From an uncultured bacterium (lineage in GTDB: Bacteria > Acidobacteriota > Thermoanaerobaculia > Multivoradales > JAHZIX01): a DNA stretch of 64,000 bases. Positions 1 to 64,000 of this stretch are shown here, one piece after another. How positions within the stretch are numbered: the first letter of the stretch is position 1; each line of letters begins with the position of its first letter. The translations under genes and the position numbers were made by a program. The stretch is from positions 83,540 through 147,539 of the forward strand of contig CBDUPA010000012.1 of the NCBI GenBank assembly GCA_965368975.1, read 5' to 3'. The notes beneath the pieces are model-generated. The model did not search any database and was not told the origin of the DNA. It worked only from the letters and a program-made list of their open reading frames with translations.

Positions 1-592
1 GCAAGTACTGCAGCTGCGGCAGCTCGTGCTGCGCCGCCGCTGCCAGTCCCGGGCGGCGCAGCCGCAGCCAGACCTCGACCGCCGTAGCGTCTGTAGCGGT
101 CGCGTCCGCGAGCACGACGCCCGGGTGGAGCCTGGCGCGGTAGTCGTCGCTGCTGCGGCCACGGCGCACGGGCTCGGGGTCGAAGTCGGCGAACAGCTCG
201 GCTGCCGGACGCTGCAGCTCGCGCGCGGCTCGTTGCACGGGGTCGCTGTTCGTCGGCGGGATGGGTGTTGGTGGTAGGAGTGGCGGGGGCTCGCTCACCG
301 GAACCCGTGCGGCGCGCAGTTGCAGCACGTCGTCGATCGGCAGCACGTCGGGACGCGACCCCAGGTAGTCGGTGAACAGTTGGAAGGTAGGGCCCAGGTC
401 GCTGGCGGCGTCGATCAGGCGCTGCGCCCAGAGGCCGTCCGCGGCCTGGGAGTCGGTCGGGTTCGCGTCCGAGGAAGGTGTCGGGGCAGCCCCTCCGAAC
501 CAGCCCTGCTGCTCGAACCAGCTCGATCTTTCGAACAGGCCGTGCTGGGCCAGGCAGGCCTCGACGCGGTGACGAGCGTCGTCGCGGTGCAC
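1..592 (-). CDS. Partial ABC1/UbiB-like kinase. Only the N-terminal part is present; the gene runs off the left edge of the window.
   Basis: A GTG at 590-592 on the minus strand opens a frame with no stop down to position 1. The hand translation gives ...LGPTFQLFTDYLGSRPDVLPIDDVLQLRAARVPV..., which resembles the ABC1 N-terminal signature (LGPxFIKxGQxxSxRxDLxP...LQDxVPP). The same minus-strand operon encodes a second ABC1 paralog at 1911-3563. Confidence 0.35.
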   Translation of the reverse strand, partial: MHRDDARHRVEACLAQHGLFERSSWFEQQGWFGGAAPTPSSDANPTDSQAADGLWAQRLIDAASDLGPTFQLFTDYLGSRPDVLPIDDVLQLRAARVPVSEPPPLLPPTPIPPTNSDPVQRAARELQRPAAELFADFDPEPVRRGRSSDDYRARLHPGVVLADATATDATAVEVWLRLRRPGLAAAAQHELPQLQYL

Positions 593-609
593 GCGGTGAC
601 CGGCGCGCC

Positions 610-1914
610 TCACGGTGCACCTCCGCCGACGGTTGCGTCTCGACCTGCTGGCGCGTCCCGATCTGCTGGCGCGCCTCGATATGCTGGCGTGCCGCGCTCG
701 CGGGCCGCTCGCGCCAGCTGGACCACCACCGCGCTGGCGCCCGGACCTCTGCCGCCGCTGGCGCCACCCTCGGCGTGGGCCAGCAGGGCACGCACCGGCT
801 CGATCAGCCGGACGTGCCAGGGGCTCGAGGTGACCGCTGGATGGTCGAGGAAGGCGTCGACCTCGGGGCCGGCGGGGGCCAGGCTGCGGCGCAGGAGCAG
901 GGCCGAGGCCACACCCTCGACGAAGGCGGCGTCGACCGCTTCGGGGTCGTGGCGCACGAAACGTTCGAGCACGAGAGGTCGCTCCAGGTTGACCAGGGTC
1001 GCGGCGTAGGCGATCCCGGCACTGCCGTTGTCGAGCGCCAGGCGATGCGGCGCTTCGTGCCGCAGGCGGCGCAGGGCGGCGTCGACAGTGCTGTAGCCCG
1101 GTAGCAGGTGCAGTGGCAGGAAGTAGAGCGCGCGCCCGACGCCGTGCCAGTAGACGACACTCACTGACGCTCTCGCGGCTGCCGGGTCCTGGCGCGCCAG
1201 CGCATCGCAAGCGCGGCCGAGGTCGGCGGTCAACTCGGGGAAGAAGCAGCGCACGGTGAGACCGAGGGCCTCCACCGCCGCGTCCTCGTGCGCGGTCTCG
1301 GCGTTGGCCTGGCACAGCGCCAGGAAGTCCTGCAGCACGCGGCGCGCGCCGTCGTCGTCGCCCGGCTGGAGAGCGGTGCACAGGTGTTCGGCCAGTGCCA
1401 TGCCCATGCCCAGGTGCGCCATGATCAGGGCGCCGTCGCTCAGCCGCAGGTCGTGCAGCAGACCGCGCGGTGCGGGGTCGTGGGCCAGCACGGCGGCGGC
1501 GTGGCCGTGACCGAGACCCTCGAGCAGCCAGGGCGCGTGGCTCGAGTCCAGGCCGAGAGCGTGCTCGGCGGCGACTTCGAAGACCTCGCGGCGCGCGGCC
1601 CGTTCATGAGGGCCGAGGCTGCTGCTGGCGCGGCGCACCAGGGTGTAGACCTCGAGCTTGTCGAGCAGTTCCTGGCGCACGGCGGTGCCGTCGGCGCTGG
1701 GGGCCAGGGCGCTCAGGGCGGCGTGGGTGTCGCTGGCCAGGCGCTCGCCGAAGCGGCGCCAGGTCGTCGCGGACAGGTCGCCGGGCAGCAGGTCGAACCA
1801 CTCGTTCTGGAAGTCGTCGCCGAGCCGGAAGAGGAGCTGCGGCAGCGGCGCCATGCGCCGGCGCGCGCGCAGGGAGAAGGCGTCGAGGGCGGCGGCGGCC
1901 GTGCGCAGGATCAC
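610..1914 (-). CDS. Hypothetical protein, 434 aa.
   Basis: Long ORF. Its GTG start overlaps the stop of the upstream UbiB-like gene in a GTGA arrangement, which suggests translational coupling. No recognisable motif. Confidence 0.45.
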   Translation of the reverse strand: MILRTAAAALDAFSLRARRRMAPLPQLLFRLGDDFQNEWFDLLPGDLSATTWRRFGERLASDTHAALSALAPSADGTAVRQELLDKLEVYTLVRRASSSLGPHERAARREVFEVAAEHALGLDSSHAPWLLEGLGHGHAAAVLAHDPAPRGLLHDLRLSDGALIMAHLGMGMALAEHLCTALQPGDDDGARRVLQDFLALCQANAETAHEDAAVEALGLTVRCFFPELTADLGRACDALARQDPAAARASVSVVYWHGVGRALYFLPLHLLPGYSTVDAALRRLRHEAPHRLALDNGSAGIAYAATLVNLERPLVLERFVRHDPEAVDAAFVEGVASALLLRRSLAPAGPEVDAFLDHPAVTSSPWHVRLIEPVRALLAHAEGGASGGRGPGASAVVVQLARAARERGTPAYRGAPADRDAPAGRDATVGGGAP

Positions 1915-3563
1915 GCCAGGCTCCGCAGGTTCGCCGCCAGGGCCAGGGCGGTGGCGGTGGTGAAGGTGAGGGCGGCGGTGAGCAGGTTGAGGCCGAGCGC
2001 CGGGTCGGGCAGGGAGGCGGCGACGGCGGCGCCACCGAGGGTGGCCAGCGCCAGCTGCACGGCGCGCGTGCGCCGCTGCTTGCCGGGCTGTGACCGCAGG
2101 TGGACGCGCACCGGCACGTCACCGGTGTTCAGGCGGTCGAGCAGGCGTGCTCCGCGCGCCGGGCCGTCGTGCAGCAGCTGCGCCGAGGCGGTGGTCCAGT
2201 CGAGCAGAGAATCGCTGCTCAGCAAGCGGCCTCGGTACTGCCAGCGCAGCAGACCGGCGCAGCGCTCGGCCAGGTAGGCGCTGAGGTCGAAGTCAGGCTC
2301 GAAGCGGGTGACCAGGCCGTCGATGGCGATCGAGGAGCGGATGTACTTGATGACGTTGCGCTCGGGCATGACGTTGGTGCGCCGGGACAGGTGCAGCATT
2401 TCGGTCATCACGCGCGTGAAGTTGGCCACCAGGCGTGGCCCGTCGGGGCCGTCGGCATACCAATCCGCCGACAGCGTGTCGAGGCCGGCCCGGAAGCCCT
2501 CGAGGTCGGACCCGTCGTCCCAGATGGTGACGCGCAGGAATTGCTCGTGGAACGTGTCCATGTCGCCGCGGGCGAGCGCCAGTGTCATGCGCATCAGGTG
2601 GCGGCGGGCGTACTCGTTCATCACGCCGGTGATGCCGAAGTCGATGTAGCCGACCACGTTGCGGTCCAGAATCATCAAGTTGGCCGGGTGCAAGTCGGCG
2701 TGGTAGACGCCCAGCTCGAAAGCGTTGGCCAGGAAGTTGTCGATCACGTGGCTCGCCACCTGCCGGCGGTCGAACCCGCGGCTGGCCAGGCGGCGCGACA
2801 AGACCTCGTCGCCGTGCTCGCGGGCGCGCAGGTAGTCGAGCAGGGTGACGCCGTCCAGGAACTCGACCACCAGCGTTCGGCGCGTGGTGTAGCGGTCGTA
2901 GACGCGCGGCACGTACTGGCCCGCGCGCCCCTGGATCCGCTGGCGCAGCGTCTCGGAGCAGCGCGCTTCGTGACGGTAGTCGAGCTCTTCACGCGTCCAG
3001 TCGACGAACTCGCGCAGCGGCTCGAGTAGCCAGTACAGCGGCGCCAGGCGCAGCCCACGGATGGTGGCCATCAGCGCCAGCATCATGCGGATGTCGCTCT
3101 TGAATTCACTGTCGACGTTGGGCCGTTGCACCTTGACCGCGACCTTCTGCCCGTCGAGCCAGGCGACGTGGACCTGTCCCACCGAGGCGGTGGCCAGCGG
3201 TTCGCGCTCGATCGAGTCGAAAACCTCGTCGGGCGCGCGCCCGAGTTCTTCTTCGACGATGCGCTCGACGTCGTGCCAGCCGAACGGGTCGACCTGGTCG
3301 AGCAGCTTGAACAGGGCGTTGCAGTACGCTAGCGGCAGGATGTCCGGTTGCAGGGCCAGCATCTGTCCCAGCTTCACGAAGGTACCGCCCAGGTCTTCGA
3401 GCGCCAGCCGCAGGCGCTCGGGACCCGGCAAGGACGGCCCCCAGCGGCGCGCCGCCCAGCTGGGTCCGCGTTGATGCAGCAGGTGCCCTAGGAGATGCGC
3501 CAGTCCATGGCGCAGGGCGATGCCGGCGACATGCACGAAGCGGCGCGGGGTGGTGGCACGCAT
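1911..3563 (-). CDS. ABC1/UbiB-family atypical protein kinase (AarF-domain; ubiquinone-biosynthesis-related).
   Basis: Motifs ...ASVGQVHVAWLDGQKVAVKVQRP... and ...VYHADLHPANLMI..DFG... are typical of the ABC1 kinase family. Length 550 aa. Confidence 0.85.
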   Translation of the reverse strand: MRATTPRRFVHVAGIALRHGLAHLLGHLLHQRGPSWAARRWGPSLPGPERLRLALEDLGGTFVKLGQMLALQPDILPLAYCNALFKLLDQVDPFGWHDVERIVEEELGRAPDEVFDSIEREPLATASVGQVHVAWLDGQKVAVKVQRPNVDSEFKSDIRMMLALMATIRGLRLAPLYWLLEPLREFVDWTREELDYRHEARCSETLRQRIQGRAGQYVPRVYDRYTTRRTLVVEFLDGVTLLDYLRAREHGDEVLSRRLASRGFDRRQVASHVIDNFLANAFELGVYHADLHPANLMILDRNVVGYIDFGITGVMNEYARRHLMRMTLALARGDMDTFHEQFLRVTIWDDGSDLEGFRAGLDTLSADWYADGPDGPRLVANFTRVMTEMLHLSRRTNVMPERNVIKYIRSSIAIDGLVTRFEPDFDLSAYLAERCAGLLRWQYRGRLLSSDSLLDWTTASAQLLHDGPARGARLLDRLNTGDVPVRVHLRSQPGKQRRTRAVQLALATLGGAAVAASLPDPALGLNLLTAALTFTTATALALAANLRSLA

Positions 3564-3567
3564 CGTC

Positions 3568-5250
3568 TCAGGCTCCAGCCTGGTCCAGAATGGAGCCGAA
3601 GAAGATCGACTTGCGGCGCTCCAGCATCTCGGCGATCGCGGCCTCCATGCGCTGGCGCACTTCCTGGCTCAGCTGGCGGACCAGCTCGGCGTCGTCGGCA
3701 GCGGCGGGGCCCTGCGCGTCGAAGTACTCGGCGACCGGCACGGGTTGCAGAAAGCGGGTGTGCCACTTGGAGGGCAGGGGCACGGTGCCCATGGTCGGGG
3801 TAATGGGCAGGTAGGGCCATTCGCTGAAGCGCTTGAACCAGCTCCAGTCGATGCGGCCGAAGATCGGGAAGATCTCGGCACTGCCGACGGTGACGAAGGG
3901 CACGATCGGTGCGCCGTGGCGTAGCGCCGCCTTGACGAATTCGTCGCGCCCGAAGCGCCCCAACTTGTAGGCGTCGCGGTAGGGCGTGAAGGCGCCGCGG
4001 ATGCCCTCGGGAAAGATGGCGAGGAGACCGTCGTTTTCGAGGATGCGGGCGCTGTTGTCGCGGCAGGCGTGCAGGCCGCCGCAGCGCAGCATGTAGGGCG
4101 CCAGGAAGGGAAACTTGACCAGCGTCGGATGGATCAGGAAGCGAGGGTAGCGCTGCAGCTCGCGCACCAGCAGGTGCAGCATCATGACGCCGTCCCAGGG
4201 CTGGTGGCCGCGGTGGACGCCGGCGAGCACCGCGCGCCCGCTGCGCGGCACGTGCTCCAGGCCCGCGACCTCGATGCGCCACCAGGCGTCGTGCAGGAAG
4301 CGGAAGAGCGTCTTGCCCAGGCGGCCGATGTACGCCGGGTCCATGCCGAAGTCGTCGTACCGGTTGGGCAGCGGCGACGCCGCGGAATTCTGCTGTGGGT
4401 CGCCCCGCGGCCCGGCGAAGGTGCGGGCGACCTCGGCGCTGGAGATGGCCGGTTCGACGCCCAGCTCGCGCCGCAACGTCTCGCCGCCGGCGGTCCAGCT
4501 GTGGCGCAGGTAGTCGCTGGCGTCGGCGGAGCGCGGCTGCAGCGGCGACGGCAGGCGACGGCTACCGGCGTGCCGTAGCGCCTGGCGCAGCGGTACGGCG
4601 ACCGGCGGCACGACGTGGTAGACACCGTTCTGCCCGCGCTGCACCCGGCGTTCGAGCAAGGCTTCGAGCGCGGCGGCCAGGTCGTCGAGACTGAGCAGTT
4701 GCACGGTCGGGTCGAATCCGACAGGCACGACAGCCCAGCGGCCGGGGTTTCGTCCGCTGAGCAGACGGGAGACGAGATCGTGGGCACCCGGCACCGGCGT
4801 GGGCGCCGGGCGCAGAATGGACAGGCGCGCGTCGGCGGCCGCGGCCAGTTCCGCGGCGCGCGCTTCCAAGGCCCGCCAGGCGTCGGCGATCGGATTGCGC
4901 TTGCGCGCCGCGCCGCGGTACTGCTCGCTCACCAGGCCCGCGTGGTGGTGGCTGGGAGCGTGGACGGCGGTGCTCGAGATCAGCACCAGGTGGCGCACCC
5001 CTGGTGGTAGTTCGTCGCTCGCCAGCGGTCCGCGCTGGCGCGCGGCGTCGAGCACGGCGGGGTCCCAGCACGGCGGCTGCGCCCACACGAGGGTGCTCGC
5101 CTCGGGGACCTCCTGTGTCGCTGCCGACTCGGGCGCAAACCACTGCCAGCTACCGCCCTGCCGCGCTTCCAGCGCTCGCTGCAGGTGGTCGCGCCAGGCA
5201 CCACGAGGGGCGCTGATGGCGACCGACGGACCGGCTGTGCCTTGGCTCAT
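3568..5250 (-). CDS. Fusion protein: NAD-dependent epimerase/dehydratase-like N-terminal domain plus lysophospholipid (PlsC-type) acyltransferase C-terminal domain.
   Basis: N-terminal Rossmann-like region (VRHLVLISSTAVHAPSHHH...). The C-terminal half carries acyltransferase motifs (H-x4-D-like region, FPEGIRG...PIVPFVTVG). An RBS (GAGGAAG) sits upstream of the ATG at 5248-5250. It lies 51 bp downstream of an ACP gene. Confidence 0.65.
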   Translation of the reverse strand: MSQGTAGPSVAISAPRGAWRDHLQRALEARQGGSWQWFAPESAATQEVPEASTLVWAQPPCWDPAVLDAARQRGPLASDELPPGVRHLVLISSTAVHAPSHHHAGLVSEQYRGAARKRNPIADAWRALEARAAELAAAADARLSILRPAPTPVPGAHDLVSRLLSGRNPGRWAVVPVGFDPTVQLLSLDDLAAALEALLERRVQRGQNGVYHVVPPVAVPLRQALRHAGSRRLPSPLQPRSADASDYLRHSWTAGGETLRRELGVEPAISSAEVARTFAGPRGDPQQNSAASPLPNRYDDFGMDPAYIGRLGKTLFRFLHDAWWRIEVAGLEHVPRSGRAVLAGVHRGHQPWDGVMMLHLLVRELQRYPRFLIHPTLVKFPFLAPYMLRCGGLHACRDNSARILENDGLLAIFPEGIRGAFTPYRDAYKLGRFGRDEFVKAALRHGAPIVPFVTVGSAEIFPIFGRIDWSWFKRFSEWPYLPITPTMGTVPLPSKWHTRFLQPVPVAEYFDAQGPAAADDAELVRQLSQEVRQRMEAAIAEMLERRKSIFFGSILDQAGA

Positions 5251-5301
5251 GCGTCGTCTTCCTCAACTCCCCGGAAGCTGGCCACAGTCTCCAGCTCGCC
5301 G

Positions 5302-5607
5302 CTAGGCGGCGCTCTCGGCGGCCATCGCGGGTGCAGCGGCCGTCGCAGGTTCAGCAGTGGACGCCGTTCCCGCGTTCTTCAGAATCAGGTCGACGGCATC
5401 CTGGATCGTGCGCAACTGCTGCAGCCGTTCCTCCGGCAGCCCCAGCTGGAAGGCGTAGTCGATGTCGATGCCGATCTCGAGCAGCGACAGGGAGTCGAGG
5501 TCGAGATCGTCGAGAAACGAATCCTGATCGCCGATGGTTTCGGGGTCGATGCTGGTGATGCTGGCAATGATCTCTTTGACCTTGCTCCGAACTTCAGTTA
5601 CGTCCAT
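5302..5607 (-). CDS. Acyl carrier protein.
   Basis: 101 aa with a DLDSLSLLE phosphopantetheine-attachment motif. An RBS (GAGGAGAA) lies 5 nt upstream of the ATG. Confidence 0.8.
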   Translation of the reverse strand: MDVTEVRSKVKEIIASITSIDPETIGDQDSFLDDLDLDSLSLLEIGIDIDYAFQLGLPEERLQQLRTIQDAVDLILKNAGTASTAEPATAAAPAMAAESAA

Positions 5608-5808
5608 AGCAATTCTCCTCAGCCGGTTCCCGGGCCACATGGCCCACAGCGGGCACTCCGCAGAAGTCTCTTGCAGAGAAGGTGCTGAATACTACCAATT
5701 GCTGAAGGTTTGTGGTAGTCGGTTGACGGGATGACGTCGGACCAGGCGTCAGCCAGCCGGTGGACGCCAACCAGGGGACACCCGCCGCGCGCGCCGCGCG
5801 CACTGTGA

Positions 5809-6120
5809 TCACAGCTGTCTCCGGTCGAGTTGCAGGGCCACGGCTACCACCCGCACGACCAGTTGCACCCGACTATTGACCGCTAGCTTGCGGTAGATGC
5901 GTTCGAGATAGGTGTGCACGGTGTGCGGCGAGATACCCAAGTGCTGCGCGATGGTGATCTCCTTGCCATCGTCGAAGACGCCGCGCACAATCTGGAGCTC
6001 CCGCGGCGACAGCGCCAAGATCTCGGCCAACTCGTTCCACTGCGCGATGGAAAAGATCTCGTGACCCTCTGGCTCCCAAGGCTGCGATGGGTCAGGTAGG
6101 ACCCTCTGTGCCTTGGCCAT
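5809..6120 (-). CDS. LuxR-family (GerE-type HTH) transcriptional regulator.
   Basis: 103 aa. The helix-turn-helix region ...ELQIVRGVFDDGKEITIAQHLGISPHTVHTYLERIYRKL... is typical of LuxR/GerE regulators. RBS GAGGAGGGA. It is divergent from the TIR-STAND gene. Confidence 0.75.
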   Translation of the reverse strand: MAKAQRVLPDPSQPWEPEGHEIFSIAQWNELAEILALSPRELQIVRGVFDDGKEITIAQHLGISPHTVHTYLERIYRKLAVNSRVQLVVRVVAVALQLDRRQL

Positions 6121-6441
6121 GTCTCCCTCCTCTCGATGCTGCCGACTTAGTTGAGACCAGGACCTGCCAAGGAAATAAATATCAGTCTTTCTTTAATCTT
6201 ATAGCAAGACGGATCTCTGTCGAAGTCCCCCGGCCAGACGTCGGCTCTCCAGGGGGCATTTGCATGTGGTCGCATCTACTAGATCCGAGCCCACACTGCG
6301 GTGCCGGGGGCTGCGCCCTCCGGCCCGGTCCCTCGGCGGATCGAGCGTCGCCCCCAGCGAACTGTGTGGACCACATCCCAGACCGTCTCCGCTACAATCC
6401 CCTCGACCCTTCGCCACTTTTCGCAACCGGGGGATTGCTGC

Positions 6442-9306
6442 ATGCCCGAGCCGCTGTCTGTTTTTATTTCCTACTCACAAAAAGACGAGGCCTACCGTGA
6501 GGCTTTCGTCACGCACTGCGCCACGTTGCAGCAGCAAGGCTGGATCGATGCCTGGCACGATGGCCTGATCCCAACTGGTGAGGAATGGGAAGATGCGATT
6601 CTGGGCAAGCTGCGGAGCGCTCAGTTCGTGATGTGCCTGGTGTCGGCGAACTCGCTGGCGTCGGAGTACTGCTGCAAAGAGCGCGACGATGCGTTGGCGC
6701 GCGGTAAGCAATGCCTGGTGATTCCAGTGATTCTGGACGACTGTGACTGGCAGGCTTCACCGTTCGGTCGGCTGCAAGCCTTGCCCAAGCAGGCGGCGAT
6801 TGTGCCGGTGGCACTGTGGGAGAACCAGAATAGCGGTTGGAACAGCGTCATCCAGAGTCTGCGGCAGCTGATCAGGGAATGGTTTCCCACTCGAGCGAAA
6901 CAGGCGGCCTGGCCGAAGCCCAAGGGGCAGGTTGACGTCAACATCCACCGCCTCCCCACTCCCGGCCCGACCTTCGTCGGCCGCACGGACGAACTCGCCC
7001 GCCTCGACGCTGCCTGGACGAATCCGGACGTCCGCATCTTCAGCGTCGTGGCCGCGGGTGGCTTCGGCAAGTCGGCGCTGGTGCACCGGTGGACGCAGCA
7101 GTTGCAGGCGGACGGCTGGCGGGGCGCGGAGCGGGTGTTTGCGTGGTCGTTCTACTCTCAGGGGACGGCGGAAGCCCCGCAAGCTGGAGAAAGAGGGTCT
7201 CGACGCACGGCGGCGTCGGGGGAGCCGTTCTTGATCGAGGCGTTGGAGTGGTTCGGATGGGAGGGAGGGATACCCGCTTCAGCGAACAAGAAGGGCGAAG
7301 TCCTCGCCGACCTCGTGGCATCGACACGCACGCTCCTGATCCTGGACGGCCTGGAACCACTGCAACAGAGCAGCGAACTCCCCGGCGAGGCGGGCCACCG
7401 ACTGCTCGACCCGGGGATCAAGGCGTTCTTGCGCCAGCTGGCGACGAGTAACGCCGAGGGATTGTGCGTGCTGACGACACGGCTGCAAGTTGCCGACCTG
7501 GCGTCGCGGGAGGCTTCGACGGCGCCGGTGCTGCGGTTGGAGAAGTTGGAGAAGGCGACGGGCGCGGCGTTGTTGGAGGCGGTGGGGGTGACGGGGCCTC
7601 GGAAGGAGCTGGAGCGGGTGAGCAAGGAGTTCGAGGGGCATGCGTTGACGTTGCAGCTCTTTGGGACCTACCTGGTGAGGTACCACGGCGGCGGCATCAA
7701 GCACCGGACGGAGGTGCCGTCGCTTGTGACCAAGAAGGGGTTCCAGAATCCGGTAGAACGGGTGTTCAAGGCGTACGTCGAGCAGATGACGCCGGAGCAG
7801 TTGCGGGTGTTGTTGCTGCTCGGGCTGTTCGACCGTCCCGCCGAGCCGGAGGCGGTGGAGGCGGTACGGGCGGAGCCGGCGATTGCGGGGCTGACGGAGG
7901 GGATCAGCGCGGCGGACGAGGAGGCGTGGGTGGATGCGGTTGTCGAGCTGGAAGACTTGGGGTTGTTGCGGCGGGAGGGAGGAGCCTTGGACGCTCACCC
8001 TCTGGTGCGCGAGAGCTTCGGCGCGCGGTTGCAGACGGAGCACGCGGAGGCGTGGCGACAGGGCAATCGGCGGCTGTACGAGTATTACCAGGCGTCGACG
8101 GACGAGTTCCCGGAGACGCTGGAGCAGATGCTGCCGCTGTACACGGCGGTGGTGCATGGGTGTCGGGCGGGGTTGGAGCAGGAGGCGCTGCACGAGGTGT
8201 TGTTCAAGCGCATCAAGCGGGCTAGCGAATTCTACAGCACCAAGAAGCTCGGCGCCTTCGGCTCGGAGCTGACGGCGTTAGCGGCGCTGTTCGAGCGGCC
8301 CTGGGACCGTCCCGCCGTCGCGCTGACGGCAGCGGCCCAGGCGTGGCTGCTCAACCAGGCCGCCTTCGTGCTGCGCGCCCTGGGGCGGCTGTCGGAGGCG
8401 GTGGCGCCGATGGAGGCGGCGCTGGAGCTCGGCATCAAGCAGGAGAACTGGAAAGCAGCCGCGACCCGTGCCAGCAACCTCAGCGAGCTGACGCTGACGC
8501 TGGGGCGGGTGGCGGATGCGGTCGAGTTCGGGGCGCGCGGCGTCGAGTTGGCGGATCGGAGTGGGGATGAGTTCCAACGCATGGGTAACCGCACCACCCA
8601 GGCCGACGCGCTGCACCAGGCCGGCGTAATCGAGGCCGAATCAGGCGACGCCAGCGCGGCGCGCTTCGCCGAGGCCGAAGCGCTGCAGGCGGAGCGGCAG
8701 CCGCAGTACCCGAAGCTGTACTCGGTTCAGGGCTACCAGTACTGCGACCTGCTGCTGACGCAGTGCGCGCGGGCTGTGGACGTCTCGGCCGTGGACCTCT
8801 CGGCGGGGGAGCGGGCGGAGAAGCTCGACGCGGTGCGGCAGCGGGCGGAGACGACGTTGGCGTGGTTGACCCAGGCAGGGAAAGACGTCCTATCTGTCGC
8901 CCTGGACCACCTGACGCTCGGCCGGGTCCACCTGGCCCTGGAGCAGGTGAGCGAAGCGGCCCTGGCGCTGGAGCGGGCGGTGGCGGGGCTGCGGCAGGCT
9001 GGACACGAGTGGTTTTTACCCGCTGGCCTGTTGGCCCGCGCCGCGCTGCACCGCCACACCGGCGACGGCACGTCCGCCCGCCGTGACCTCGACGAAGCGC
9101 TGGAGATCGCCGAGCGGGGATCGATGCGGCTGCACGAGGCGGATGCGCACCTGGAGTGGGCGCGGTTGTTGTTGTCGGAGGGGAAGGTCGAGGAGGCGCG
9201 GGGGCACGTGGCGGTGGCGCGGCGGATTGTGGACGAGACGGGGTATGGGCGGCGTCAGCCTGAGATTGCGGAATTAGAGGAAAGGTTGGCGGTAGGTTCT
9301 GGGTAG
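6442..9306 (+). CDS. TIR domain / NB-ARC (STAND P-loop NTPase) / TPR-repeat protein.
   Basis: N-terminal TIR hallmark (FISYSQKDEAYREAF...WHD...E). Walker A GGFGKSAL near nt 7056-7080. Long C-terminal TPR-like helical repeats. The start was chosen at the ATG directly preceding the TIR domain. Confidence 0.8.
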   Translation: MPEPLSVFISYSQKDEAYREAFVTHCATLQQQGWIDAWHDGLIPTGEEWEDAILGKLRSAQFVMCLVSANSLASEYCCKERDDALARGKQCLVIPVILDDCDWQASPFGRLQALPKQAAIVPVALWENQNSGWNSVIQSLRQLIREWFPTRAKQAAWPKPKGQVDVNIHRLPTPGPTFVGRTDELARLDAAWTNPDVRIFSVVAAGGFGKSALVHRWTQQLQADGWRGAERVFAWSFYSQGTAEAPQAGERGSRRTAASGEPFLIEALEWFGWEGGIPASANKKGEVLADLVASTRTLLILDGLEPLQQSSELPGEAGHRLLDPGIKAFLRQLATSNAEGLCVLTTRLQVADLASREASTAPVLRLEKLEKATGAALLEAVGVTGPRKELERVSKEFEGHALTLQLFGTYLVRYHGGGIKHRTEVPSLVTKKGFQNPVERVFKAYVEQMTPEQLRVLLLLGLFDRPAEPEAVEAVRAEPAIAGLTEGISAADEEAWVDAVVELEDLGLLRREGGALDAHPLVRESFGARLQTEHAEAWRQGNRRLYEYYQASTDEFPETLEQMLPLYTAVVHGCRAGLEQEALHEVLFKRIKRASEFYSTKKLGAFGSELTALAALFERPWDRPAVALTAAAQAWLLNQAAFVLRALGRLSEAVAPMEAALELGIKQENWKAAATRASNLSELTLTLGRVADAVEFGARGVELADRSGDEFQRMGNRTTQADALHQAGVIEAESGDASAARFAEAEALQAERQPQYPKLYSVQGYQYCDLLLTQCARAVDVSAVDLSAGERAEKLDAVRQRAETTLAWLTQAGKDVLSVALDHLTLGRVHLALEQVSEAALALERAVAGLRQAGHEWFLPAGLLARAALHRHTGDGTSARRDLDEALEIAERGSMRLHEADAHLEWARLLLSEGKVEEARGHVAVARRIVDETGYGRRQPEIAELEERLAVGSG

Positions 9307-9360
9307 GGGCGTCCCCATGTGGGCGCCCTGCGGCGGAACGCCGCATCCGGATCCGGATCC

Positions 9361-9467
9361 GGAGGGCGCAATGCCTTGCGCCCCTACGACCCTCCCGCCC
9401 CCCGAACGATACGCATGCGGGATGACATTACCGATGCGGACGTTCGGGGTCCCAGGTTTGACCCTCC
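9361..9467. repeat. MITE-like repeat, copy A (truncated; left terminal inverted repeat intact).
   Basis: Begins GGAGGGCGCAATGCCTTGCGCCCCTACGACCC...CCGAACGATACGCAT... and ends ...CCCTCC. The left 30 bp is the exact reverse complement of the right end of copy C (19473-19502). Confidence 0.6.
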
Positions 9468-9528
9468 TTCCACCCCGGTGATAGCGTCCAAACGACCCTA
9501 CGCCCAAGGAAACCGAAGGAAAAACCCA

Positions 9529-10647
9529 GTGCCCGAATCCTCCGAATCCCTAGCCACCTCGACCGACACGCTGGACCTCACCGTCCACCGCGACAAGTCG
9601 AGCGAATTCCGCACCATGACGGGCGAGCCGGCGGTGGAGGCGAGCATCATCTTGATCGCGCATCCGGAGCACCAGCGCATGGGCACGCGCTACCGCCTGG
9701 TACCGGGGGAGATGCTGGAGGTCGGGCGGTCGTCGAAGGCGGGGGTGAGTCTGCCGGAAGTGGCGGCGTTGTCGAGGGTGCACGCGCGGCTGCAGCATCG
9801 CGGGGAGTGGGTGACGCTGGAGGATCTGGGGTCGACCAATGGCACCTACATCAACGGCCGACGCCTGCACGAACCGACGGCGCTACACAGTGGCGATCGC
9901 TTCCAGGTCTCGTCGGTGCACTTCAAGTTCCTGCACGAGAAAGACGTCGAGGCGGCGTACCACGAGGCGATTTACAACCTGGTGGCGCACGACGGGTTGA
10001 CCGAGGCCTACACCAAGCGCAAGTACGAAGAAGAAGCGGCGCGCGAGCTGGCGCGGGCGGCGCGGCACCGGCGGCCGTTGTCGTTGATCCTTCTCGACCT
10101 CGACCACTTCAAAGACACCAACGACACCCACGGCCACCTGGCCGGCGACGCGCTGCTCAAGCACTTCGCGGTGGTGGTGCGCCGGCACTTGCGGCCGGAG
10201 CAGATCTTCGCCCGCGTGGGCGGCGACGAGTTTGTGGTGCTGTCGCCCGAGATGACGGCGGCGCAGGCGGAGCGGCTGGCCGAGCGGCTGTGCCACAAGC
10301 TGGCGGCGTCGCCGCTGGAGTATGAAGACGTGCGGCTGACGATCTCGGTGTCGTGCGGGGTCGCCGAGTATGCGATGGACATGGAGCGGCCCGAGGATCT
10401 CTACGCCGCTGCCGACCGGGCGCTGTACAAGGCCAAGCTGGCCGGCCGGGGACGCGCCGTGCGGGCGGAGACGAATTCGGGCGCCATGCCGCCGCTGCCG
10501 GGCTCGGACCGCCGGTTCGAGAGCCACGGCTTCGAGGCCGGCTCCGGCAACGACGCGGAGGAGTCTTCGACCGACGTGGGCGAAGCGAAGGAAGACGCCG
10601 CCCAGGATGCGGCTGGCCGCGACCCGCAAGCGGATACGCGGGGCTGA
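9529..10647 (+). CDS. FHA-domain-containing diguanylate cyclase (GGDEF).
   Basis: FHA-like region (...YRLVPGEMLEVGRSSKAGVSL...NGTYINGRRL...). GGDEF domain with an RxGGDEF-like VGGDEF motif and LDLDHFKDTND. The GTG start at 9529 has an upstream GAAGGA. Upstream in-frame sequence is MITE-derived and was excluded. Confidence 0.75.
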   Translation: MPESSESLATSTDTLDLTVHRDKSSEFRTMTGEPAVEASIILIAHPEHQRMGTRYRLVPGEMLEVGRSSKAGVSLPEVAALSRVHARLQHRGEWVTLEDLGSTNGTYINGRRLHEPTALHSGDRFQVSSVHFKFLHEKDVEAAYHEAIYNLVAHDGLTEAYTKRKYEEEAARELARAARHRRPLSLILLDLDHFKDTNDTHGHLAGDALLKHFAVVVRRHLRPEQIFARVGGDEFVVLSPEMTAAQAERLAERLCHKLAASPLEYEDVRLTISVSCGVAEYAMDMERPEDLYAAADRALYKAKLAGRGRAVRAETNSGAMPPLPGSDRRFESHGFEAGSGNDAEESSTDVGEAKEDAAQDAAGRDPQADTRG

Positions 10648-10673
10648 CGGCGAGCTTCGCCGAGGACGTCGAC

Positions 10674-12473
10674 ATGCTGCGCGAACTCCATGTACGCAAT
10701 CTCGCCGTGCTCGCCGGAGCGGCGGTGGATTTCGCCGCCGGCTTCAATGTGCTCACCGGCGAGACCGGTGCCGGCAAGTCGATCGTCGTCGACTGCCTGG
10801 AACTGCTGGCCGGGGGCCGTGCCAGTGCCGAGCTGATCCGAACCGACGCCGACAAGCTGATGGTCTCGGGCGTCTTCGAACCGGCCGGCAACGGCTGGAA
10901 GGTGCTGCTCGAAGAGGCCGGGCTGGACGCCGACGGGCGCGAGTTGCTGATCCGCCGCGAGGTCAGCCGCGAGGGGCGCAACCGGGTGTATGTGAACGAC
11001 CAGCCGACGACGCTGCGTCTGCTCGCGGACCTGGCACCGTCGCTGCTGCGCATCCACGGCCAGCGCGACGAGCTGGGGCTGATCTCGCCCGAGCTGCAGC
11101 GCGCCTGGCTCGATCGTGCCGGCGGCGACGAGGCCGGCCCACGGCTCGACGCGGTCGCCGACGCCCACCGCGCCTGGCGCCGGCTGGCACGGCGGCTCGA
11201 GAGCCTGACGGGTGACGAGGAGCTGCGCCGCCAGCGTCTCGACTTGCTGCGCTTCCAGGCGTCCGAGATCGACGCTGCTGAGGTGCGCGCCGGTGAGGAG
11301 GACGAGCTGCGCCAGGAGCGCGACCAGCTGCGCCACCGCGAGGCGGTGGTGGCGGCGCTGTCCGAGCTGGTCGAGCGGCTGTACGAGGGCGAGACGGCGG
11401 TGGTCGACGAGCTGGCCAAGAGTGGCCACCGGCTGCAGGACATCGGCGAGTGGGAGCCCGCGGCAGCGAGCTGGACGACGGAACTCGAGGAGCTGCGCAT
11501 CCGCGCCGAGGAGGTGGCGCGCGGCGTGCGCGAGCGCCTGGACGGCATGGAGAGCGACCCGCGACGCCTCAACGCGGTGGAGGACCGGCTGTCGACGCTC
11601 GAACGCCTGTGCCGCAAGTACCATGGCACGACCGACGACATCCTGGTGCGGCGCGCCGAGATCGCCGCCGAGCTCGAAGAGCTGGAAGGCGACGCCGAGA
11701 ACGTCGAGGAGCTGGAGGCCGAGGCGGCGGCGGCGCTGGACGTCTATCGCAAGGCCGCGCTGGCGCTGTCGGCGGCGCGCGTGCGCTGGGGACAGGGGCT
11801 GGCCGAGCGCATGACCGCCGAGCTGGCCGACCTGGCGCTGGCGCAGGCGCGGCTGGAGGTGCGGCTGGAGCGCAGGCCACAGCCGAGCAGTCCGCTGCTC
11901 GTCGACGGCGTGGCGGTCGACTTCTCGGCGGCGGGTGTCGACCAGGTCGCATTCTACTTCGCGCCCAACCCCGGCGAGGCACCGCAGCCGCTGTCCAAGA
12001 TCGCTTCTGGCGGTGAGCTGTCGCGCTTGTCGCTCGCTTTGCAGCTCGCGGCGCGGGCCGAAGGCATGCAAGATCGACCGACGCTGGTGTTCGACGAGGT
12101 CGACACCGGCATCGGCGGTGCCGAGGGTGCGGCGCTGGGGGCCAAGCTGCGACGCCTGGCGCGCGGTGGCCAGATCTTTGCCGTCACCCATCTGCCGCAG
12201 GTGGCCAGCTGCGGCGACCACCACCTGAAGGTGAGCAAGGAAGTGCGTGGCGGCCGGACCTTCGCCGAGGTCGAAGCGCTGAGCGACAGTGCCCGCGTCG
12301 ACGAGGTGGCGCGCATGCTCGGCGGCGAGACGCTGACGGACCTGTCGCGCCAGCACGCGCGCGAGCTGCTGCGGGATGGCCGTGAGCTACAGCGGGAAGG
12401 CACAGAGGGCGATCCGCCCTCCAGCAGCGGCAAGAAGCGCCCACGAGCCAAGCGCGCCGCCGCCGGGAGCTGA
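10674..12473 (+). CDS. recN: DNA repair protein RecN.
   Basis: N-terminus MLRELHVRNLAVL...FNVLTGETGAGKSIVVDCLELL. SMC-like coiled coil. C-terminal signature region. Confidence 0.9.
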   Translation: MLRELHVRNLAVLAGAAVDFAAGFNVLTGETGAGKSIVVDCLELLAGGRASAELIRTDADKLMVSGVFEPAGNGWKVLLEEAGLDADGRELLIRREVSREGRNRVYVNDQPTTLRLLADLAPSLLRIHGQRDELGLISPELQRAWLDRAGGDEAGPRLDAVADAHRAWRRLARRLESLTGDEELRRQRLDLLRFQASEIDAAEVRAGEEDELRQERDQLRHREAVVAALSELVERLYEGETAVVDELAKSGHRLQDIGEWEPAAASWTTELEELRIRAEEVARGVRERLDGMESDPRRLNAVEDRLSTLERLCRKYHGTTDDILVRRAEIAAELEELEGDAENVEELEAEAAAALDVYRKAALALSAARVRWGQGLAERMTAELADLALAQARLEVRLERRPQPSSPLLVDGVAVDFSAAGVDQVAFYFAPNPGEAPQPLSKIASGGELSRLSLALQLAARAEGMQDRPTLVFDEVDTGIGGAEGAALGAKLRRLARGGQIFAVTHLPQVASCGDHHLKVSKEVRGGRTFAEVEALSDSARVDEVARMLGGETLTDLSRQHARELLRDGRELQREGTEGDPPSSSGKKRPRAKRAAAGS

Positions 12474-12474
12474 C

Positions 12475-13170
12475 GTGGCCGAGGCCGTGGCGCGCTGGAG
12501 CTGGGACCACGACCCGGCCGGGGTGCGCGCCCTGCTCGACGCCGGCGGCGTGCTGGCGATCCCCAGCGAATCGAGCTACGGCCTGGCGGTCGAGCCGACG
12601 AGCGTCGCGGGCGTCGAGGCGGTGTACCGGCTCAAGCAGCGCGACGCCGGCAAGCCGCTGCTGGTGGTGGTGGCGTCGCGGGCGCAGCTCGAAGCGCTCG
12701 GCGTCGCGGCACCCGCTCCGGCCTGGCGCGCGCTCGACGCCGCTTGGCCGGCACCCTTGACCGCCGTCTTGCCCCTGGCTCCCGAAGTCGCCGCCGGGAA
12801 CAATCTTCCTGCCGCGGCCGGTTCTTCTAGCTTGGCGGTGCGCATCCCCGATCACCCGCGGCTGCGCGCCTGGCTGGCCTGTGTCGGGCCGGTGACCGCC
12901 ACCAGCGCAAACCTCAGCGGTGAACCTCCCGTACTCAGTGCGGACGGTGCCGCCGAGTTGCTGGCCCGGCTGGCGCACAGCCCGGGGAACCACGTTCCCG
13001 TCGCAGTGATCGAAGGGGATGTGCCCGGCGGCCTCCCCTCGACGCTGATCGCCTGGGCGGGCTCTGATTCTGATCACCACGATGCCCCCGCCTGGCGCCT
13101 GCTGCGCGCCGGGCGCTACGACCTGACTGACACGGACTTCCAACCATTCATGGTACCTTCCCAGCGATGA
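12475..13170 (+). CDS. tsaC: L-threonylcarbamoyladenylate synthase (TsaC/YrdC/Sua5 family).
   Basis: YrdC motifs (...AIPSESSYGLAV..., KQRDAGKPLLVVVAS, TATSANLSGEPP). The GTG start overlaps the recN stop. Confidence 0.7.
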   Translation: MAEAVARWSWDHDPAGVRALLDAGGVLAIPSESSYGLAVEPTSVAGVEAVYRLKQRDAGKPLLVVVASRAQLEALGVAAPAPAWRALDAAWPAPLTAVLPLAPEVAAGNNLPAAAGSSSLAVRIPDHPRLRAWLACVGPVTATSANLSGEPPVLSADGAAELLARLAHSPGNHVPVAVIEGDVPGGLPSTLIAWAGSDSDHHDAPAWRLLRAGRYDLTDTDFQPFMVPSQR

Positions 13171-15275
13171 ACCAACCTCCTGCTCGTTTCCCGCGTCGAC
13201 GTCTTGCCACCTTCTTTCTCGGCCGCCGCGGTGCCGTGCTGCCGGTCTTGTGGGTCGCTGTCGTGGCCACCTTGTTGGCCCCTTCCTGGGCGACCGGATC
13301 GGCGCTGGCGCAGGACGAGCTGTCTCGCGACGAGTTGCCCGCGCAGCCACCCGTGCCGCACGACGAGATCGAAATCTTCGAACTGCACGAGGCGCGCGCC
13401 GGCCAGACGGGCTACGGCCTGTCCGTCTTCCAGGGGCGTGAGCCGCAGCGCTTCGAGGTCGAAGTGATTGGCGTCATGGAAGACTCGTCCGGCCTCGGCG
13501 ACGCCATCCTGGCGCACCTCAAGGGGCAGGGCCTGGAAGAGAGCGGCGTGCTCGGCGGCATGAGCGGCAGCCCGGTGTACATCGAGGGTCGCCTGGCCGG
13601 TGCCGTCGCCTTCAGCTGGAATTTCAGCCGCGGCGCCATCGCCGGCATCACGCCGATCCGCGACATGCGCCGCTTGCGTGTCGAGCCGGTCGCGGAAGTA
13701 CCCGCGGGCGAGATGGCGAGGTCGGACGCCTCGGTCTCGTCCTCAATCTCCACGACCACCCGGGAGGGCGCCGTGCCCGTTCCCAGCCTCGACGACCTGC
13801 TGCACCGGCGCTTCGACCAAGACCTGCTGCAGCAGCACCTCGCCGCGCTACGCCCGCCGACAGTGAGGGGTGGTGGTGGTCCCGAGGCGGCGACGTCCAA
13901 CGTTCAGTGGCTGGCCAGCGGCTTCAGTGACGGCGGCCGCCAGCTGCTGCGCTCGGCCCTCGGGCCCGTCACCTTTGGCGCGCCGATCCAGGAGCGGACC
14001 AGCGGCGCGGGACTGTTGGAAAGGGGGACACTGCTGGATCGTGGCGGCGACGATGGTGTCTCCGGCCTGCCCAGCGCGCGTCCGAACGCCCCCGATCTGA
14101 CCGCGCTCTACGAGCCCGACTTCACCGACGTTGCCAAGCCGGGCGGTGCGGTGATGGCGGCACTGGTCTTTGGCGACCTCAAGCTCGCCGCCGCTGGCAC
14201 CGTCACCGACGTCCAGGGCAACGACGTGGTCGCCTTCGGCCATCCCTTCCTGGGCGCCGGCCCGGTGCGCCTGCCGATGGCTTCGGCCGACATCGTCACC
14301 ACCGTCTCCAGCATCTTCAGCTCGTTCAAGGTCTCCAACATCGGCCGATTGGTCGGTACCGTGTGGCAGGACCGCTCCGCAGGCATCTACGGCCGCTTGG
14401 GCGAGGCGCCGCCGATCCTGCCTTTGACGGTGCGCTTGCATCCATCGGCCGGGCCGGGTGCTGACAGTGCGGAGGTCTACCAGATGTACCTGGCCGAAGC
14501 GCGCGACATCACGCCCGCTCTGCTCGGCACCGCCGCCGTCAGCATTCTCGACGTTGCCAGCCCGCGCCTGGGCGCCGGCAGCGTCGACCTGCGCGCCCGC
14601 TTCCAGATCGCTGGCCACGACGAACTGATCGTCGAGCAGAGCTTCGACGCGCCGCAGGCTGGCGTGCAAGCGATCATCACGACGCTCAGCTACGCCGCCT
14701 TCCTGATGCAGACACCGCAGGCGCCGCTCGACCTCGAAGCCATCGAGCTGGATTTCACCCTGCACCCGCGCCGCCGGCTGCAGACCCTGGTCGATGCCCA
14801 CCCGCTGCGCACCGTCGTCAAGCCCGGCGAGCGTCTGCCGGTATTCCTCGAACTCGAGTCCTACACCGGCGGTCGCCAGCGTCGCACCGTCGAGGTGCCG
14901 CTACCCGAGCATCTCGACGACGGTACCTACGTGCTGCTGGTCGCCGACGGTGCCAGCGCCGATGCGCTGCGCCTGGCGGTCGAGCCGCAAGACCCGACGT
15001 CGATCGACGACAGTCTGGCGATGCTGCGCGGCTTCCACTCCAACCGTGAAGTGCACGTCCTCGGCCTGGTGCCCGACCGCGGCCTGGTGCTCGGCGGCCA
15101 GGCCTTGCCGCGCGTGCCGGCGTCGATGCAGACCGTCTGGGGCCAGGCGCCGCCCGGCAGCACGCAGCCGCTCAATCTGGCGCTGGTCGACGAGACCAGC
15201 TGGACCTGGGACGAACCCGTCGCCGGCCTCGTTCGCATCGATTTGACGGTTCGCCGAGGAACCGGCCGTCGATGA
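13167..15275 (+). CDS. Secreted SpoIVB-like (S55-family) serine peptidase homolog.
   Basis: Signal peptide. A GMSGSPVY segment resembles the SpoIVB catalytic-serine motif. The ATGA overlap with tsaC suggests coupling. Confidence 0.5.
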   Translation: MNQPPARFPRRRLATFFLGRRGAVLPVLWVAVVATLLAPSWATGSALAQDELSRDELPAQPPVPHDEIEIFELHEARAGQTGYGLSVFQGREPQRFEVEVIGVMEDSSGLGDAILAHLKGQGLEESGVLGGMSGSPVYIEGRLAGAVAFSWNFSRGAIAGITPIRDMRRLRVEPVAEVPAGEMARSDASVSSSISTTTREGAVPVPSLDDLLHRRFDQDLLQQHLAALRPPTVRGGGGPEAATSNVQWLASGFSDGGRQLLRSALGPVTFGAPIQERTSGAGLLERGTLLDRGGDDGVSGLPSARPNAPDLTALYEPDFTDVAKPGGAVMAALVFGDLKLAAAGTVTDVQGNDVVAFGHPFLGAGPVRLPMASADIVTTVSSIFSSFKVSNIGRLVGTVWQDRSAGIYGRLGEAPPILPLTVRLHPSAGPGADSAEVYQMYLAEARDITPALLGTAAVSILDVASPRLGAGSVDLRARFQIAGHDELIVEQSFDAPQAGVQAIITTLSYAAFLMQTPQAPLDLEAIELDFTLHPRRRLQTLVDAHPLRTVVKPGERLPVFLELESYTGGRQRRTVEVPLPEHLDDGTYVLLVADGASADALRLAVEPQDPTSIDDSLAMLRGFHSNREVHVLGLVPDRGLVLGGQALPRVPASMQTVWGQAPPGSTQPLNLALVDETSWTWDEPVAGLVRIDLTVRRGTGRR

Positions 15276-17671
15276 TGTCGCCGCCGATGACACTTCTTCT
15301 TTCCACCTCGACCTCGAAGCCACGGAGACCGCTCGCCGCCATGACCCACTCCCCGCGTCCCCGCCCTGCGCGCCGCGCCTCACTGGCGCCGCTCACCGCC
15401 GCTCCGCTCACGGCTGCTCTGCTCACGACCGCCTTGCTGCTGTCTCCGGCCCTGGCACCGCCCGCGAGCGCCACCGAGGTCAAGATCTTCCGCACCGCCG
15501 ACCGCGCCGGCTTCCTGGCTGGTGAGCTCGACGGCGTCAGCCTCGATCAGCTCGGCCGCCTGCGCCTGGCGGATCGCATCGAGCGCGTCAGCACCGTCGA
15601 GGAACCGTACCTGTACGCCGCCGCGGACTATCCGTCCGAGGATGGCGGCGGCTGGGTCGTCGGCACCGGTAGCGCCGGGCGTGTGTACCACGTGCGCCAG
15701 GACGGCACCTCCTCGCTGCTGTTCGAGGTCGCTGAGCCGCAGGTGCTGAGCGTGCTCAGCCACGGCGGCGCCGTCTACGTCGGCACCGGTCCGACCCCCG
15801 GCGCCGAGGCCACCGGCAAGGTCTACCGCTACACGCCGCCAGCGTCCGGCAGCGACGAAGCGACGCTCGAAGTCTTGTTCGACAGCGGCGAGACCTATGT
15901 TTGGGCGCTGGCCATGCTGAGCGATGGTCGCCTGGCGGTCGGCACCGGTACGCAGGGCAAGCTGTTCGCCCTCGACCTGAAGCAGGATCTGGCCGAGCAG
16001 GAAGCCACCCTGCTGCACGACTCCACGGACATCCACATCCGCAGCCTGCTGGCGCTTCCCGAGGACGGCGACTTCGGTGGTGGCCTGCTCGCCGGCACCG
16101 CTGGCGAAGGCCTGCTGCTACACGTCGCCGCCAACGGCACCACGCGCACGCTCTACGACGCGGCGCAGCCCGAGATCACCGCGCTGACCGCCGGCCCGGA
16201 CGCTAGCGGCTCCGGCGTGCGCGCGTATGCCGCCGCCATCGCCTCTGAAGCCTCCGGCGTCGACCTCGCACGCCGCGCCGCCCAGCAACAGCAGCAGCAA
16301 AGCCAGGAAGACCCGAGCAACGGCGACTCGCAGGCCGAGCTCGTCGCCCCGACACCCGACGGCACCGTCGGCTCGCGTCCCGGCAATTTCCGCGGCGGTC
16401 GCAGTGAGATCCTCACCATCGCCGCCGATGGCGTCGTCGAGAGCCTGTGGACGTTCCAGGAACAGACCGTCTTCAGCCTGCTCTACCTGGATGACCGCCT
16501 GTGGCTCGGCACCGGCGTCGAGGGCGAGCTGTTCAGCTTCCGCGGCGGCGACATGGTGGTCGAGAAGCAGAGCGAGGAGCGGCAGGTGATGGCGCTGCTG
16601 GCGAGCGAAGACGGCCCCGTCCTGGCCACCACCAACGGCGCCGCCGTCTACCGCGCCAGCGGTGGTCGAGAATCGGCGGGCATCTACACCAGCAGCGTCT
16701 ACGATGCCGAGGCCGTTTCGCGCTTCGGCAGCTTCCGCTGGTACGGCTCGCAGGCCGAGAAGGCTGCCAGCTTCTCCTTCCGCTCCGGCCTCTCCGCCTT
16801 CCCGGACGCCACCTGGTCCGACTGGACCGCACCCAAGAACGGCCACGAGATCGCCCTCGACACCCTGCCTGCCGGCCGCTACGTGCAGTGGCGCGCCGAG
16901 CTGAAGAATGGCGACGTGAGCCCGCGTCTCGACGCCGTCGAGCTGAGCTACCGGCAGCGCAACGCCAAGCCGCGCATCCACGAGCTGAGCGTCCTGGAAC
17001 CGGGGCAGATCCTGGTCCCCAGCACCTTCAACCCCAACGGCCAGACGTTCGAACCCGCGCACCCCAACCGCGATGGCATCTTCACCACCCTGCAGCCTGC
17101 CGCGCGCGAGGATGCCCGCCTCAAGACGCTGTGGAAGCTTGGCTACCGCTCGCTGTCCTGGAAGACCGAAGATCCCAACCAGGACGACCTCGAGTACACG
17201 CTGTCGTTCCAGCGCCAAGCGGACGTGGCGCCGGCAGACGACTGGTTGCCGATGGTCGAGAAGCTCGACGACGACCACCTCAGCTTCGACGCCACCGTGC
17301 TGCCCGATGGCATCTACCGTTTCCGTCTCGAAGCCAGCGATGCCGAGGCCAACCTGCCCGGCGAAGGCCAGAGCGCCGAGCGCGTCAGTGAGCCGGTGGT
17401 GATCGACCACAGTGTGCCGGTGCTGGTCAAAGCCGAGCGCCAGGGCAGTACCCTGCAGGTCGAAGTGCGCGACGCCTGGAACCCCCTGCGCGAAGTCGTC
17501 TACAGCGTCGATGCCGGCGAATGGCAACGCGCTCCCACCGCCGATGCCCTGGTCGACGGTCGGCGCGAAGTGCTGCAGATTCCGATCCCCGAAGGCGCCA
17601 AGCTGCTGATCCTGCGCTGCACCGACGCTGCCCACAACGTCATTACCTTCGACTTGTCCGGAGAGCTGTGA
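15272..17671 (+). CDS. Secreted beta-propeller-repeat protein with an Ig-like C-terminal region (hypothetical).
   Basis: Signal peptide plus a repeated G(T)G..G(K/E)L(F/L) blade-like motif. 799 aa. Overlaps the neighbouring genes on both sides. Confidence 0.5.
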   Translation: MMSPPMTLLLSTSTSKPRRPLAAMTHSPRPRPARRASLAPLTAAPLTAALLTTALLLSPALAPPASATEVKIFRTADRAGFLAGELDGVSLDQLGRLRLADRIERVSTVEEPYLYAAADYPSEDGGGWVVGTGSAGRVYHVRQDGTSSLLFEVAEPQVLSVLSHGGAVYVGTGPTPGAEATGKVYRYTPPASGSDEATLEVLFDSGETYVWALAMLSDGRLAVGTGTQGKLFALDLKQDLAEQEATLLHDSTDIHIRSLLALPEDGDFGGGLLAGTAGEGLLLHVAANGTTRTLYDAAQPEITALTAGPDASGSGVRAYAAAIASEASGVDLARRAAQQQQQQSQEDPSNGDSQAELVAPTPDGTVGSRPGNFRGGRSEILTIAADGVVESLWTFQEQTVFSLLYLDDRLWLGTGVEGELFSFRGGDMVVEKQSEERQVMALLASEDGPVLATTNGAAVYRASGGRESAGIYTSSVYDAEAVSRFGSFRWYGSQAEKAASFSFRSGLSAFPDATWSDWTAPKNGHEIALDTLPAGRYVQWRAELKNGDVSPRLDAVELSYRQRNAKPRIHELSVLEPGQILVPSTFNPNGQTFEPAHPNRDGIFTTLQPAAREDARLKTLWKLGYRSLSWKTEDPNQDDLEYTLSFQRQADVAPADDWLPMVEKLDDDHLSFDATVLPDGIYRFRLEASDAEANLPGEGQSAERVSEPVVIDHSVPVLVKAERQGSTLQVEVRDAWNPLREVVYSVDAGEWQRAPTADALVDGRREVLQIPIPEGAKLLILRCTDAAHNVITFDLSGEL

Positions 17672-18171
17672 TGCCCCATCGACGTCCCCCCGGAGCCCCC
17701 CTCACTGCCGTCTACCCGGGCTCCTTCGACCCCATCCATCACGGCCATCTCGACCTGATCGAGCGCTGTAGCGTGCTGTTCGACGAAGTCATCGTCGGCG
17801 TGCTGCACAACGAAGCCAAGCAGCCGCTGTTCACCAGCGCCGAGCGCGTCGAGATGATCTCCGAGCAGGTCACCCCCTTCGGCAACTGCCGCGTCGAGGC
17901 CTTCTCCGGCCTGCTCGTCGACTTCGTCGAAGGCGCCGGCGCCTCCTGCGTCATCCGCGGCCTGCGCGCCGTCGCCGACTTCGAGTACGAGTTCCAGATG
18001 GCGCTGATGAACCGGCGTCTCAACCCGAGAGTCGAGACCATGTTCATGATGCCCAAGGAGGACTACACCTTCCTGTCCAGCCGGACGGTGAAAGAAGTCT
18101 TCTTCCTCGGCGGCAACCTGGATGGCCTGGTGCCTGAGGGCGTGATCGAGCGGATGAAGGAGAAGTTGTAG
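17671..18171 (+). CDS. coaD: Phosphopantetheine adenylyltransferase.
   Basis: AVYPGSFDPIHHGHLDLIERC... The T/HxGH nucleotidyltransferase motif and overall CoaD-like architecture are present. 166 aa. Confidence 0.9.
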   Translation: MPHRRPPGAPLTAVYPGSFDPIHHGHLDLIERCSVLFDEVIVGVLHNEAKQPLFTSAERVEMISEQVTPFGNCRVEAFSGLLVDFVEGAGASCVIRGLRAVADFEYEFQMALMNRRLNPRVETMFMMPKEDYTFLSSRTVKEVFFLGGNLDGLVPEGVIERMKEKL

Positions 18172-18182
18172 GGGTTCCAGGG

Positions 18183-18329
18183 GGAGGGCGCAATGCCTTG
18201 CGCCCCTACGACCCGCGCCCCCGCCCGAACGTTACGCATTCGGGAGATCCACCAGGCCGCGGAGTTCGTGCCGTGCGTAGCGTTCGGGGGAAGGGTGGTT
18301 CCGTAGGGGCGCAGGGGTCTGCGCCCTCT
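18183..18329. repeat. MITE-like repeat, copy B (complete).
   Basis: GGAGGGCGCAATGCCTTGCGCCCCTACGACCC...CCGAACGTTACGCAT...CGTTCGGGGG...CCGTAGGGGCGCAGGGGTCTGCGCCCTCT. It has terminal inverted repeats and internal hairpins. Confidence 0.65.
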
Positions 18330-18333
18330 GGTG

Positions 18334-19353
18334 TCACAACATTCCCCGCAGCCACGCTCTCAGCCACAGAGGCCACCGCTTCCACCGCCCCGCCTCGACC
18401 GCCAGCTCCGCCGCCTCGACGCACAGGCGACGCCGCCAGTGCTCGCGCACCGCGTCGAACGTGTAGTCCTTCGCCCGCTCGCGCCCGTTCTCGACCATCG
18501 CCCGGTACAGCCCTGGCTCGGTGCGCAAGCGTCGGATCGCCGCTTTGGCGTCGTCCAGGCCCTCCACCTCGATGTAGTCCAGCTCCGAGCGGCGCAACTC
18601 GCGGTACGCCGCTTCCGGTCCCAGCAGCGCCGGAACCCCGGCGTGCCAGGCATTGACCAGCTTGGTGGCGGGCTTCTTCGAGTGCAACCGGCGATCCGGC
18701 GGACGGACGGCGAGGACGAGGTCGACGTCGCGGTAGTCGGGCCAGTGTGTCTCGGGCATCTCTTCCTTCTGGAAGGCGACCGAGTCGAGGTCCCAGGTCA
18801 TGTCCTGGTCGTGCAGGAAGGTCGGCCACGAAGGGTCGTGGAACGCGGGGTGCAGGTTGCCGTGGAAGCCCTTGTACGCCAGGTGCTCGACACGCGTGCC
18901 GCGCTGCGGATCGCGCGCTTGCAGTCCTGCCTGCGGCCAGTGCGGCACGTGCACGCGTCGCTGACCCGCATGCAGTGAGTCGTCGGCATAGACCCCGTTC
19001 TGCAGGATCTCGAGATCCGCCAGCCGTGCCGGCTTGAGGTCGCCGCGCACGCCGACCAGGACGAGATCGGCGTCTGTACCGCGACGCTGCAACTCCTTGC
19101 GCAGCGTGTGGCGGTGCTTGCTGTGGAAGACGACAACCTTGCTCTCCGGTGACACCGCGGGCAGCGCGTCCACCAGTTCCGCGTCCACCGGCGGCGACTG
19201 GCCCGCTCGCCGCAAGCGCAGGCAGGTTTGCAGGATCCAGGCATGCTCGCCGCGTCGGAAGGCGGTCCAGTCGCGGTCGGGGTCGAGGTGGAGGAGGGAG
19301 GGGAGCCCACTATGGGAAGACTCGTCTTGGTGGGGGAGGTAGAAGAGGATCAT
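18334..19353 (-). CDS. Hypothetical protein, possibly a glycosyltransferase-like fold. It is bracketed by two MITE copies.
   Basis: 339-aa ORF. The C-terminal part (KPATKLVNAWHAGVPALL...) is weakly GT-like. The stop lies 5 bp outside MITE copy B, and the start is 15 bp from MITE copy C. Confidence 0.45.
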   Translation of the reverse strand: MILFYLPHQDESSHSGLPSLLHLDPDRDWTAFRRGEHAWILQTCLRLRRAGQSPPVDAELVDALPAVSPESKVVVFHSKHRHTLRKELQRRGTDADLVLVGVRGDLKPARLADLEILQNGVYADDSLHAGQRRVHVPHWPQAGLQARDPQRGTRVEHLAYKGFHGNLHPAFHDPSWPTFLHDQDMTWDLDSVAFQKEEMPETHWPDYRDVDLVLAVRPPDRRLHSKKPATKLVNAWHAGVPALLGPEAAYRELRRSELDYIEVEGLDDAKAAIRRLRTEPGLYRAMVENGRERAKDYTFDAVREHWRRRLCVEAAELAVEAGRWKRWPLWLRAWLRGML

Positions 19354-19370
19354 GGGGAGCCCTCATCCGC

Positions 19371-19502
19371 CCCGGAGGGCGCAGACCCCTGCGCCCCTAC
19401 AGACCCGCGCCGCCGCCCGAACGTTACGTGGTCCGAATCGTTCATGCCGTGCGTTCCGTTCGGGGGTTGGGGTGGGTCGTAGGGGCGCAAGGCATTGCGC
19501 CC
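19371..19502. repeat. MITE-like repeat, copy C (complete; inverted relative to copy B).
   Basis: GGAGGGCGCAGACCCCTGCGCCCCTACAGACCC...CCGAACGTTACG...GGGTCGTAGGGGCGCAAGGCATTGCGCCCT. It overlaps the 3' end of dusA. Confidence 0.65.
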
Positions 19503-20509
19503 TGGGTGGTGGTTGGCTCCGCCACCTTCCCCGCCGCCGCCACCAACACCTCGACGCCCGCACCGTCGAGATGCGCCTTCTCGCTCAGGTACCGTCGCCA
19601 TGCACGCGCCCCTGGCTGGCCGGCGAAGAGCCCCAGCAGGTGACGGCTGATCCGCTTCAGCGGCACCCCCGCCGCCAGCTGGCGCTCGACGTACGGAAAG
19701 AGCCCTTCGACGACCGCGCGGCGTGTTGGCACTTCACCGTCGTCGCCAAAGATCGCCGTGTCCACCGACGCGAGGAAGTACGGATCTTCGTACGCAGCCC
19801 GCCCGATCATGCAGGCGTCGACGTGACGCAGGTGCTCCTGGATCGCGTCCAGCGTGCGGATACCGCCGTTGATCTCGATGTGCAGGTGCGGGAACTCCCG
19901 CTTGAGCCGATACACGTCGTCATAGCGCAGCGGCGGAATCGTCCGGTTCTCCTTCGGGCTCAGCCCCGACAACCACGCCTTGCGCGCGTGCACCGTGAAC
20001 CGATCCGCCCCGGCGCGCGCCACCACCTCCACGAAGCGCGCCATGTCCTCATAGCGGTCCAGGTCGTCAATGCCGATGCGATGCTTCACCGTCACCGGCA
20101 ACGCTACCGCCCCGCGCATCGCCTCCACCGCCCGCGCCACCTTCTCCGGCTCGGCCATCAAGCAGGCGCCAAAGCTCCCTTTCTGCACCCGGTCGCTCGG
20201 GCAGCCGACGTTCAGGTTCACCTCGTCATAGCCCAGATCCGCCGCGATGCGCGCGCACTCGCTCAGCTCCGCCGGATCGTCGCCCCCCAGTTGCAGCGCC
20301 AGCGGATGCTCCACCTCGTCATAGCCGAGCAAGGCGTCGCGGTTCCCATGCAACACCGCTCCCGTCGTCACCATCTCCGTGTACAGCAGTGAGTGTCGTG
20401 TCAGCTGGCGCTGGAAGACGCGGAAGTGCCGGTCGCTGTGATCCATCATCGGGGCGATGGAGACGGACGGCGTCGAGGTGCGGGGAGTGGGGAGCGGCGT
20501 GGGCGTCAT
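19442..20509 (-). CDS. dusA: tRNA-dihydrouridine synthase A.
   Basis: DusA core (...NLNVGCPSDRVQKGSFGACLM..., HARKAWLSGLSPKENRTIPPL). The C-terminal ~20 aa are encoded by MITE copy C. Confidence 0.85.
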   Translation of the reverse strand: MTPTPLPTPRTSTPSVSIAPMMDHSDRHFRVFQRQLTRHSLLYTEMVTTGAVLHGNRDALLGYDEVEHPLALQLGGDDPAELSECARIAADLGYDEVNLNVGCPSDRVQKGSFGACLMAEPEKVARAVEAMRGAVALPVTVKHRIGIDDLDRYEDMARFVEVVARAGADRFTVHARKAWLSGLSPKENRTIPPLRYDDVYRLKREFPHLHIEINGGIRTLDAIQEHLRHVDACMIGRAAYEDPYFLASVDTAIFGDDGEVPTRRAVVEGLFPYVERQLAAGVPLKRISRHLLGLFAGQPGARAWRRYLSEKAHLDGAGVEVLVAAAGKVAEPTTTQGAMPCAPTTHPNPRTERTA

Positions 20510-20570
20510 GGCGGGGGTATTCTACCGAGGTGGGGAGATGGGGGCGATGTGGTGCTTCCGAGGGGCCGGG

Positions 20571-21881
20571 TCAGAGCCGCCAGTAGAGGTGGTAGACGGG
20601 GAAGGGACGGCCGCCGGCTCGCTCGGCGCGCAGGACCTCGTGCAGCACCAGGCGGAGGTCCTGCAGCGTGAGATGTCCGCCAGAGGCTTGATTGCCGAAC
20701 AGGCGTAGGGCGAGGGCGGCTTGGGGGCTGCACGTGAGATGGTCGGCGAGGGCGGCGATACGACGTGCCAGGTCGAGGTCGACAGCTTGCTCGCCTTGGT
20801 GCCCCGCCCTGGCATCGGCCTTGCGGCTCAGCTTGCGGCCGGTCTTGCGAGCGGGTGCCAGTCGCAGCTGCAAGCCGTGGCTGAGAACGAGGACCGCTTC
20901 CAGCGCTCGACGGACCTGGACGAATTCGTCAGCCAGGTCGATCCAGGGGCGCGGGTCGGTGGCGTCGTCGACGTCGAGATCCCGGCCAGCGAAAGGGGAG
21001 CGCACGCCCAGGTCGTCGCCGTGCAGCAGGCACAGCCAGCGCAGGTGCGGCGGTGACGTGTCGAAGCCGGCGGTGTCGGCGGCACGCAGGCCTTCTTCGA
21101 TCACTTCGCGGGCCCGCTCCCGGTGGCCGTGGTAGAGCAAGGCTCGTGCGGCCGCGGCGTGGGCGCTGTCGTCGACCAGGGACGGGGCGCTCAGGGCTTC
21201 CAGGTCACGCAGTAGGTTCCGCCGGCGCAGGCGATCTTGCCGCAGGTCGAGCATCATGCGTCCGAACAGTGCGCTGTGCCGCAGCGGGAAGGGGTCGGGC
21301 AGGCTGGCGGCAGGGTCGGAGTCTTCGGCTCTCCCCGTAAGCGCTATGGGTAGCCGGAAGGCCAGGTCGACGGCGGTCTCGACGTGGTCACGGGCGGCCG
21401 GCAGGTAGCCTTGCCAGCTGTTGTAACTGGCCAGGGCCCAGTGGATCAGCGTGCGGGTCGCGGGGTGCAGGGGCTGCTGGTCGGTGCTCAGGTCGAGCGC
21501 TTGGTGCAGTCGTCGATAGCCTTGGAGATGGTAGCCGGTGTAGCTGAGGAAGCGGCCCAACTGGGCCAGTGCCAGCGCGTGCAGTTCGCGCGCGTCGCCG
21601 GCGAAGTGACGCGTCTGCCGCAGCTGCGCCGTGATCTCGACGGCAAGCCGGGTCAGCTGCGACGCCGCGGCGGGGCTCTCGCGCACCACGGCCTCGGCGG
21701 CGGTGAACAGCATCGCGACGCTGCCGCTGGTGTGGTAACGGCTGTCCTTGCGTACGATGTCCACGCGCCGCTGGGGCGTCTCGCGCAGCAACCGGGCGAG
21801 CAGCGGCCGCACCTCGGCGATTTCGGGGCGTTGTAGGAGTTCTTGCAGGCTGGGTTCTTTGGATCTGCTGTCCTGAGGCAT
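20571..21881 (-). CDS. Hypothetical protein, 436 aa.
   Basis: Long ORF with helical-repeat character and no diagnostic motif. Start not verified. Confidence 0.45.
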   Translation of the reverse strand: MPQDSRSKEPSLQELLQRPEIAEVRPLLARLLRETPQRRVDIVRKDSRYHTSGSVAMLFTAAEAVVRESPAAASQLTRLAVEITAQLRQTRHFAGDARELHALALAQLGRFLSYTGYHLQGYRRLHQALDLSTDQQPLHPATRTLIHWALASYNSWQGYLPAARDHVETAVDLAFRLPIALTGRAEDSDPAASLPDPFPLRHSALFGRMMLDLRQDRLRRRNLLRDLEALSAPSLVDDSAHAAAARALLYHGHRERAREVIEEGLRAADTAGFDTSPPHLRWLCLLHGDDLGVRSPFAGRDLDVDDATDPRPWIDLADEFVQVRRALEAVLVLSHGLQLRLAPARKTGRKLSRKADARAGHQGEQAVDLDLARRIAALADHLTCSPQAALALRLFGNQASGGHLTLQDLRLVLHEVLRAERAGGRPFPVYHLYWRL

Positions 21882-22081
21882 GAGAGGGCTCCTCGTAGGC
21901 TGGAGAGACAGGATGCGGGCGGCAAACGACGGCGGCGGGAGGCGTCGAGGCTGCTGGCATCGACCCCGCCCGTCGCCCGTGGGGTCACGGTGGGTGGCTG
22001 TGTCGAGGCACCGTCAGCGCTGGCGAACCGGTGCGGGCCGCCTCGACTCGAGGGGGGCTCCTGAGCTCCAGGAGTGGCGGC

Positions 22082-22630
22082 CTACAGGGCTTCCGGCAGC
22101 GCGAGGCTGCGATCGACCCCCTCGAGACCAGCGGCCAGGTCGAGATCGAGACCGGTGACGCCGCGGCGCACAGCTGGGCTCGCCACCTCGACGCGGAGGC
22201 TCGGGCCGTCGATGCTCAGCCGCGGTGGGTGACGCAGCTTGCGAGCCACCGCGGCGATGGCGTTGGCGAAGGCGCAGGCGGCGGTGAAGTCCGGGAAGCG
22301 GTACTGCTTCTGCAACCCGCGTTCGCCTTCCTGCCAGCCCGGCAGGCGCTGTAGTTCGAGCGCCAGCTGCGCCGTCTCGACTTCGCCGACCTTGGTGTGC
22401 CCGGTACGGCTGGCTGTGGACAGTCGGCTGCAGCCACCGGTGGCGTCGACGGTGGTGCTGTCGGCTTGCCGCTCCGCATCGCTACCGATGCGTTCTGCTT
22501 TGAGCTTGTCGACGCTGCCGAGGCTTTCGATAGGGGGGCCTACACGCGCGGAGTCTGCGCTCGGGGAGCCCGCGCCGCGGCGAGTGTCGGTCGAGCGAGG
22601 GGAGCGTTGTCGTGCATGGGTTTTACTCAT
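22082..22630 (-). CDS. Pterin-4a-carbinolamine dehydratase (PCD/DCoH) with an ~80-aa N-terminal low-complexity extension.
   Basis: The C-terminal ~100 aa (LPGWQEGERGLQKQYRFPDFTAACAFANAIAAVARKLRHPPRLSIDGPSLRVEVAS) match the PCD fold signature. The start was chosen at MSKTHARQ (ATG 22628-22630). Confidence 0.65.
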   Translation of the reverse strand: MSKTHARQRSPRSTDTRRGAGSPSADSARVGPPIESLGSVDKLKAERIGSDAERQADSTTVDATGGCSRLSTASRTGHTKVGEVETAQLALELQRLPGWQEGERGLQKQYRFPDFTAACAFANAIAAVARKLRHPPRLSIDGPSLRVEVASPAVRRGVTGLDLDLAAGLEGVDRSLALPEAL

Positions 22631-23252
22631 GGTCGTGTCATCCTTGATGAAGTGGGTTCGAGGTGAGTTTCGGCGGTAGCGCGCATGAATTCCTGCTGCA
22701 ATCTCCTTGGATTCGCGCTCATTGCAATGAAATTCATGCGCGATCTGGGGGCAGCTTAGGGATGCGATGCTGGCTTTGTCAAGTCTTAGGCAACGCAAAG
22801 GCATAGATTTTTATGCGGCTGATGCCGATCTGGACTGGAGGAAGCGTGTTCAGGCGAGTTCCGAAGGGCACGGCGAATCGCACCTCGGCAAGGAGGTGGG
22901 GAGGGAGCGGTCTGGGTACTGCAGAGTTGCCTCAGATCAAAGGGAATATTTCTTCTGCAAGATCAAATGTTCGCAGGAAGGGGGGGTGGCCCTGGGTTGT
23001 CGCCGCTGTGCGAGAGGCGTAGGATGGCCGTTTCGAGAAGCTGAGGAAGGGCGTAAGTAGTGCTAGAGGAACGAGTTGCGGGAGGAGGTCTACCGTCTCG
23101 GTGGCTGCTGGAGCAGCCCGCAAGAACGCCTGCGATAGTCTCTCTGGAGGCGACGGCTTGCTGAATGGGGCAAGTCGGCCTGAGTGTCTATATACATCTC
23201 AGTGGTATCCGTCATGAGGGCGGTGCCAAACATGGTGAAAAGGAGATGCGAA

Positions 23253-23351
23253 ATGCTGAAGTATGGTGAGGCGAAGAAGGCTGTCTACAGAGGATCGCTT
23301 ATCGACCCGATCGGGTTTGATAGAGGGTCATTGATCGATCCCATCGGATAG
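23253..23351 (+). other. 32-aa small ORF with a strong RBS. It contains two tandem 27-bp direct repeats (peptide MLKYGEAKKAVYRGSLIDPIGFDRGSLIDPIG).
   Basis: AAGGAG lies 7 nt upstream of the ATG. The repeat is AGAGGRTCNNTNATCGAYCCNATCGG, twice. It lies in a 0.9-kb low-GC intergenic region. It could equally be a direct-repeat operator. Confidence 0.2.
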
Positions 23352-23624
23352 CCCCGCTGTCTCGGTCCTTCCGAGTCTAAACTGCTGAATCCCCCCCATC
23401 GTACTTCCCCATATGGCCCCGGGTGGCAGGCCCGGGGCCTCGACTTGCGTCAGTTACCGACCTCGACTACACTTTCGTCGATCCAGTAATATCTTTCCCG
23501 CAACCGGCTTGAATTCTGTCTTTCATGGATCACCGAATACTGGAAACGCCCGTGCGCTGTGATCCGCAGGGCGACTGTTGACGCATTGGCACCATGCTAC
23601 AGTGACCTAGGAGGACGAGACACC

Positions 23625-24902
23625 ATGACGGCATCCCATCCGGAACCGCTGCCGCTGACCTTGATTGCCGAGTATCTTGACGGATCCGCCGACGCCAACT
23701 CATTCTGGGACGATTGGGTGTCGGTTCTGCTGGAGAACCCGCGGTTCGCGGCCAGTTTCCACCGCCTCTTGGGGCTGAGCGAAGAGTTCAGCTTGCCGCA
23801 GCTGAGCCGGGTCGCCTACGAGGGCCCGGAGGCACGCGAGCTATTGCAGCGTCTGCGCTGCTTGCCGCCAGCGAGGCAGTGGCGCGAGGCACGCAATGCC
23901 AGTTGGGTGGTCAATTGGTGTTTGGTGCGCCTCTTGCTGCGAGAGAATCTCCGCATCACTCCGCAGGACGTGCACGAGGGCGGCCGCCTGGCGCGTTTGG
24001 CCCTGATGCTGGTGCGACGCTTGCCGGCTGCAGTCTACGGCACTGAGCGCTTGGCCGAACTGAGGGCACTGGCCTGGGCCAATCTGGCCAATGTCTATCG
24101 CGTGCGCGGTGATCTCAAGCAGGCCGACGCTCTCATGCAGCGTGCACTGCGTCGCCTCGGAGGAGAGCCGCTGCAAGAGCCCGGTCTGCGAGCGGATCTG
24201 CACCTGATTCAGGGTTCCATGCTCTACGATCAGCGGCAACTCGGTGCCGCCCGGATGGCCTTCGAGCAAGGCTTGAATCTCTGTCAGCACCCGCTTCGGC
24301 AAGAAACGGCCGCTATGCTTCAGATGCGGCTGGCCGCTCTGGACTACGAGGTGGCACACCTAGACAGTGCAATTGAGAGGACCGAGGCGGCCCTACGACT
24401 CATCGGCAAGTCTGGGGCTACGCGGCTCTTTGTGCAAGCGAGCTTCAATCTTGCGGATCTGTTTGCCCGAGCGGGCCGCTTCGACGAGGCGATGGCGCAG
24501 CTGTCTCAGCATCGGCAAGCCCTGCAAGTCTATGGGACGCCGAGTGATCAGTGCCGCGCCAACTGGTGCGAGGGGATCATCCACCAGGGGCTTGGCGAAT
24601 TTGGCGCGGCAGTGAAATGCTACGCGCGCGCAAAAAAAGCTTTCCTTTCTCTGGATTTGTGGTACGATGCAGCCATTGTCACGCTGGAGTTGGCTAGCTT
24701 ACTGCTCGAACACGGCAAAACAGCTGAAGTCAAGCAACTAGCGCTCGACACGCACAAGCTCTTTGAAATCCAGGACGTCGACCGCGAAGCTCTTGCAGCG
24801 CTAGAGCTCTTCCGCGAGGCAGCGACGCAGGAAGCCTTGTCGATCGAGATGCTGCAACGCATCGAAGCCGACTTCCGGCAAGCCTGCCGTGTCTCCGCTT
24901 AG
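23625..24902 (+). CDS. TPR-repeat protein (probable regulatory/scaffold protein).
   Basis: 425 aa of TPR-like helical repeats (LANVYRVRGDLKQADALMQRAL..., KCYARAKKAF...). GGAGGA RBS 9 nt upstream of the ATG at 23625. Confidence 0.6.
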   Translation: MTASHPEPLPLTLIAEYLDGSADANSFWDDWVSVLLENPRFAASFHRLLGLSEEFSLPQLSRVAYEGPEARELLQRLRCLPPARQWREARNASWVVNWCLVRLLLRENLRITPQDVHEGGRLARLALMLVRRLPAAVYGTERLAELRALAWANLANVYRVRGDLKQADALMQRALRRLGGEPLQEPGLRADLHLIQGSMLYDQRQLGAARMAFEQGLNLCQHPLRQETAAMLQMRLAALDYEVAHLDSAIERTEAALRLIGKSGATRLFVQASFNLADLFARAGRFDEAMAQLSQHRQALQVYGTPSDQCRANWCEGIIHQGLGEFGAAVKCYARAKKAFLSLDLWYDAAIVTLELASLLLEHGKTAEVKQLALDTHKLFEIQDVDREALAALELFREAATQEALSIEMLQRIEADFRQACRVSA

Positions 24903-25028
24903 GCCTTGCGCCTGGGCGTTGGAGATCGCCGCGACATTTCTGGATATCTACACTTGGTGCACCAGCCTGGCGACCATCAGTAGCCTGATGGCCATCCTTC
25001 TGGTAGCTGGAACCTAAGAAATCGAGTT

Positions 25029-25111
25029 GGCCGGTGTAGGCGAACGGTCGGAGTTAAACCAGACTTCCGCCAAGTTTCCCGTTCGTCTACACCGGCCTTT
25101 AGTTTTTGGGG
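25029..25111 (+). terminator. Rho-independent terminator-like hairpin between convergent genes.
   Basis: 19-bp stem GGCCGGTGTAGGCGAACGG / CCGTTCGTCTACACCGGCC with one mismatch and a 31-nt loop, followed by TTTAGTTTTTGGGG. Confidence 0.5.
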
Positions 25112-25163
25112 CCTCGAGTTCTTAGGGCCCTCGGCTATTGAGCCCTTCAGTTCTGGGGAGAGC

Positions 25164-25727
25164 CTAGCGGAAGCAGGGGCGCTCCGGCCACGGGACGCGT
25201 TGCGGTAGATCTTGCGGTTCGGGAGTGGCCTGCAACTGACCCTGCAGAGCTGCCTCGACGGTCACACCGTCCGGCGCCAGCGGGTGATCCGGCAGCAGCT
25301 CGGCCAGGGGAAGCAGGGCGAACAGGCGTTGCTGGAGCCGTGGATGCGGCAGGGTGAGTTCCGGGCGCTGCAGGTGGGTGCTGCCGTAGAGCAGCAGATC
25401 GATGTCGAGAAGGCGCGCTGCGTTGCGCTGGCGCCGACGCCGGCCGGCGGCCAGCTCCAGCGCCTGGGTGACGGCCAGGACGGCCGTGGCCGGCAGTCGA
25501 CAGTCGCCGGTCAGCACGGCGTTGAGGTAGGGAGGCTGGGTTGCAGTCAGGGGCTGGGCTGTGTCCGTGGACTCGGACTGGGGCAGCCACAGGGGGCTAC
25601 GATAGAGGCCGGAGAGACGGGCGTGGCGCAGGCGCAGGCGATGCTGCAGAACGCGGGCAGCCTGCGCCAGGGTCGTTGCGACGTTGCCCAGGTTGGCACC
25701 CAGGCCCAGGGCCAGGACGACGGCCGG
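25164..25727 (-). CDS. folK: 2-amino-4-hydroxy-6-hydroxymethyldihydropteridine pyrophosphokinase (HPPK).
   Basis: ...AVVLALGLGANLGN... N-terminal motif and ...LDIDLLLYG...LTLPHPRLQQRLFALLPLAELLP... HPPK core. No canonical ATG/GTG start upstream of the conserved N-terminus. The 5' end abuts or overlaps the stop of the upstream FYDLN_acid gene. Confidence 0.6.
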   Translation of the reverse strand, partial: PAVVLALGLGANLGNVATTLAQAARVLQHRLRLRHARLSGLYRSPLWLPQSESTDTAQPLTATQPPYLNAVLTGDCRLPATAVLAVTQALELAAGRRRRQRNAARLLDIDLLLYGSTHLQRPELTLPHPRLQQRLFALLPLAELLPDHPLAPDGVTVEAALQGQLQATPEPQDLPQRVPWPERPCFR

Positions 25728-25731
25728 GGAA

Positions 25732-26070
25732 TCAGTCGTCGTCGTCCTCGTCGTCGCTGTCGTCGTCGTCGCTCAGGTCGGCACCTTCGAGTTCGCTCTC
25801 GAGGTCGTCATCCTCGAGATCGTCGTCGTCCTCGTCGTCATCTTTGGCGCCGTCCTCGAGCAGGTCCGAGTTGTCCTTCTTCGGCGCCTTCTCTTTCTCG
25901 GTCTTGACGGCGACGGGCGGTGGCGGTGCCGCGGCAGGCTTGCTCTTGCCGCTCGCCGGCGCTACCGGGGTGGCGCACTTGGGACAGGCGGGTTGCGGTC
26001 GGCCCAGGTCGTAAAACTTGGTGCTGCACTCACTGCAGGTGTGCTTGGTGCCCAGCTTGTTTTCAGCCAT
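25732..26070 (-). CDS. FYDLN_acid-family zinc-ribbon protein with an acidic C-terminal tail (TIGR02300-like).
   Basis: MAENKLGTKHTCSECSTKFYDLGRPQPACPKCATP: a C-x2-C...C-x2-C motif plus FYDLG. The C-terminus is poly-D/E (DDDDSDDEDDDD). Confidence 0.7.
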   Translation of the reverse strand: MAENKLGTKHTCSECSTKFYDLGRPQPACPKCATPVAPASGKSKPAAAPPPPVAVKTEKEKAPKKDNSDLLEDGAKDDDEDDDDLEDDDLESELEGADLSDDDDSDDEDDDD

Positions 26071-26236
26071 GATGAAAATCAGCCCCGTAGATCGGTTCAG
26101 CCGTTGGATTCGTCCCACATGGGAATCTGTCGACGTGCCGCGAAGAGCGCTTGCCCCCGGCGCGGCGGGAAGATACCATGCCGCAGGTCCGCGCTGGGAC
26201 CAGTTCGGCTGGAAGCAGCGCTTCTTATACCCCAAG

Positions 26237-27052
26237 ATGCGAATGTCGACAACGATTTCTACTGCAAGTTCCCTGACGTCGTGGCTGGCCAATGTCGCCC
26301 GCTACGGGGCGATCGCGCTGCTGGCGCTGCTTCTGGCAGCTTCGCTGCTGGCGCCTGCGTTGATCGCTCAGGCGTCCGATGTACCCGATCCTTCCGAGCC
26401 CGGGCTGAGCGCTGACGAGCAACTGCGCCGGCTGCTGGCTCGTGTTCAGTACGAGCAGCGCAACACGCGCACGCTGCACGCCGACTTCCGGCTGCTGCAG
26501 CAGAGTGAGCTGCTGCTCGAGCCGCAAGAGTCGTCCGGCGAGCTGTTCTACCGTGCACCGGACGAGGTGCGCTGGGAGTACAGTTCCCCTGAACCGATGA
26601 CGGTGGTCATTCGCGAGGATCGTATGCTCACCTGGTACCGCGATCTGCATCGAGCCGAGCGGGCGCAGGTGGGCAGTTATTCCGAGCGGGTGATGAAGTA
26701 TCTCAACGCTGCCAACTCCTTGGACGCGTTGCTCGAATACTTCGACGCCCGGGTCAGCTTCGCGCAGCTCGACCAGCCCTACCAGGTCAAGCTGGAGGCC
26801 AACAGCCCGCGCGTGGCGCGGCGTCTGAGTGGCATGACGCTGTGGATCGACCGCGAGCTGTACCGGCCGGTGAAGATCATCGTCGAATCGGCGGACGGCG
26901 ACGTGACGGAGTTCCAGTTCGAGAACTTCCGGGTCAACGGTGAGTTGCCCGAGGGCGTGTTCGACGTCGAGCTACCACCGGACGTCGAAGTGCGCGACGT
27001 CGAGCTGGGTAGTTCCAGCTCTGGAGCCGCCGCGAGCGGCGGTCACTTCTGA
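26237..27052 (+). CDS. LolA-like outer-membrane lipoprotein carrier/sorting protein homolog.
   Basis: Signal peptide (MRMSTTISTASSLTSWLANVARYGAIALLALLLAASLLAPALIAQA). ~270 aa, size and beta-rich composition typical of LolA/LppX-like proteins. The start is uncertain. Confidence 0.55.
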   Translation: MRMSTTISTASSLTSWLANVARYGAIALLALLLAASLLAPALIAQASDVPDPSEPGLSADEQLRRLLARVQYEQRNTRTLHADFRLLQQSELLLEPQESSGELFYRAPDEVRWEYSSPEPMTVVIREDRMLTWYRDLHRAERAQVGSYSERVMKYLNAANSLDALLEYFDARVSFAQLDQPYQVKLEANSPRVARRLSGMTLWIDRELYRPVKIIVESADGDVTEFQFENFRVNGELPEGVFDVELPPDVEVRDVELGSSSSGAAASGGHF

Positions 27053-27080
27053 GCCCTGGCCGCGAGCGGGGGGAGCTGCG

Positions 27081-28733
27081 ATGAGCGACGACCAGTTCAA
27101 GTGGCCGGTCTCGGACACGCCGCCTCCCAGGAGCATGCCGACGGGGAGCCGGCCGCCGGGTGGTTTCGACTTCCCGTCGCGCCGCGGCTTCCTGGGCCGA
27201 CCGGGGGGCCGCTACCGTGCTGGCGTTTTCGCCTGTGGTGGCGGCGGGCTCGGCCCGATCCGTTTCGATCTCCTGCCGCCGGAGGAGGACGTCAAGGAGC
27301 CGCCGGAGTTCGCCACCTTCATCGGCCAGCGCTTCATGGGCATTCCGGTGGAGTGGGAGCAGACGCATCTGCCGACCCACATGCGCGAGCCACCGCGCGA
27401 GCTCGAGGAGAGCCCGAGTGCGGTTGCCGTGCGCGAAGGACGGCTGGAGCGGCGCGGTCGTCTGGGCCGCCTGGTGACGCCGCACGGTGCCATCTTCACG
27501 CCCGCCTTCATGCCGGTGGGCACGCTCGGTGCGGTCAAAGGCTTGCCGTCCTGGGAGCTCGAAGCCCTGGGCGCCAACGTCATGCTGAGCAACTTCTACC
27601 ACCTGGCGGTGCGGCCCGGTCTCGAGCAGATCATCGCTGCCGGTGGTGTGCACGACTTCACCGGCTGGCGTGGCCCGATTCTCACCGACAGCGGCGGCTA
27701 CCAGATCTGGAGCCTGCCGGATCTGCGCAAGATCGACGACGACGGCGTCAGCTTCCGCAACCATGTTGACGGCTCGCCGATGCGCCTGACGCCCGAGTCG
27801 GTGGTCGACGGCCAGTACTGGATCGGCGTCGACATCGCCATGGTGCTGGACGAATGCCCGCCGGCCGGCGGTAGCTACGAGGAAGTAGCGGCGTCCTGGA
27901 AGCGCACGCTGGCGTGGGCCGGCCGGGCGCGCGACGCCTGGGCGCGCCACGACGCCGAGGCCGGGCTGTTCGGCATCGTCCAGGGCGGTGTCTACGATGA
28001 CCTGCGTCGGCGCGCGGCACGCGATCTCGAAGACCTCGACTTCGACGGCTACGCCATCGGTGGTGTCAGCGTCGGTGAGCCGGAGGCCGACCGCCGCCGC
28101 GTCGTCGAGGTGACGGCACCCGAGTTGCCCTTCGACAAACCGCGCTACCTGATGGGGGTCGGCTATCCGCTCGACATCGGTCACGCCGTGCTGCACGGTG
28201 TCGACCTGTTCGACTGCGTGCTGCCGTCGCGCAATGCTCGCCATGGCTTGCTGTTCCAGCGCGGCGGGGGTGTCGTCAAGATCAAGAACTCCCGCTACCA
28301 GCATGCCCACGGCCCGATCGACGCCGCCTGCGCCTGCCCGGTGTGCCAGCAACACACGCTGGCCTTCGTGCACCATCTCTTCCGCTGTGGCGACATCACA
28401 GGCCAGGTCTTGGCGACGGTGCACAATGTCTACCATTACCTTGACTTTATGTCGGAGCTTCGGCAAGCTATCGCGACCGGTGTGCTGGTGGAAACCATCG
28501 CCGACTGGTGTGGTGTCGATCCGGCTGAGCTGAACGTCAGCGAAGAAGAAGCCGAACTCGCCCGCCAGGGTGTGGCGCTTCGGGAGCGGGAACGCGAACG
28601 GTTCGAAGAAGAATCGATTCGCCCGACTGCCGAGGAGTGGGCCGCGTCGAAACGGTTGGCGACACAAGCGGCGCAATACGCCGACGCCACAACCGCTCCG
28701 GCGCCCGCTCACAAGCCGAAGAGAAGGTCGTAG
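27081..28733 (+). CDS. tgt: Queuine tRNA-ribosyltransferase (tRNA-guanine transglycosylase) with N- and C-terminal extensions.
   Basis: Core ...GRLVTPHGAIFTPAFMPVGTLGAVKG...LSNFYHL...DSGGYQ...GGVSVGE...C.C.VC..H zinc site. Strong RBS GGGGGGAG before the ATG at 27081. An alternative start at ATG 27381 would remove the ~100-aa extension. Confidence 0.8.
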   Translation: MSDDQFKWPVSDTPPPRSMPTGSRPPGGFDFPSRRGFLGRPGGRYRAGVFACGGGGLGPIRFDLLPPEEDVKEPPEFATFIGQRFMGIPVEWEQTHLPTHMREPPRELEESPSAVAVREGRLERRGRLGRLVTPHGAIFTPAFMPVGTLGAVKGLPSWELEALGANVMLSNFYHLAVRPGLEQIIAAGGVHDFTGWRGPILTDSGGYQIWSLPDLRKIDDDGVSFRNHVDGSPMRLTPESVVDGQYWIGVDIAMVLDECPPAGGSYEEVAASWKRTLAWAGRARDAWARHDAEAGLFGIVQGGVYDDLRRRAARDLEDLDFDGYAIGGVSVGEPEADRRRVVEVTAPELPFDKPRYLMGVGYPLDIGHAVLHGVDLFDCVLPSRNARHGLLFQRGGGVVKIKNSRYQHAHGPIDAACACPVCQQHTLAFVHHLFRCGDITGQVLATVHNVYHYLDFMSELRQAIATGVLVETIADWCGVDPAELNVSEEEAELARQGVALRERERERFEEESIRPTAEEWAASKRLATQAAQYADATTAPAPAHKPKRRS

Positions 28734-28932
28734 CCAAGATCTCGTGACGAGCTTCGTGACGGAGCGCGCTACGACAAGCCACAGACTGCCCTCCGCCGGC
28801 AACGTCCGCCGCTAGGAGCGAAACAACCCCCGAGTCAGAAGAATCCGCGAGCCGAGCGGTCACGGTCCGTTTCGGGACCGTCGGAGAAGCGTCGCCTCGG
28901 TGCCCGCGGGGCAAAGTTTTCAGGAGCACAAC

Positions 28933-29334
28933 ATGTCGATTTCATGGCTGCCCACGTGGATTGGGCCGCTCGCCACGGATGCTTTGGCTGGTCCTTTCAG
29001 CACGTTGGAAGGGCTGGGTAGGTTCTTGGCGCAGGCCGGCGGAGCGGGTGCAAGCGCGTTCGGTCAGCTGGCGCCGATCATCATCATCGTCGTCATCTTC
29101 TACATCATCGTCTTCCTGCCGCTGCGCAAGCAGCGCAAGCAGCACGCCACGATGTTGGAAGAACTACAGAAGGGCGACAAGGTGGTGACCAACGGCGGCC
29201 TTTACGCCGAAATCGTGTCGGTGGACGCGGACACCGTGATCGTCAAGGTGGCCGACAACGTCAAGCTCCGCATGATGAAGTCCGCGGTGGCGGGCAAGCA
29301 GGGTGAGGAACTCACCGGGAGCACGCAACAATGA
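28933..29334 (+). CDS. yajC: Preprotein translocase subunit YajC.
   Basis: TM segment IIIVVIFYIIVFLPLRKQRKQ and ...LQKGDKVVTNGGLYAEIVSVDADTVIVKV... CAGGAG RBS. Confidence 0.85.
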   Translation: MSISWLPTWIGPLATDALAGPFSTLEGLGRFLAQAGGAGASAFGQLAPIIIIVVIFYIIVFLPLRKQRKQHATMLEELQKGDKVVTNGGLYAEIVSVDADTVIVKVADNVKLRMMKSAVAGKQGEELTGSTQQ

Positions 29335-30914
29335 ACAACAGTCTAGTGATTCGCGCCCTGGTGATCTTGGGCGTCTTGGTGTGGGCGGCGTTCTCCGCTT
29401 ACCCGCCGCAGGAGAGCATCAACCTCGGCCTCGACCTGCGCGGCGGCATGCACTTGGTGCTGGAGGTCGAGACCAACGACGCTCTGCGCGCCGAGACCGA
29501 CCAGGACATGGACACGATGCGGGGCCAGCTGGCCGAAGAGGGCATCACCGGTGTGGTGCTCGAACGCAGTGCCCCGGCGGCCGACGGTAGCGTCTTCGCT
29601 TTCACCCTCAGCGGTGTGCCCGCTGGCGAGGACGACACGGTCGATCAGATCCACACGGATTACCTCGGCGACGATTGGGACATGAGCCGCAGCGGTGACA
29701 CCTACCGCTTCAGCCTGACCGAGAGTGCCAAGCGCGACCTGCGCAGCCGCACCGTCGACCAGGCGCGGCGCACCATCGAGCGGCGTGTCGACGCGTACGG
29801 CGTCGCCGAGCCGGCGATCCAGCGTCAAGGTTTCGGCGACAGCGAGCGGCTGGTCGTCCAGCTCCCCGGTGTCGACGACCCGGAGCGCGTCAAGGACCTG
29901 ATTCAGGACACCGCTTTCCTCGAGTTCCGCCTGCTCGATGAGCGCACTCCCAACGGCGCCGGCACGCGCGAGCAACTGCTGTCTCAGTTCGGCGGTACCC
30001 TGCCGGCCGACGTCGAGATCTTCCCCAGCGTGCTGGGACCCGAAGAGAGCGGCGAGCAGTTCTACGCCGTACAGGCCTCCAGCGTGCTCACCGGTCGCGA
30101 CCTGCGCAACGCGTCGGTAGGAGCCGGCGAGTTCAACGAGCCGGTGGTGAACTTCCGTCTCAGCTACGAGAAGGGCACCCAGTTCGGCGAGATGACCTCG
30201 TCCAACATCGGTCGCCGCATGGCCATCATCCTCGACGGCCAGGTGCTGTCGGCGCCCTCGATCAACGGTCGCATCAATGATCGCGGCATGATCGAAGGTG
30301 GCTTCGACCAGGCCGAGGCGCTCGACCTGTCGCTGGCCCTCAAGTCCGGTGCGCTGCCCGCCGGCATCACCACCCTGGAAGAGCGCACCGTTGGCCCGTC
30401 GCTGGGCCAGGACTCGATCGACCAGGGCCTCGAGGCTGGCCTCTACGGCGCCGGCTTGGTGGTGGTGCTGATGTTGGTCGTCTACCTGCTGTCGGGCATG
30501 AACGCCATCTTCGTGCTGGCGATGAACGTGGTGCTGGTGTTCGGCGCTCTGGCATCGCTCGGCGCCACGCTGACGCTGCCCGGTATCGCCGGCATCATCC
30601 TGACCATCGGCATGGCGGTCGACGCCAACGTGCTGATCTTCGAGCGCATCCGCGAAGAGCTGCGGATCAAGCCGGTGAAGGCGGCGGTCAAGGCCGGCTT
30701 CGAGAAGGCTTTCTCGTCGATCCTGGACGCCAACGTCACCACCCTGATCGCGGCGATCTTCCTGTTCCAGTTTGGCACCGGCCCGATCCGCGGCTTCGCC
30801 GTCACGCTCAGCGTCGGCATCTTCGCTTCGGTGTTCACCGCGGTCTTCGTGAGCCGCTTCCTCTTTGACCTGTGGCTCTCCCGCTCGACGGCGGTGGAAT
30901 CGATCTCGATTTGA
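29331..30914 (+). CDS. secD: Protein translocase subunit SecD.
   Basis: 527 aa. Periplasmic domain plus six C-terminal TM helices with conserved SecD motifs. Overlaps the yajC stop. Confidence 0.9.
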   Translation: MNNSLVIRALVILGVLVWAAFSAYPPQESINLGLDLRGGMHLVLEVETNDALRAETDQDMDTMRGQLAEEGITGVVLERSAPAADGSVFAFTLSGVPAGEDDTVDQIHTDYLGDDWDMSRSGDTYRFSLTESAKRDLRSRTVDQARRTIERRVDAYGVAEPAIQRQGFGDSERLVVQLPGVDDPERVKDLIQDTAFLEFRLLDERTPNGAGTREQLLSQFGGTLPADVEIFPSVLGPEESGEQFYAVQASSVLTGRDLRNASVGAGEFNEPVVNFRLSYEKGTQFGEMTSSNIGRRMAIILDGQVLSAPSINGRINDRGMIEGGFDQAEALDLSLALKSGALPAGITTLEERTVGPSLGQDSIDQGLEAGLYGAGLVVVLMLVVYLLSGMNAIFVLAMNVVLVFGALASLGATLTLPGIAGIILTIGMAVDANVLIFERIREELRIKPVKAAVKAGFEKAFSSILDANVTTLIAAIFLFQFGTGPIRGFAVTLSVGIFASVFTAVFVSRFLFDLWLSRSTAVESISI

Positions 30915-30931
30915 CGGAGGCGTAGCCTGAT

Positions 30932-32116
30932 ATGCGATTTCTCACCGATCCGAAAATCGACTTCATGGGCATGCGAAAGGGCTTCATTGTCCTTTCCGTC
31001 GTGCTGGTGTTGTCGTCCCTGTCCTACCTTGTCTACGCCTACAGCAACGACGAGCTGAACGTCGGCATTGACTTTGCCGGCGGTACGCAGATCACCCTGC
31101 AATTCGGGGACACGCCCGATATCGATCAACTGCGCACGATCCTCAACGACGCCGGCATCGCCAAGCCGCAGATCCAGCGCTTCGGCCTCGCTGAGCGCAA
31201 CGAGCTGTTGATTCGCACCGCCACCGTCGAAGGCAGTGAAGAAGGCGCTTCCGACGCCCTCTTCGCCGCGCTCGACGGCGCTTACAACCCCGGTTCCGGC
31301 GCCGGTGACGACCTCAACCGCATGGGCCCCGATGCCGTTGCCCGCCTGCTCACCGCGTCCAACCCGCTCGGGCTGGATCTCATCCCCGGTGCTGTACCCG
31401 ATGAGTACCGGCAGATCGGTGAAGCCGTCATCGCGCAGCGTCGCGACGTCGGCCTACTGGCCAGTTGGGACGACCTGGCGAACATCGACGGCATGAGTCC
31501 CGAGAAGCTGACGGCCCTGCAGGACTCCACGCACCTGGGTGCCTTCTCGCTGCTCAGCGTCGAGAACGTCGGTCCGCAGATCGGCAGCGAGCTGAAGTCC
31601 AAGGGTATCTGGGCGGTCGTCTTCTCGCTCGTCGGCATGCTGGCCTACATCGCCTTCCGTTTCCAGCTGCGCTTCGGTATCGGCGCCGTGGTCGCCATCT
31701 TCCACGACGTCCTGATCACGCTCGGCATCTATGCCTTCCTCGGCTTCGAGTTCAACCTCACCCTGATCGCCGCCTTCCTGACGCTGGTCGGGTACTCGGT
31801 GAACGATACGGTGGTGGTTTTCGACCGTGTGCGTGAGAACATGCAACGCTTGCGCCGGGAGCCGTTGGTCGAGACGCTCAACAAGTCGCTCAACCAGACC
31901 CTCAGCCGTACGGTGATGACGTCCATGACCACCTTCCTGGTCGTGCTGACGCTCTTCGTCTTCGGTGGCCAGGTGATCCGCGGCTTCGCCTTCGTGCTCA
32001 CCGCCGGTGTCGTGGTCGGCACTTACTCCTCCGTCTTCGTCGCCTCGCCGGTGGTGCTGGCGTGGGAAGCCCGCTTCAGCAAGGAAGCACGGACGCGGCG
32101 TAGAGAAAGCAAGTAG
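30932..32116 (+). CDS. secF: Protein translocase subunit SecF.
   Basis: 394 aa. SecF TM core (…FDRVRENM…). Confidence 0.9.
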   Translation: MRFLTDPKIDFMGMRKGFIVLSVVLVLSSLSYLVYAYSNDELNVGIDFAGGTQITLQFGDTPDIDQLRTILNDAGIAKPQIQRFGLAERNELLIRTATVEGSEEGASDALFAALDGAYNPGSGAGDDLNRMGPDAVARLLTASNPLGLDLIPGAVPDEYRQIGEAVIAQRRDVGLLASWDDLANIDGMSPEKLTALQDSTHLGAFSLLSVENVGPQIGSELKSKGIWAVVFSLVGMLAYIAFRFQLRFGIGAVVAIFHDVLITLGIYAFLGFEFNLTLIAAFLTLVGYSVNDTVVVFDRVRENMQRLRREPLVETLNKSLNQTLSRTVMTSMTTFLVVLTLFVFGGQVIRGFAFVLTAGVVVGTYSSVFVASPVVLAWEARFSKEARTRRRESK

Positions 32117-32185
32117 GACGTACGTCGTTCCGTCCGAAATCCGGGTAGGGGCCGCCCTGCCGCGTCGCCACATCCCTGGATGCAT

Positions 32186-32218
32186 CAACCCCCGCCTCTT
32201 GGCGGGGGTTGGTGTTTG
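32186..32218 (+). terminator. Rho-independent terminator after secF.
   Basis: CAACCCCCGCC-tctt-GGCGGGGGTTG followed by GTGTTTG. Confidence 0.6.
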
Positions 32219-32420
32219 CGGGCAAATTCCGTCGCTGTACCGGGATTCCCGGCAGGCAAGAAATGCGCGCCGCGCCGTGCCAGGATTGGCGCAAAAAGTT
32301 CCTCTGTCGTAGGACAAGCCCGGGATCACTTGTGCTCCGAGGCACGGCCGGCCGCCGTCGCCAAATCACAGAGTAAAAAGGGCTTGCGTCGATCCAGGGC
32401 GTGTTCTAGAATTGGAACTA

Positions 32421-33248
32421 ATGCTCTCTCGAATCGCGCGCCACCGCTTCGTGGAATTGATCCGCTCCCTGGACGCCAGAACCGACCTCGCCGAGGTTGC
32501 TTTGGTCGTGGCGGCCGAGACCACGCCCGGTCTGGATATCGAGGCCTACCTGCATCGTCTCGACTCCATGGCCGAAGAAGCGGATCGACGCACGCGTGCC
32601 GCCGAAGAGCCCCACCAGCGCATCGAGACGCTGAACCGCTACCTGTTCGAAGATCTCGGCTTCATCGGCGACGATGACGACTACTACAACCCGCGCAACA
32701 GCTTCCTCAACGAGGTTCTCGACCGCCGCTCCGGCATTCCCGTGACGCTGGCCCTGGTCTACCTCAGCCTCACTCGCCGCCTCGGCTGGCCGGTGGTCGG
32801 TGTCGGTTTCCCGGCGCACTTCCTGGTCAAGTACACGCGGCCGCAGATCCTCGTCGACCCTTTCACCGGCGAAGTGATCAACAAGCGCGAGTGTCGCCGC
32901 CGCTTGCGCATCGCCTTGGGCGACAACGCCGAGTGGCGCGACGACTACCTCGATCCCGCCGCGCCCGTAGACATCGTCCTGCGTTTGCTCACCAACCTCA
33001 AGCACATCTACATCCAGAGCCAGCGTCACGAACTAGCGCTCAGCTGCTGCGAACGCCTACTCCTGCTGCTACCGGACTCGCCCAAAGAGCTGCGGGATCG
33101 CGGGCTGGTACTGCTCGAACTGGAATGCCGCGAGGAGGCCTACGCCGACTTCGAACGCTTCCTCGAACTGGCCCCCGAAGACCCCGCCGCCGAAGCCGTG
33201 CGCGATGTGCTGTCGATGGCACGGCAGCAGATTCCCCTGGTCAACTGA
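32421..33248 (+). CDS. Transglutaminase-like/TPR protein of the SirB1 (UPF0162) family.
   Basis: N-terminal transglutaminase-like region (...RNSFLNEVLDRRSGIPVTLALVYLSLTRRLGWPVVGVGFPAHFLVKY...) plus a C-terminal TPR. 276 aa. Confidence 0.6.
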   Translation: MLSRIARHRFVELIRSLDARTDLAEVALVVAAETTPGLDIEAYLHRLDSMAEEADRRTRAAEEPHQRIETLNRYLFEDLGFIGDDDDYYNPRNSFLNEVLDRRSGIPVTLALVYLSLTRRLGWPVVGVGFPAHFLVKYTRPQILVDPFTGEVINKRECRRRLRIALGDNAEWRDDYLDPAAPVDIVLRLLTNLKHIYIQSQRHELALSCCERLLLLLPDSPKELRDRGLVLLELECREEAYADFERFLELAPEDPAAEAVRDVLSMARQQIPLVN

Positions 33249-33324
33249 GCCTCCTCCTCCGCCTCTGCCTGCGCCGGAACTGAATATTCAGAGAGATAAT
33301 AAATCTTTGCAGCTAAGAGCTTAT

Positions 33325-33353
33325 TTGACAGCGGCTGCAAGCCTGGTTACGAT
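33325..33353 (+). promoter_or_regulatory. Sigma70-like promoter upstream of the precursor-peptide gene.
   Basis: TTGACA, a 17-bp spacer, then TACGAT, in an AT-rich island about 110 nt upstream of the ATG at 33463. Confidence 0.45.
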
Positions 33354-33462
33354 TTCCCCATATTCTCCTATTGCGGGTCCTCTTCTCGAAGCCATTCGAA
33401 TCACGGTCATCCGGAGCCCCAGCGGTTCCTTATCTCACCACGTGACCTTTGGAGGACACATC

Positions 33463-33585
33463 ATGAACAAGAGCAAGAAGCCCGTCTCGCTGAACCTCGA
33501 ACTCGAAACCGTCGAGTCCCGCTGCAAGCCGGGCTGTGGCAGCTCCACCACGCTGCCGCTGTGCACCTGTCCCATTTCTTGCTGA
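33463..33585 (+). CDS. 40-aa Cys/Ser/Thr-rich peptide, a candidate RiPP (lanthipeptide/PEARL-substrate-like) precursor.
   Basis: MNKSKKPVSLNLELETVESRCKPGCGSSTTLPLCTCPISC. RBS GGAGGA 6 nt upstream. The leader contains an FNLD-like LNLELE box. The core has 5 Cys, 4 Ser and 4 Thr. It lies 7 bp upstream of RiPP-enzyme-like genes. Confidence 0.5.
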   Translation: MNKSKKPVSLNLELETVESRCKPGCGSSTTLPLCTCPISC

Positions 33586-33591
33586 GGCGAT

Positions 33592-34695
33592 TTGGCTACC
33601 GGATCGGACCGTGAATCCGGTCCGGTAGCGGTACTCCTGAGCACCGTTTTCGCCCCATCGCCTGGGCAGCCCCCTGCCCCGGTATACACTAGAGGCGTGA
33701 AACAACCCGAGTCTCCGGAATCTGAGCATCCGGACCGTGATCCGGTCCCCGTACCGCCGGCTTCTCTGCAGGCTACTGCCGAGACGGAAGGCAACTACCC
33801 CGACCTGTACCTGGTTGCCGAGTGCGGCGAGCAGGATCAAGAGAAATTGGTGCGCGAACTGGTGGCCCCGATCGTGGCCGAGATCCGGGATCATCCGGAA
33901 CTCGAGTCGCTGTTCTTCGTGCGCATGAGCAAGCCTACCTGGCAAGTCCGCCTGCGTGTCGTCGGAGACTTGGAGTGGTTGCAGAACCGCTGCAGGCGCG
34001 TGATGTGCCTGCGTCTCGACGCCTTGCGCGGCCGGCGGGCGGTGCACGACTTCAGCCTGGGGCACTACGGGCGTGAGCTCGAGCGCTACGGCGGTGAAGG
34101 CGGCATGCGCATCGCCGAACAGCTGTACCACCACGACTCGCTCGCCTGCTTGGACCTGATCACCGCCGAGGCCCGCGGCCTGCTCGAACGTTCGCGGCGT
34201 GAGCTGGCGCTGCTCTACAGCGAGCGGCTGGCCAATCGGTTGGGCCTGCATGGCGAAGACCGCTCGCGCTTTTACCGCTACGGCTACCAGTGGACCTTCC
34301 AGACCGAGACCTGGGACCAGAGCGATGCCGACGCACTAGAAGAACGGTTCGAGCAACTGGAGGCCGGGCTGCGCTCCCTCTTTCCGCTGGGTGGCAAGGC
34401 ACCGCCCGAGACGGATCTCTGGGGCGGAGACGAGCCGGCGCGCGTTGGTGCCGGCCTGGCAGCGTCGCAAGAACCAGCGCTGGCACGGCTGCTCAAGGGG
34501 CACAGGGCGGGGCGCATCGGCGGTGATCTGGCCTACCTCGGCTGGTCCTACTGCCACCTCTTCTGCAACCGCCTGGGCATCGACCCGTCCGGCGAGGCGG
34601 TACAGCGCTACCTGATGCACCTGTACCACTACCGCGTCCGTGCCCAGGGCTCGCTGCCGGGGCCCTTGCTCACCGAAGCGGCCAGCGACACCTGA
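33592..34695 (+). CDS. Putative RiPP-biosynthesis accessory protein (possibly a SpaB_C / thiopeptide-type elimination-domain-like protein). Function uncertain.
   Basis: 367-aa ORF tightly linked to the precursor (7-bp gap) and to the LanB-like gene (4-bp gap). The 5' 150 nt contain two copies of the hairpin GGACCGTGA(A)TCCGGTCC, so the true start may lie downstream. Confidence 0.35.
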   Translation: MATGSDRESGPVAVLLSTVFAPSPGQPPAPVYTRGVKQPESPESEHPDRDPVPVPPASLQATAETEGNYPDLYLVAECGEQDQEKLVRELVAPIVAEIRDHPELESLFFVRMSKPTWQVRLRVVGDLEWLQNRCRRVMCLRLDALRGRRAVHDFSLGHYGRELERYGGEGGMRIAEQLYHHDSLACLDLITAEARGLLERSRRELALLYSERLANRLGLHGEDRSRFYRYGYQWTFQTETWDQSDADALEERFEQLEAGLRSLFPLGGKAPPETDLWGGDEPARVGAGLAASQEPALARLLKGHRAGRIGGDLAYLGWSYCHLFCNRLGIDPSGEAVQRYLMHLYHYRVRAQGSLPGPLLTEAASDT

Positions 34696-34698
34696 ACG

Positions 34699-37464
34699 AT
34701 GGGGGACGGCTACCCCCGAGAGGCGGACTGCTGGCAGAGAGGGCCCCGCATCGCCCTCCTACGACTGGCGTTGCAACCCTGGCAGCGTCTGCAGGCTCTG
34801 CGCGCCGACGCGACCGTCGGGCACCTGGCCGTGGCCCGCCAGGCACAGGCCGAGCTCGACGCCCTCGTGCCGACGCTCGAGGCCGCACTGTTCACCGCCG
34901 CCGGTCCCAAGCGTCCCGCCGCCGGTCCCGTGGAGGCAGCGCGACGCCTGGCGTGCGTCGCGCTACGGCGGGCGGTGCACAATGGTCGGGAGTTGGACGC
35001 CTCGACACTCGGGAGCAGTGACCGCGACGGTGATCTGCAAGGGCAGCTGCAGCGATATAGCGAGCTGAAGGCTACTGTCGAGCGTGCCCGTGCCGCGGCG
35101 TTGCAGGCCTGCCAGGCCGAGTTGCCGCGGGCACGTCAGCACGTTCTCGACGCCAGCGCTGAACCGCTCCAGGCGGCGGCGCTAGCACTGGTCAGCCGAT
35201 CGCTGTTCCGCCGGCTGCAGCGTCTGCAGGCCGCAGCCGCACCCCATACTCAGGCCCGCGACGCCCAGACCCACGATACGCGTCACACCGTCGCCAAACT
35301 GCTCGCCTACCTCGACCGTGCCGCCAGCAAGACCAGCCCCAACGGCCTTTTCTGCGCCACCGCCGTCGCAACCTGGGGCGAGCGCCTGAACGTCCACCGC
35401 CTCGCTACGCCGCCGCGTGTCGATCTGCGCCTCAACGTCACCGAAGCGCGCAAACTCACCGCCCACCTCGGCTTCGGCCCGCAGATGGATGCCCTCGTGC
35501 GACCCCGTGTCACCACGACGCTGCATCGCCAATCCGCGGAGTCCGGCGAAGTCCTGACCTTCTGGCGCACAGCCTCGCTGCGTCGACCTGAGGACGACGA
35601 AGCTCTCCAGCGCCTGGGCGCACAGCCGATCGTCGACCTCTTCGTGCAACTGGCGGATGGTCGTCGCTCCGTTCCCGAACTCCTCCTGGCCGTCGCCAGC
35701 GCGGCGGCAGAGCACGGCATGGAAGTCAGCGTCGAGCAATTGGAGCCCTTCTTCCGCCAGCTCGTCGACGCCGGCCTGCTGCACGCCGAGATCGAGCTGC
35801 CGTACGGCTGCGGCCGCCCCCTGCGCGCGTTTGCGCATCGAGTTGAGGAACCGGCTGTCGACGGGGCCCCAAGGATTGCCGAGCTCGAAGCCATCGAAGC
35901 CGACCTCGACGCCGTCAACGCCACGCCCATCGAGGCCGCCGCTGCCGTCCGTCTGCCCGCCATCCTCGACGACCTGGCACGGCGTCTCGACGCCCAGGCA
36001 GCCACCCTGCCCGAACTGGCCCGGCCGCTCGTGCGCGATGAACTCTTCCGTCTCGACGCGGCCCTCGACGCGGCACCCGGTCGGCAAACCACCCTGCCGT
36101 GTCCCTGGCGCGACGCCCTGCAGCCCACCGTCGACGGCTACGCGCGCCTGTTCGCCTCGATGTACCCGTCGTCAAACTATCGTCAGCGCCTGGCGTCCGC
36201 CTTCCTGGAGCACTGGCCCGCGGACACCGACATCCCCCTGCTCGACCTCTACCATCACTTCCAACCACCACCCCCGGATTCCCGCGTACTCGACTTCCCG
36301 TGCCCGAGCAGCGATGTCGATAGCCAGCCGTACCAAGCCTGGCAGCAAGCCCGCGCCCTGCTCGTCGAGCTGGCCAGACAGGCCAGGGCGGCCGGGGAGC
36401 ACGAAGTCCGTCTCGACGACACCGCCTGGCATGCCTTGACGCATCCGCTTTCCGACCCAACCGGTCCTTCTGAGACGCTGAAGTGGACCGCCGGCGTTCT
36501 CTTCCAGCCCGTGCTCGCCAGTTCCGCGAACCGAAAGCAGCAGAACCGGCTCGTCCTCAACGCCCTCTTCTCGGGCACCGGCGTTGCCTTCGCCCGCTTT
36601 GCCGACCTGCACCCCGAAGTCGAGCCTGAGCTGCGCCGGCAACTCCGTGCCTCGGACTCTGCCGAAACCGCCCAAGTCCCCATCGTCGCCGAGCTGACCT
36701 ACAACCACTGGGGCCGCACCGCCAACGCCGGCCTGCGTCCACGACTCCACGAGTGGGAACTCGAACTCCCCGGTGACCGCGCCTCCGATGCTGGCTACGC
36801 CGCTGGCAAGGTCCTCACCCTCGCCGACCTCACCCTGCGCTACGACTCCACCGAGCAGCGCTTCCACCTGCGTCGCATCCAAGACGGTCGCCAGGTCCTC
36901 CCCGTTCTGTCGAGCGGCGTCAGCCCCGAAGGCCTGGTGGCGCTGCTGGTGGCGATCGGGCGTCAAGAGCAGCAGCCCCTTGGTCTGCTCCCCGGCTTCG
37001 CCTGGCCGGAAGAAGAGCTGGAACAAGACTTCCCAGACGGCGTTGAGACCTGGCCCCGCTTCGTCCGAGCTGTTTCTTCGGAGGCAGGCACTGACGAGAT
37101 CGACCTCGAAATCGTCCTCTGGCGCCGCCGCTGGCGCTTCCCCCGCGCCACCATTCCCAAACCCCCAAAGTCCCGCCCCGGCGACGACGCTGACCTCCAC
37201 CTCGCTACCTACTTCGCAGCCGTCGACACCTGGCGCCACCACCACCTCCTTCCTCGCCACATCTACCTCCACACCGCCACCGTCCGCAAGCCCACCCACG
37301 TCGATCTCGAATCCCCCCTCCACGTCGAGCTGCTGCGTCGACGCCTGGCGTCAGAGAAGGGAGATGTCTACGTCACCGAAGCGCTGCCGGGGCCAGAGGG
37401 TCTGTGGTGGGGCGGTGGAGACGAGCGCTCGAACGTCGAGGTGCTGGTGCAGTTGGGGGTGTGA
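34699..37464 (+). CDS. LanB-type dehydratase N-terminal (glutamyl-tRNA-dependent glutamylation) domain protein. It may be a split LanB or a PEARL-like peptide aminoacyl-tRNA ligase.
   Basis: 921 aa. Contains ...ASKTSPNGLFCATAV..., which matches the conserved [RK]-x-T-[PS]-x-G-L-F-[AS] motif of the Lant_dehydr_N domain. The size fits stand-alone glutamylation-domain enzymes. No elimination domain is fused. Confidence 0.55.
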   Translation: MGDGYPREADCWQRGPRIALLRLALQPWQRLQALRADATVGHLAVARQAQAELDALVPTLEAALFTAAGPKRPAAGPVEAARRLACVALRRAVHNGRELDASTLGSSDRDGDLQGQLQRYSELKATVERARAAALQACQAELPRARQHVLDASAEPLQAAALALVSRSLFRRLQRLQAAAAPHTQARDAQTHDTRHTVAKLLAYLDRAASKTSPNGLFCATAVATWGERLNVHRLATPPRVDLRLNVTEARKLTAHLGFGPQMDALVRPRVTTTLHRQSAESGEVLTFWRTASLRRPEDDEALQRLGAQPIVDLFVQLADGRRSVPELLLAVASAAAEHGMEVSVEQLEPFFRQLVDAGLLHAEIELPYGCGRPLRAFAHRVEEPAVDGAPRIAELEAIEADLDAVNATPIEAAAAVRLPAILDDLARRLDAQAATLPELARPLVRDELFRLDAALDAAPGRQTTLPCPWRDALQPTVDGYARLFASMYPSSNYRQRLASAFLEHWPADTDIPLLDLYHHFQPPPPDSRVLDFPCPSSDVDSQPYQAWQQARALLVELARQARAAGEHEVRLDDTAWHALTHPLSDPTGPSETLKWTAGVLFQPVLASSANRKQQNRLVLNALFSGTGVAFARFADLHPEVEPELRRQLRASDSAETAQVPIVAELTYNHWGRTANAGLRPRLHEWELELPGDRASDAGYAAGKVLTLADLTLRYDSTEQRFHLRRIQDGRQVLPVLSSGVSPEGLVALLVAIGRQEQQPLGLLPGFAWPEEELEQDFPDGVETWPRFVRAVSSEAGTDEIDLEIVLWRRRWRFPRATIPKPPKSRPGDDADLHLATYFAAVDTWRHHHLLPRHIYLHTATVRKPTHVDLESPLHVELLRRRLASEKGDVYVTEALPGPEGLWWGGGDERSNVEVLVQLGV

Positions 37465-37638
37465 GGGGGAGGTAGTTGCAGTCCAGGGCACTCGAGTCCT
37501 TGGTCTGCTTGACTGCGGTTTGCCGCGTACTAGATCAAGGGTTTCTTGTCTCTTTCGTAGTTGGGTAACGAGTGTCGCCGTCAATGAGTGACAGGGCAGC
37601 TCGAGTCACGAACCAGGTGACAAAAAGGGGATTGCATC

Positions 37639-40362
37639 GTGGTCGTATGTCTCTTGGAGACAGTCGTTCGAAGAGCAGTGACAGCTGCTGCGATTCTGAC
37701 GCTTGTCGTGGGACTGGGCTTACAGGCACAGTCAGGGTCTGCTAACGCCCCGAAAGGGGCCCAGTTTGTCTTCGTGATCGATGATTCTGGCAGCATGGGG
37801 CAGCCGGAACACGGGCTTACAGACCCCGATCGGCTGGCTGTGTTCGCGGTGCGTGCTCTACTGGGTGTGCTCGACGACCGGGACTGGGCGACAGTTGTTC
37901 GTCTCAATGGCCCTCGCGAGGGTGAAGATCCGCTATCGCTGGCGCCTTTGGGAGATGCGCACCGAACCCGGCTGATGGAGGTTCTGCAGCTGGACGCGGA
38001 ACTGGCGCGATATGAGGGGGAGTACACGCCTTGCCGAAGGGCTCTACAGGCCGTCAAGCGGATGCTCGAAGGGTCGGATAGGCAGAACATTTCCCAAGTC
38101 GTGATCTTCCTTTCGGATGGCAAGTGCACACCGGTAACGCAAGGGGAAGATCGTGTCCTTGACTTTGCTGAAGGTTTGCGCTCGGCTCAGGGAGAGAATC
38201 CGCGCCTTCAGTTCTACTTTCTGCGATTCGAAGGGCAAGAGTACACTCCGGGGCTGGAGCAGCTGGCCGAGAACACCGGAGGTTCGGCGATCGAGGTCCG
38301 ACAGGGGGATCCGACGCGGATCCTCTACACCTTTGCGCAAGCGCTGGCCCGCTCGCAGGGCTACGAACCTCTGATCCTCAGTCCGAGCGTGCGGCAGCTG
38401 CCGGCCTACCGGGGGGCCAACCGAGTCCGCTTGCTGGCAATTGCGCGCGGCGATCAGGGAGAGCCGTTGGCGGTGCGCGTCCGGCGTCGTCAAGGGGGCG
38501 GAGTCGATACGGTGCCGATCGAGCAGGGCACCCACAGATTCCCGGGGCAACAGGGGTATCGCTTCGCTTCGGTGCAGTATCGGCCGGTCGAGCAGCCGGT
38601 GGAGGTGGAGGTGGTCGGAGCCGGCGAGGATTGGGAGGTCGTTGCCTTGCCGGAATATCACCTGGCGGTCAACCTGGCCTTGCGTCGTGGTGGCTGTGAG
38701 GAGGAAGGCGAGACCCTGGGTGGCGTCACGCCAGCCGGAAGCGGATTGTGTGCGGTGATCGAGCTAGTCAATGAGGAAGGGCGCGTGGTGGGCAAGGAGG
38801 TGACCACCGGGCAGTTACAGGCTTCCTTGCGTCAGACAGTCCCGGGTGGTTCCGAGCCTCGGCTGATTTCGGCAACGGAAGCTTCCTCGGATCTCGCCAG
38901 CTTCCGCTTGGATATACAAGGGCTCGAGAGCGGTCACCACGAGTTTCAGGGGCAGGTCCAGTTGGGGACCCAGGTTGACGATCCCCGAGTTCTGACGGGC
39001 ACTGCGCGAACACTGCAAGCAGTAGATCTGGCGATCCGGCCGGTTCCGAGTGAGCTGCGACTCGATCCAATCCAGCCCGGTGAGGTCAGCCGTCAGAGCC
39101 TGGAGATCCATGGCAACTTCGCGCCGTCGGAAGCCGTGGTCTCCTTGGAAGAGGGAGAGAATCTGCCGAGCTGCGTGACCTTAAGCTTTGACGGCAAGGA
39201 GCTTGGAGAGACCATCTCGATTCGTCCAAAGCAGGGCTACTGGGTCGAATTTCGGGCGGCCAAAGCCTGCGGCGAGACGCAAGGTCGACAGGTCGATGCG
39301 CGCCTGCGCCTGGAGCTTGCGGGACTCGATTCGATTGCCATACCGGTAACCTTTCGCTTGGAGAACAACGCCCAACGCCGAGATCCGACAACAGTGGAAT
39401 TGCGGGCAGGTACGACGAGAGAGGTCGATGTAGCAATCCCCGCGGCCTGGAATTCTTTCGACGTACAAGCAACCGCCGCCGAGAATGCGCAGGGCGAAAC
39501 CTATGAGTTGCTGCGCGCTGAGATTCTGAGCGAGCCTCCGATTCCCTCTGAAGACGGTGAAGCCTCAGGTCGCCAGCGAGTCGAGGGATTGACCGCTGAA
39601 CAGGGACTGTCTCTGCAACTCGTAGCTTCGGGCTGTTGCAGGTCCGGGACCTACGCCCTCGATGTCTACCTGTGGCCCAAGGTCGGTGCCACGACCATCG
39701 TACCGCTGGTCGTCGAAGTCGAGGCCAGCTGGTGGACCTGCTACGGCTCTTGGGTGCTCGCGGGGACCATCGGTCTCTTGGCTGGCTTGCTGGTGTTCTA
39801 TGTCCTGAGCATGTTCAGTCATACCACCTTGCTCGACCGAGACCAGCTGAGCGCTCGTCTAGTGCCCTTACGCTGGCCTCGCCATCGCGGCGCACCGCAA
39901 CCCGCCAGCAATCGCAGTAGTGACCGAGAAGAGGTCGAAGACATTGTGCACAGTGAAGTCTCTAGCCTGCAGCGGGTGCGGAGCTGGCTACGAGCCAATC
40001 CCCTGGTCTTTGGCTCGCCTGGGCGAGAGTACAGAGAGACGGCCGAACTCTTTTTGACCACTGATCTCGGGCTAACCTCGATTTCCCTGGTATTGGAGCG
40101 GGATGTCGTCGACCGACTCCGGACGAGCGAGGAGATCGACACTTGGGAAGAGGGGAGGCTCTTCGCGCGCGCCGGCAATCCCGTCTCCTTCTTTGTCGTG
40201 CGCGGTCCGAGCAAGAAAGTTCAGCAGATGACTCCGGAAGGCTGGTTCGGCAAGGTCGATGACCTGACTGTCGAGCAGGTTTCCAAAGGACAAAGATTCA
40301 TTCGTCAGCTTTCCATCAAAGAGCGCAAAGAAGGCGCTGTGGCCGGGTGGGTTCTGGAATAG
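37639..40362 (+). CDS. Membrane-anchored von Willebrand factor A (vWA) domain protein.
   Basis: Signal peptide. vWA MIDAS FVFVIDDSGSMGQ (nt ~37781-37798). Large extracytoplasmic region. A single C-terminal TM helix (WWTCYGSWVLAGTIGLLAGLLVFYVLSMF) precedes a ~190-aa cytoplasmic tail. GTG start. Confidence 0.75.
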   Translation: MVVCLLETVVRRAVTAAAILTLVVGLGLQAQSGSANAPKGAQFVFVIDDSGSMGQPEHGLTDPDRLAVFAVRALLGVLDDRDWATVVRLNGPREGEDPLSLAPLGDAHRTRLMEVLQLDAELARYEGEYTPCRRALQAVKRMLEGSDRQNISQVVIFLSDGKCTPVTQGEDRVLDFAEGLRSAQGENPRLQFYFLRFEGQEYTPGLEQLAENTGGSAIEVRQGDPTRILYTFAQALARSQGYEPLILSPSVRQLPAYRGANRVRLLAIARGDQGEPLAVRVRRRQGGGVDTVPIEQGTHRFPGQQGYRFASVQYRPVEQPVEVEVVGAGEDWEVVALPEYHLAVNLALRRGGCEEEGETLGGVTPAGSGLCAVIELVNEEGRVVGKEVTTGQLQASLRQTVPGGSEPRLISATEASSDLASFRLDIQGLESGHHEFQGQVQLGTQVDDPRVLTGTARTLQAVDLAIRPVPSELRLDPIQPGEVSRQSLEIHGNFAPSEAVVSLEEGENLPSCVTLSFDGKELGETISIRPKQGYWVEFRAAKACGETQGRQVDARLRLELAGLDSIAIPVTFRLENNAQRRDPTTVELRAGTTREVDVAIPAAWNSFDVQATAAENAQGETYELLRAEILSEPPIPSEDGEASGRQRVEGLTAEQGLSLQLVASGCCRSGTYALDVYLWPKVGATTIVPLVVEVEASWWTCYGSWVLAGTIGLLAGLLVFYVLSMFSHTTLLDRDQLSARLVPLRWPRHRGAPQPASNRSSDREEVEDIVHSEVSSLQRVRSWLRANPLVFGSPGREYRETAELFLTTDLGLTSISLVLERDVVDRLRTSEEIDTWEEGRLFARAGNPVSFFVVRGPSKKVQQMTPEGWFGKVDDLTVEQVSKGQRFIRQLSIKERKEGAVAGWVLE

Positions 40363-40408
40363 AGCTCGAGGCCGGTCCGAAAACAAAAGCAAAATTGCGA
40401 GGTTGAAC

Positions 40409-43400
40409 ATGGCCAGAGATCGTAAGTTGATCGTCGAAGAACTCCTGACCAAGCCCAGCGGCGTGTGTCCGATGCTGTTCGTTGGTATGGGAGGAGCGGG
40501 TTGCAGGATGGTGGAGCGGATCGCCGGTCATCTCCGAGGTCGACCGGATTATAAAGAACGCTTCAAAGATCTGGTCAAGTTCGCCATGATCGACAGCAAT
40601 GTCAATGATCTGGAAGGGTATCGAGAAGTGGCCAATGCAACCTTCCTGATCAGTGACTTCGAGAAGGAGGAGTACGCCAATCTGGCCTCTGGCAAGAAGT
40701 TCCTGGAACCGCAGCAGTACTTTACACAGTGGGTGCCGTCGGACTATCGCTTCCGCTCCGGAGATACCTCGGGGGCTGGCCAGATTCGCATCGAATCTCG
40801 TCTGGGTGTTTACTACCAGATGAAGCACAAACAATTCGTGCCCAGATTCCGCAGTCTCTTGGAGAGTCTGAAGTCGCACGAGAACGGACATCGGAGGTTG
40901 GACTCCGACGAGATCCGGATCGTACTCTGCTATTCCGTCGCCGGCGGAACCGGCTCCGGTTGTCATCTGCCAGTGGCCTATATGTTGCGGGATCAGGCCG
41001 ACGACCTGGGCAAGCCGACTTTGATCGGTGTTGCGGTGTTGCCGGCGGTCTTCGAGGACAAGGTCGGCGTCAATAAGGATGGTGTTTTTGCCAACGGTTA
41101 TGCAGCTCTGAAGGAAACCGAGCATTTGATGAAGCTCGGTGCCCCGGATTCTCGGTTCTTTCCCGAGAAGGGGATCGAGTTTCACTACAACCCCGCCGAT
41201 GAATCGAAGCGAACGGTTCACGCGCGTCCCTTCGACTTCCTTTATCTGATCGACAAACCCGAGTCGTTCAGCGTTCCCGAGCCGGTGGATGCTGCGGCGG
41301 ACGGACTCTATCTGCAGTTCTTCTCGCCCCTCTACGGGGCCCAGCTCTCCGACTACGACAACTACACGCAGTACCAGAGGTTCTTGGTACCGGAAGACTT
41401 CGAAGAGGGAGGCATTCCGGGCTTCTCGACCTTCTATGGCTCCTACGGTTGCGCAGTGCTCCTGGTGCCGGTTCCCGGCCTGGTGGAGTATTGCAGCCAG
41501 GCTGCCGCCCTGGCGTTGATTCGGGCCAGCTTCATGGGGGATATCCCAGCGGATCCGATGTACGAGCCCTTGCGCATCGACAGCGACCGCTTCTATGAAG
41601 TCAAGGAGCGCGACGACGAGGATGCGCAGCTCTTCCAGGCTGCGGATATCCCCAGTCAGCCTCAGAAAGAGCGTCGCCGAAGGTTGTTCGATCGGCTTTT
41701 TGCCAAGCGGGTGCGCCTGCTGGCGGCGTGTGAGTACCGGGCTGACCGCGACGGCCGGTTCCGCGGCATCTTCCGGCACGGCCACTATCTCGGAACCATC
41801 CCGAAGCTCGACGGTAGCGCCGTCATGGACATGGAGCGGTTCGACGAAGAGGCCGAGCGCGAGCGCGAGCTGGTCGGTGGCAAGCTCAGCGTTTCGATCG
41901 GCGGCATCATCCTGCCCGCCTTGGTCGGACTGCCGGGGGACGACCCCGGACTCCTGCAACGGGCGCACCAAGCGATCAAGAACTTCAAGGTCGACAAGCC
42001 GCGTCGTGACATGCGGGTCAACGAACTACGAGCGCGCGGCGACGCGTGGCGGACGATGTTGAGGGATGAGGGGCGTCAACGCCTGCGCGATGGCTACAGC
42101 GATGGCACGGTGCAGGTGCCTGGCATGGAGAGCCTGGTGCAAATGGACTTCCTGCGCCGGGAGGCGGGAGAGGTCGAGCTGGCGGCCAAGCGCTACGCGG
42201 TGCTCTCTCTGCTCGACGCGGTGGATTGGGAACAAGCGCCGGAAGACGAGGCCGAGTCCAACTTCGATGTCCAGGAGAAGAAGCCCACGGCCAAGGCCGA
42301 CGATGCCTTGATCGAGCACGTAATCAACCAGGCTCGGGATCTGGCCTTCCGCGACATCCGCCGCGAGTTCCTGTCCCAATTGGGCGAGTTGCGCGAGGCG
42401 CTGGAGAGCATCGCCGACGAGATGCGGGAGCTGGAGCAGGGGTCGACCAACCTGGAGCGCGAGTACGGTCGTCGCCTGGAGCGCCTGCAGTTCCAGGGCG
42501 AGGAGTCGGCCAATCAGTACATCCTGGACGCCGAGGCGTTGCAAGGGGAAGACAATCGACGCTTCTGGGACTTCTACTTCGAGGACAAAATCGCAGCTCT
42601 GCCCGAGTTGTCGCTGAGCAATGCTCGCGTGCAACAAATCCTGAGTGACACCGTCATCGAGCTATCGCAGCGTACGGGCCGCAGCACGAGCACGTCACGC
42701 CTGGAGAAACTGTTCACCGCGTTGCGCAAGTATGCCCAGGACTTCCTCGACAAGCGGATCGGCGGTGATCGTCACTCACCGGACCTGGAACGTCGCGAAG
42801 GGTTGACGCTGTCGGATGCGCTGGAGCTGGAGATCACCTACCGAGCGCTCTATCGCAGCTACGCCGAAGCGATCCAGGGGCAGGGGGACAAGGTCATTCG
42901 TCGCATTCTCTCCGAATACCGCGCCCTGCCCGACGAGAAGCAGATCGATTTCGCGGAGCCCAAGCACCAGGACTATCTGCGCGACAAGATCAAGCGGGTA
43001 GTGCAGGAGAAGGCATCCCTGCTCTGTGTCTACAACCACTCACGCGATCAGCATGGTGGCGTGCGGCCAAACCATATCTTCCTGGCCGCGATTGATGAGA
43101 ACTTCAAGAACAGCAACATCGAACAGGCGCTGAAAGATGCCGACATCGATGATCTCAAGTGGGTGTCCGGCAGCTGGCACAACGCCAAAGAGATCGTCTT
43201 CTACCGCGCGGTGTTGAATGTTCCGCTTTACACCTTCGGTCGGCTCGACCAGATGAAGCACCACTATGAAAGCTTCCGCAGTCTGAGGCGGCGCTCGAAG
43301 GTGCTGCACATCGACAAGAACTGGGAGGGTGACCAGCTCTGTGACCTGGATCCGGGCACGCTCAAAGAAGTGCATCGTCAACTAACCGTGCGCGACCAGA

Positions 43401-44278
43401 TCATCAACTTCACCTCGCTGCTGAGCAGCAAGCATCCGCGCATCGATGAGAAGGGGGCTACCTGCATCTTGCGTCGGCGCGGGCGCTACTATCTGCTGGA
43501 TCCGACCCTCAGCAAGATACCCGATGAGCACGATCCTGGTTCGACCTTGTTGGGCGACGCCCTGGCCCGAGCCATCGAACGCTTGCCCGAGGTGCTCGAT
43601 GCCGAGCGCGTGAACTTCAGCGAGTACCGGGATTCGCTGCACGGTGTACGCAATGGCATGGCCCCGTGGCTGCTGGGCAAGATCTGCAGGTTACCTTTCC
43701 AGTGGCGCCTGCAATACGAAGATTTGAGCAACCACTATGGGCATCAGCGTTCGATCGAGCAGCAAGAGATTCTGCGTGATCTGAAAAACTCCTACGAGAA
43801 GCTCAATGAAGCGCTGGACTCTCTGCTCGCGGAACTGCGCAATCGTCGACTCGAGAGTCGGACCCGCAAGGAGGACTTCACGGTCTACGCTCGCCGCTTG
43901 ACCGCCCAGCAGGCCAAGGATGCACTGGATCAGAGCATCAAGGTGCTGGCCAACTACAGCGAGGCCTGGAGCAAGGTCGAGGACAGCTCGCAGGTCCCGG
44001 ATACCCCCGAGTCGTTCGTGGATCTCTTCCAGCCTCTGGACCATGGCAAGTTGCAGAGCATGCTCGACAAGTTGCACAAGCCGATCCTTGATGACGATGA
44101 TGACGATGAGGAAGGCGATGGCCCCGGCCCAGCCAAGCCCCCAGCGGAGCCGGTCAAGCGCCCAGCGGAGCCAGACAAGCCCTCAGCGGAGCCAGACAAA
44201 GACTCGGCGGAGCCAGACGAAGACTCTGCCACTGAAGAGCCTTCGGAACCAGATCCCACTGAAACCGAAGGGTCATGA
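40409..44278 (+). CDS. Large tubulin/FtsZ-superfamily GTPase (Tubulin_2 / FtsZl-1-like) with an acidic repetitive C-terminal tail.
   Basis: T1-loop-like GMGGAGCRMVE. Exact tubulin signature AGGTGSG (VAGGTGSGC, nt 40940-40960). 1289 aa. The C-terminus has repeats (P/S)AEPDK. No TM helix. Confidence 0.7.
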   Translation: MARDRKLIVEELLTKPSGVCPMLFVGMGGAGCRMVERIAGHLRGRPDYKERFKDLVKFAMIDSNVNDLEGYREVANATFLISDFEKEEYANLASGKKFLEPQQYFTQWVPSDYRFRSGDTSGAGQIRIESRLGVYYQMKHKQFVPRFRSLLESLKSHENGHRRLDSDEIRIVLCYSVAGGTGSGCHLPVAYMLRDQADDLGKPTLIGVAVLPAVFEDKVGVNKDGVFANGYAALKETEHLMKLGAPDSRFFPEKGIEFHYNPADESKRTVHARPFDFLYLIDKPESFSVPEPVDAAADGLYLQFFSPLYGAQLSDYDNYTQYQRFLVPEDFEEGGIPGFSTFYGSYGCAVLLVPVPGLVEYCSQAAALALIRASFMGDIPADPMYEPLRIDSDRFYEVKERDDEDAQLFQAADIPSQPQKERRRRLFDRLFAKRVRLLAACEYRADRDGRFRGIFRHGHYLGTIPKLDGSAVMDMERFDEEAERERELVGGKLSVSIGGIILPALVGLPGDDPGLLQRAHQAIKNFKVDKPRRDMRVNELRARGDAWRTMLRDEGRQRLRDGYSDGTVQVPGMESLVQMDFLRREAGEVELAAKRYAVLSLLDAVDWEQAPEDEAESNFDVQEKKPTAKADDALIEHVINQARDLAFRDIRREFLSQLGELREALESIADEMRELEQGSTNLEREYGRRLERLQFQGEESANQYILDAEALQGEDNRRFWDFYFEDKIAALPELSLSNARVQQILSDTVIELSQRTGRSTSTSRLEKLFTALRKYAQDFLDKRIGGDRHSPDLERREGLTLSDALELEITYRALYRSYAEAIQGQGDKVIRRILSEYRALPDEKQIDFAEPKHQDYLRDKIKRVVQEKASLLCVYNHSRDQHGGVRPNHIFLAAIDENFKNSNIEQALKDADIDDLKWVSGSWHNAKEIVFYRAVLNVPLYTFGRLDQMKHHYESFRSLRRRSKVLHIDKNWEGDQLCDLDPGTLKEVHRQLTVRDQIINFTSLLSSKHPRIDEKGATCILRRRGRYYLLDPTLSKIPDEHDPGSTLLGDALARAIERLPEVLDAERVNFSEYRDSLHGVRNGMAPWLLGKICRLPFQWRLQYEDLSNHYGHQRSIEQQEILRDLKNSYEKLNEALDSLLAELRNRRLESRTRKEDFTVYARRLTAQQAKDALDQSIKVLANYSEAWSKVEDSSQVPDTPESFVDLFQPLDHGKLQSMLDKLHKPILDDDDDDEEGDGPGPAKPPAEPVKRPAEPDKPSAEPDKDSAEPDEDSATEEPSEPDPTETEGS

Positions 44279-47200
44279 CCAACCTGGTGTATCCGGCTCC
44301 GGGTATCGTTGTGGGCGTTGGCCGCTTTGGGCTGGCGGTCCTCGAAAAGCTCGGCGAGGATTGGCAACAGCTGAAGCTATCGGGGGCCGGGCCGTCGTGC
44401 GAGAACCTACGCCTGTTTTGGGTCCATCCAGAGCAGGACGACGAGGGCTGTTGGCGGGAAATCGAGCTGCCCGAGCTGAACACCGCCAATTACAGTGAAG
44501 ATGGCGACTGGCCGTCGATCGTGCTCGACTTCGTGCTCTTGCGCACCATGGGATTGATCCGCTATCGCCATGGCATCTACCAGGTGGCTTCGCCGCGCGA
44601 TTGCGGCCCGGTGCGAACGGCCGATCTCGAGTATCCGGAGACCAAAGACAAAGAAGATCCTGAAGCAGAAGAAGCCAAGAAGGATCGCGAAGAAGATAAG
44701 CGACTGGTGCGCCGCCGCTTCTTCGACTGGCTCGACCTGGCTCCCGACCCCGTCGAGGCCGCGGAGCGACTGAAGAAGAAGGCCGAGCGTGAGCCGGTAT
44801 TGCACCTCTTCATCTCTCCCTTGCTGCACCGGGTGCGGCAGGGCCACAGCCCGTGGATCTTGATGGCTGCGATCCTGCGCTGTAGTTGCTTGCGCGCCGG
44901 TCGAGACCCTTCGCCGTGGCGCTGGGTTCGCGAACAGGAGGCGCAAGGCAAGATCGACCAGGAGGCCATCCAGACGGTATGCGAGGACCGTGACAGGTTT
45001 CTCGACCGTTTCGCGCCAGCACCCCTGAAGCCCTCACCACAGCCCGAGGTCGATGAGGGGGAAGTCGAGGGGAGAAAGACGGACGTCTGGAAGTTCGAAG
45101 AGACGGAGATCGTCATTCCCAAGATCTTTCGGCCCCAGGAGGGAGATCCGGAGCCGCCGATCGATACCTTTCACCTGCTGCGTGAGAACTGGCAGGTATC
45201 CGGCTGGGCGACCGATCTCGAGACGCAGAAACAGCAGGGTTTCAAACCGCTGCAGGTGAGCCATTTCCGCCTGGGTCTTTTTGACCACTGTCAACACCGG
45301 GAGTCGAGAGAGCCCGAGTTGACAAAGGCCTTCGAGAAGCGACTCAAGTGCACGTCCAGGCTCTTGCATCGGGGGCTGGTTCGGTTGTGGGTCGATCTCA
45401 AGCGCGAGCAGGTAGAAGAGCAGGCTCTCGCCACCGGTGAGCGCCGCCATCGCCTGCTCGATGAAGCACTACAGCAAAGCTTGAAGATCCTGGAGAAGTT
45501 GGTCGTGGATCCGCTGAAGGACGCTCCCGGCAAGGAGAAAGAGGGCGAGTGCTTGAGCGATCTCTTGCGCTGTCCGGTCGACTTGCCGGACCAGCCGACC
45601 CAGTTTCTGCGCAACCAGTGCTTCGATCCTGACTCGCGGTGGTTGCGGGACAGCGCCTTGGAACGACGCCTGGTAGCTCTCGGGCTGGGAGACCCGTGGC
45701 GCGCCGCGCCGCGACGGCGGGGATTGTTCCAGGAGGTGATCCTCGAGAAGCAAGCCGAGGGCGGCTGCGCTCCAGGCGAGAGCGATGATCGCCCCCGATG
45801 CACGGAGATCGCCAAAGAGCCCAAGTCCGCTGGCGAAGGCCGGGGTCGATTCCGCAAGCAGCTGAACCAGACGGTCCGAGAGTTGTTGGACTTTTCCTAC
45901 CTGGGAAGGTACCGCGAGCGCTTGACTCGCACACCGCCACGTCTGACGGTCTTTGTCGTCGGTGACATGAGCGAGCCCTTTACGCGCATCAAGATGCAGC
46001 AAGTCCTCAAGGACGTTCACTCGGAACTGCTGCGGGCCTTCAGCTCCGTGTTCGAACTGAACCGGGATGGCTTCGATCGTGCCTTGTCCGTCATGCCGAT
46101 TCTCTGGATGCCGCATCCGGCGGATCCGTTCGGTGGTGAGGAGCCACTGAAGACACGCCTGGAGGAGGCGGTGATCATCGATGCGGTGCACGGTATTCGA
46201 CGCTGGGTCGAGGCGGTGTTACCCGGTGCGCGGCGCCGGATCTCGCAGATTTTCATCAACAGCAGGGTCACGGACAACGCGGTCTTGAGCATGGACGACA
46301 GCGTCAACCAGACGCGCGACTTCCTATCCTTCCAACTGCGCAATGACCTATCGCGCGATGACTGGCTGCGTCGGACCGCGGTGGGTCCGGGGGGCGACGA
46401 CTACTTCGCCTCGTTCGCCTGCTGCGAGATCGAGTTCCCGGCGGAGAGGGCGCGCGAATACCTGGCCAATCGCATCGCTCGCGACTGCTTGCGTCAGCTG
46501 CAGGTGGAAGCTGAATGGCGGGGGCGCGAGGCGGTCAAGGTACCCGATCCCTCATCCATGGAAGAGCTGGTCGGAGAGGCGAGTTCGCGTCTGCAGCAGG
46601 AGACGGAAAGGGAGGCGAAGGGTCTGACGGACGCCATCTGGAATGCCCTGCCGCAGGGCGAGAGCTCCCGGCGCTGCATGCCGCGCAAGGAGATCCTGAG
46701 CCACTTCTCGGAGCGTTTCGAAAGCCGACTGTGGGCGGACATCACGCGACTGTGGCGACAGCTGACCCAGCGTCGAGGTCACATGGATGACTTTGTCGAT
46801 TCCTTGCGACACCAGATCTCCCGGCAGCTGCATGGTGCGCTGCCCGACATCCGGCGTCAGAGTGACGACGAGGTGTACCAGGCCAGTGGGCAAGGTATCC
46901 AGGCGGCACTCTCGCGCCTGCAGGAACGCCGCTGGCAAGCCTTCAAGCAGCTGCAGGAGGCGGAGGAAGAACGTCTCCAGGCCGAGGAGGCCTGCCAGCA
47001 GAATCAGCGGCCGAACCGTGGCAGGCTGTCGCGGGCCCGTCTGGCAGTCACGGAGGCAGCGAAAGCCAAGCCGGATTGTGGTCCGCAGCGCTTCGGTCTT
47101 CTCGCCTGGGGCCTGTTGGCTCCGATCACCGCGGTGTTGCCCGCTCGTTTGTTGGAGTCCGAACTGGGCTGGTGGGCGTTGCCTTTGGTGATTGTTTTGC

Positions 47201-48330
47201 TGATCGTATTGGCGGGTGTCTCGCTCTGGGCCTTGACGCGCCATCGGTATCGTCAGCTGCAGGCCGCGATCGAGACGATGGCATCGGCCGTTCATCGCAT
47301 GGTGTCCGGCGGCAGTGACTCTAGCCTGGTGGCGGCCGGGGCGTCCTTGCGTTCCTTCCTGGAGACCCGCCTGCGCCTGACCGCGGCGCTGGCCCGGCGC
47401 GGCTTTTCGCTCCACGTATTCGAGCAAGCGGCGGTGGATGAAGCTCTGGGTCTGCGCTTGCGCGAGAGCGTCGACATCCAGCTGCACAAGATGATGCGCC
47501 GAGCCGAGAGCCTCAAGGTACGTCCCGGCGGAGCCAGTGGCAACGAGCGCGATGATCTGCGAGATCTCTTTGTGCGGCGCGCCGGAGAACGCGTCGAGAA
47601 GCTGATCGATCCCGACCACCTGCTCGAGTACTACCACACCCGCGTGCGTCCGGACGACGTACCGGTGCAGGAGTTCATCGAGCAGGTCGGTGGTCTCCAA
47701 GATTGGCGCCGAACCGCGTGCCTGTCCGATTCCACGGCGGTCATGGCATGGGGACAGGAACTCTTCACTACCCTGGTCGACAAACCGATCACGGAACTCG
47801 ACTACTTCACCGAGGCGGTGGGGGAGCAGTTGCGGCGATTCGTCCTGCGCAATTACTCGAATATCGGTTTCGGGGCCAAGTTCCTGGGCTACGAAGGGCT
47901 GGATCCGGATGGCATCCGCCTGGTCGCCGATGCTTCCCTGGTGGCCGACCAGGCCTTGCTGCATGCCTATGCCTGGGCCGTGGAGCAGCAGGAAGACCAT
48001 GCCCGTCGCAACCGTGAGGTGAGTCGCGCGGCGCGCACGCTGGAGACGATCGCGGCCAAGGTCCGACCCAATGCCGCCTACATGCTCTCCTTGGTCCAGG
48101 GCGTGCGAGCCCACAGCGTACACAACCTGAAGCGCTTCGAGTCGTTCCATGATCGACCCGAGGGTCCGGACTCGGACGCGATCCACTACCTGACGGGCTA
48201 TGAAGAGAAAGCCAAAGAGTTTTACCAGTGGATCAGCGCCGAGGATGCCGCGCCGCGCGCACGGCAGGACGAAAATACTACGACTGCCAGCTCTGGGGAG
48301 ATAGAAGATCATGGACCCGACGTGGATTGA
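44275..48330 (+). CDS. Giant hypothetical protein (1351 aa) with a glycine-rich N-terminus and a central pair of TM helices.
   Basis: ATGA overlap with the tubulin-like gene. The N-terminus IVVGVGRFGLAVLEKL is weakly reminiscent of a degenerate FtsZ/tubulin T1 loop. TM region near ...FGLLAWGLLAPITAVLP...WWALPLVIVLLIVLAGVSLWAL. Confidence 0.55.
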   Translation: MTNLVYPAPGIVVGVGRFGLAVLEKLGEDWQQLKLSGAGPSCENLRLFWVHPEQDDEGCWREIELPELNTANYSEDGDWPSIVLDFVLLRTMGLIRYRHGIYQVASPRDCGPVRTADLEYPETKDKEDPEAEEAKKDREEDKRLVRRRFFDWLDLAPDPVEAAERLKKKAEREPVLHLFISPLLHRVRQGHSPWILMAAILRCSCLRAGRDPSPWRWVREQEAQGKIDQEAIQTVCEDRDRFLDRFAPAPLKPSPQPEVDEGEVEGRKTDVWKFEETEIVIPKIFRPQEGDPEPPIDTFHLLRENWQVSGWATDLETQKQQGFKPLQVSHFRLGLFDHCQHRESREPELTKAFEKRLKCTSRLLHRGLVRLWVDLKREQVEEQALATGERRHRLLDEALQQSLKILEKLVVDPLKDAPGKEKEGECLSDLLRCPVDLPDQPTQFLRNQCFDPDSRWLRDSALERRLVALGLGDPWRAAPRRRGLFQEVILEKQAEGGCAPGESDDRPRCTEIAKEPKSAGEGRGRFRKQLNQTVRELLDFSYLGRYRERLTRTPPRLTVFVVGDMSEPFTRIKMQQVLKDVHSELLRAFSSVFELNRDGFDRALSVMPILWMPHPADPFGGEEPLKTRLEEAVIIDAVHGIRRWVEAVLPGARRRISQIFINSRVTDNAVLSMDDSVNQTRDFLSFQLRNDLSRDDWLRRTAVGPGGDDYFASFACCEIEFPAERAREYLANRIARDCLRQLQVEAEWRGREAVKVPDPSSMEELVGEASSRLQQETEREAKGLTDAIWNALPQGESSRRCMPRKEILSHFSERFESRLWADITRLWRQLTQRRGHMDDFVDSLRHQISRQLHGALPDIRRQSDDEVYQASGQGIQAALSRLQERRWQAFKQLQEAEEERLQAEEACQQNQRPNRGRLSRARLAVTEAAKAKPDCGPQRFGLLAWGLLAPITAVLPARLLESELGWWALPLVIVLLIVLAGVSLWALTRHRYRQLQAAIETMASAVHRMVSGGSDSSLVAAGASLRSFLETRLRLTAALARRGFSLHVFEQAAVDEALGLRLRESVDIQLHKMMRRAESLKVRPGGASGNERDDLRDLFVRRAGERVEKLIDPDHLLEYYHTRVRPDDVPVQEFIEQVGGLQDWRRTACLSDSTAVMAWGQELFTTLVDKPITELDYFTEAVGEQLRRFVLRNYSNIGFGAKFLGYEGLDPDGIRLVADASLVADQALLHAYAWAVEQQEDHARRNREVSRAARTLETIAAKVRPNAAYMLSLVQGVRAHSVHNLKRFESFHDRPEGPDSDAIHYLTGYEEKAKEFYQWISAEDAAPRARQDENTTTASSGEIEDHGPDVD

Positions 48331-51300
48331 TGTTGCCTGGCAGGTGATCTGGCAGGCCATTGCCGGCGTCTTGGTCTGGCTCGATAGCCAGTCGCTCTAT
48401 GTGATCCTCGGCTGTGTGGGCGGCCTGCTGAGCTTTGTCTATGGTTTGGCATATGGCCTGCAATGGCGGCTCGTCAAGTTTCTCGAGCCGCGACCGGAAC
48501 AGACAGCGCCGCTGGGACGTTGGGAGGCCATGTCTTCCCTCTTGGCACCGGTGACGGTCGTATTCTTCGTGCTGGAGGGCATCACCCGCTCGCTGCATCG
48601 CCGGGTGCGAGGTTCGAAGGAACCAGACTGGAAGGTCAAGCACTCGAGTTCCGCCAAGAACCATGGCAAGCCGATCTTGATCGCGACCTTGGGGCCGACC
48701 TTTCTGCTCGCCGGTGTCTTCACTGCTGTGGTCTACTGGTTGGCCCGTCTCGGCGAGCCTCTGTTCGCCGAAGCGTTCTCTCATGCGGGTCCATATCCTT
48801 TCTGGGAGTCCAAGCTGCTCAGTGCCTTGTTGGTCCTCGAAGCTCCGCCAGACATCTTCCCGTTGGCGAGCCATCCCAAGGTATCGCTGGTCCTGAGCTT
48901 GCTCTTCTGGACAGCTCTCTGGTGGACGTGCGGCAATCTGCTGCGAGGCTTCGTCTATCGAACCGACTTGCAGCGCAACCTGGCGGGCCGCCGCGATACA
49001 GCCTTGCCGCTGTGGACCTCCTGGTTCGGGGTCAAGAAGCTGACCGAGGCCGGTGAGGCCTACCGGGGTTGGGCCGCCTGGCTGGTGACGGCGGTCATCC
49101 TGCTGACCGTCGGTGCTGGCATGACGCTGAACCCGGCTCCCGGCTCTACCACTGCCGGTGTTGTTGATGGCCTGGAGCCAGCAGTCCAGGTTTCGCCGTC
49201 CGCGCTCGCCGTCGCCTTGATCCTCGCCTTGTCTTGGGTGCTGCACCTGCACCTCAAAGGCAAGCATTTTGAGCCGGAGCCCAAGTCCCGAAGGGAAGCG
49301 ATCGTGCCGTCGGAAGGCCTGCCGGGATGGCAGCGTGTCGTGGCCAAGTTGGAGGAACGGTATCGCCTGACGCCGCCGGAGTTTCGCGGCGAGCGACCGT
49401 TGCTGGCCCCCGCGTTCACCGTACCTACAACGGCTCTCCAGGTGCTCTCGCCCCTGGTTCCTGAACTCCTGCAGGAGCCGGAGCAGAGTCCGGAAATCCG
49501 GCAGACACCGCCGCTGAACGTGATGCAGGCGAAGGTGCTCGAAAGTCTTTCGCTGTTTGGCTATGTCCACCTGCAGCCCCCCACCACCGGCGATGTCCTG
49601 GAACTTTCGAGTAGTGGTCCAGGAGCGGTCGAGGACCGTAGTGGGTTATCTGAGCGCCACCAGATCGTGCTGGCCCCCGAGGGCAGTGGCAAGACGACTC
49701 TGGCCATACTCGCCGCCGCCAACAATACCCTCGTGCATGCCCGAGCGACGCTGCTGATCACGCGGTCGGGGGAACAAGCGGACGAACTCCAGCTCAAGTT
49801 CCAGGAGGTCGTCGAGCCCTCCACGGTGCGCTGGAACCTGCGGTTTCGCCGCATGGGCCAAGACTTCGCGTCAGACCTCAGTCGCGACATCGTGCCCGAC
49901 ATCGTGATCTCGAGCCTGCACGAACTCACCACCGGCATGCTCGACAACGCGGAGGTCTATGCCGACTTCCTGCGCAACGTCGGGCTCGTGGTAGTGGACG
50001 ATGTAGAGTCCTTCGCCGGAGCCGTCGAGATTCACGCCCAGCTGGCCTTCCGCCGTCTCCGCCTGCTCTTCCGGCAAGTTTCCGAGGTCGAACAGCTCGG
50101 TGAGGCCAACGCACCGTTGATGCTGATCCTGGGCGTCGATTCGATGAAAGAAATGGCTGCCTGGGCCAAGAGTCTGTGCGGTGTCCAGGCCGTGGTGCGG
50201 AACTTTCCCGCCGCCATGGCGGAGACCGACCAGTCGAAAGACAGCGCATCAGAGGGCAGTCCATCAGGGGACAGGTCATCAGGGGACAGTACATCAGGGG
50301 ATAGAGCCTCCGAGGAGGGCGCGCGACAGCAGAAATGGCTTCCGTTCAGCGCCCTGCAAAGCCACCAGGGGCGGCAACTGACCGTGCCGGAGGTCGTCGC
50401 CGCCTGTGAAGCCGCTGGCGTGCCCTGGTGCTATCGACCCTGCGGTGACGGTCGTCGGCATCGAGGCCGTGGTCCGCTACTCCTGGAGCAGGAGCCCGAG
50501 CACGCCACGGCATCGCCACGGGATGCCTGTGTGATCTTCTTGGATGGTCGATGGAGCGAGGTACGCAGAGAGCTGCAGCGGAGTCCGTGGGCCGGGTACC
50601 AATCGAGACGGCAAGAGGTCATCTTCCTCGTCCTGGTCGATCCCGAGGAGGCGCTGGCCTGCGGCGAACTCGACCCGGACCTGGGTTTCGAGGCCTCGCA
50701 CGATCACGTGCGTCCAGACTTGGCGGAGGAACTCGTGACCTTGCCGCTGCCGGTCGTGCGCCCGCCATCGAGCCACGTCTTGCAGTCTCACCTGCTCTCC
50801 GATCTCGTGCAGAGTTGGTTCGAAGTCAAGGACCTGGTGGATACCTTCGAAGTCCCCGTGGCGCATCGTCTACGCTATTTGCAGTCGCAGGGCATGTTGC
50901 TGATGGAGGAGCGAAGCGACGTCCAGGCCGCACTGAAGGAGTACGAAGCCAAAGTTTACGTACGTGCCCTTGCAGCCTCCCTGGCCATCGACGAGGCCGG
51001 AGGCAGCGCCAACGACGGCATCATCGAGTATCCGCCCCTGGACAAGGTGCGACAAGTCGAGCTGGTGGCCAGGTCGGCGGTGACGATCCGCAATCGAGCC
51101 GATCACACGCTGCTGCGCACGGTCGAGGCCGATAGCGCGGCCTGGATCTACTACCCGGGGCGCATCTTCGAGGACTCTCGCGGCCGCTTCGTCGTGGTCG
51201 GCCGAGTCCGTCGAGGAGATCGACTGGGTGCCATCGAGGTCGAGCCCGTATTGCACGACAACTTTTCCAGTCCACGGCGTTGGTTCGAGCGCATCGAGCC

Positions 51301-52258
51301 GGAGACCTCGAGCCGAGAGAAACTCTCCGTCGCCGCCGACTCCGACTCGTCGGCGCACTGCGAGGCGCACGGCTATGCTCTGTATGAAAAGGAACCGGTT
51401 CTGCTGGGGCGGCACAGCATCGAACTCGGCCTGGTCGCGATCGAACTGAAGCTACATTCGTTGGCGGTCTTCCGACTCGACAGGTCGACCTTCGAGGTGC
51501 GCGCGCGGGAGATTCACGCGCAGCGAGCGCAGAGCGAGTTTCCGCCGGCAGAACTGCAGACAATCGCGGTCTCGTTGCACCCCAATCCCCAGGAATCGAG
51601 CCCATCTGCTCCGAAGCTGCACCTGGCGGCAGCGCGCTTGCTCACCGCGCTGTTGCGCTTTGTGCTGCCGCTGATCTATCGCAACGTCCAGGATCGCTTG
51701 GAGGTCGCGTTGATCTTCCCGGGGGAGGACGGCGACAAGAGGTTCACAGCACCGTGGGATTCGGAGCTGGAGTCCGAGGCGGCCCTCTACCTCTTCGACC
51801 TGCACCAGGGGGGAGATGGCACTGCGCGGGCTCTGTACCGGGATGGCGTCGAGCTACCGCTGCGCTTCTGCCGACACTTCCTGGCCACGGACGTGGACGT
51901 GGAGCGGATCTTCCGGCTCCATGGGCACGAGAGTAGCTTGCAGGAGGTCAAGGTAACCCATGGAGGTCCCGAGGCGGTTGGGAACGATGCTGAGCCAGAG
52001 GACGAGATACTGGAAGCGTGGCCTTGGCAAGAGATCCGTGCTGGGTTGCTGGCCTGGTTGGATAGTCGTCTTCATCCGGAGTCCGTCTCCTGGGCCGAGG
52101 CCGAAGCGTCGGCTGCTGAGGAGGTTACGGAGGATACTGAACTAGAGGCAGAAGACCTGGAGGCAAGTGCCCCGGGCGATCACGCACAGACCGCTGAAAG
52201 TTCCACCGTCGAAGAAGCCACCGCCGAAGAGTCCACTGCTGAGACGGAAGAGGCTTGA
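48311..52258 (+). CDS. Polytopic-membrane-anchored P-loop ATPase / SF2-helicase-like protein (1315 aa).
   Basis: The N-terminal ~300 aa hold multiple TM helices. Walker A APEGSGKTT (nt ~49676-49700). DExx-like VVVDDVESF. Acidic C-terminal tail. 20-bp overlap with the upstream gene. Confidence 0.6.
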   Translation: MDPTWIDVAWQVIWQAIAGVLVWLDSQSLYVILGCVGGLLSFVYGLAYGLQWRLVKFLEPRPEQTAPLGRWEAMSSLLAPVTVVFFVLEGITRSLHRRVRGSKEPDWKVKHSSSAKNHGKPILIATLGPTFLLAGVFTAVVYWLARLGEPLFAEAFSHAGPYPFWESKLLSALLVLEAPPDIFPLASHPKVSLVLSLLFWTALWWTCGNLLRGFVYRTDLQRNLAGRRDTALPLWTSWFGVKKLTEAGEAYRGWAAWLVTAVILLTVGAGMTLNPAPGSTTAGVVDGLEPAVQVSPSALAVALILALSWVLHLHLKGKHFEPEPKSRREAIVPSEGLPGWQRVVAKLEERYRLTPPEFRGERPLLAPAFTVPTTALQVLSPLVPELLQEPEQSPEIRQTPPLNVMQAKVLESLSLFGYVHLQPPTTGDVLELSSSGPGAVEDRSGLSERHQIVLAPEGSGKTTLAILAAANNTLVHARATLLITRSGEQADELQLKFQEVVEPSTVRWNLRFRRMGQDFASDLSRDIVPDIVISSLHELTTGMLDNAEVYADFLRNVGLVVVDDVESFAGAVEIHAQLAFRRLRLLFRQVSEVEQLGEANAPLMLILGVDSMKEMAAWAKSLCGVQAVVRNFPAAMAETDQSKDSASEGSPSGDRSSGDSTSGDRASEEGARQQKWLPFSALQSHQGRQLTVPEVVAACEAAGVPWCYRPCGDGRRHRGRGPLLLEQEPEHATASPRDACVIFLDGRWSEVRRELQRSPWAGYQSRRQEVIFLVLVDPEEALACGELDPDLGFEASHDHVRPDLAEELVTLPLPVVRPPSSHVLQSHLLSDLVQSWFEVKDLVDTFEVPVAHRLRYLQSQGMLLMEERSDVQAALKEYEAKVYVRALAASLAIDEAGGSANDGIIEYPPLDKVRQVELVARSAVTIRNRADHTLLRTVEADSAAWIYYPGRIFEDSRGRFVVVGRVRRGDRLGAIEVEPVLHDNFSSPRRWFERIEPETSSREKLSVAADSDSSAHCEAHGYALYEKEPVLLGRHSIELGLVAIELKLHSLAVFRLDRSTFEVRAREIHAQRAQSEFPPAELQTIAVSLHPNPQESSPSAPKLHLAAARLLTALLRFVLPLIYRNVQDRLEVALIFPGEDGDKRFTAPWDSELESEAALYLFDLHQGGDGTARALYRDGVELPLRFCRHFLATDVDVERIFRLHGHESSLQEVKVTHGGPEAVGNDAEPEDEILEAWPWQEIRAGLLAWLDSRLHPESVSWAEAEASAAEEVTEDTELEAEDLEASAPGDHAQTAESSTVEEATAEESTAETEEA

Positions 52259-52262
52259 AGAG

Positions 52263-53084
52263 TCAAGAATGCGGACGCAAGTGGAACTCGTTCAAAGAGT
52301 AGTTCGCAATCGGAACCTCGAGGTAATCGTTTTCGTACAAGTGTTTGCGTAGGAGTCTTGAGAGTGCTTCTGGCGAGTCGATGTTGATCTTCTCCAAGAC
52401 AGCGACGAGCATTACATTCCTTTGTTCCCGTGTTTTATCGGCACCTTTTCTTGAGCAGTCGGGATCCTTAAAGCGCCCGAGGTTTACGGAATACAGTTTC
52501 CTGCCGCCAGACAGGTCGGCAATGGTGCGTACCCAAGAGATCAGCTGGTCCGCTCTGGAGCGCGCGCGCTCTTCTTCCAGATGGTGGATGGCCGCGATCT
52601 CACAGGAGGCCATGCCAATGGCAATAATGTCGGTGGCCTGTTCAACACTCGCTTGTAGTCCGGTAGAATTCAGGAACGCAAAGACATCTGCTTCTTTATT
52701 TCCAGCATTCATGATGACATCAGCCCGCCCGATGGGCCAGTAGTGTTCGCGGTCCAGAATGGCGATGTCCATCCAAACTTCCTCACCATTGGGGCCGTTC
52801 GCCTGGACGCGTCTTGTGTCCGTTCCCTCAGTAGGAAGATGTCCTGGTTCAAAACAAGGAGAGGGACAGGGACGTGGAAGCTCAGGGCCGTCGATATCGG
52901 GAGGATCATCGCTGCCAACATCGTTATCTAGAAGATCATTGATAACCACTGGAGGGTCTTGGGGTCCGGCTGCAAACTGGCTGCTGTACTTTTCTAGGTA
53001 AGGCTCGACTGTTACAGACAGGACCAGTGAGAAGAAGGCGCTTACAGAGGCCCATAATAGATCCTTCTTTGTAAAGAAACTCAT
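52263..53084 (-). CDS. Hypothetical secreted/membrane-anchored protein encoded in a low-GC island.
   Basis: 273 aa. N-terminal hydrophobic segment MSFFTKKDLLWASVSAFFSLVLSVTV. Local GC is about 50% against about 68% in the flanks. Confidence 0.45.
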   Translation of the reverse strand: MSFFTKKDLLWASVSAFFSLVLSVTVEPYLEKYSSQFAAGPQDPPVVINDLLDNDVGSDDPPDIDGPELPRPCPSPCFEPGHLPTEGTDTRRVQANGPNGEEVWMDIAILDREHYWPIGRADVIMNAGNKEADVFAFLNSTGLQASVEQATDIIAIGMASCEIAAIHHLEEERARSRADQLISWVRTIADLSGGRKLYSVNLGRFKDPDCSRKGADKTREQRNVMLVAVLEKINIDSPEALSRLLRKHLYENDYLEVPIANYSLNEFHLRPHS

Positions 53085-53094
53085 TATCTGATTC

Positions 53095-53649
53095 CTATGA
53101 AATGACGGTGATAAGTCCAACCAGTAGGCCACCAACACCGACGAACAAGCTGGCAGAGGAAATCCATTTTTCACGCTTGCGCTGTGCAGATTGCTCTTGC
53201 ATCTGTTGTTTTAGATGCTGTGTTAGGGGCTGCAAGAGATGGTTATTGCTCGGCAGATTCTCGTCCAGACGTTTGAGGTGTAATTGAATGTCTTTGGGCA
53301 ATCCTTGAAACGGCTCTTCTGACTCCAGCTGTTTTAGGAAATCTTCGATTCTGTCTAGGAAGGTCGAAGGAGTCTCATCCATCTCACCTGTGATCACTCT
53401 GCTGAGAAGACTCTCGAGGGAGTGCTTGAGGCCGACGGTATTAACGTCATGTGTCCGGGCAAGGCTTCGAACTCGAGACCAGGTCACATCTTCGTGACTC
53501 AATGCTTTGGTGAGATCTTCTCTGAAGTTTGCCAACTCTTTGGGGCGTTCGTTGCGTTCCTTCACTTCTGAGAGAAAAGCGACCATACCAACAGAACTGC
53601 CGATAGCAGTCCCGAGCAAGACGAGAATTAGGATATAGGTAATTTCCAT
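53095..53649 (-). CDS. Hypothetical membrane protein (N- and C-terminal TM helices) in the low-GC island.
   Basis: 184 aa: MEITYILILVLLGTAIGSSVGMVAFL... and ...LFVGVGGLLVGLITVIS. Low GC. Confidence 0.45.
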   Translation of the reverse strand: MEITYILILVLLGTAIGSSVGMVAFLSEVKERNERPKELANFREDLTKALSHEDVTWSRVRSLARTHDVNTVGLKHSLESLLSRVITGEMDETPSTFLDRIEDFLKQLESEEPFQGLPKDIQLHLKRLDENLPSNNHLLQPLTQHLKQQMQEQSAQRKREKWISSASLFVGVGGLLVGLITVIS

Positions 53650-53801
53650 AGATCTGTAGATTTCTGTGCTGGATTTCCGGGAATGGCTCCACTAAGAAGA
53701 AACGCGAGAACACGTCGATTCCCGGACCAACGGCTGTACTCAATCTCGGCGGAAAAATTCAGCTTGGCTTTCTGAGTGGCTTAGATCATGAAGACGGGCC
53801 C

Positions 53802-55967
53802 TCAAACCCGCGACGCCACCCACTCGCTGATCCTCCCGTGCGCAGTCACCAGCGCCGACTTGCGGGCACGCGTCAGCGCGACGTAGAGGAGGGCGCGTTC
53901 CATGAGTTCGGTTTCGCGCTGGATGGCTCGGTCTTTGGAGTAGCGCACGCGGGTGCGCCAGGGCATGTTGTCGTCGCTCAGGCCGGCGACGATCATGTGG
54001 TCGTACTCTAGGCCTTTGACGCGGTGCATGGTGGCGACGCGTAGGCCGGGTTTGTCGGCGTCGTCGCTGGTGTCGCGGCCCAGACGCAGGGTGGGGACGC
54101 CTCGGTCTTCTAGGGCTTCGGCGTAGCGGTCGGCGAGGGCGTTGGTGCGGGCGACGAGGCAGGCGTGGGTGGTCTCGCGGTCGGTGAGCCATTGGGCGAT
54201 GGCTTCGACTTCGTCGTCGAAGGTGGGTAGTTCGAGGGTTTGGGGGACCGCGCCGTGGGTGAGGGAGCGGTAGCCTTGACGCGAGTCGGCGGTGCCGTCG
54301 AGGTCGTCGAATTCTTGGTTCTCGAGCACGGCGACGGCGTAGCGGCGGATTTCGTCGGTGGTGCGGTAGTTGATGCGCAGGCGGCGGCCGCGACCGCGGA
54401 TGTTGACGCCAGCGTGGGAGAGCACGACGCGCTTACGGTAGATGCGCTGGTGGCCATCGCCGACCAGGAAGAGGTCGTCCGGCTTTTCGGGGACGGCGGC
54501 GCGCAGCAGGCGGAAGGCGTTGGTGCTCATGTCTTGCGCTTCGTCGACGACGATGGAGCGTAGCGCCAGCTGTACGCGGCCGGCTTCGAGCAGCACGCAG
54601 GCGTCGAGCAGGGCGTCTTCGGGTTCGCGCAGGCCGTGCTTGTCGAGCTGGTGGCGGTATTCTTCGAATACCGGCCAGATCGCCTTGCGCTGGGCGCGAC
54701 TGAGGCGCTCACCGCGACCGGCGCGGCTGGCTCGCTTGTAGTCTTTCCAGCTCTGGCAGCCTTGCGCCTGCACCACGGCTTCCCACTCGTCGCGGTAGAA
54801 GGACTCGGAGACTTCGAGGTGGGTTGCGGGATCGGATGCGCTGCTGGGCGCCAGCGTGAGGGCGGAGTCCCAGGAGTCCTTCAGCGGGCCACGGCTCGGA
54901 TCCCAGTACTTGATCCGGTATTCGTAGCCGGCGCGCAGCAGCAGGTCACGCACCCATTTGTCGATGTTGACGACATCGATGCGTCGCAGCGCTTCGGGTG
55001 GGCACAGGCGCGCCAGGTTGGCGCGGATGTCGTTGGCCAGGTTCTTGGTGAAGGTGGTGAAGAGGATGCGATCGCCGGGGGCGACGAAGACGTTCTGCGC
55101 CAGGTAGGCGGCGCGATGCATGGCGACGACGGTCTTGCCGGTACCGGCGCCGCCGAGCACGCGCACGGGACCGTTCCAGCTACGCTCGACCAGTTTGCGC
55201 TGGCTCGGGTGCAGGAAGGTGCGCCACTTTTCGAGCGGCGCGTCGAGCATCGCCTGCAGGCTGGCGTCGTCCTCGACGACCACGAAACGCCGCTTGGTGG
55301 CGTCGCGTTCGAGGGCGCGGTCGATGTCCGAGGTGTCGATGTCGGGCTCGGCGGACACCGCCATGGCCTGTTCGACTTCTTCCAGCGACTCGCCCTCGCT
55401 GAGCCAGTAGAGGGCTTCGAAAGCCTCGGGCGGCAGCTGCGCGGAAAGGGCCTCCAGTTCGTGGGCCCTGCGCAGCGCGCGCACCTCGTCGAGCTGGGGC
55501 TCGGGGACGCCGAGGCGCAGGAGTTCGCGGTCGCGGATGGCGTCGAAGAGGCGCGTTTCGACGGTGCCGGCACTTGCTGCCGGCGTCTCTGCCCCGTCCC
55601 GGGGCGACGCCGTCGCTTGGCGGCTGAAGACCTGCAGGGCGCCGGTTTCCGGGTGCACCGAGACGCTCTTGTGCTCGGCCCAGCGCATGGCTTTGTCGTG
55701 GTGGTCGATCCACAACAGCAGGTAGGTGTTGCCCTTCTCGGGCTGACGTACGATGGCTCGGTACTCCAGGTCGATGCGCACGGTGCGTAGACGCGGATCG
55801 GAGAAGGTGCTGATGGGCTCGTAGTTGATGCTGGACTGCGTGGGGTCCTGACGGAATTTGCGCAGGAACTTGCTCACCTTCTTCTGCTGTGCGCGCGGGA
55901 TGAGCGCGAAGGCATCGAAGAATTCCTCGTAGATCGCGACTTTGAAGGTTTGCTCGTAGGCCATCAC
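53802..55967 (-). CDS. UvrD/Rep-like superfamily-1 helicase with a novel ~250-aa N-terminal domain.
   Basis: Walker A GGAGTGKT. DExx VVDEAQD. VGDGHQRIY (UvrD motif III-like). TMHRVKGLEYDHMIV (motif VI-like). 4-bp overlap with the upstream giant helicase gene. Confidence 0.8.
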   Translation of the reverse strand: MMAYEQTFKVAIYEEFFDAFALIPRAQQKKVSKFLRKFRQDPTQSSINYEPISTFSDPRLRTVRIDLEYRAIVRQPEKGNTYLLLWIDHHDKAMRWAEHKSVSVHPETGALQVFSRQATASPRDGAETPAASAGTVETRLFDAIRDRELLRLGVPEPQLDEVRALRRAHELEALSAQLPPEAFEALYWLSEGESLEEVEQAMAVSAEPDIDTSDIDRALERDATKRRFVVVEDDASLQAMLDAPLEKWRTFLHPSQRKLVERSWNGPVRVLGGAGTGKTVVAMHRAAYLAQNVFVAPGDRILFTTFTKNLANDIRANLARLCPPEALRRIDVVNIDKWVRDLLLRAGYEYRIKYWDPSRGPLKDSWDSALTLAPSSASDPATHLEVSESFYRDEWEAVVQAQGCQSWKDYKRASRAGRGERLSRAQRKAIWPVFEEYRHQLDKHGLREPEDALLDACVLLEAGRVQLALRSIVVDEAQDMSTNAFRLLRAAVPEKPDDLFLVGDGHQRIYRKRVVLSHAGVNIRGRGRRLRINYRTTDEIRRYAVAVLENQEFDDLDGTADSRQGYRSLTHGAVPQTLELPTFDDEVEAIAQWLTDRETTHACLVARTNALADRYAEALEDRGVPTLRLGRDTSDDADKPGLRVATMHRVKGLEYDHMIVAGLSDDNMPWRTRVRYSKDRAIQRETELMERALLYVALTRARKSALVTAHGRISEWVASRV

Positions 55968-58900
55968 TCAGTCTCCTCTGCTAGCGCCTCTGCTAGTACC
56001 TCGGCCAGCGGCGAGACGTCGACCGTCCCGTCGGGCTCGAGCGCCAGGTCTTCCAGGTAGAAAAGTCTCCAGTCCGCCGCCGGCTCGCCGACGGCCCAGG
56101 CGCTGTCGGCGTACGAGGTGAGCGCGACGCGCGCGGTGTGCCACACCAGTTCGGCCTCGCTCCACACGGTATCGCGCTGGTTCGGTATGTCGTCACCGAC
56201 CACCGGCTCCACGATGCCCGCGGCGATCATGGCCTCGGCGGCGCCTCGGTAGGCGTCCTCGATCTCGTCGAGCTGTGTCCAGATTGCATCCTCGCCTTCC
56301 GGGCCGTGCTCGGCGAGGCTGCGCAGCTGAGCGATGCCGCTGTAGTCGCCGACGTCCGATGTGGTGACGAAGACGATGTCGTCGATCGCGCGCAGCCACT
56401 GGAAGAGACGCAGGAAGCCACGCCACGCCCGGTGCATCTGCGGCAGTTCGCGCCGATCTTCGCGGTCGTCGAGTTCGCGGTCGTCGAGGCGGGCGAGCAC
56501 GGTCACTCGCTGACCATCGTGGGCGGCCATCCACTCGATCTGCCGCGGCTCGCCCCAGGTGCCGCTGGCGAGGGCGCGGGGCCTCGTCGCGGCGAGCTGG
56601 TCGCGTAGGGCTTCCGGTGCCGCTTGCCGCGCGAACTCGGTCCAGGCGCGTTGCTGACTCGGCAGCGTGGCTTCGAGTCGAGGTACCAGCGCCGCCGCCG
56701 CCAGGTCGCGCCACGGCAAGCCGTTGGCATCTTGGAGGTCCTGCAAGAGCCAGCGGAAGGTCGACTGTTGCGGCAGGTCGGTGAACTGGGTGAGGCCCAG
56801 CTGCTGGAGAGCCTTCTTGAAGTCACCCAGGTCGAGCGCCGCCAGTTCGGGCGCGGGCTCGACCTCGGTGGATCTCGTCAGCTCGGCTTCCAGATCGTCC
56901 CAGGTGAAGGTCCACACGTCCCAGCCCGCGGCCAGCAGTGCCTGGCGCTGGCGCAGGTCCTGCCCCAAGCGATCTTGGTGGAACTGCCAGCCGTCGAGGA
57001 AGATGGCCAGACGACGATCGGTGGCGGCGCTGGCCGGTCGCAGCACGAAGTCGATCGAGACGCCGATGCCGCCGGTCTCGGCCCTCGGCGGTTCGACCTG
57101 CGGCTCGATACGCCATTGGGCGTCGCCCAGCGTCCACAGCCAAGCATCTTTGATGCCGATCGGGATCCGCTTCAGCTGGGCTGGGTGCTGTTCGTTGCCG
57201 GCGCGTAGTAGGGCTTCGAGGAAGCGGGCTTCGAGGGCACTGTCGAGCAGGCCGGAGTGGCTGATGTCGCCCAGGCGTTCGATTTCCTGCACGCTGTCGG
57301 CGCGCGCCAGGATGCGGCGCAGGATCTCGGAGGCCGTGCGCGCCGAGGTGTCGCGCATCTCGCGACTGTTGCGGTAGCCGAAGAGGCAGCGATAGCAGCC
57401 TTCCACCAGCTTGCCGGCTCGGTTCGTGGTGCCCCAGCAGGCGCAGCCCTCGATCCGTTGCAGGCTCGCCTCGAGAGCTCGGAACAGGGGTATCGTGGCA
57501 TCGGCATCGGGCGTGACCAGCTGTTTCAGAAAGCCGGTGCCGCCGGGCACGGAGTCGAAGAGCACCAGGTACTGGCGGCGCAGCGTGCTGTCGGGAGTCG
57601 GTTCGGAGTAGACGGTGGTGCGCAGGTGGTCGACGCTGCCGGCGAAGTAGCTCTCCAGCCCCAGCTGCAGGGCGGCGGTGAACGAGTTGAGCTGGCGCGT
57701 GCCGGCGAAGTCGGTGATCGGCAGCAGCAGGCGCAGGGCCTCGGACTCGAGCTGGCGGTAGAGATAGACGCAGGACTCGATCTGCTCGTCCGTGTCCTTG
57801 CGTCGCGACGGGCAGGACAGCAGGTGGTCGGTCTTCTCACCCTTGCGCGTCGCCTGCACCTTGCCGCAGCGTGCGCACAGCTCGAAACCCTGGCGCACCA
57901 TGGCTCGGCCGGCGATGGTGTTGCGCGCGCCCAGGTCGGAGGGTTCGCCGAAGTTGATGTCGCGAAAGGTCACCCGTGCGCAGTACTCGAAGCCGAAGGG
58001 GTGACGGTCGTCGTCCAGCCGCCAGGCGCGCGAGGAACTGCGAGTGTCGAAGGTGGGCAGGATGTCGCGCTCGAAGAAGCGCGGCTGGCGTTCGTCGCGA
58101 TCGTCGCGAATCCGGGAGTTGCGGTCGGATTCTCTGGCGAATACTTGCTCCAGCTTCAGCAGGCGCTGGGTCTGGCCGCTGTCGCGCCAGTCGGCGGCGC
58201 CGCAAACCGGGCAGGCCGTGTGCGCATCGCCGGTGTCGATCGACTCGGCGTGGCTGCACTCGGGGCAGAAGCGCCAGGTCTCGAGCTTGGAGGACGAGAG
58301 ATCGACGGCGTCGATGCCCACGCGTCGTCCCGAAGCGTAGAACTCGGCGCCAGGCGCCAGCTCGGCCAGGGCGCTCGACGGCGAGCGCTTGTACTCGTAG
58401 GTCCAGGTTTCGTAAGGACTCCCCTGGGCTGGAGGGTGCTTCTTGCGCCGCCAGATCACCGAGCGCAGTCGCACCGCCGACTCCGGGAAGGCGTAGTTGG
58501 GCAGCAGGCCCTGGTCGGTGAGGAATTCGAGCGTCGAGCGCTGGTTGATCGCCTTGATCAGGCCGATCAGGGCCTCTTTCTCGGCTTCGCGCTCGTCGAT
58601 CTGCTCCTGGTGGTCCTTGTCGCGGGCCTCGGTGGCGCGTAGCACTTTGAGTTGCTTGCGCAGGGTCTCTACGTTGGCGCGGTGTGCTTCGCGCTGCTTG
58701 CGTTCCTTGTGCAGGGTGTCGAGCAGGCGGCTTTCGAGGGTCGCCTCGATGTGGTGCAGGGCATCTCGAGCTTGCGCCTTCTCGGGCTGCTCGCTGTCGA
58801 GTTCAGCTTTGGCCTCCGCGCCGAGCAGGAAGCGCTCCAGGTGGGCGGCGGTGGGCGGTCCGATCTCGTCCTCGAACATCTCGAGGAATTCTCGCAGCAG

Positions 58901-61900
58901 GCGCGGACGCTCCTGCTTCACGAAGGCGAGCAGGTTGCTCGGGAACCGCTCGACGTCCGGCTGGTTGCCTTGGTTGAGCACGCTGCGCAGCTGCGGCGGT
59001 AACTCGGCACGGTCACCCTCGACGCCGACCCAGCGATCGATGCAGAAGGCGGTGAGCTGGCGTTCGAGCACGGCTCCGGTGTCGAGAAAGACACCGGGCG
59101 GCGGCACGTCACCGGCGATCATCTCGTGCGGCTGGGCGAAGAAGTAGAGGTCGTGCGGCTTCGCCGCGGCGACGGTGAGCACGAAGGCGTTGCCATCGCG
59201 CCGGCCGGCGCGGCCGATGCGCTGCAGGTAGCTGGCCTGGCCGGGTGGTACCGAGCACAGGATGGCGCTCGACAGGTCGCCGATGTCGATGCCCATCTCC
59301 AGCGTCGGCGTGCAAGAGAGCAGGTTCGGGTACCACGGCCGCCGCGCCTCGGGATCGTCCAGCTCCGGCGACGGTTCGAATGCTTTGAACTCGATCTCGA
59401 TGCGCTCGCGCTCGGCGCGCTCCAGCAGGCCGGTATGCTCCTGGGCAAAGATGCGCTGCAGGTGACCGCTGCGGTAGAGATGGCCGAAGTAGTCGTGTGC
59501 CGGCGCGGCGTCCGGACGGTAGACGCCGGCACAGCCCGTGCGCAGGCAGGGTACGCCGTGCCAGCGTTCGGCCAGCGCGCGGCTGGCGTGGGTGCGGTGA
59601 CCGCAGACGTGGCAAGCCAAGGCTGCACTGTGCGGGCTGATGACCAGCGCTTCTTCGCGCAGACCCCAGATCTGCTCACCCTTGGATGCACTGCGCTCGT
59701 CGAGCAGGCCGACTCGCACCAGCGCGCTCAGCACCACCGGGTACAGCGAGCCGGCGTCGGCGACCAGGCCGGGGCCACCCAGGAAGCAGGCATCGGCCCA
59801 GCGTGCATACCAGGATTCCCCGCCCCGTCCGGTGCGGCTCCAGGTGTCGAAGCGACGGCCGGTGCGGTCGGTCAGGAAGCTGGGCAGGCGCGAGCTGCTC
59901 TTGTAGCCGGGCAACGCCGGTTGCCGGGAGAAGGCATGGACATCCTTGCCGCAGCTCTCGATATAGGCGCCCGGCAGGCTGCGTGCCAGGATGCCGCCGC
60001 GCAGGCGCAGGTGTTGTAGCAGTCCGAGCACGAACGCCTCGACGCGCCGCGCTTCGACCTGGCGCAGGCCGGGCACCTCGTTGCGCACCACCTCCACCAA
60101 GGCCGCCACCGCGGTCTCTACATCGCCCGGCCGCAGGTCGGCGACGGCGCAGCCGGTGCGGGTCAGTGAGCGGCCGATCTCCGCCTGCAGCGAGAACTCG
60201 GTCAGCACCTCGAAGGCCAGGCGCTGGTCGATGAGGTCCGGCAGGTCGGAGGCGCGCGGTAGCTCGCCGTCGCGACGCAAGGCGTCCCAATCGTGCAGCC
60301 AGGCCATGTTGGGCGCCAGGAAGGTGGCGACGAAGGTCGCCTCGTCGTGCGCCTGCCGAGCCCACGGGCCGAGCCCGTCGGCCAGCTCGCGCAGCGTGGT
60401 TTCGCCCAGGGGCTCGAGCGCTTGCAGCATCGCGATGCGCAGGTTGGTACGCCAGGTGCGAGCGGCAAAGAAGCCGGCCCGGTGCGCCGCGTCTTGCACG
60501 CTGTCGGAGAAGGTGAGCAGCTTCTTGTCGTCGTTGAAGCGCGAGGCGAAGAGCTGGTCGATGTGCACGCTGGTCAGCGTGGCGGCGCGGAAGCCGACGA
60601 TGGCCAGGCTCTCGCGTGCGCGGCAGAAGGGGCAGTCGCGCACCAGGGCTTGCCGGCTGGCGGTGGACTGAGCTTCGAAGATTTCGATCACCCGCAGCGT
60701 CTCGTCGGCGTGCTCCGCGTCGACCTTGATCAGGTTCTTCACGTCGAGCTCGAAGGCGCTGTGCTGGAGCCGGTCGTCGGCGGGCCAGGCGTTGGCGGGG
60801 AACAGGAAGCGTACGCGGCTGCTGCGCCCGAAGTAGGCGTCGTAGAAGCGCCGCGGCAGGCAGCGATAGAGGTACGGCCGATCGCGTTCCACCACAGTGC
60901 CCCAGCCCAGGGCGCCGCATTCGCGGCAGTGGATCATCGGCAGGTGGCGGTCTTGCTCCTCCTCGTCGAGGTCGTCGGAGTGCCGCAGGTGCGGCTGCGG
61001 TCCAACGTTGGCGACCAGGCGTCGCAGCTCGCGTTGCCACAGCTGCACGCGCACCTCCAGCAGCGGCGCCGCCGGTCTCGGTCGCCCCTCGGCGCGCCGC
61101 CGCTCGGCCACTTCGGGCAACTCGTGACGCCAGGCGCGAGCCTCGGAGACCAGGCCCAGCAGGCTGAGCACGGCGAGGCGGGCGAACTGGGCGTCCCGGT
61201 GCCAAGCGTCGCGCCTGCGCCGCATCTCGTGCACGGCGTCGTCCAGCGTCGTGGCCTGGCCATCGAGGGCGCGCAGCAGGTCGTGGAAGGCGGCATGGTG
61301 GCGCAACTGCCGCCCCAACTCGACGCTGCGCTCGAACGATTCAGGCCCAGTGAGTTCGCCCTCACCGTCGGCGCCGATCGTCGCCGCTACGTCTGCCGGG
61401 AACCACAGGGCGAGCTGCGCCGCCAGCCAGGCGTGCGGGTCCGGGGCCTGCGCCGCGTCGAGTCGCTCCAGGTCTTCAGCGTCCGGTTCCTCGGTGTAGC
61501 GGATCTCGCAGCCGTGCAAGAACTGCTCCACACTCTGCCGCGTCTCGCCGATGATGGCGTCGGCGTCGAAGGGTTCGCCGAAGACCTTACGCGCATAGTC
61601 CCGCAGCTGTTCTCGCGCCGCCTCGCCGCCCAGCGTGGCGCTGGTGCCGATGCAGGCCAGCGAGCCGTCGTCCACGTCGAGACGCCGCTTGAGGCGTCGC
61701 AGCAGGCAGGCCAGGTCGGTGCCCTGGGCGCCGTCGAAGGTGTGGATCTCGTCGACCACCAGGAAGCGCAGCGTGCCCTTCACGTTGTGCTGCCAGATGC
61801 GCTGATCGCGTGGACGCAGCAGCAGGTAGTCGAGCATCTTGTAGTTGGTGAGCAGGATGTCCGGCGGCGCTTCTTGCAGGGTGGCGCGATCGGTGATCAC

Positions 61901-62461
61901 GTGGTCCGCCCCCATGCGCGTCTCGCCGTGTGCCGACCCACGACGCTTGCCCTTGCCACCGCTACCCCCGTCCCCCACGTAGAGCCCCGCCGTCACGCGG
62001 CCGCGCAGCTTGTGGTTGTCATAGATCCGCCGCGCGATGCGCGCCGCCTGGTCGCTGGCCAGCGCGTTCATGGGGTAGATCAAGATCGCCTTGACGCCCG
62101 GCTCGTGCGCCGTCTGCAGGCAGTGGTCGAGAATCGGAAGCAGGAAGCTCTCGGTCTTGCCGGAGCCGGTGCCGGTGGCCAGCAGGGTGCTCTGCTTGCG
62201 TCGACCGCCGAGGCGGGCGAACACTTGTTCCTGGTGGTGATGGGGAGGAAACCCGAGCGGTACGTCGGGGAAGACGTCTGGGGTCTCGCCGCTCAGGAAG
62301 GGCATCTTGACGGAGAGGTAGGGCCCCTTGAACAGCATGCCGTCGTCCGCGAGCAGGTGTTCGACGACGTTCTCCATGCCCGGCGTGGAGGACCAGAAGG
62401 AGAAGCGCAGGAAGTCTTGCAAGCCCTGTTCGAGCTGGCGGTGGATGGCGGAGGGGATCAA
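55964..62461 (-). CDS. Giant (2165 aa) DEAD/DEAH-box helicase with a DUF1998-like zinc-ribbon region and a C-terminal DUF559/Vsr-like endonuclease-fold domain. It is DruE-like, or alternatively a DrmA-DrmB-like fusion.
   Basis: N-terminal ...LLATGTGSGKTESFLLPIL... and DEIH (VVDEIHTF) resemble the YprA/DrmA-type helicase. ~1450-1800 aa: CPECSH...CPVCG zinc ribbon and LVLFDSVPGGTG, as in DUF1998. ~1850-1950 aa: IDFVLRP...LAIFLDGWQFH...GWDVWTFTWDDL, as in DUF559. Confidence 0.75.
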   Translation of the reverse strand: MIPSAIHRQLEQGLQDFLRFSFWSSTPGMENVVEHLLADDGMLFKGPYLSVKMPFLSGETPDVFPDVPLGFPPHHHQEQVFARLGGRRKQSTLLATGTGSGKTESFLLPILDHCLQTAHEPGVKAILIYPMNALASDQAARIARRIYDNHKLRGRVTAGLYVGDGGSGGKGKRRGSAHGETRMGADHVITDRATLQEAPPDILLTNYKMLDYLLLRPRDQRIWQHNVKGTLRFLVVDEIHTFDGAQGTDLACLLRRLKRRLDVDDGSLACIGTSATLGGEAAREQLRDYARKVFGEPFDADAIIGETRQSVEQFLHGCEIRYTEEPDAEDLERLDAAQAPDPHAWLAAQLALWFPADVAATIGADGEGELTGPESFERSVELGRQLRHHAAFHDLLRALDGQATTLDDAVHEMRRRRDAWHRDAQFARLAVLSLLGLVSEARAWRHELPEVAERRRAEGRPRPAAPLLEVRVQLWQRELRRLVANVGPQPHLRHSDDLDEEEQDRHLPMIHCRECGALGWGTVVERDRPYLYRCLPRRFYDAYFGRSSRVRFLFPANAWPADDRLQHSAFELDVKNLIKVDAEHADETLRVIEIFEAQSTASRQALVRDCPFCRARESLAIVGFRAATLTSVHIDQLFASRFNDDKKLLTFSDSVQDAAHRAGFFAARTWRTNLRIAMLQALEPLGETTLRELADGLGPWARQAHDEATFVATFLAPNMAWLHDWDALRRDGELPRASDLPDLIDQRLAFEVLTEFSLQAEIGRSLTRTGCAVADLRPGDVETAVAALVEVVRNEVPGLRQVEARRVEAFVLGLLQHLRLRGGILARSLPGAYIESCGKDVHAFSRQPALPGYKSSSRLPSFLTDRTGRRFDTWSRTGRGGESWYARWADACFLGGPGLVADAGSLYPVVLSALVRVGLLDERSASKGEQIWGLREEALVISPHSAALACHVCGHRTHASRALAERWHGVPCLRTGCAGVYRPDAAPAHDYFGHLYRSGHLQRIFAQEHTGLLERAERERIEIEFKAFEPSPELDDPEARRPWYPNLLSCTPTLEMGIDIGDLSSAILCSVPPGQASYLQRIGRAGRRDGNAFVLTVAAAKPHDLYFFAQPHEMIAGDVPPPGVFLDTGAVLERQLTAFCIDRWVGVEGDRAELPPQLRSVLNQGNQPDVERFPSNLLAFVKQERPRLLREFLEMFEDEIGPPTAAHLERFLLGAEAKAELDSEQPEKAQARDALHHIEATLESRLLDTLHKERKQREAHRANVETLRKQLKVLRATEARDKDHQEQIDEREAEKEALIGLIKAINQRSTLEFLTDQGLLPNYAFPESAVRLRSVIWRRKKHPPAQGSPYETWTYEYKRSPSSALAELAPGAEFYASGRRVGIDAVDLSSSKLETWRFCPECSHAESIDTGDAHTACPVCGAADWRDSGQTQRLLKLEQVFARESDRNSRIRDDRDERQPRFFERDILPTFDTRSSSRAWRLDDDRHPFGFEYCARVTFRDINFGEPSDLGARNTIAGRAMVRQGFELCARCGKVQATRKGEKTDHLLSCPSRRKDTDEQIESCVYLYRQLESEALRLLLPITDFAGTRQLNSFTAALQLGLESYFAGSVDHLRTTVYSEPTPDSTLRRQYLVLFDSVPGGTGFLKQLVTPDADATIPLFRALEASLQRIEGCACWGTTNRAGKLVEGCYRCLFGYRNSREMRDTSARTASEILRRILARADSVQEIERLGDISHSGLLDSALEARFLEALLRAGNEQHPAQLKRIPIGIKDAWLWTLGDAQWRIEPQVEPPRAETGGIGVSIDFVLRPASAATDRRLAIFLDGWQFHQDRLGQDLRQRQALLAAGWDVWTFTWDDLEAELTRSTEVEPAPELAALDLGDFKKALQQLGLTQFTDLPQQSTFRWLLQDLQDANGLPWRDLAAAALVPRLEATLPSQQRAWTEFARQAAPEALRDQLAATRPRALASGTWGEPRQIEWMAAHDGQRVTVLARLDDRELDDREDRRELPQMHRAWRGFLRLFQWLRAIDDIVFVTTSDVGDYSGIAQLRSLAEHGPEGEDAIWTQLDEIEDAYRGAAEAMIAAGIVEPVVGDDIPNQRDTVWSEAELVWHTARVALTSYADSAWAVGEPAADWRLFYLEDLALEPDGTVDVSPLAEVLAEALAEETE

Positions 62462-64000
62462 GCGCGGTCCTTCCCGTCAGCGAGCGGACGGCCTTGTTCG
62501 GCGAATCTTTTGGTGAAATGTTCCCAGGCGACCGCGTAGTCCTTCTCGCGGTCGCAGCGCACCCACGGCGCCTGGTACACGATCGTCTTCTCGCGCGGGC
62601 CGCCGGGCAGAGTGTCGTCCATCACGACCTGGGTCACGGTCTCGTTGCCGGTGTAGCCGGCTTCTTCGGACATGTGTTGGACGTCGTTCCAGCAGGGGTT
62701 CGGATCTTTCTTGCTGGTGGTGCGGTTCAGGCCGACACCCACCAGGCCGCGCGAGTTGGTGAAGACGATGCGGCCGTTGCGGTCGTACCAGGTGTCGGCT
62801 TCGTAGGAGCGCAGGACGGGGAATTGGACGCGGTAGATGGTCTGGAGTTGTTCGAGGGTGAGGCCGAGGGCCATGGAGATCAGGACGTCGATTTCTACCA
62901 GCACGGCGCGGCGGGCGGCGTCGGGGCGGATGGCGGAGTCGCGGGTCCAAGACTGGTCGCTCGATGCGAAGGGCTGTTCCAGGAATTGAGAGAGGAAAGG
63001 TGTCGCTTCTGTACTCCACTCCCGCCTGGATCGGCGATTCCAGAGATCTGCGAAGTGGGTGGTGAGGCAAACGAGGCTACAGACTCGGGCGACGAGAGCT
63101 TCCTGGATCTTGGACTCGGGGATGATCGGTAGGCGCCGCGCCAGGTTTGGTCGGAAGTCTCCAGAGCCGCTCGATTTGATCAGGAAGTCAATCGGTAAAG
63201 ACATCCACGTCCCAGCTACAGCTACAGCCTGAGTCTCATTCGAAAAACAATAACTGTAGACACCGTCGATGTGCGCTGTGCCTGGTGGTGAGATGGCCGG
63301 TTGCAGTGTGCGCTCACTTGTCGGGCCCAGACCTCTGTTCACCACGAGTCGAAAGTAGTCCAGTACCGCGTTCGGGGCATCATCCGAGGCCCAAGGGACT
63401 TTGGGCGATCGCGTCCGATAGTCTGAGGGCTCGGCATTGGGCAGATAGATCGAGCGCGGCAGATAGTCTTCTGGTAGCTCCGTCAGGTCCAGTACGTCAT
63501 AGCAGCTGTTGTTCGTGACCTCTGCGCGCGGAGTCTTGTAGAACGGATTACCGACGTGGAAGTGCGGTCCGGAAATAATCCATTCGTGTACATCTTGCGG
63601 GAACCTCACCTCCTTTCGGATGGTTCCATCCCGCTGAGACCGGGACTCGTGCCACATTTCTGCCGACTTGTAGCAGTCTGCCGGCAGATCGCCCAGTTTC
63701 AATGGACTGACAGCGAACGCTTCGAGCGCCTGAAGCAAGGTCGCAGAATGGAGCGCCGGAAGCTTGGCCTCCGTTGCCGGAGTGTCCGGTTCGTCATAGA
63801 GACGAGCAAAGAGTTCCAGCTCCGTCTCCGTGATGCGCAGAATCCGATCACGATGACCGCGCGTCTCCCAGCTGTTCTCGTCGTCCTTGATCCCGGGCAC
63901 CGGGCCGTAGCCATCGTGGGCATGACACTCGTCGATGGTTGCGGGGACGAAGAGATTTGCCAGGTGCGTGAAGTCCGGAGTGCTTCTTTGGGCTCCATAG
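62458..64000 (-). CDS. Partial CDS (C-terminal ≥514 aa; the N-terminus lies beyond the window edge) of an uncharacterised large protein. It is a possible DruH-like or methyltransferase-like defence-island partner.
   Basis: The open frame continues without a stop to the window end. A weak NPFY (NPPY-like) element sits in HFHVGNPFYK. 4-bp overlap with the downstream giant helicase. Confidence 0.5.
   Translation of the reverse strand, partial: YGAQRSTPDFTHLANLFVPATIDECHAHDGYGPVPGIKDDENSWETRGHRDRILRITETELELFARLYDEPDTPATEAKLPALHSATLLQALEAFAVSPLKLGDLPADCYKSAEMWHESRSQRDGTIRKEVRFPQDVHEWIISGPHFHVGNPFYKTPRAEVTNNSCYDVLDLTELPEDYLPRSIYLPNAEPSDYRTRSPKVPWASDDAPNAVLDYFRLVVNRGLGPTSERTLQPAISPPGTAHIDGVYSYCFSNETQAVAVAGTWMSLPIDFLIKSSGSGDFRPNLARRLPIIPESKIQEALVARVCSLVCLTTHFADLWNRRSRREWSTEATPFLSQFLEQPFASSDQSWTRDSAIRPDAARRAVLVEIDVLISMALGLTLEQLQTIYRVQFPVLRSYEADTWYDRNGRIVFTNSRGLVGVGLNRTTSKKDPNPCWNDVQHMSEEAGYTGNETVTQVVMDDTLPGGPREKTIVYQAPWVRCDREKDYAVAWEHFTKRFAEQGRPLADGKDRA

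Follow-up and report, generated by a model that had tools for sequence, protein, structure and literature searches.

Three genes, encoding a coaD-like (Cytidylyltransferase-like) protein, a glycosyltransferase-like protein and DusA, are separated by two spacers, and each spacer carries an element of ~140 bp. Two full elements had been reported in the earlier note, at 18183–18329 and 19371–19502; both are present, align with each other end to end over their whole length, and yield nhmmer E-values of 1.5e-43 (element A) and 1.4e-36 (element B). Moreover, a third, truncated group is found at 9303–9449, and in total the window (the whole 64-kb stretch of DNA analyzed) contains three sites and six REP units. 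The features are listed below.

9303–9449: third site, REP group with a partial copy of the element at 9361–9449, the right-hand REP missing
9303–9328, plus strand: variant GTAG hairpin of the third site
9364–9387, minus strand: iREP unit, variant 1, of the third site
9401–9449: core palindrome CCCGAACGATACG...CGGACGTTCGGGG of the third site
17521–18171, plus strand: coaD-like gene, real start probably ATG 17671
18177–18331 with outer CCAG...CTGG, 18183–18329 without: element A, read as a REP doublet, in the convergent coaD / glycosyltransferase-like spacer
18186–18209, minus strand: iREP unit, variant 1 (GTAGGGGCGCAAGGCATTGCGCCC), of element A, with GTAG, 8-bp stem and GGCA loop
18210–18302, plus strand: spacer core of element A, with arms CCCGAACGTTACG (18224–18236) and CGTAGCGTTCGGG (18276–18288)
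18303–18326, plus strand: REP unit, variant 2 (GTAGGGGCGCAGGGGTCTGCGCCC), of element A, with G:C closing pair and GGGT loop
18334–19353, minus strand: glycosyltransferase-like gene, 339 aa, Pfam PF13524
19372–19505, also delimited as 19371–19503: element B, read as a REP doublet, from the dusA 3' end to the glycosyltransferase-like start, overlapping the tail of the dusA ORF
19377–19400, minus strand: iREP unit, variant 2, of element B
19401–19478, plus strand: spacer core of element B, with arms at 19416–19428 and 19452–19464, co-oriented with the core of element A
19442–20509, minus strand: dusA, tRNA dihydrouridine synthase A, Pfam Dus 290.8 bits
19479–19502, plus strand: REP unit, variant 1, of element B

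Placement at gene ends

All three sites are located at ORF 3' ends, element A in a convergent spacer, element B and the third site in co-directional ones. This agrees well with GTAG-REP dimers, for which a position close to the 3' end of the adjoining ORF, at distances of up to 20 bp, is expected in both convergent and co-directional spacers (PMC3733652). Element A together with its outer CCAG/CTGG covers 155 of the 162 intergenic bases, and the TAG stop of the coaD-like gene lies 5–11 nt before it. Between element A and the stop codon of the glycosyltransferase-like gene there are 4 nt, and 17 nt separate the start codon of this gene from element B; the distances originally given were 5 and 15 bp.

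Nor does element B lie wholly outside genes: the dusA ORF reads about 20 codons into element B and stops inside it, with its last ~20 codons, ending in TTTQGAMPCAPTTHPNPRTERTA, and the stop codon all encoded by the element. Aligned with other DusA proteins, the sequence loses homology before this tail begins. At the third site, the ORF at 6301–9306 terminates at the TAG (9304–9306) of the GTAG head. Both the provision of a stop codon by GTAG and the overlap with ORF tails are known behaviors of REPs (PMC3733652).

Hairpin units and architecture of the elements

The repeated unit consists of GTAG, an 8-bp GC stem GGGCGCA[A/G], a 4-nt loop and [T/C]TGCGCCC, and this formula holds for five of five exact units; the variant GTAG hairpin at 9303–9328 is the only further one. 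The previously described end motif is real, as GGGCGCANNNCNTTGCGCCCCTAC has six matches in the window at up to three mismatches, compared to 0.01 expected from shuffles, while GTAGGGGCGCA has five exact occurrences in the window, and six matches against 1.67 expected if one mismatch is allowed. Two variants of the unit differ in the stem-closing pair, A:T in variant 1 and G:C in variant 2, that is, by a compensated change, and in the loop (GGCA and GGGT, respectively). The unit is thus a short palindromic GC-rich stem-loop with GTAG directly 5' of the stem; the published definition of REP is a 20–50-nt palindrome with GTAG before it (PMC8266576), and a GTAG-headed GC hairpin is the defining REP architecture (PMC3733652, PMC8266576).

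In elements A and B, two inverted units with the GTAG heads facing inward are placed across a self-complementary spacer of 78–93 nt, and the doublet is a REP tail-to-tail heterodimer, forming one long hairpin when folded. The 30-bp sequence and its reverse complement, taken in the earlier note for the two ends of one element, in fact belong to different elements, being the outer end of A and that of B. The internal palindrome CCCGAACGTTACG / CGTnnCGTTCGGG was correctly identified and is present in both elements, at 18224–18236 and 18276–18288 in A and at 19416–19428 and 19452–19464 in B. The whole unit, as single-stranded DNA or RNA, is predicted to fold into a single imperfect hairpin of ~65 bp. 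For element A the DNA fold has –54.1 kcal/mol (z –7.3), and the RNA folds of the two strands, –101.5 and –95.4 kcal/mol; for element B these values are –47.8 kcal/mol (z –5.7) for DNA and –85.7 kcal/mol (z –7.5) for minus-strand RNA. The z-scores of the RNA folds of A and B range from –7.5 to –8.3, that of the DNA fold of the third group is –7.2, and none of the shuffles was as stable as A, B or the third group. The Rfam search gave no match at the gathering threshold, and at the E-value threshold only a sub-threshold match to a miRNA hairpin.

This anatomy closely resembles GTAG-REP dimers, including the SMAG repeats of S. maltophilia (Di Nocera, De Gregorio & Rocco 2013, PMC3733652). In these dimers GTAG stands beside a 6–13-bp GC stem with a short loop, and in the tail-to-tail heterodimers inverted units with inward GTAG are spaced by 20–100 bp, the partners differ in loop or stem, and the structured spacer yields a single large hairpin. 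On the other hand, the 78–93-nt spacer with the CCCGAACG...CGTTCGGG palindrome is specific for the family described here and was not found elsewhere among the metagenome contigs and comparison loci, and no family consensus containing GGGCGC appears in the running text of that paper.

The elements are also similar to the REPINs of Pseudomonas fluorescens (Bertels & Rainey 2011, PMC3116915; PMC3337134; PMC5581495), hairpin-shaped and non-autonomous doublets of two inverted REPs and a spacer, whose copying is attributed to a domesticated Y1 transposase present in single copy (PMC3116915; PMC3337134; PMC5581495). REPIN singlets look like decayed doublets, and so does the partial copy at 9361–9449; the REP sequence of the window is nevertheless unrelated to those of Pseudomonas. 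The combination of REP and iREP with a linker between them is likewise characteristic of E. coli REP/BIME (PMC8266576; PMC3479197), but the E. coli (group 2) stems are bulged and imperfect, whereas the units in the window are short and perfectly paired, like group 3 of Pseudomonas and Stenotrophomonas.

RAYT genes and the range of the family

Neither a Y1 transposase nor an IS or any other transposase is encoded in the 64-kb window. The same head and stem are, however, found beside RAYT genes in other bacteria. In L120 (Gemmatimonadota), a RAYT-like ORF, with a Pfam Y1_Tnp match and REP_Tyr_transpos as its best NCBIfam match (E 1.6e-18), has GTAGGGGCGCAGCATGCTGCGCCCCTAC on both sides. Three homologues of this protein (51–68% identity), selected by protein similarity alone, have the identical palindrome bordering the gene; L207 and L208-210 carry it on either side, and L211 carries it downstream. 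Hence GTAG with the 8-bp stem adjoins the RAYT gene in four of four cases examined, all on independent contigs. Variant 2 of the window shares with this palindrome GTAG and the full 8-bp stem, and only the loop differs. The RAYT-flanking REP is a self-complementary 28-mer ending with CTAC, and its sequence is unchanged even between transposases that are only about 50% identical; the units in the window, unlike these REPs, have no 3' CTAC.

The 28-mer is also observed in MAGs of many phyla.

As for the composite element, nhmmer searches against the comparison loci gave matches only at the level of a single REP unit. Eighty matches to CGTTCGGG-N10-18-GTAGGGGCGCA in metagenome contigs were considered as further copies and rejected: as all of them lack both the second arm and the core palindrome, these are chance or unrelated juxtapositions. 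A literal full-text search of the literature for GTAGGGGCGCA returned one unrelated paper only. The failure to find the composite element elsewhere fits a lineage-specific family of REP dimers. Previously catalogued GTAG REPs come from Proteobacteria, Cyanobacteria, Chloroflexi and the PVC group (PMC3733652), a list that lacks the phylum of the Acidobacteriota-like host; moreover, long TIRs, and not such REPs, have been reported for acidobacterial RAYT-like genes (PMC3733652), which is a point against the REP reading.

Possible mobility of the repeats and of the enclosed gene

Taken together, we consider it likely that the ~140-bp "MITE-like" elements are GTAG-tagged REP hairpin doublets of the REPIN/BIME type, that is, GTAG-REP dimers. 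The directly established features are the anatomy, the predicted fold, the location at gene ends, the lack of target-site duplications, and the association of the REP head and stem with RAYT elsewhere. The repeats probably constitute a dispersed, structured, non-autonomous and mobile family, and a RAYT tyrosine transposase was probably their mobilizer in the source genome. TnpA(REP) is known to require GTAG for recognition, to act on a folded single strand and to leave no target-site duplication (PMC8266576; PMC3479197). A chromosomal RAYT/TnpA(REP), an HUH tyrosine enzyme, would bind the GTAG hairpin formed by folding of single-stranded DNA, then cut and rejoin beside it, with no target-site duplication left.

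Doublets fixed at gene 3' ends would be transcribed as very stable RNA hairpins, probably acting as attenuators or protecting the 3' end. Element A would serve the convergent transcripts of coaD and the glycosyltransferase-like gene, and element B would lie between dusA and the glycosyltransferase-like gene. As no canonical promoter or terminator signal was detected in the scan, this role at the RNA level is one that we infer.

The alternative that retains most weight, while still improbable, is that of non-mobile structured intergenic sequences, protein-binding sites or hairpins at transcript 3' ends, which selection would maintain and which would have been copied a few times locally, with no transposase today. 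It agrees with the high stability of the hairpins on both strands, with the location of every site at a gene 3' end, with the compensated base-pair change in the stem, and with the presence of only three sites and no RAYT within the window. However, the genes next to the sites are unrelated and lie 9 kb apart, the modular combination of GTAG hairpin and spacer is the architecture of mobile REP dimers, and in head and stem the REPs agree with those cognate to a RAYT clade. Besides, such a reading describes present function and is compatible with a RAYT origin.

Still less probable is that the elements, called MITE-like in the earlier note, are classical MITEs, deletion derivatives of an IS that are mobilized in trans, with a DDE transposase recognizing terminal inverted repeats of ~30 bp. 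The size of 135–155 bp, inverted ends, multiple copies and lack of coding capacity fit this model, and the elements are comparable to bacterial MITEs such as Correia, ERIC and RUP (PMC3184786) in size, inverted ends, intergenic location and hairpin-forming transcripts. Yet MITEs have target-site duplications and DDE-type, IS-derived ends, and neither is seen in the window. We looked for target-site duplications at A, B and the third site, as had been proposed, and found no direct repeat in the flanks; as the element boundaries are fuzzy, this is only a weak positive for the REP class and Y1/HUH chemistry. The ends are GTAG-headed hairpins that also occur singly and differently paired at 9303–9387, which is REP behavior, the same head and stem adjoin Y1 (RAYT) rather than DDE genes, and no IS or transposase accompanies them in the window.

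The geometry of the locus had also been interpreted as a composite mobile unit or a gene insertion. In such a model A and B would jointly form the termini of a ~1.3-kb cassette, with which the glycosyltransferase-like gene would have entered the coaD–dusA interval by a MITE- or REP-mediated process. We regard this as highly improbable. The gene is indeed tightly bracketed, and A and B show 87% complementarity over their outermost 54 nt and 83% at the inner ends, but REP dimers as a rule lie close against ORF ends (PMC3733652). The opposite orientation of the two copies holds only in part: the 6-nt loops are swapped between A and B, which is the inverted reading, but the whole elements are identical at 109/152 positions both in the direct alignment and after reverse complementation, and the spacer cores are co-oriented, not mirrored, fitting the direct alignment better (score 54 vs 15; left arms 27/33 vs 22/32). 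No duplication is found around the whole unit 18177–19505.

In its composition and the origin of its homologues, the enclosed gene also tends to speak against transfer. Its product is, as stated earlier, weakly glycosyltransferase-like, the 339-aa ORF matching Pfam Glyco_trans_1_2 (PF13524) barely above the threshold (25.8 bits, cut-off 25); NCBIfam has no family for this protein, and a PDB sequence search gave nothing meaningful. Its homologues have 47–54% identity, are labelled glycosyltransferase and come mostly from Acidobacteriota, the best ones having 53–54%, and DusA homologues belong to the same phylum. The composition of the gene is ordinary for the window in GC (68.7%), GC3 (87%) and codon bias (0.244). 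Homologues of the glycosyltransferase-like gene occur in unrelated contexts in other genomes, a point in favor of the cassette, but the context of dusA is likewise not conserved among the nearest available relatives (best DusA match 74%), and thus this variability is not specific. No conserved neighborhood was seen at loci P0123, P0139 and P0005. P0122, tried as a close DusA relative (725 bits), was rejected, as its 526-aa product contains the Dus domain in duplicate, the DNA identity is only 74% and synteny is lacking.

Finally, the adjacency of two of the three occupied spacers is expected by chance (p = 0.17–0.26), with three sites among about 30 spacers in the window. As the sites are so few, the repeat, although probably a REP, is not the ubiquitous sequence after most genes named in the earlier note as an outcome that would speak against its proposal. 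Equally implausible is a RAYT-mobilizable cassette, in which direct REPs (18303 and 19479 on the plus strand, or 18186 and 19377 on the minus strand) serve as IS200/IS605-like left and right ends and the glycosyltransferase-like gene is single-stranded cargo of a domesticated REP transposase; each doublet has REPs of both orientations, leaving directly oriented pairs around the gene that a Y1 enzyme could use in principle, and this, if true, would be the first gene mobilization by REP/RAYT machinery. Nothing points to the flanking doublets as movers of the gene, and such a role is not supported. Under the preferred REP-doublet reading the glycosyltransferase-like gene would be a resident, flanked by doublets because both its intergenic spacers were colonized.

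The elements thus probably belong to a known kind, REP doublets, and the extension is modest, bringing GTAG-type REP dimers into an Acidobacteriota-like lineage. This annotation prevents the family from being mistaken for a MITE or for a sign of gene transfer, and it accounts for the unusual C-terminal tail predicted for dusA. The by-product, a RAYT clade with its cognate 28-mer REP, is of more interest than the locus itself, with the 28-mer providing a handle for REP/RAYT co-evolution outside Gammaproteobacteria.

Structure and gene context of the repeats

In the region 18172-19505, a 339-aa minus-strand ORF lies between two repeats of about 140 bp: element A (18177-18331), in the spacer separating it from a coaD-like gene, and element B (19372-19505), between its start and the 3' end of dusA. 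Both contain opposed GTAG-headed hairpin units (REPs, or iREPs in the inverted orientation) in two variants, which have different loops and a compensated change of the stem-closing pair, A:T vs G:C.

Features of the region and of the third site (coordinates, strand, description)
9303-9328, plus, variant GTAG hairpin, part of the third site
9364-9387, minus, REP variant 1 (GTAG-GGGCGCAA-GGCA-TTGCGCCC)
17521/17671-18171, plus, coaD-like cytidylyltransferase
18186-18209, minus, REP variant 1
18303-18326, plus, REP variant 2 (GTAG-GGGCGCAG-GGGT-CTGCGCCC)
18334-19353, minus, 339-aa ORF, glycosyltransferase-like (Pfam Glyco_trans_1_2, 25.8 bits vs cut-off 25)
19377-19400, minus, REP variant 2
19442-20509, minus, dusA (Pfam Dus, 290.8 bits)
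19479-19502, plus, REP variant 1

Elements A and B are alignable end to end, in agreement with the earlier note, which had described two complete copies; to these we add a truncated third copy at 9361-9449, while repeat search and an nhmmer element profile yield no further one in the window. The end motif has six matches in the window versus 0.01 expected from dinucleotide-preserving shuffles. The end repeats reported as 30-bp terminal inverted repeats are real, but each of them is a GTAG-headed hairpin. In both elements the GTAG heads point inward, across a spacer (A, 93 nt; B, 78 nt) that carries its own palindrome, CCCGAACGTTACG...CGTnnCGTTCGGG, as noted earlier. Each doublet folds overall into one long hairpin, with values reached by none of the shuffles: for element A, –54.1 kcal/mol (z –7.3) as plus-strand DNA, –101.5 (z –8.3) as plus-strand RNA and –95.4 (z –7.5) as minus-strand RNA; for element B, –47.8 kcal/mol (z –5.7) as plus-strand DNA and –85.7 (z –7.5) as minus-strand RNA.

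The description of A and B as an inverted pair applies to the loop variants, which are swapped (iREP variant 1 and REP variant 2 in A, iREP variant 2 and REP variant 1 in B), but not to the spacer cores, whose left-type and right-type arms lie on the same strand in both elements (direct score 54 vs inverted 15). Whichever relative orientation is chosen, A and B are identical at 109/152 positions over the whole element; as the element itself is quasi-palindromic, its orientation says little.

The enclosed ORF is separated from the elements by 4 nt and 17 nt, not 5 and 15 bp, and the 17-nt gap contains a GAGG ribosome-binding site. Element B lies partly inside the called dusA ORF, encoding its stop codon and the ~20 residues preceding it (QGAMPCAPTTHPNPRTERTA), and similarity to other DusA proteins stops just short of this tail. 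Immediately ahead of element A, the coaD stop codon falls within a GTAGGGG string (18168-18174) that may be the remnant of a REP head.

At the third site (9303-9449) there is no single doublet but a group made up of the variant hairpin, a small hairpin, a variant 1 iREP and the core palindrome, without the right-hand REP. The TAG of its GTAG head (9303-9306) doubles as the stop codon of the gene 6301-9306. The protein encoded by the latter (1001 aa) combines a ThsB-like TIR domain with an AAA_16 NTPase domain and TPR repeats, a STAND-like architecture that may have a role in defence.

The gene scan of the window reveals no transposase; the remaining scanned part is core chromosome (recN-like, tsaC/sua5, tgt, yajC, secDF) and a defence island. 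The latter, a defence-island-like minus-strand cluster at 53802-63999, consists of a UvrD/GajB-like helicase (53802-55967), a DruE-like helicase of 2165 aa carrying an MZB domain (55964-62461) and a type IIG restriction-methyltransferase that continues past the window edge, with its C-terminal part at 62458-63999. Three consecutive plus-strand ORFs of ~1300 aa (40403-52258) have no match in PADLOC; the N-terminal domain of the first is tubulin-like (Tubulin_2), and the third contains a DEAD helicase domain. At 33592-37464, a LanB-type lanthipeptide dehydratase is split into two adjacent genes, with Lant_dehydr_C upstream of Lant_dehydr_N.

Class of the elements

GTAG REP families have 6–13-bp stems and short loops; their dimers have units 20–100 bp apart, tail-to-tail if GTAG is inside, are frequently heterodimers, fold as one hairpin due to structured spacers, and reside no more than 20 bp from the 3' ends of ORFs, in spacers of the convergent and co-directional types, and GTAG termini can provide TAG stop codons (Di Nocera et al., PMC3733652). 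All these features are found in the window elements too. REP and iREP units are often paired across a linker (PMC8266576), and REPINs, replicating units of two inverted REPs and a spacer, embody the same concept (PMC3116915, PMC3337134). None of the three sites shows a target-site duplication, which fits Y1/HUH chemistry and counts against a DDE-type MITE. The earlier assignment to small non-autonomous mobile-type repeats stands, whereas the MITE class does not: the elements of this Acidobacteriota-like MAG belong to a family of GTAG-REP tail-to-tail heterodimers, or REPIN-like units, and closely fit the published definitions. The composite element with this spacer did not turn up in the JGI metagenome contigs searched or in the collected loci, and the dimer family is apparently lineage-specific. 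Rfam has no family matching the elements.

The enclosed gene

The earlier note had taken the bracketing as a composite mobile unit or a MITE-mediated gene insertion. That A and B moved the glycosyltransferase-like gene as a cassette is, in our view, very improbable. Against it, the composition of the gene is unremarkable (GC 68.7%, GC3 87.1%, codon-usage distance from other window genes 0.244, mid-range), and its nearest non-self homologues (47–54% identity) are, where labeled, from Acidobacteriota, Thermoanaerobaculia or Holophagales, the top DusA homologues (best real match ~74%) being largely Acidobacteriota too. Moreover, at least two of three occupied spacers would be adjacent by chance with probability 0.17–0.26 (given 22–34 spacers), and REPs normally abut ORF ends closely (PMC3733652). 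On these grounds we read the bracketing as colonization of two neighboring spacers by coincidence. Synteny around this gene and dusA is already scrambled among the nearest genomes compared. One of the collected loci (L123:10001-11581; GCA_038530905.1, JBCBCF010000059.1) encodes a 526-aa DusA-annotated protein in which the Dus region is duplicated internally; its similarity score is inflated, as stretches 10044-10655 and 10688-11141 both align to 19858-20475 of the window.

Association with RAYTs and possible role

TnpA(REP)/RAYT, the REP-associated tyrosine transposase, is an HUH enzyme acting on REPs as folded single strands (PMC8266576). Scanning of species-representative genomes for GTAGGGGCGCA-N6-TGCGCCC produced at least 120 loci (L003-L122). 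Among the matches listed, the motif often forms a self-complementary 28-mer, GTAGGGGCGCAGCATGCTGCGCCCCTAC, and is seen in MAGs of many phyla, among them Chloroflexota, Cyanobacteria, Gemmatimonadota, Acidobacteriota, Planctomycetota, Binatia, Bacteroidota and Armatimonadota; only a few loop types recur (GCATGC at least 49 times, CGGCCG at least 23), and the heterodimer pair ...AATTCATT... / ...GATTCATC... recurs in MAGs of Thermoanaerobaculia, Armatimonadia, Deltaproteobacteria and Coriobacteriales.

A motif screen of the listed loci identified three RAYT-like ORFs. The one from Nostoc (L101) is a bona fide RAYT (NCBIfam, 208 bits vs cut-off 80); that from Gemmatimonadota (L120, 6971-7883) matches Pfam Y1_Tnp and, best in NCBIfam, REP_Tyr_transpos (E 1.6e-18); for that from Anaerolineales (L021), REP_Tyr_transpos is likewise the top NCBIfam match, though below the cut-off (E 1.1e-14). 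The L120 ORF has the 28-mer on both sides and further copies downstream. For an independent test, the L120 protein was the sole query, and three homologues (51–68% identity) were taken by protein sequence only; many of its homologues carry the JGI label “REP element-mobilizing transposase RayT.” The identical palindrome flanks the gene on both sides in L207 (2857-3829) and L208-210 (L208:2919-3972), and overlaps the stop codon of the RAYT homologue in L211 (3549-3576). Hence, there exists in other genomes a RAYT clade whose cognate REP exactly matches the window variant 2 in its GTAG head and its 8-bp stem. As the 28-mer is identical in homologues this diverged from the L120 protein, the REP is far more conserved than the transposase; and, the 28-mer being self-complementary, REP and iREP are one sequence in this clade.

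About ten related contigs from soil metagenomes (L148, L163, L167, L168, L171, L180, L182, L190, L194, L204) also have the same 28-mer, always at one position of a conserved stretch that looks coding; it is intact there amid diverged flanks and may be an intragenic REP.

Given the association in other genomes, the doublets were probably spread by a RAYT that works on single-stranded DNA. The signal scan found neither T-tract terminators nor sigma-70-like promoters. The doublets are presumably transcribed and would form 3'-end hairpins serving as a stabilizer or attenuator: element A may provide such a hairpin for the convergent coaD and glycosyltransferase-like transcripts, and element B may tune how far dusA transcription reads through into the gene downstream.

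What the first reader, a model, noticed from the sequence alone, without database searches (positions are those of the whole stretch)
37639..52258. Four-gene operon: membrane vWA protein, 1.3-kaa tubulin/FtsZ-like GTPase, giant protein and polytopic membrane ATPase. It is a candidate novel membrane-associated cytomotive system.
Seen directly: four very large genes (907, 1289, 1351 and 1315 aa) on one strand with start/stop overlaps of 4 and 20 bp. Gene 1 has a signal peptide, a vWA MIDAS motif DDSGSM, one TM helix and a cytoplasmic tail. Gene 2 carries the exact tubulin signature AGGTGSG and a T1-like GMGGAG loop, but it is about three times the size of FtsZ and ends in an acidic PAEPDK-repeat tail. 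Gene 4 has an N-terminal polytopic membrane domain fused to a Walker A / DExx helicase-like ATPase.

Established knowledge: divergent FtsZ/tubulin families (FtsZl-1 / Pfam Tubulin_2) have been noted bioinformatically, and I recall them being linked to vWA proteins. They remain functionally uncharacterised.

Inference: a transmembrane vWA 'receptor' whose cytoplasmic tail engages a GTP-driven tubulin-like filament together with a membrane helicase-like motor. This could be a membrane-remodelling, secretion or conflict system that has not been described experimentally.
Basis: partly seen in the sequence, partly recalled or inferred. Interest (0 to 1): 0.88.

Follow-up and report, generated by a model that had tools for sequence, protein, structure and literature searches.

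The report
Membrane machine with two tubulin-like proteins
This is a real, conserved operon that combines an outward-facing vWA receptor, a tubulin-like GTPase, a second hidden tubulin-fold protein anchored in the membrane, and a membrane-embedded DNA-repair-type helicase; it is an untested new subtype of a system class so far predicted only by computer.

Summary

- **Gene 2** is a full-length Pfam Tubulin_2 protein (the FtsZl1 family; E = 9e-41).
- **Conservation:** the four genes occur in the same order in 31 of 50 related loci from Acidobacteriota (Thermoanaerobaculia) and Myxococcota (Bradymonadales). The flanking genes are not conserved.
- **Gene 5:** the usual system has a fifth gene, a lipoprotein. 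This window and its closest relative have lost it.
- **Accessory genes:** two small genes on the minus strand belong to the locus.

vWA–FtsZl1 operons were predicted in 2010 as membrane-remodelling systems. Related tubulin and vWA operons were reinterpreted in 2020 as conflict systems. Neither paper describes this pseudo-tubulin plus membrane-helicase subtype, and I found no experimental work.

My preferred model is inferred, not shown. A periplasmic MIDAS receptor gates GTP-dependent assembly of a gene 2/gene 3 tubulin pair at the inner membrane, and that assembly controls the helicase. I rate it a new variant of a known kind, interest about 0.7.

The parts
37639..40362 (+). g1: bitopic membrane protein of 907 aa. 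It has a signal peptide, a periplasmic vWA domain, a Cys-rich beta-rich ectodomain, one TM helix and a ~180-aa cytoplasmic tail.
   Evidence: ORF and translation. Pfam VWA_2 E=1.4e-5 and VWA E=1.1e-3. Hydropathy. The 17-orthologue alignment A5 has invariant MIDAS residues and conserved Cys pairs. Orthologues lie upstream of g2 in 41 of 50 loci.
37780..37797 (+). MIDAS motif DDSGSM (DxSxS) of the vWA domain.
   Evidence: Coordinates. D48, S50 and S52, plus T130 and D160, are invariant in 17 orthologues.
39748..39816 (+). g1 transmembrane helix (aa 704-726). The tail at aa 730-907 (39826-40359) is predicted to be cytoplasmic.
   Evidence: Hydropathy peak of 2.23. Basic residues follow the helix. 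Tail residues W746, R779, W783, P788 and L789 are conserved.
40409..44278 (+). g2: FtsZl1/Tubulin_2 family protein of 1289 aa. It is soluble, with an N-terminal tubulin-like GTPase domain, a long helical middle and C-terminal region, and an acidic repeat tail.
   Evidence: Pfam PF13809 E=8.8e-41. There are 493 homologues, and the best 120 listed share 51% or more identity over 94% or more of the length; sources name some of them 'tubulin-like domain-containing protein'. No TM segment. Mean column identity is 63% across 15 orthologues.
40475..41521 (+). Tubulin_2 domain of g2. It includes the T1-like loop GMGGAG (40484-40501), the T4 signature AGGTGSG (40940-40960), a T5-like PAVFEDK (41042-41062) and a possible T7-like EDFEEGG (41393-41413).
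   Evidence: The Pfam match covers profile positions 1-355 of 356. G26, G28, G29, G31, A178-G184, D330, F331 and E332 are invariant. The T5 and T7 assignments were made by eye only.
44129..44218 (+). 21-nt tandem repeat that encodes the acidic PAEPDK(P/S) tail of g2.
   Evidence: Tandem Repeats Finder gave period 21, 4.3 copies and score 110.
44275..48330 (+). g3: 1351-aa membrane-anchored cryptic tubulin-fold protein ('pseudo-tubulin'). It has no Pfam domain.
   Evidence: ORF. 126 homologues were found, and none of the 120 listed has a Pfam domain. It lies directly after g2 in 43 of 50 loci, and in one more (L023) after an insertion. Only 115 cluster representatives match among 1.84 billion.
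44296..46509 (+). Tubulin/FtsZ-like fold of g3 (aa ~8-745). It is split by a ~440-aa insertion (aa ~115-555). The T1-like GVGRFG is at 44314-44331. A degenerate T4 position reads VVGDMSEPF at 45955-45981. The S7-like block GGDDYFASFACC is at 46390-46425.
47098..47238 (+). g3 hydrophobic hairpin (aa 942-988), probably two helices. Both flanks are basic, so both the N- and C-terminal domains are predicted to be cytoplasmic.
   Evidence: Hydropathy. Flanking K/R residues are visible. The hairpin topology is inferred.
48311..52258 (+). g4: 1315 aa. It has an N-terminal polytopic membrane domain (aa 28-317, 48392-49261) fused to an MrfA/DUF1998-like SF2 helicase/ATPase (aa ~446-1260, 49646-52090) and an acidic tail.
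49673..49699 (+). g4 helicase motif I (APEGSGKTT). Motif II, VVVDDVESF, is at 49988-50014.
   Evidence: Coordinates. E124, G125, G127, D230 and V232 are invariant, and K128, T130, D231 and E233 are at least 90% conserved in the 24-sequence alignment A4.
52263..53084 (-). Accessory gene of 273 aa, starting at M31 of the 303-aa ORF. It has an N-terminal TM helix, a Pro-rich linker and a conserved domain with the motifs G(T/M)(A/S)SCE, RA..RA, W, C and T..QR.
   Evidence: Homologues occur in 12 loci. They are convergent downstream in L002-L004 and L060, and co-directional immediately upstream of g1 in 8 Thermoanaerobaculia loci. No Pfam match.
53095..53649 (-). Accessory gene of 184 aa with terminal TM helices. 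It is co-transcribed with the 273-aa gene and convergent on g4.
   Evidence: Identity is 74% to the L060 homologue, 41% to L051/L003 and 34% to L004, always beside the cassette.

Best explanation
**What it is.** The locus is a self-contained envelope-spanning system. It is a previously undescribed subtype of the vWA–FtsZl1 (Tubulin_2) operons.

**Shown here.**
- g1 places a MIDAS-competent vWA domain and a disulfide-rich ectodomain outside the cytoplasmic membrane, with a conserved tail inside.
- g2 is a soluble tubulin-like protein that keeps all of its GTP-binding signatures.
- g3 is a second tubulin-fold protein with a degenerate nucleotide signature. It is tethered to the membrane by a hydrophobic hairpin.
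- g4 is a polytopic membrane protein fused to an MrfA-like SF2 ATPase.
- The genes are translationally coupled and are inherited together as a block.

**Inferred mechanism.**
1. g2 and g3 form a tubulin-type heteropair or co-polymer on the inner face of the membrane, comparable to alpha/beta-tubulin or BtubA/B. g3 acts as the membrane anchor and as a nucleator or cap.
2. Ligand binding at the periplasmic MIDAS site of g1 is passed through its tail. This switches GTP-dependent assembly of g2 on g3.
3. The assembled polymer recruits or activates the g4 ATPase. g4 then acts on a nucleic acid, or another polymer, at the membrane.
4. The lipoprotein g5 (lost in this copy) and the 273-aa and 184-aa proteins are envelope-side accessories.

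**Most likely biological role.** I favour a triggered conflict or surveillance response at the cell envelope, for example against phage entry or attack by other cells, at about 40%. Constitutive membrane remodelling is about 30%.
For: - **Domain identities:**
- **Topology:**
- **Operon coupling:** overlaps of 4 and 20 bp here, and the same pattern in L051 and L052.
- **Block conservation:** g1-g2-g3-g4 occur in the same order in 31 of 50 loci. These come from Thermoanaerobaculia, Bradymonadales/Myxococcota and a few MAGs (metagenome-assembled genomes) labelled Pseudomonadota. The flanks are not conserved.
- **Deeper g2-g3(-g4) association:** compact g3 relatives without the insertion again sit next to Tubulin_2 genes. 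In L058 one is followed by a g4-like gene.
- **Conflict flavour:**
  - The cassette's G+C is 0.59-0.64, against 0.65-0.70 in most of the surrounding sequence.
  - It has a patchy distribution across phyla.
  - g1 is much more divergent (33-38% identity) than g2 (50-57%).
  - A toxin-antitoxin pair is inserted inside the operon in L054.
  - A distantly related vWA–tubulin cassette is bracketed by IS701 copies between WYL/RecQ-family and BrxL/helicase-related genes. Another lies next to CHAT and caspase genes.
  - The window has a helicase-nuclease pair immediately downstream.
  - Kaur et al. 2020 classify related tubulin and vWA operons as NTP-thresholded conflict systems.
Against: - No interaction, GTPase activity, polymerisation or ATPase activity was tested.
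- No recognisable toxic effector is present, and no PADLOC system matched.
- Flanking genes in most other genomes are not defence genes.
- The cassette is present in every cultured Bradymonadales genus sampled here (Bradymonas, Lujinxingia, Persicimonas). g2 is also very strongly conserved. Both points fit a housekeeping cell-biological role better.
- g1 was not detected upstream in 9 of 50 loci. L024 and L039 have a full 10-kb flank, with SelO upstream in L039 and nothing recognisable in L024. The receptor is therefore not obligatory.
- g4 has a DDVE Walker B and no clear motif VI or Zn-binding cysteines. Helicase activity is uncertain.
- This copy lacks g5 and may be impaired.
Confidence: 0.4

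Rival explanations
1. The system is a constitutive membrane-remodelling or cytomotive machine, which is the original Makarova & Koonin prediction. The g2/g3 polymer would shape, constrict or move the inner membrane, for example in vesicle formation, envelope repair or a process specific to predators. g1 and g5 would tie it to the cell wall or outer membrane. g4 would serve as an ATP-driven remodelling or disassembly factor.
For: - Every component except g2 is membrane-tethered.
- A lipoprotein (g5) and a periplasmic vWA domain are present.
- g3 has a helical stalk followed by a hydrophobic hairpin. This recalls dynamin-like paddles. There is also a weak LeoBC hit (E=3.8e-5).
- The cassette is present across Bradymonadales genera and in many Thermoanaerobaculia.
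- g2 is 50-57% identical between phyla over ~1250 aa, as expected for a cytoskeletal protein.
- Most flanks are non-defence genes.
- The prediction is published in PMC2875224.
Against: - An MrfA-type SF2 helicase has no known role in membrane remodelling.
- The LeoBC similarity appears in only 2 of 25 family members.
- The rare, patchy distribution, the G+C deviation and the links to mobile elements fit accessory genes better.
- The window lineage has lost g5 and L024/L039 show no g1. That is unexpected for an essential machine.
Confidence: 0.3
2. The system is a DNA or RNA transport or positioning device at the membrane. The polytopic domain of g4 would be a conduit and its SF2 module the translocase, functionally like ComEC plus ComFA. 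The tubulin pair would position or pull the nucleic acid, as TubZ and PhuZ do. g1 would be the external docking element.
For: - g4 fuses a 5-6 TM domain to a helicase whose closest structural match is MrfA bound to DNA.
- The g2-g3-g4 order is kept in the distant locus L058.
Against: - No DNA-binding adaptor, competence, conjugation or pilus genes lie in or near the cassettes.
- The cassette is absent from plasmids and viral contigs.
- The g4 helicase motifs are atypical.
- The membrane domain matches no known channel family.
Confidence: 0.12
3. The locus is a decaying or non-functional remnant. The window's copy lacks the otherwise universal fifth gene, so the operon here may be an inactive relic, and any mechanism would apply only to relatives.
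For: - g5 is present in all 27 loci that have sequence downstream of g4. It is absent here, with no remnant.
- The minus-strand gene abuts the g4 stop codon.
Against: - All four ORFs are intact and full-length. Every family-invariant motif is kept.
- The same g5-less layout occurs in an independent relative, L060. There g4 is 83% identical and the accessory genes are 64-74% identical. The arrangement has therefore persisted while the proteins diverged, which indicates purifying selection.
Confidence: 0.08

Closest known systems
vWA–FtsZl1 'membrane remodelling' operons (Makarova & Koonin 2010, Biol Direct 5:33; Pfam Tubulin_2 PF13809)
   Same: - g2 is a bona fide Tubulin_2/FtsZl1 protein, with an N-terminal tubulin-like domain and a long helical C-terminal part.
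- It is preceded by a vWA protein with an intact MIDAS motif, a signal peptide and a TM helix.
- Most partner proteins are membrane-associated.
- Function is known only from prediction.
   Different: - The paper and its supplements list no helicase and no second tubulin-fold protein.
- Its operons feature OmpA-like proteins, Ser/Thr kinases and a diverged P-loop GTPase. All three are absent here.
- Its search found no FtsZl1 member in Acidobacteria. Bradymonadales do not appear in the parts of the paper and supplements I read or searched.
- Plasmid-borne FtsZl1 proteins match g2 only at ~25% identity, over the GTPase domain alone.
DO-GTPase / GAP1-N2 tubulin-containing conflict systems (Kaur, Burroughs, Iyer & Aravind 2020, eLife 9:e52696)
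   Same: - They contain a tubulin-domain protein fused to coiled-coil or helical C-terminal regions.
- They contain a TM-anchored protein with an extracellular vWA domain.
- They are predicted to act next to the membrane.
- The Firmicute versions carry two tubulin genes.
- They are interpreted as switches in which NTP-dependent assembly sets a threshold.
   Different: - The defining DO-GTPase, GAP1, FNIII-repeat and HSP70 components were not found in the cassette.
- The second tubulin here is a cryptic pseudo-tubulin with a membrane hairpin.
- An MrfA-like membrane helicase and a lipoprotein are present instead.
- The host phyla differ.
MrfA/YprA, the DUF1998 (MZB) SF2 helicase of Bacillus subtilis (PDB 6znp)
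   Same: - g4 has the DEAD-type RecA1 domain with GSGKT.
- 7 of 24 g4 relatives give weak MZB Pfam hits.
   Different: - g4 is fused to a 5-6 TM membrane domain.
- Its Walker B is DDVE rather than DExH.
- No four-Cys zinc site is conserved.
- Sequence identity is 13%, and no profile hit to any PDB sequence was found.
- No MrfB-like exonuclease partner is present.
Heterodimeric tubulins: eukaryotic alpha/beta-tubulin, Prosthecobacter BtubA/B and Asgard AtubA/B
   Same: - Two adjacent, co-expressed tubulin-superfamily genes are present.
- One partner may have an altered nucleotide site. This is an analogy only.
   Different: - g2 and g3 share almost no sequence similarity (hhalign E ~0.01-0.05).
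- Each is more than 1250 aa long, with large extra domains.
- g3 lacks the GGGTGSG signature, has a ~440-aa insertion and is membrane-anchored.
- Heterodimer formation was not tested.
Bacterial dynamin-like proteins / Eleos (LeoA-LeoBC) defence system
   Same: - They are large NTPases with a helical stalk and a membrane-inserting hydrophobic hairpin.
- g3 aa 813-1042 gives a weak PADLOC LeoBC hit (E=3.8e-5).
   Different: - The NTPase fold is tubulin-like, not dynamin-like.
- The LeoBC similarity is seen in only 2 of 25 family members, so it is probably compositional. This is a functional analogy at most.

Membership tests
FtsZl1 / Pfam Tubulin_2 (g2) | Match to PF13809 above the gathering score, over the whole domain | tested here: met
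   140.8 bits against a cut-off of 27, E=8.8e-41, covering profile positions 1-355 of 356. Every one of the best 120 homologues listed carries PF13809.
FtsZl1 / Pfam Tubulin_2 (g2) | Glycine-rich T1 loop and T4 signature GGGTG(S/T)G | tested here: met
   GMGGAG at aa 26-31 and AGGTGSG at aa 178-184. Both are invariant in 15 orthologues.
FtsZl1 / Pfam Tubulin_2 (g2) | Architecture of N-terminal FtsZ-like domain, extended coiled coil and alpha-helical C-terminal domain | tested here: inconclusive
   Length (1289 aa), lack of TM segments and a charged heptad-like middle region fit by eye. No coiled-coil predictor or structure model was run for g2.
FtsZl1 / Pfam Tubulin_2 (g2) | Operon partner with a vWA domain and an intact MIDAS motif | tested here: met
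   g1 lies directly upstream. The MIDAS residues are invariant, and g1 is present in 41 of 50 loci.
FtsZl1 / Pfam Tubulin_2 (g2) | GTP binding, GTP hydrolysis and polymerisation | not testable with these tools
   This needs biochemistry and electron microscopy.
Tubulin/FtsZ superfamily (g3) | Tubulin/FtsZ fold: a Rossmann-like GTPase domain, helix H7 and the start of the C-terminal domain | tested here: met
   [not shown]
Tubulin/FtsZ superfamily (g3) | Signature GGGTG(S/T)G (T4) nucleotide-binding motif | tested here: not met
   The structurally equivalent strand-loop reads VVGDMSEPF (aa 561-569), and no Gly-rich T4 exists anywhere in the family. Only a T1-like GxGRFG is kept.
Tubulin/FtsZ superfamily (g3) | Significant sequence-profile match to Tubulin or Tubulin_2 | tested here: not met
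   Pfam Tubulin_2 scores only 14.5 bits (E=0.022) at aa 664-739. hhalign against the g2 family gave E 0.054, 0.009 and 0.0018 with probability of 15% or less. There were no PDB sequence hits.
MrfA / DUF1998 SF2 helicases (g4) | SF2 RecA1 domain with motifs I and II | tested here: met
   Pfam DEAD scores 30.9 bits against a cut-off of 26, and all 24 relatives hit it. GSGKT is conserved. Motif II is the atypical DDVE.
MrfA / DUF1998 SF2 helicases (g4) | Overall multi-domain architecture of MrfA | tested here: met
   [not shown]
MrfA / DUF1998 SF2 helicases (g4) | MZB/DUF1998 domain with a four-cysteine zinc site | tested here: not met
   The window protein has no PF09369 hit. 7 of 24 relatives hit it weakly, with a best E of 1.4e-3. 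No invariant Cys occurs in the C-terminal region of alignment A4.
DO-GTPase / GAP1-N2 tubulin conflict systems (Kaur et al. 2020) | One or two TRAFAC-clade DO-GTPase genes plus GAP1 | tested here: not met
   Pfam detected no P-loop GTPase in g1-g4, the accessory genes or the immediate neighbours. No GAP1 model was available, so GAP1 itself could not be searched for.
DO-GTPase / GAP1-N2 tubulin conflict systems (Kaur et al. 2020) | Tubulin-domain protein plus a TM protein with an extracellular vWA domain | tested here: met
   g2 and g1 fit this description. It follows the text found.
Catalogued anti-phage defence systems (PADLOC-DB v2) | Significant match of the component proteins to a system's models | tested here: not met
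   Only weak single-protein hits appeared: LeoBC E=3.8e-5, RTasNERD-Hel E=5.6e-4 and GajB E~0.02. LeoBC recurs in only 2 of 25 g3 relatives.
vWA domain (g1) | MIDAS residues DxSxS...T...D on a vWA fold | tested here: met
   D48, S50, S52, T130 and D160 are invariant. Pfam VWA_2 scores 26.1 bits, just under the 27-bit cut-off, and VWA scores 19.6 bits. No structure model was made.

The most novel reading that the evidence does not exclude
The cassette encodes a bacterial 'integrin-to-microtubule' style device. An extracytoplasmic MIDAS receptor would be mechanically or allosterically coupled, through the membrane, to an obligate heteropair of tubulin-superfamily proteins. One partner is GTP-competent. 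The other is a membrane-anchored pseudo-GTPase that has escaped every sequence model. Assembly of this pair would license a membrane-embedded SF2 translocase. This would be a new class of prokaryotic tubulin (the membrane-anchored pseudo-tubulins, including the compact ~800-aa relatives) and a new logic for outside-in signalling or for intercepting DNA at its point of entry.
Probability: 0.3. Interest if true: 0.9.

Novelty: new variant of a known kind. Interest (0 to 1): 0.7.

Why it matters
FtsZl1/Tubulin_2 proteins are the most divergent branch of the tubulin superfamily. Fifteen years after they were first predicted, their function is still unknown. Two incompatible readings exist: membrane remodelling and immune-like conflict.

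**What this subtype adds.**
- It offers an unusually clean, strongly conserved test case: four to seven genes with no kinase or GTPase clutter.
- It occurs in cultured organisms (Persicimonas caeni, Lujinxingia spp., Bradymonas sediminis).

**What the g3 result suggests.**
- The partner 'hypothetical giant' being a cryptic tubulin-fold protein suggests these systems may work as heteropairs.
- It reveals a dark family of membrane-anchored pseudo-tubulins that no Pfam model sees.

**The g4 fusion.** A membrane domain fused to an MrfA-type helicase is a rare architecture. It hints at nucleic-acid handling directly at the membrane.

Each of these points can be tested directly by biochemistry and cryo-ET (cryo-electron tomography).

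Tried and rejected
- **PADLOC scan of all four proteins and of 25 g3 relatives.** No system matched. The LeoBC (dynamin-like) lead for g3 does not hold across the family.
- **Profile searches of the g2, g3, g4 and compact-g3 families against PDB sequences.** Nothing was found.
- **hhalign of g3 against g2.** I tried full-length, spliced and compact relatives. Only marginal hits appeared, though they were in register. The paralogy claim therefore rests on structure.
- **Foldseek of the g3 model against PDB.** It was not significant, presumably because the insertion splits the domain.
- **Search for the fifth gene (g5) in the window.** tblastn found no remnant.
- **Plasmid and viral collections.** The cassette is not there. 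Only distant FtsZl1 proteins occur on megaplasmids.
- **Naming the source organism by exact-sequence look-up of the cassette proteins and four neighbouring proteins.** No names came back. The closest cassettes are from Thermoanaerobaculia.
- **Promoter and terminator scan.** Counts were at or below shuffled expectation, so it was uninformative.
- **tRNA scan for integration sites.** None found.
- **Test of whether the 686-aa gene after the Allomeiothermus tubulin-like gene is a compact g3.** Not supported (E=0.036).
- **First attempt at the representative-library search.** It failed because the profile exceeded 1200 positions. It was repeated with N-terminal fragments.

Full report
**1. Observation check**

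The region 37639-52258 carries four long ORFs on the + strand: 907 aa, 1289 aa (1291 from the first TTG), 1351 aa and 1315 aa. g2/g3 overlap by 4 bp (ATGA) and g3/g4 by 20 bp. The g1-g2 gap is 46 bp.

- g1: DDSGSM at aa 48-53, a hydrophobic N-terminus, and one TM helix at aa 704-726 followed by a ~180-aa tail.
- g2: GMGGAG and AGGTGSG, no TM segment, and an acidic tail encoded by a 21-nt tandem repeat.
- g4: five to six hydrophobic helices in aa 28-317, then GSGKT and VVVDDVESF.

The cassette has lower G+C (0.59-0.64) than most of its surroundings (0.65-0.70).

**2. Identity of the four proteins**

*g2.* It matches Pfam Tubulin_2 (PF13809) end to end, at 140.8 bits and E=8.8e-41. Tubulin_2 is the FtsZl1 family of Makarova & Koonin 2010 (PMC2875224).
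- Full-length orthologues at 51-80% identity are abundant in metagenomes. Where a source names them, the name is 'tubulin-like domain-containing protein'.
- In 15 orthologues the T1 and T4 glycines are invariant, as are many other positions along all 1289 residues. Mean column identity is 63%.

*g1.* It scores just below the Pfam vWA cut-offs.
- Alignment of 17 orthologues shows invariant MIDAS residues (D48, S50, S52, T130, D160).
- It also shows conserved cysteine pairs in the ~650-aa ectodomain, which fits an extracytoplasmic location, and a conserved tail.
- NCBI/ENA gene calls shorten g1 to 795 aa. The orthologue alignment supports the 907-aa form.

*g3.* It has no Pfam, PADLOC or PDB sequence match of note, and the 120 homologues listed have no Pfam domain.
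- An AlphaFold2 model of aa 1-940, built on a 47-sequence alignment, is confident (pLDDT 79, pTM 0.67).
- Weak sequence signals agree in register with this result. The N-terminal strand and Gly loop (GVGRFG) align to the T1 loop of g2. The block FASFACCEIEFP..REYLANR aligns to the end of the Tubulin_2 domain (Pfam E=0.022; hhalign).
- The T4 signature is absent, with VVGDMSEPF in its place. A ~440-aa insertion splits the domain.
- After the domain come long helices, a hydrophobic hairpin (aa 942-988) with basic residues on both sides, and a ~360-aa C-terminal domain.

*g4.* It carries Pfam DEAD.
- 7 of 24 relatives give weak MZB (PF09369) hits.
- Motif I is conserved. Motif II is DDVE. No four-Cys zinc site is conserved.

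**3. Conservation and true extent of the system**

A scan of one genome per species found 49 loci with a g2 orthologue. Together with L001 (Persicimonas caeni) that makes 50 loci.
- g3 follows g2 directly in 43 of the 50 loci, and in one more (L023) after an insertion. The remaining six loci end before g3 could appear.
- All of g1-g2-g3-g4 occur in the same order and strand in 31 loci.
- Hosts are Acidobacteriota of the class Thermoanaerobaculia, which includes 'Ca. Multivoradales', and Myxococcota/Bradymonadales (Persicimonas, Lujinxingia; Bradymonas). A few metagenome-assembled genomes (MAGs) are labelled Pseudomonadota.
- Flanking genes are not conserved.

*A fifth gene.* It encodes a ~380-aa protein with a lipoprotein-type signal. 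It follows g4 in all 27 loci that have sequence there. It is missing from the window with no remnant. It is also missing from the closest relative, L060, whose g4 is 83% identical.

*Two minus-strand accessory genes.* They converge on g4 at 53095-53649 (184 aa) and 52263-53084 (273 aa).
- Both are conserved beside the cassette in the window's clade.
- The 273-aa family is also encoded immediately upstream of g1, on the same strand, in eight other loci. Two different arrangements with the same partner indicate a functional link.

*g1 is not universal.* It was not detected upstream of g2 in 9 of the 50 loci. L024 and L039 have a full 10-kb upstream flank and still show none.

*The g2-g3 pairing is deeper than this cassette.*
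- A profile of the g3 tubulin-like region found only 115 cluster representatives among 1.84 billion.
- The weaker hits are compact ~800-870-aa proteins with the same layout but no insertion. They also have no Pfam match.
- One lies near a Tubulin_2 gene (L056).
- Another lies between the C-terminus of a g2-like gene and a g4-like gene with 28% identity and E=7e-26 (L058).

**4. What is known**

- Makarova & Koonin (2010) defined FtsZl1 and noted vWA, OmpA-like, kinase and GTPase partners. They predicted a membrane-remodelling machine. Neither the text nor the supplements mention a helicase or a second tubulin-fold partner.
- Kaur et al. (2020, PMC7159879) placed tubulin and vWA operons of Firmicutes and Actinobacteria among 'DO-GTPase/GAP1-N2' conflict systems. 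Some of those operons have two tubulin genes and a TM protein with an extracellular vWA domain. The defining DO-GTPase and HSP70 were not detected here, and GAP1 could not be searched for.
- Santana-Molina et al. (2023) used Tubulin_2 proteins only as an outgroup.
- None of the six full-text searches found an experimental study.

**5. Mechanism**

*Shown.*
- The domain identities and predicted topology.
- The translational coupling of the genes.
- Inheritance as a block.
- The deep g2-g3 association.

*Inferred.*
1. g2 and g3 form a tubulin-type heteropair or co-polymer on the inner membrane, with g3 as anchor, nucleator or cap.
2. The periplasmic MIDAS domain of g1 senses a ligand and signals through its tail.
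3. Assembly controls the g4 ATPase, which acts on nucleic acid or another polymer at the membrane.

*Evidence that leans towards a conflict or surveillance role.*
- The distribution is rare and patchy across phyla.
- The cassette's G+C deviates from its surroundings.
- The ectodomain evolves faster (g1 33-38% identity against g2 50-57%).
- A toxin-antitoxin pair is inserted inside the operon in L054.
- A distant vWA–tubulin cassette is bracketed by IS701 copies among WYL/RecQ-family and BrxL/helicase-related genes. Another sits beside CHAT and caspase genes.
- A helicase-nuclease pair lies immediately downstream in the window.

*Evidence against that role.*
- No catalogued defence model or toxic effector is present.
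- Most flanks are ordinary genes.
- The cassette is found in all three cultured Bradymonadales genera sampled here.
- g2 is very strongly conserved.

I therefore give about 0.4 to a triggered envelope-conflict role, 0.3 to constitutive membrane remodelling, 0.12 to nucleic-acid transport or positioning, and under 0.1 to a decaying remnant.

**6. Verdict**

- The 'giant' gene 3 is a cryptic tubulin-fold protein.
- The gene 4 ATPase is MrfA-like.
- The system extends beyond the stated coordinates, and this copy lacks its usual lipoprotein gene.

It is a new variant of a bioinformatically known but uncharacterised kind. I rate interest at 0.7.

Noticed in passing
window 53802-55967 (-) and 55964-62461 (-): A UvrD-like helicase (721 aa) overlaps by 4 bp a 2165-aa protein with DEAD, Helicase_C, MZB/DUF1998 and REase_MTES_1575 domains. 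This is a helicase-nuclease pair that looks like a defence module, directly downstream of the cassette.
   Followed up: no
window 6301-9306 (+): A 1001-aa protein has an N-terminal TIR_2 domain and TPR repeats, which is an architecture seen in conflict-system sensors. It is followed by an FHA-GGDEF protein.
   Followed up: no
window 33592-37464 (+): A split LanB-type lantibiotic dehydratase lies immediately upstream of g1. The C-terminal-domain gene (367 aa) precedes the N-terminal-domain gene (921 aa). I did not look for a precursor peptide.
   Followed up: no
window 52259-52262 and loci L002-L050: The lipoprotein gene g5 follows g4 in all 27 related loci that have downstream sequence. It is absent here and in the closest relative L060, where the minus-strand 273-aa gene abuts the g4 stop.
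   Followed up: yes
window 52000-54000: G+C drops sharply to 0.53 over the two accessory minus-strand genes. The cassette is at ~0.62 and the flanks at ~0.68.
   Followed up: partly
window 37639-37975: NCBI/ENA gene calls give g1 as 795 aa (P0266), which would cut off the signal peptide and the MIDAS motif. The Logan call and the orthologue alignment support 907 aa.
   Followed up: yes
L054 14084-20600: In a deltaproteobacterial MAG the operon is split between g2 and g3 by a ~6.8-kb insertion. The insertion carries an Unstab_antitox/ParE toxin-antitoxin pair and a TEN/YD-shell-like gene.
   Followed up: no
L061 (Allomeiothermus silvanus pMESIL01) 6233-14916: A distant vWA (521 aa), tubulin-like (909 aa) and hypothetical (686 aa) cassette is bracketed by two identical IS701-family transposase genes. 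It sits between WYL/RecQ-family genes and BrxL/helicase-related genes. The 686-aa protein is not detectably g3-like.
   Followed up: partly
L001 21600-22930 (g4 C-terminus of Persicimonas caeni): Long g4 variants (about 1570-1620 aa) carry an extra ~300-aa C-terminal region. It contains 'GNQESQTLLLALLLKHAGV', which looks like a transglutaminase-core motif without the catalytic Cys. This was read by eye, and Pfam finds nothing.
   Followed up: partly
window 50240-50316 and 52190-52236: In-frame 15- and 30-nt tandem repeats encode Ser/Gly/Asp-rich and acidic low-complexity linkers in g4.
   Followed up: no
L005/L052 5114-7149 and seven similar loci: In one Thermoanaerobaculia clade the operon has two extra upstream genes. 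The first (~340-420 aa) has similarity to part of g1. The second is the homologue of the 273-aa accessory gene, and its stop abuts the g1 start.
   Followed up: partly

What the first reader, a model, noticed from the sequence alone, without database searches (positions are those of the whole stretch)
53802..64000. Helicase-rich defence-island candidate: truncated large protein, 2165-aa DEAD/DUF1998/DUF559 giant and UvrD-like helicase (Druantia type III-like or DrmAB-like).
Seen directly: three consecutive minus-strand genes with 4-bp overlaps. The giant combines a YprA/DrmA-like DEAD helicase N-terminus (ATGTGSGKTE, DEIH), a Cys4 zinc ribbon plus an LVLFDSVPGGTG block typical of DUF1998, and a Vsr/DUF559-like nuclease-fold motif (AIFLDGWQFH...GWDVWTFTWDDL).

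Established knowledge: giant helicase+DUF1998 proteins define DruE of Druantia, where type III is DruH-DruE. Helicase plus DUF1998 pairs (DrmA/DrmB) also define DISARM.

Unusual here: a predicted nuclease domain is fused to the giant, and a translationally coupled UvrD-like helicase with an unassigned 250-aa N-terminal domain is present. Neither is part of the canonical descriptions.
Basis: partly seen in the sequence, partly recalled or inferred. Interest (0 to 1): 0.68.

Follow-up and report, generated by a model that had tools for sequence, protein, structure and literature searches.

The report
ARMADA type II anti-phage operon
The three genes are the last three of a four-gene ARMADA type II anti-phage defence operon, a system named and tested in E. 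coli in 2025, so the locus is real but is one more example of a known kind.

Summary
Three co-oriented minus-strand genes overlap by 4 nt, and every quoted motif is present.

The locus is neither Druantia type III nor DISARM. It is ARMADA type II (Bell et al. 2025, PMC12458937).

- The cut-off upstream gene is the C-terminal third of ArmB, a PglX/DrmMI-like methyltransferase. It is 44% identical to E. coli EDL933 ArmB residues 1120-1639.
- The 2165-aa giant is ArmC, a YprA-family helicase with DUF1998/MZB and a C-terminal Vsr-type nuclease. It is 36% identical end to end to EDL933 ArmC (1244 bits), against 114 bits to EDL933 DruE.

ArmA should lie beyond the window edge.

In 80 related loci, armD follows armC in 65 of 68 and armB precedes it in 44 of 52. 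The residues whose mutation abolished or weakened defence in E. coli are conserved here.

Novelty is low: a divergent orthologue from a high-GC genome. In passing, many related loci carry other known defence genes between armB and armC.

The parts
62458..64000 (-). armB, 3' part only. It encodes the C-terminal ~513 aa of a ~1600-aa PglX/DrmMI-like (type IIG-like) DNA methyltransferase. The catalytic NPPW and SAM motifs, and armA, lie beyond the window edge.
   Evidence: PADLOC REase_MTase_IIG PDLC03614, 1.3e-79, model positions 1110-1577 of 1584. BLASTP to EDL933 ArmB: 408 bits, 44% identity, ArmB residues 1120-1639 of 1644. 64% identity to ArmB of L001. The frame is open to the window edge.
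55964..62461 (-). armC, a 2165-aa YprA-family helicase-nuclease and the likely effector. It has a TTG start.
   Evidence: BLASTP to EDL933 ArmC: 1244 bits, 36% identity over 2203 columns. To EDL933 DruE: only 114 bits. Pfam domains. Full-length homologues at 40-62% identity.
61622..62236 (-). ArmC RecA1/DEAD domain (aa 76-280). Walker A K102 and Walker B D237 correspond to E. coli K110 and D234, whose mutation abolished defence.
   Evidence: Pfam DEAD 2.1e-19. Residue register from the alignment. Mutant data in PMC12458937.
59198..59329 (-). ArmC Helicase_C core of RecA2 (aa 1045-1088).
   Evidence: Pfam PF00271, 3.3e-7. The block 1046-1091 is almost entirely invariant in 23 homologues.
57383..57679 (-). 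ArmC MZB/DUF1998 zinc-binding domain (aa 1595-1693), with Cys cluster C1673, C1675, C1689, C1692.
   Evidence: Pfam PF09369, 8.3e-11. The cysteines are invariant.
56870..57244 (-). ArmC Vsr/DUF559-type nuclease domain (about aa 1740-1864), predicted active. D1804, D1823, G1824, H1828, D1835, Q1838, R1839, W1850, W1854 and D1856 are invariant.
55967..56839 (-). ArmC C-terminal extension (about aa 1875-2165), two alpha/beta domains of unresolved identity. The literature predicts inactivated EEP and Vsr domains here.
53802..55967 (-). [quoted passage not shown]
   Evidence: BLASTP to EDL933 ArmD: 637 bits, 48% identity over 712 aa starting at residue 6. Pfam UvrD-helicase 1e-24 and UvrD_C 3e-18. 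PADLOC GajB 3e-27.
55614..55967 (-). ArmD RelE/ParE-fold domain (about aa 1-118). Invariant F38, E50, R64, R70, P76, H90, A93, W96.
55218..55613 (-). ArmD helical linker region (about aa 119-250) between the RelE-like domain and the helicase core.
   Evidence: Helices 146-250 in the model. Conserved across ArmD homologues.
53814..55211 (-). ArmD SF1 helicase core (aa 253-718). Walker A K278 and Walker B D475 correspond to E. coli K266 and D454.
   Evidence: Pfam. Register. Motif positions. Mutant data.

Best explanation
The region holds the distal three genes (armB 3' part, armC, armD) of an ARMADA type II anti-phage defence operon. The first gene, armA (a BrxHII/DrmD-like SNF2 ATPase), and the 5' two-thirds of armB should lie just beyond the right edge of the window.

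Proposed working, by analogy with the tested E. coli orthologues and with DISARM and BREX:
1. ArmB, a large PglX/DrmMI-like adenine methyltransferase with a target-recognition part, reads and probably marks host DNA motifs. ArmA supplies ATP-driven remodelling or translocation.
2. ArmC, a YprA-type 3'-5' helicase with an OB-CON-DUF1998 canopy and several zinc modules, engages invading DNA and cuts it with its C-terminal Vsr-type nuclease.
3. ArmD, an SF1 helicase carrying a RelE-fold domain, assists as a sensor or processor.

The outcome is direct, non-abortive clearance of phage.

Shown here: gene identities, order, coupling, folds and conservation of the functionally tested residues. Shown elsewhere, in E. 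coli only: phage protection, the need for all four genes and their ATPase and NPPW motifs, and the non-abortive phenotype. Inferred: every mechanistic step, the role of methylation in telling self from non-self, and activity of this particular locus.
For: Orthology to the validated system: ArmC 1244 bits and 36% identity end to end; ArmD 637 bits and 48% including the N-terminal domain; ArmB C-terminus 408 bits and 44%. These were compared with E. coli EDL933 armABCD fetched and identified from doi 10.1101/2025.09.22.677730.

The architecture matches the published definition of ARMADA II (PMC12458937). The Vsr-type nuclease fold is, with invariant acidic and His residues. The RelE/ParE fold on a GajB-like helicase is, with PADLOC GajB.

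Synteny: armD lies directly downstream in 65 of 68 related loci. armB lies upstream in 44 of 52, with armA also visible in 37. The nearest retrievable relative (62% identity) and Magnetococcus marinus MC-1 both have SNF2-MTase-giant-UvrD. Those neighbours score as DrmD (1e-98 to 1e-105) and REase_MTase_IIG/DrmMI.

The junctions overlap by 4 nt. Walker A/B residues equivalent to those whose mutation abolished or weakened defence in E. coli are present: ArmC K102 and D237, ArmD K278 and D475. A BrxR/WYL regulator sits upstream in L003.
Against: armA and the catalytic part of armB are outside the window, so completeness of the operon is unverified. The source contig could not be retrieved.

No experiment exists for this locus. 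Identity to the tested E. coli proteins is only 36-48%.

The ARMADA mechanism itself is unresolved in the literature. armB deletion in EDL933 caused no growth defect, so a simple restriction-modification logic is unlikely.

The Vsr assignment rests on fold similarity of moderate Z (about 7) and sub-threshold Pfam hits. The two C-terminal domains after it could not be identified.

No direct comparison with an ARMADA type I ArmC was made. Type II is assigned from gene order and the presence of ArmD.
Confidence: 0.9

Rival explanations
1. Druantia type III-like system. The giant would be a DruE that works with a DruH-like sensor and degrades phage replication intermediates.
For: The best PADLOC models for the giant are DruE1 (3.6e-99) and DruE3 (1.6e-91). 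The published tree places ARMADA helicases closest to Druantia.
Against: No DruH homologue is found in the 64-kb window, nor next to armC in the related loci, apart from one weak 196-bit DruH-like match upstream in L055. BLASTP to E. coli type III DruE gives 114 bits, in helicase motifs only, against 1244 bits to ArmC. DruE III carries tandem PLD nuclease domains. Here there is no HxKxxxxD motif and no PLD hit, and the nuclease is Vsr-type. The upstream gene is a methyltransferase, not DruH.
Confidence: 0.02
2. A class 1 DISARM variant in which DrmA and DrmB are fused and DrmC is replaced.
For: In relatives, the SNF2 gene scores as DrmD (1e-98 to 1e-105) and the methyltransferase also hits DrmMI (1e-55). 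DefenseFinder labelled the E. coli locus as DISARM I-related. ARMADA shares two further proteins with DISARM besides the helicase.
Against: DrmA models reach only 1e-15, and no DrmB model appears among the 25 PADLOC hits shown for the giant. The helicase and DUF1998 parts are one polypeptide. There is no PLD DrmC. A conserved extra ArmD gene is present. The published phylogeny separates ARMADA from DISARM as its own clade. This is largely a naming question: ARMADA is defined as DISARM-related.
Confidence: 0.05
3. A stand-alone type IIG restriction-modification enzyme that merely sits beside two unrelated helicase genes, with no functional unit.
For: The truncated gene's only PADLOC hits are REase_MTase_IIG models (1.3e-79).
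Against: The stop and start codons overlap by 4 nt. The order is conserved across distant phyla. All four genes are required for defence in two E. coli strains.
Confidence: 0.02
4. Housekeeping DNA-repair helicases: a YprA/MrfA-type enzyme plus a UvrD/PcrA/HelD-type enzyme.
For: Weak NCBIfam hits to PcrA, Rep, UvrD and HelD, and to DEXH repair helicases.
Against: All those hits fall far below the curated cut-offs, for example 79 bits against 911 for PcrA. The giant size, the nuclease and RelE-like fusions, the methyltransferase linkage, the patchy distribution and the defence-gene inserts in related loci all point to defence.
Confidence: 0.01

Closest known systems
ARMADA type II (armABCD) of E. 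coli O157:H7 EDL933 / NCTC 12900 (PMC12458937; doi 10.1101/2025.09.22.677730)
   Same: Same gene order for the visible part (armB-armC-armD). The domain architecture matches in each protein, including the Vsr-type nuclease on ArmC and the RelE-fold domain on the GajB-like ArmD. Alignments are end to end at 36%, 48% and 44% identity. The Walker residues that were tested by mutation are conserved.
   Different: The sequences are divergent and come from a high-GC host (65-70% GC). The locus is not next to Druantia III or Zorya II, and no tRNA or integrase is seen in the window. armA and the armB catalytic region were not seen. The identity of the two domains after the Vsr domain is unresolved here.
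ARMADA type I
   Same: A YprA-like helicase with a C-terminal Vsr nuclease, plus a BrxHII-like helicase and a PglX-like methyltransferase.
   Different: In type I the helicase gene usually comes first and there is no ArmD. Here armC follows armB and is followed by armD.
DISARM class 1 (DrmD, DrmMI, DrmA, DrmB, DrmC)
   Same: An SNF2 ATPase, an adenine methyltransferase and a YprA-family helicase with DUF1998. In relatives, PADLOC gives DrmD and DrmMI hits.
   Different: DrmA and DrmB are separate genes in DISARM and fused here. The PLD nuclease DrmC is absent and a fused Vsr-type nuclease takes its place. There is an extra ArmD.
Druantia type III (DruH-DruE)
   Same: A giant YprA-family helicase-nuclease effector. 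According to PMC12458937 the two share a BrxA-like insert and zinc modules.
   Different: No DruH. PLD nuclease there versus Vsr here. No methyltransferase or SNF2 partner in Druantia III. Only 114 bits of similarity.
Gabija GajB
   Same: The ArmD core is a UvrD-type SF1 helicase whose best defence-model hits include GajB (3e-27).
   Different: No GajA partner here. ArmD carries a RelE-fold domain and a helical linker at its N-terminus.
BREX (PglX, BrxHII)
   Same: ArmB is PglX-like and ArmA is BrxHII-like. As with PglX, losing the methyltransferase abolishes defence without reported toxicity.
   Different: No PglZ, BrxC, BrxA, BrxB or BrxL. The effector here is a helicase-nuclease.

Membership tests
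ARMADA type II | A YprA-family helicase (DEAD + Helicase_C + DUF1998/MZB) orthologous to ArmC | tested here: met
   Pfam domains. 1244 bits and 36% identity end to end to EDL933 ArmC, against 114 bits to EDL933 DruE.
ARMADA type II | A predicted active Vsr-type nuclease at the ArmC C-terminus | tested here: met
ARMADA type II | A PglX-like methyltransferase ArmB immediately upstream of armC on the same strand | tested here: met
   The C-terminal 513 aa are 44% identical to EDL933 ArmB residues 1120-1639. PADLOC REase_MTase_IIG 1.3e-79.
ARMADA type II | ArmB catalytic NPPW and SAM-binding motifs intact | not testable with these tools
   This part of the gene lies beyond position 64000. The source contig was not retrievable.
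ARMADA type II | A BrxHII/RapA-like SNF2 helicase ArmA as the first gene | not testable with these tools
   It would lie outside the window, and no ArmA-like sequence is found inside it. It is present in the nearest relatives L001 and L003 and in 37 of 52 related loci with enough upstream DNA.
ARMADA type II | [quoted passage not shown] | tested here: met
ARMADA type II | Strict order armA-armB-armC-armD | tested here: met
   The order B-C-D with overlapping stop and start codons is seen in the window. armA was not seen.
ARMADA type II | ATPase residues required for defence in E. coli are conserved | tested here: met
   ArmC K102 and D237 correspond to E. coli K110 and D234. ArmD K278 and D475 correspond to K266 and D454.
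ARMADA type II | BrxA-like insert after RecA1, a beta-barrel zinc module and a MarR-like insert in RecA2 | not tested
   Only indirect evidence: conserved CxxC pairs at 512, 610, 950, 1399, 1417 and 1529.
ARMADA type II | Protects against phage without abortive infection | not testable with these tools
   This needs an experiment. It has been shown only for the E. coli systems.
Druantia type III | A DruH gene adjacent to the giant helicase | tested here: not met
   tblastn with EDL933 DruH finds nothing in the window. The flanking genes are ArmB-like and ArmD-like.
Druantia type III | DruE with C-terminal PLD-type nuclease domains | tested here: not met
   No PLD Pfam hit and no HxKxxxxD motif. 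The C-terminal nuclease has a Vsr fold.
DISARM class 1 | Separate DrmA (helicase) and DrmB (DUF1998) genes | tested here: not met
   A single 2165-aa ORF carries both parts. DrmA models reach only 1e-15.
DISARM class 1 | A PLD nuclease DrmC | tested here: not met
   No PLD domain in the three genes and no HxKxxxxD motif in ArmC or ArmD.
DISARM class 1 | A DrmD SNF2 ATPase and a DrmMI adenine methyltransferase | tested here: inconclusive
   The visible methyltransferase fragment hits type IIG models, not DrmMI. In relatives, the full proteins hit DrmD (1e-98) and DrmMI (1e-55). armA was not seen here.

The most novel reading that the evidence does not exclude
The RelE-fold domain on ArmD may not be a structural relic. 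It may be a working RNase gated by the SF1 helicase, with E50, R64, R70 and H90 resembling a YoeB-type Glu-Arg-His site. ARMADA II would then have a second, RNA-directed arm besides ArmC's DNA nuclease. The evidence here shows only the fold and strict conservation of these residues, not activity. In EDL933, armD was the least required of the four genes.
Probability: 0.25. Interest if true: 0.5.

Novelty: new member of a known kind. Interest (0 to 1): 0.2.

Why it matters
For annotation, it turns a 'Druantia-like / unclassified helicase island' into a named, experimentally validated system type. PADLOC-DB v2.0.0 (2023), the version searched here, labels the three genes piecemeal as DruE, type IIG RM and GajB.

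For ARMADA biology, it adds a divergent high-GC orthologue. The invariant residues seen across about 23-50 homologues give concrete mutagenesis targets in a system whose mechanism is still open. In the ArmC nuclease these are D1804, D1823, H1828, D1835 and R1839. In the ArmD RelE-like domain they are E50, R64, R70 and H90.

The side observation may also help in finding new defence genes: the armB-armC junction in many relatives hosts other known defence genes.

Tried and rejected
- **Source contig.** Exact-sequence look-ups of the giant, of both possible ArmD starts and of the 100%-identical P0001 all found nothing. The cluster look-up gave no accession or name. The genome-contig scan did not contain the source genome (best 50% identity). 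So armA and the armB 5' part could not be recovered.
- **ArmD N-terminus by sequence.** Pfam found nothing significant for the two N-terminal ArmD segments, residues 1-120 and 121-250, and a 45-sequence profile of the first 125 aa found nothing significant in the PDB, even at E up to 10. Only structure prediction resolved it.
- **ArmC C-terminus by sequence.** A profile of the last 451 aa against PDB sequences gave nothing.
- **Rejected structure job.** It was redone with database homologues.
- **Domains after the Vsr domain.** Foldseek against the PDB on the C-terminal model gave only a weak TnsA match (5e-3) and no EEP match. The two domains after the Vsr domain remain unidentified.
- **Vsr alignment.** hhalign of the C-terminal profile against E. 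coli Vsr gave a sensible register but no significance (E 0.098).
- **Downstream ORFs.** The 303-aa and 184-aa ORFs downstream of armD, and the vWA/tubulin-like operon proteins, have no counterpart in any of the related ARMADA loci. They are not treated as parts of the system.
- **Rejected readings.** Druantia III, DISARM class 1, a stand-alone type IIG RM enzyme and housekeeping repair helicases were all considered and rejected (see rivals).


Full report
**Observation**

The window is GC-rich, 62-74% over most of its length. On the minus strand at its right end lie three consecutive ORFs: 53802..55967 (721 aa), 55964..62461 (2165 aa) and 62458 to beyond 64000. The last one has no stop before the window edge, and 513 codons are visible.

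Read directly, the stop of the giant (TGA) overlaps a GTG start of the 721-aa gene (GTGA), with an in-frame ATG one codon later. The stop of the truncated gene overlaps a TTG start of the giant (TTGA). That TTG start is credible because the family N-terminus M-I-P-S is nearly invariant.

Pfam gives DEAD (76-280), Helicase_C (1045-1088), MZB/DUF1998 (1595-1693) and a sub-threshold REase_MTES_1575 hit (1798-1855). In the 721-aa protein, the UvrD-helicase and UvrD_C domains begin at residue 253.

**What the genes are**

PADLOC (2023 models) labels the giant DruE-like (DruE1 3.6e-99, DruE3 1.6e-91, DrmA only 1e-15). It labels the 721-aa protein GajB-like (3e-27). It labels the truncated protein as the C-terminus of a ~1584-aa type IIG methyltransferase model (1.3e-79, model positions 1110-1577). 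NCBIfam hits to housekeeping helicases are far below their cut-offs.

A database search found thousands of relatives of the giant. More than a hundred are ~2100-aa full-length homologues at 40-62% identity, from Myxococcota, Desulfobacterota-type MAGs, Acidobacteria and Magnetococcus.

I examined two of their contexts: a metagenomic contig at 62% identity and Magnetococcus marinus MC-1. Both show the same four-gene operon:
- an SNF2 ATPase of about 950-1020 aa;
- an Eco57I/MmeI-like methyltransferase of about 1580-1630 aa;
- the giant;
- a UvrD-like helicase of about 710 aa.

A BrxR/WYL regulator lies upstream in Magnetococcus. The SNF2 proteins score as DrmD (1e-98 to 1e-105). The methyltransferases score as REase_MTase_IIG (1e-242 or better) and DrmMI (1e-55).

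**Literature**

A full-text search led to Bell et al. 2025 (PMC12458937). That paper defines ARMADA, the 'disARM-related Antiviral Defense Array'.

Type II has a strict order:
- ArmA, BrxHII-like SNF2;
- ArmB, a PglX-like methyltransferase;
- ArmC, a YprA-like helicase with a predicted active C-terminal Vsr-type nuclease, often followed by inactivated EEP and Vsr domains;
- ArmD, a GajB-like UvrD helicase fused at its N-terminus to a RelE-like domain.

The E. coli NCTC 12900 system protected against 13 of 80 phages. It needed all four genes, and mutating the ArmA/ArmC Walker A and B motifs, the ArmD Walker A motif or the ArmB NPPW motif abolished protection, while ArmD Walker B and the ArmB SAM-binding GxG motif were only partly required. 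It acted without abortive infection. A second preprint showed the same for armABCD on O-island 172 of EDL933, with armD the least required gene and no growth defect in any deletion, armB included.

**Direct test of membership**

- The window giant aligns with EDL933 ArmC end to end: 1244 bits, 36% identity over 2203 columns.
- Against the neighbouring type III DruE it aligns only in helicase motifs, at 114 bits.
- The 721-aa protein aligns with ArmD from residue 6 to 711, at 48% identity and 637 bits.
- The truncated protein aligns with ArmB residues 1120-1639 of 1644, at 44% identity.

From these alignments, the residues mutated in E. coli are conserved. ArmC K102 and D237 correspond to K110 and D234. 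ArmD K278 and D475 correspond to K266 and D454. No DruH-like or ArmA-like sequence occurs anywhere in the window, and there is no PLD HxKxxxxD motif in ArmC or ArmD.

**Synteny**

A scan of one genome per species found at least 590 relatives, and 80 loci were fetched.
- armD follows armC directly on the same strand in 65 of 68 loci with enough downstream DNA.
- armB precedes armC in 44 of 52 loci with enough upstream DNA, and armA is also visible in 37.

The three window genes therefore form a functional unit and not a chance neighbourhood.

**ArmC nuclease**

An alignment of 23 homologues shows invariant D1804, D1823, G1824, H1828, D1835, Q1838, R1839, W1850, W1854 and D1856 in the DUF559-like block.

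Sequence-level support is weak. Pfam MTES_1575 scores 1e-4 and DUF559 0.09, both below cut-off. There is no PDB sequence hit. An hhalign register places D1804 on Vsr D51 and H1828 on Vsr H69, but it is not significant alone (E 0.098).

The two domains after the Vsr domain (about 1875-2165) are confidently folded but could not be identified.

**ArmD N-terminus**

Sequence methods found nothing, although JGI labels a few homologues 'RelE'. A model of residues 1-262, built on 51 homologues, has pLDDT 90.7.

E50, R64, R70 and H90 are invariant. Their resemblance to a YoeB-type Glu-Arg-His site is my inference from general knowledge of that family and was not tested.

**How it most likely works**

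Shown elsewhere: E. coli orthologues defend directly, need all four genes and need the ATPase and NPPW motifs.

Inferred:
- ArmB reads and marks host motifs together with the SNF2 ArmA, in a BREX/DISARM-like way. armB can be deleted without toxicity, so this is not classical restriction-modification.
- ArmC loads on invading DNA as a YprA-type helicase and cuts with its Vsr-type domain.
- ArmD assists as a helicase or sensor.

None of these steps was tested for this locus.

**Limits**

armA and the catalytic two-thirds of armB lie outside the window, and the source contig could not be retrieved. I did not compare the protein with a type I ArmC. Type II is assigned from gene order and the presence of ArmD. 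The internal BrxA-like, zinc-barrel and MarR-like inserts were not modelled.

**Verdict**

This is a real, intact-looking ARMADA type II locus seen from armB (part) to armD. The features it flagged as non-canonical are the hallmarks of a system published in 2025. Novelty: a new member of a known kind. Interest is low.

**Surroundings**

Upstream in the window are ordinary genes (tgt, secD, secF) and a lantibiotic-dehydratase-like gene. A four-gene vWA / tubulin-like (Tubulin_2) operon at 37639-52258 converges on armD. Between that operon and armD lies a 1.5-kb stretch of only 49-51% GC with two orphan ORFs. No tRNA is present in the window.

Noticed in passing
Related loci, e.g. L027:6056-9994, L023:4972-7122, L068:6217-9519, L047:7269-8849, L008:7898-9274, L037:7477-9339, L063:8068-9999, L026:8183-9904: In 25 of 44 related ARMADA II loci, a 1-6 kb insert sits between armB and armC. 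The inserts are mostly co-oriented with the operon and largely unrelated to one another (only four pairs of their larger ORFs share similarity). Of the ten largest insert ORFs, nine hit defence models or domains: Dsr2 (7.7e-208), PsyrT (4.5e-287), PDC-S68 (E=0), GajA/OLD-like (4.8e-90), PtuA (2.3e-94), GmrSD/HEC-06, Schlafen AlbA_2 (two loci) and an SMC/AAA_21 ATPase. The tenth is a ResIII helicase with only weak PbeA/REase hits. The armB-armC junction looks like a slot for embedded defence genes. A keyword search of the main text of PMC12458937 found no mention of this. The window locus has no insert.
   Followed up: partly
window 37639-52258 (+ strand): Four large co-oriented, tightly packed genes converge on armD: vWA (907 aa), tubulin-like Tubulin_2 PF13809 (1291 aa, 8.8e-41), a 1351-aa protein with no clear domain, and a 1315-aa protein with a hydrophobic N-terminus and a weak DEAD/P-loop hit. 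PADLOC hits are marginal. The vWA + FtsZl1/tubulin-like pairing matches the operon type described by Makarova and Koonin 2010 (PMC2875224). The two giant partner proteins are uncharacterised. None of the four has a counterpart in the related ARMADA loci.
   Followed up: partly
window 52263-53801: A stretch of 49-51% GC in a 65-70% GC genome, directly downstream of armD. It holds two overlapping minus-strand ORFs (303 aa and 184 aa) with no significant family hit and no homologue in related ARMADA loci. A weak terminator-like hairpin lies at 53724-53701. It may be a remnant of foreign DNA or a lineage-specific gene.
   Followed up: partly
window 62458-64000 versus 53802-62461: The visible part of armB has clearly lower GC (60%, GC3 0.72) than armC and armD (67-69%, GC3 0.86-0.87). 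This may reflect recent exchange of the methyltransferase C-terminal (specificity) region. The EHEC study also found armB to be the most variable gene of the island.
   Followed up: no
L012 (Crocosphaera watsonii WH 8501), L039, L073, L085: These loci depart from the 'strict' order. In L012 an ArmA-like gene lies about 7 kb downstream of armD and no armB is found upstream. In L039 and L073 armD is displaced 2-7.5 kb from armC. L085 has no armD within 10 kb.
   Followed up: no
L003:1412-2308 (Magnetococcus marinus MC-1): A BrxR-type WYL regulator (Pfam WHD_BrxR, WYL, BrxR_CTD) sits directly upstream of armA. This suggests BrxR-style transcriptional control of some ARMADA II operons.
   Followed up: no
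related loci, e.g. L034, L037, L040, L053, L056, L061-L063: In many relatives the tblastn match to the window ArmC stops near query residue 1857, just after the Vsr domain. The ~300-aa C-terminal extension is therefore the most variable part of ArmC. This agrees with the paper's 'often, but not invariably' statement.
   Followed up: no
window 34699-37464 (+): A 921-aa protein with a lantibiotic dehydratase N-terminal domain (1.4e-46) lies just upstream of the vWA/tubulin-like operon. No other lanthipeptide genes were looked for.
   Followed up: no
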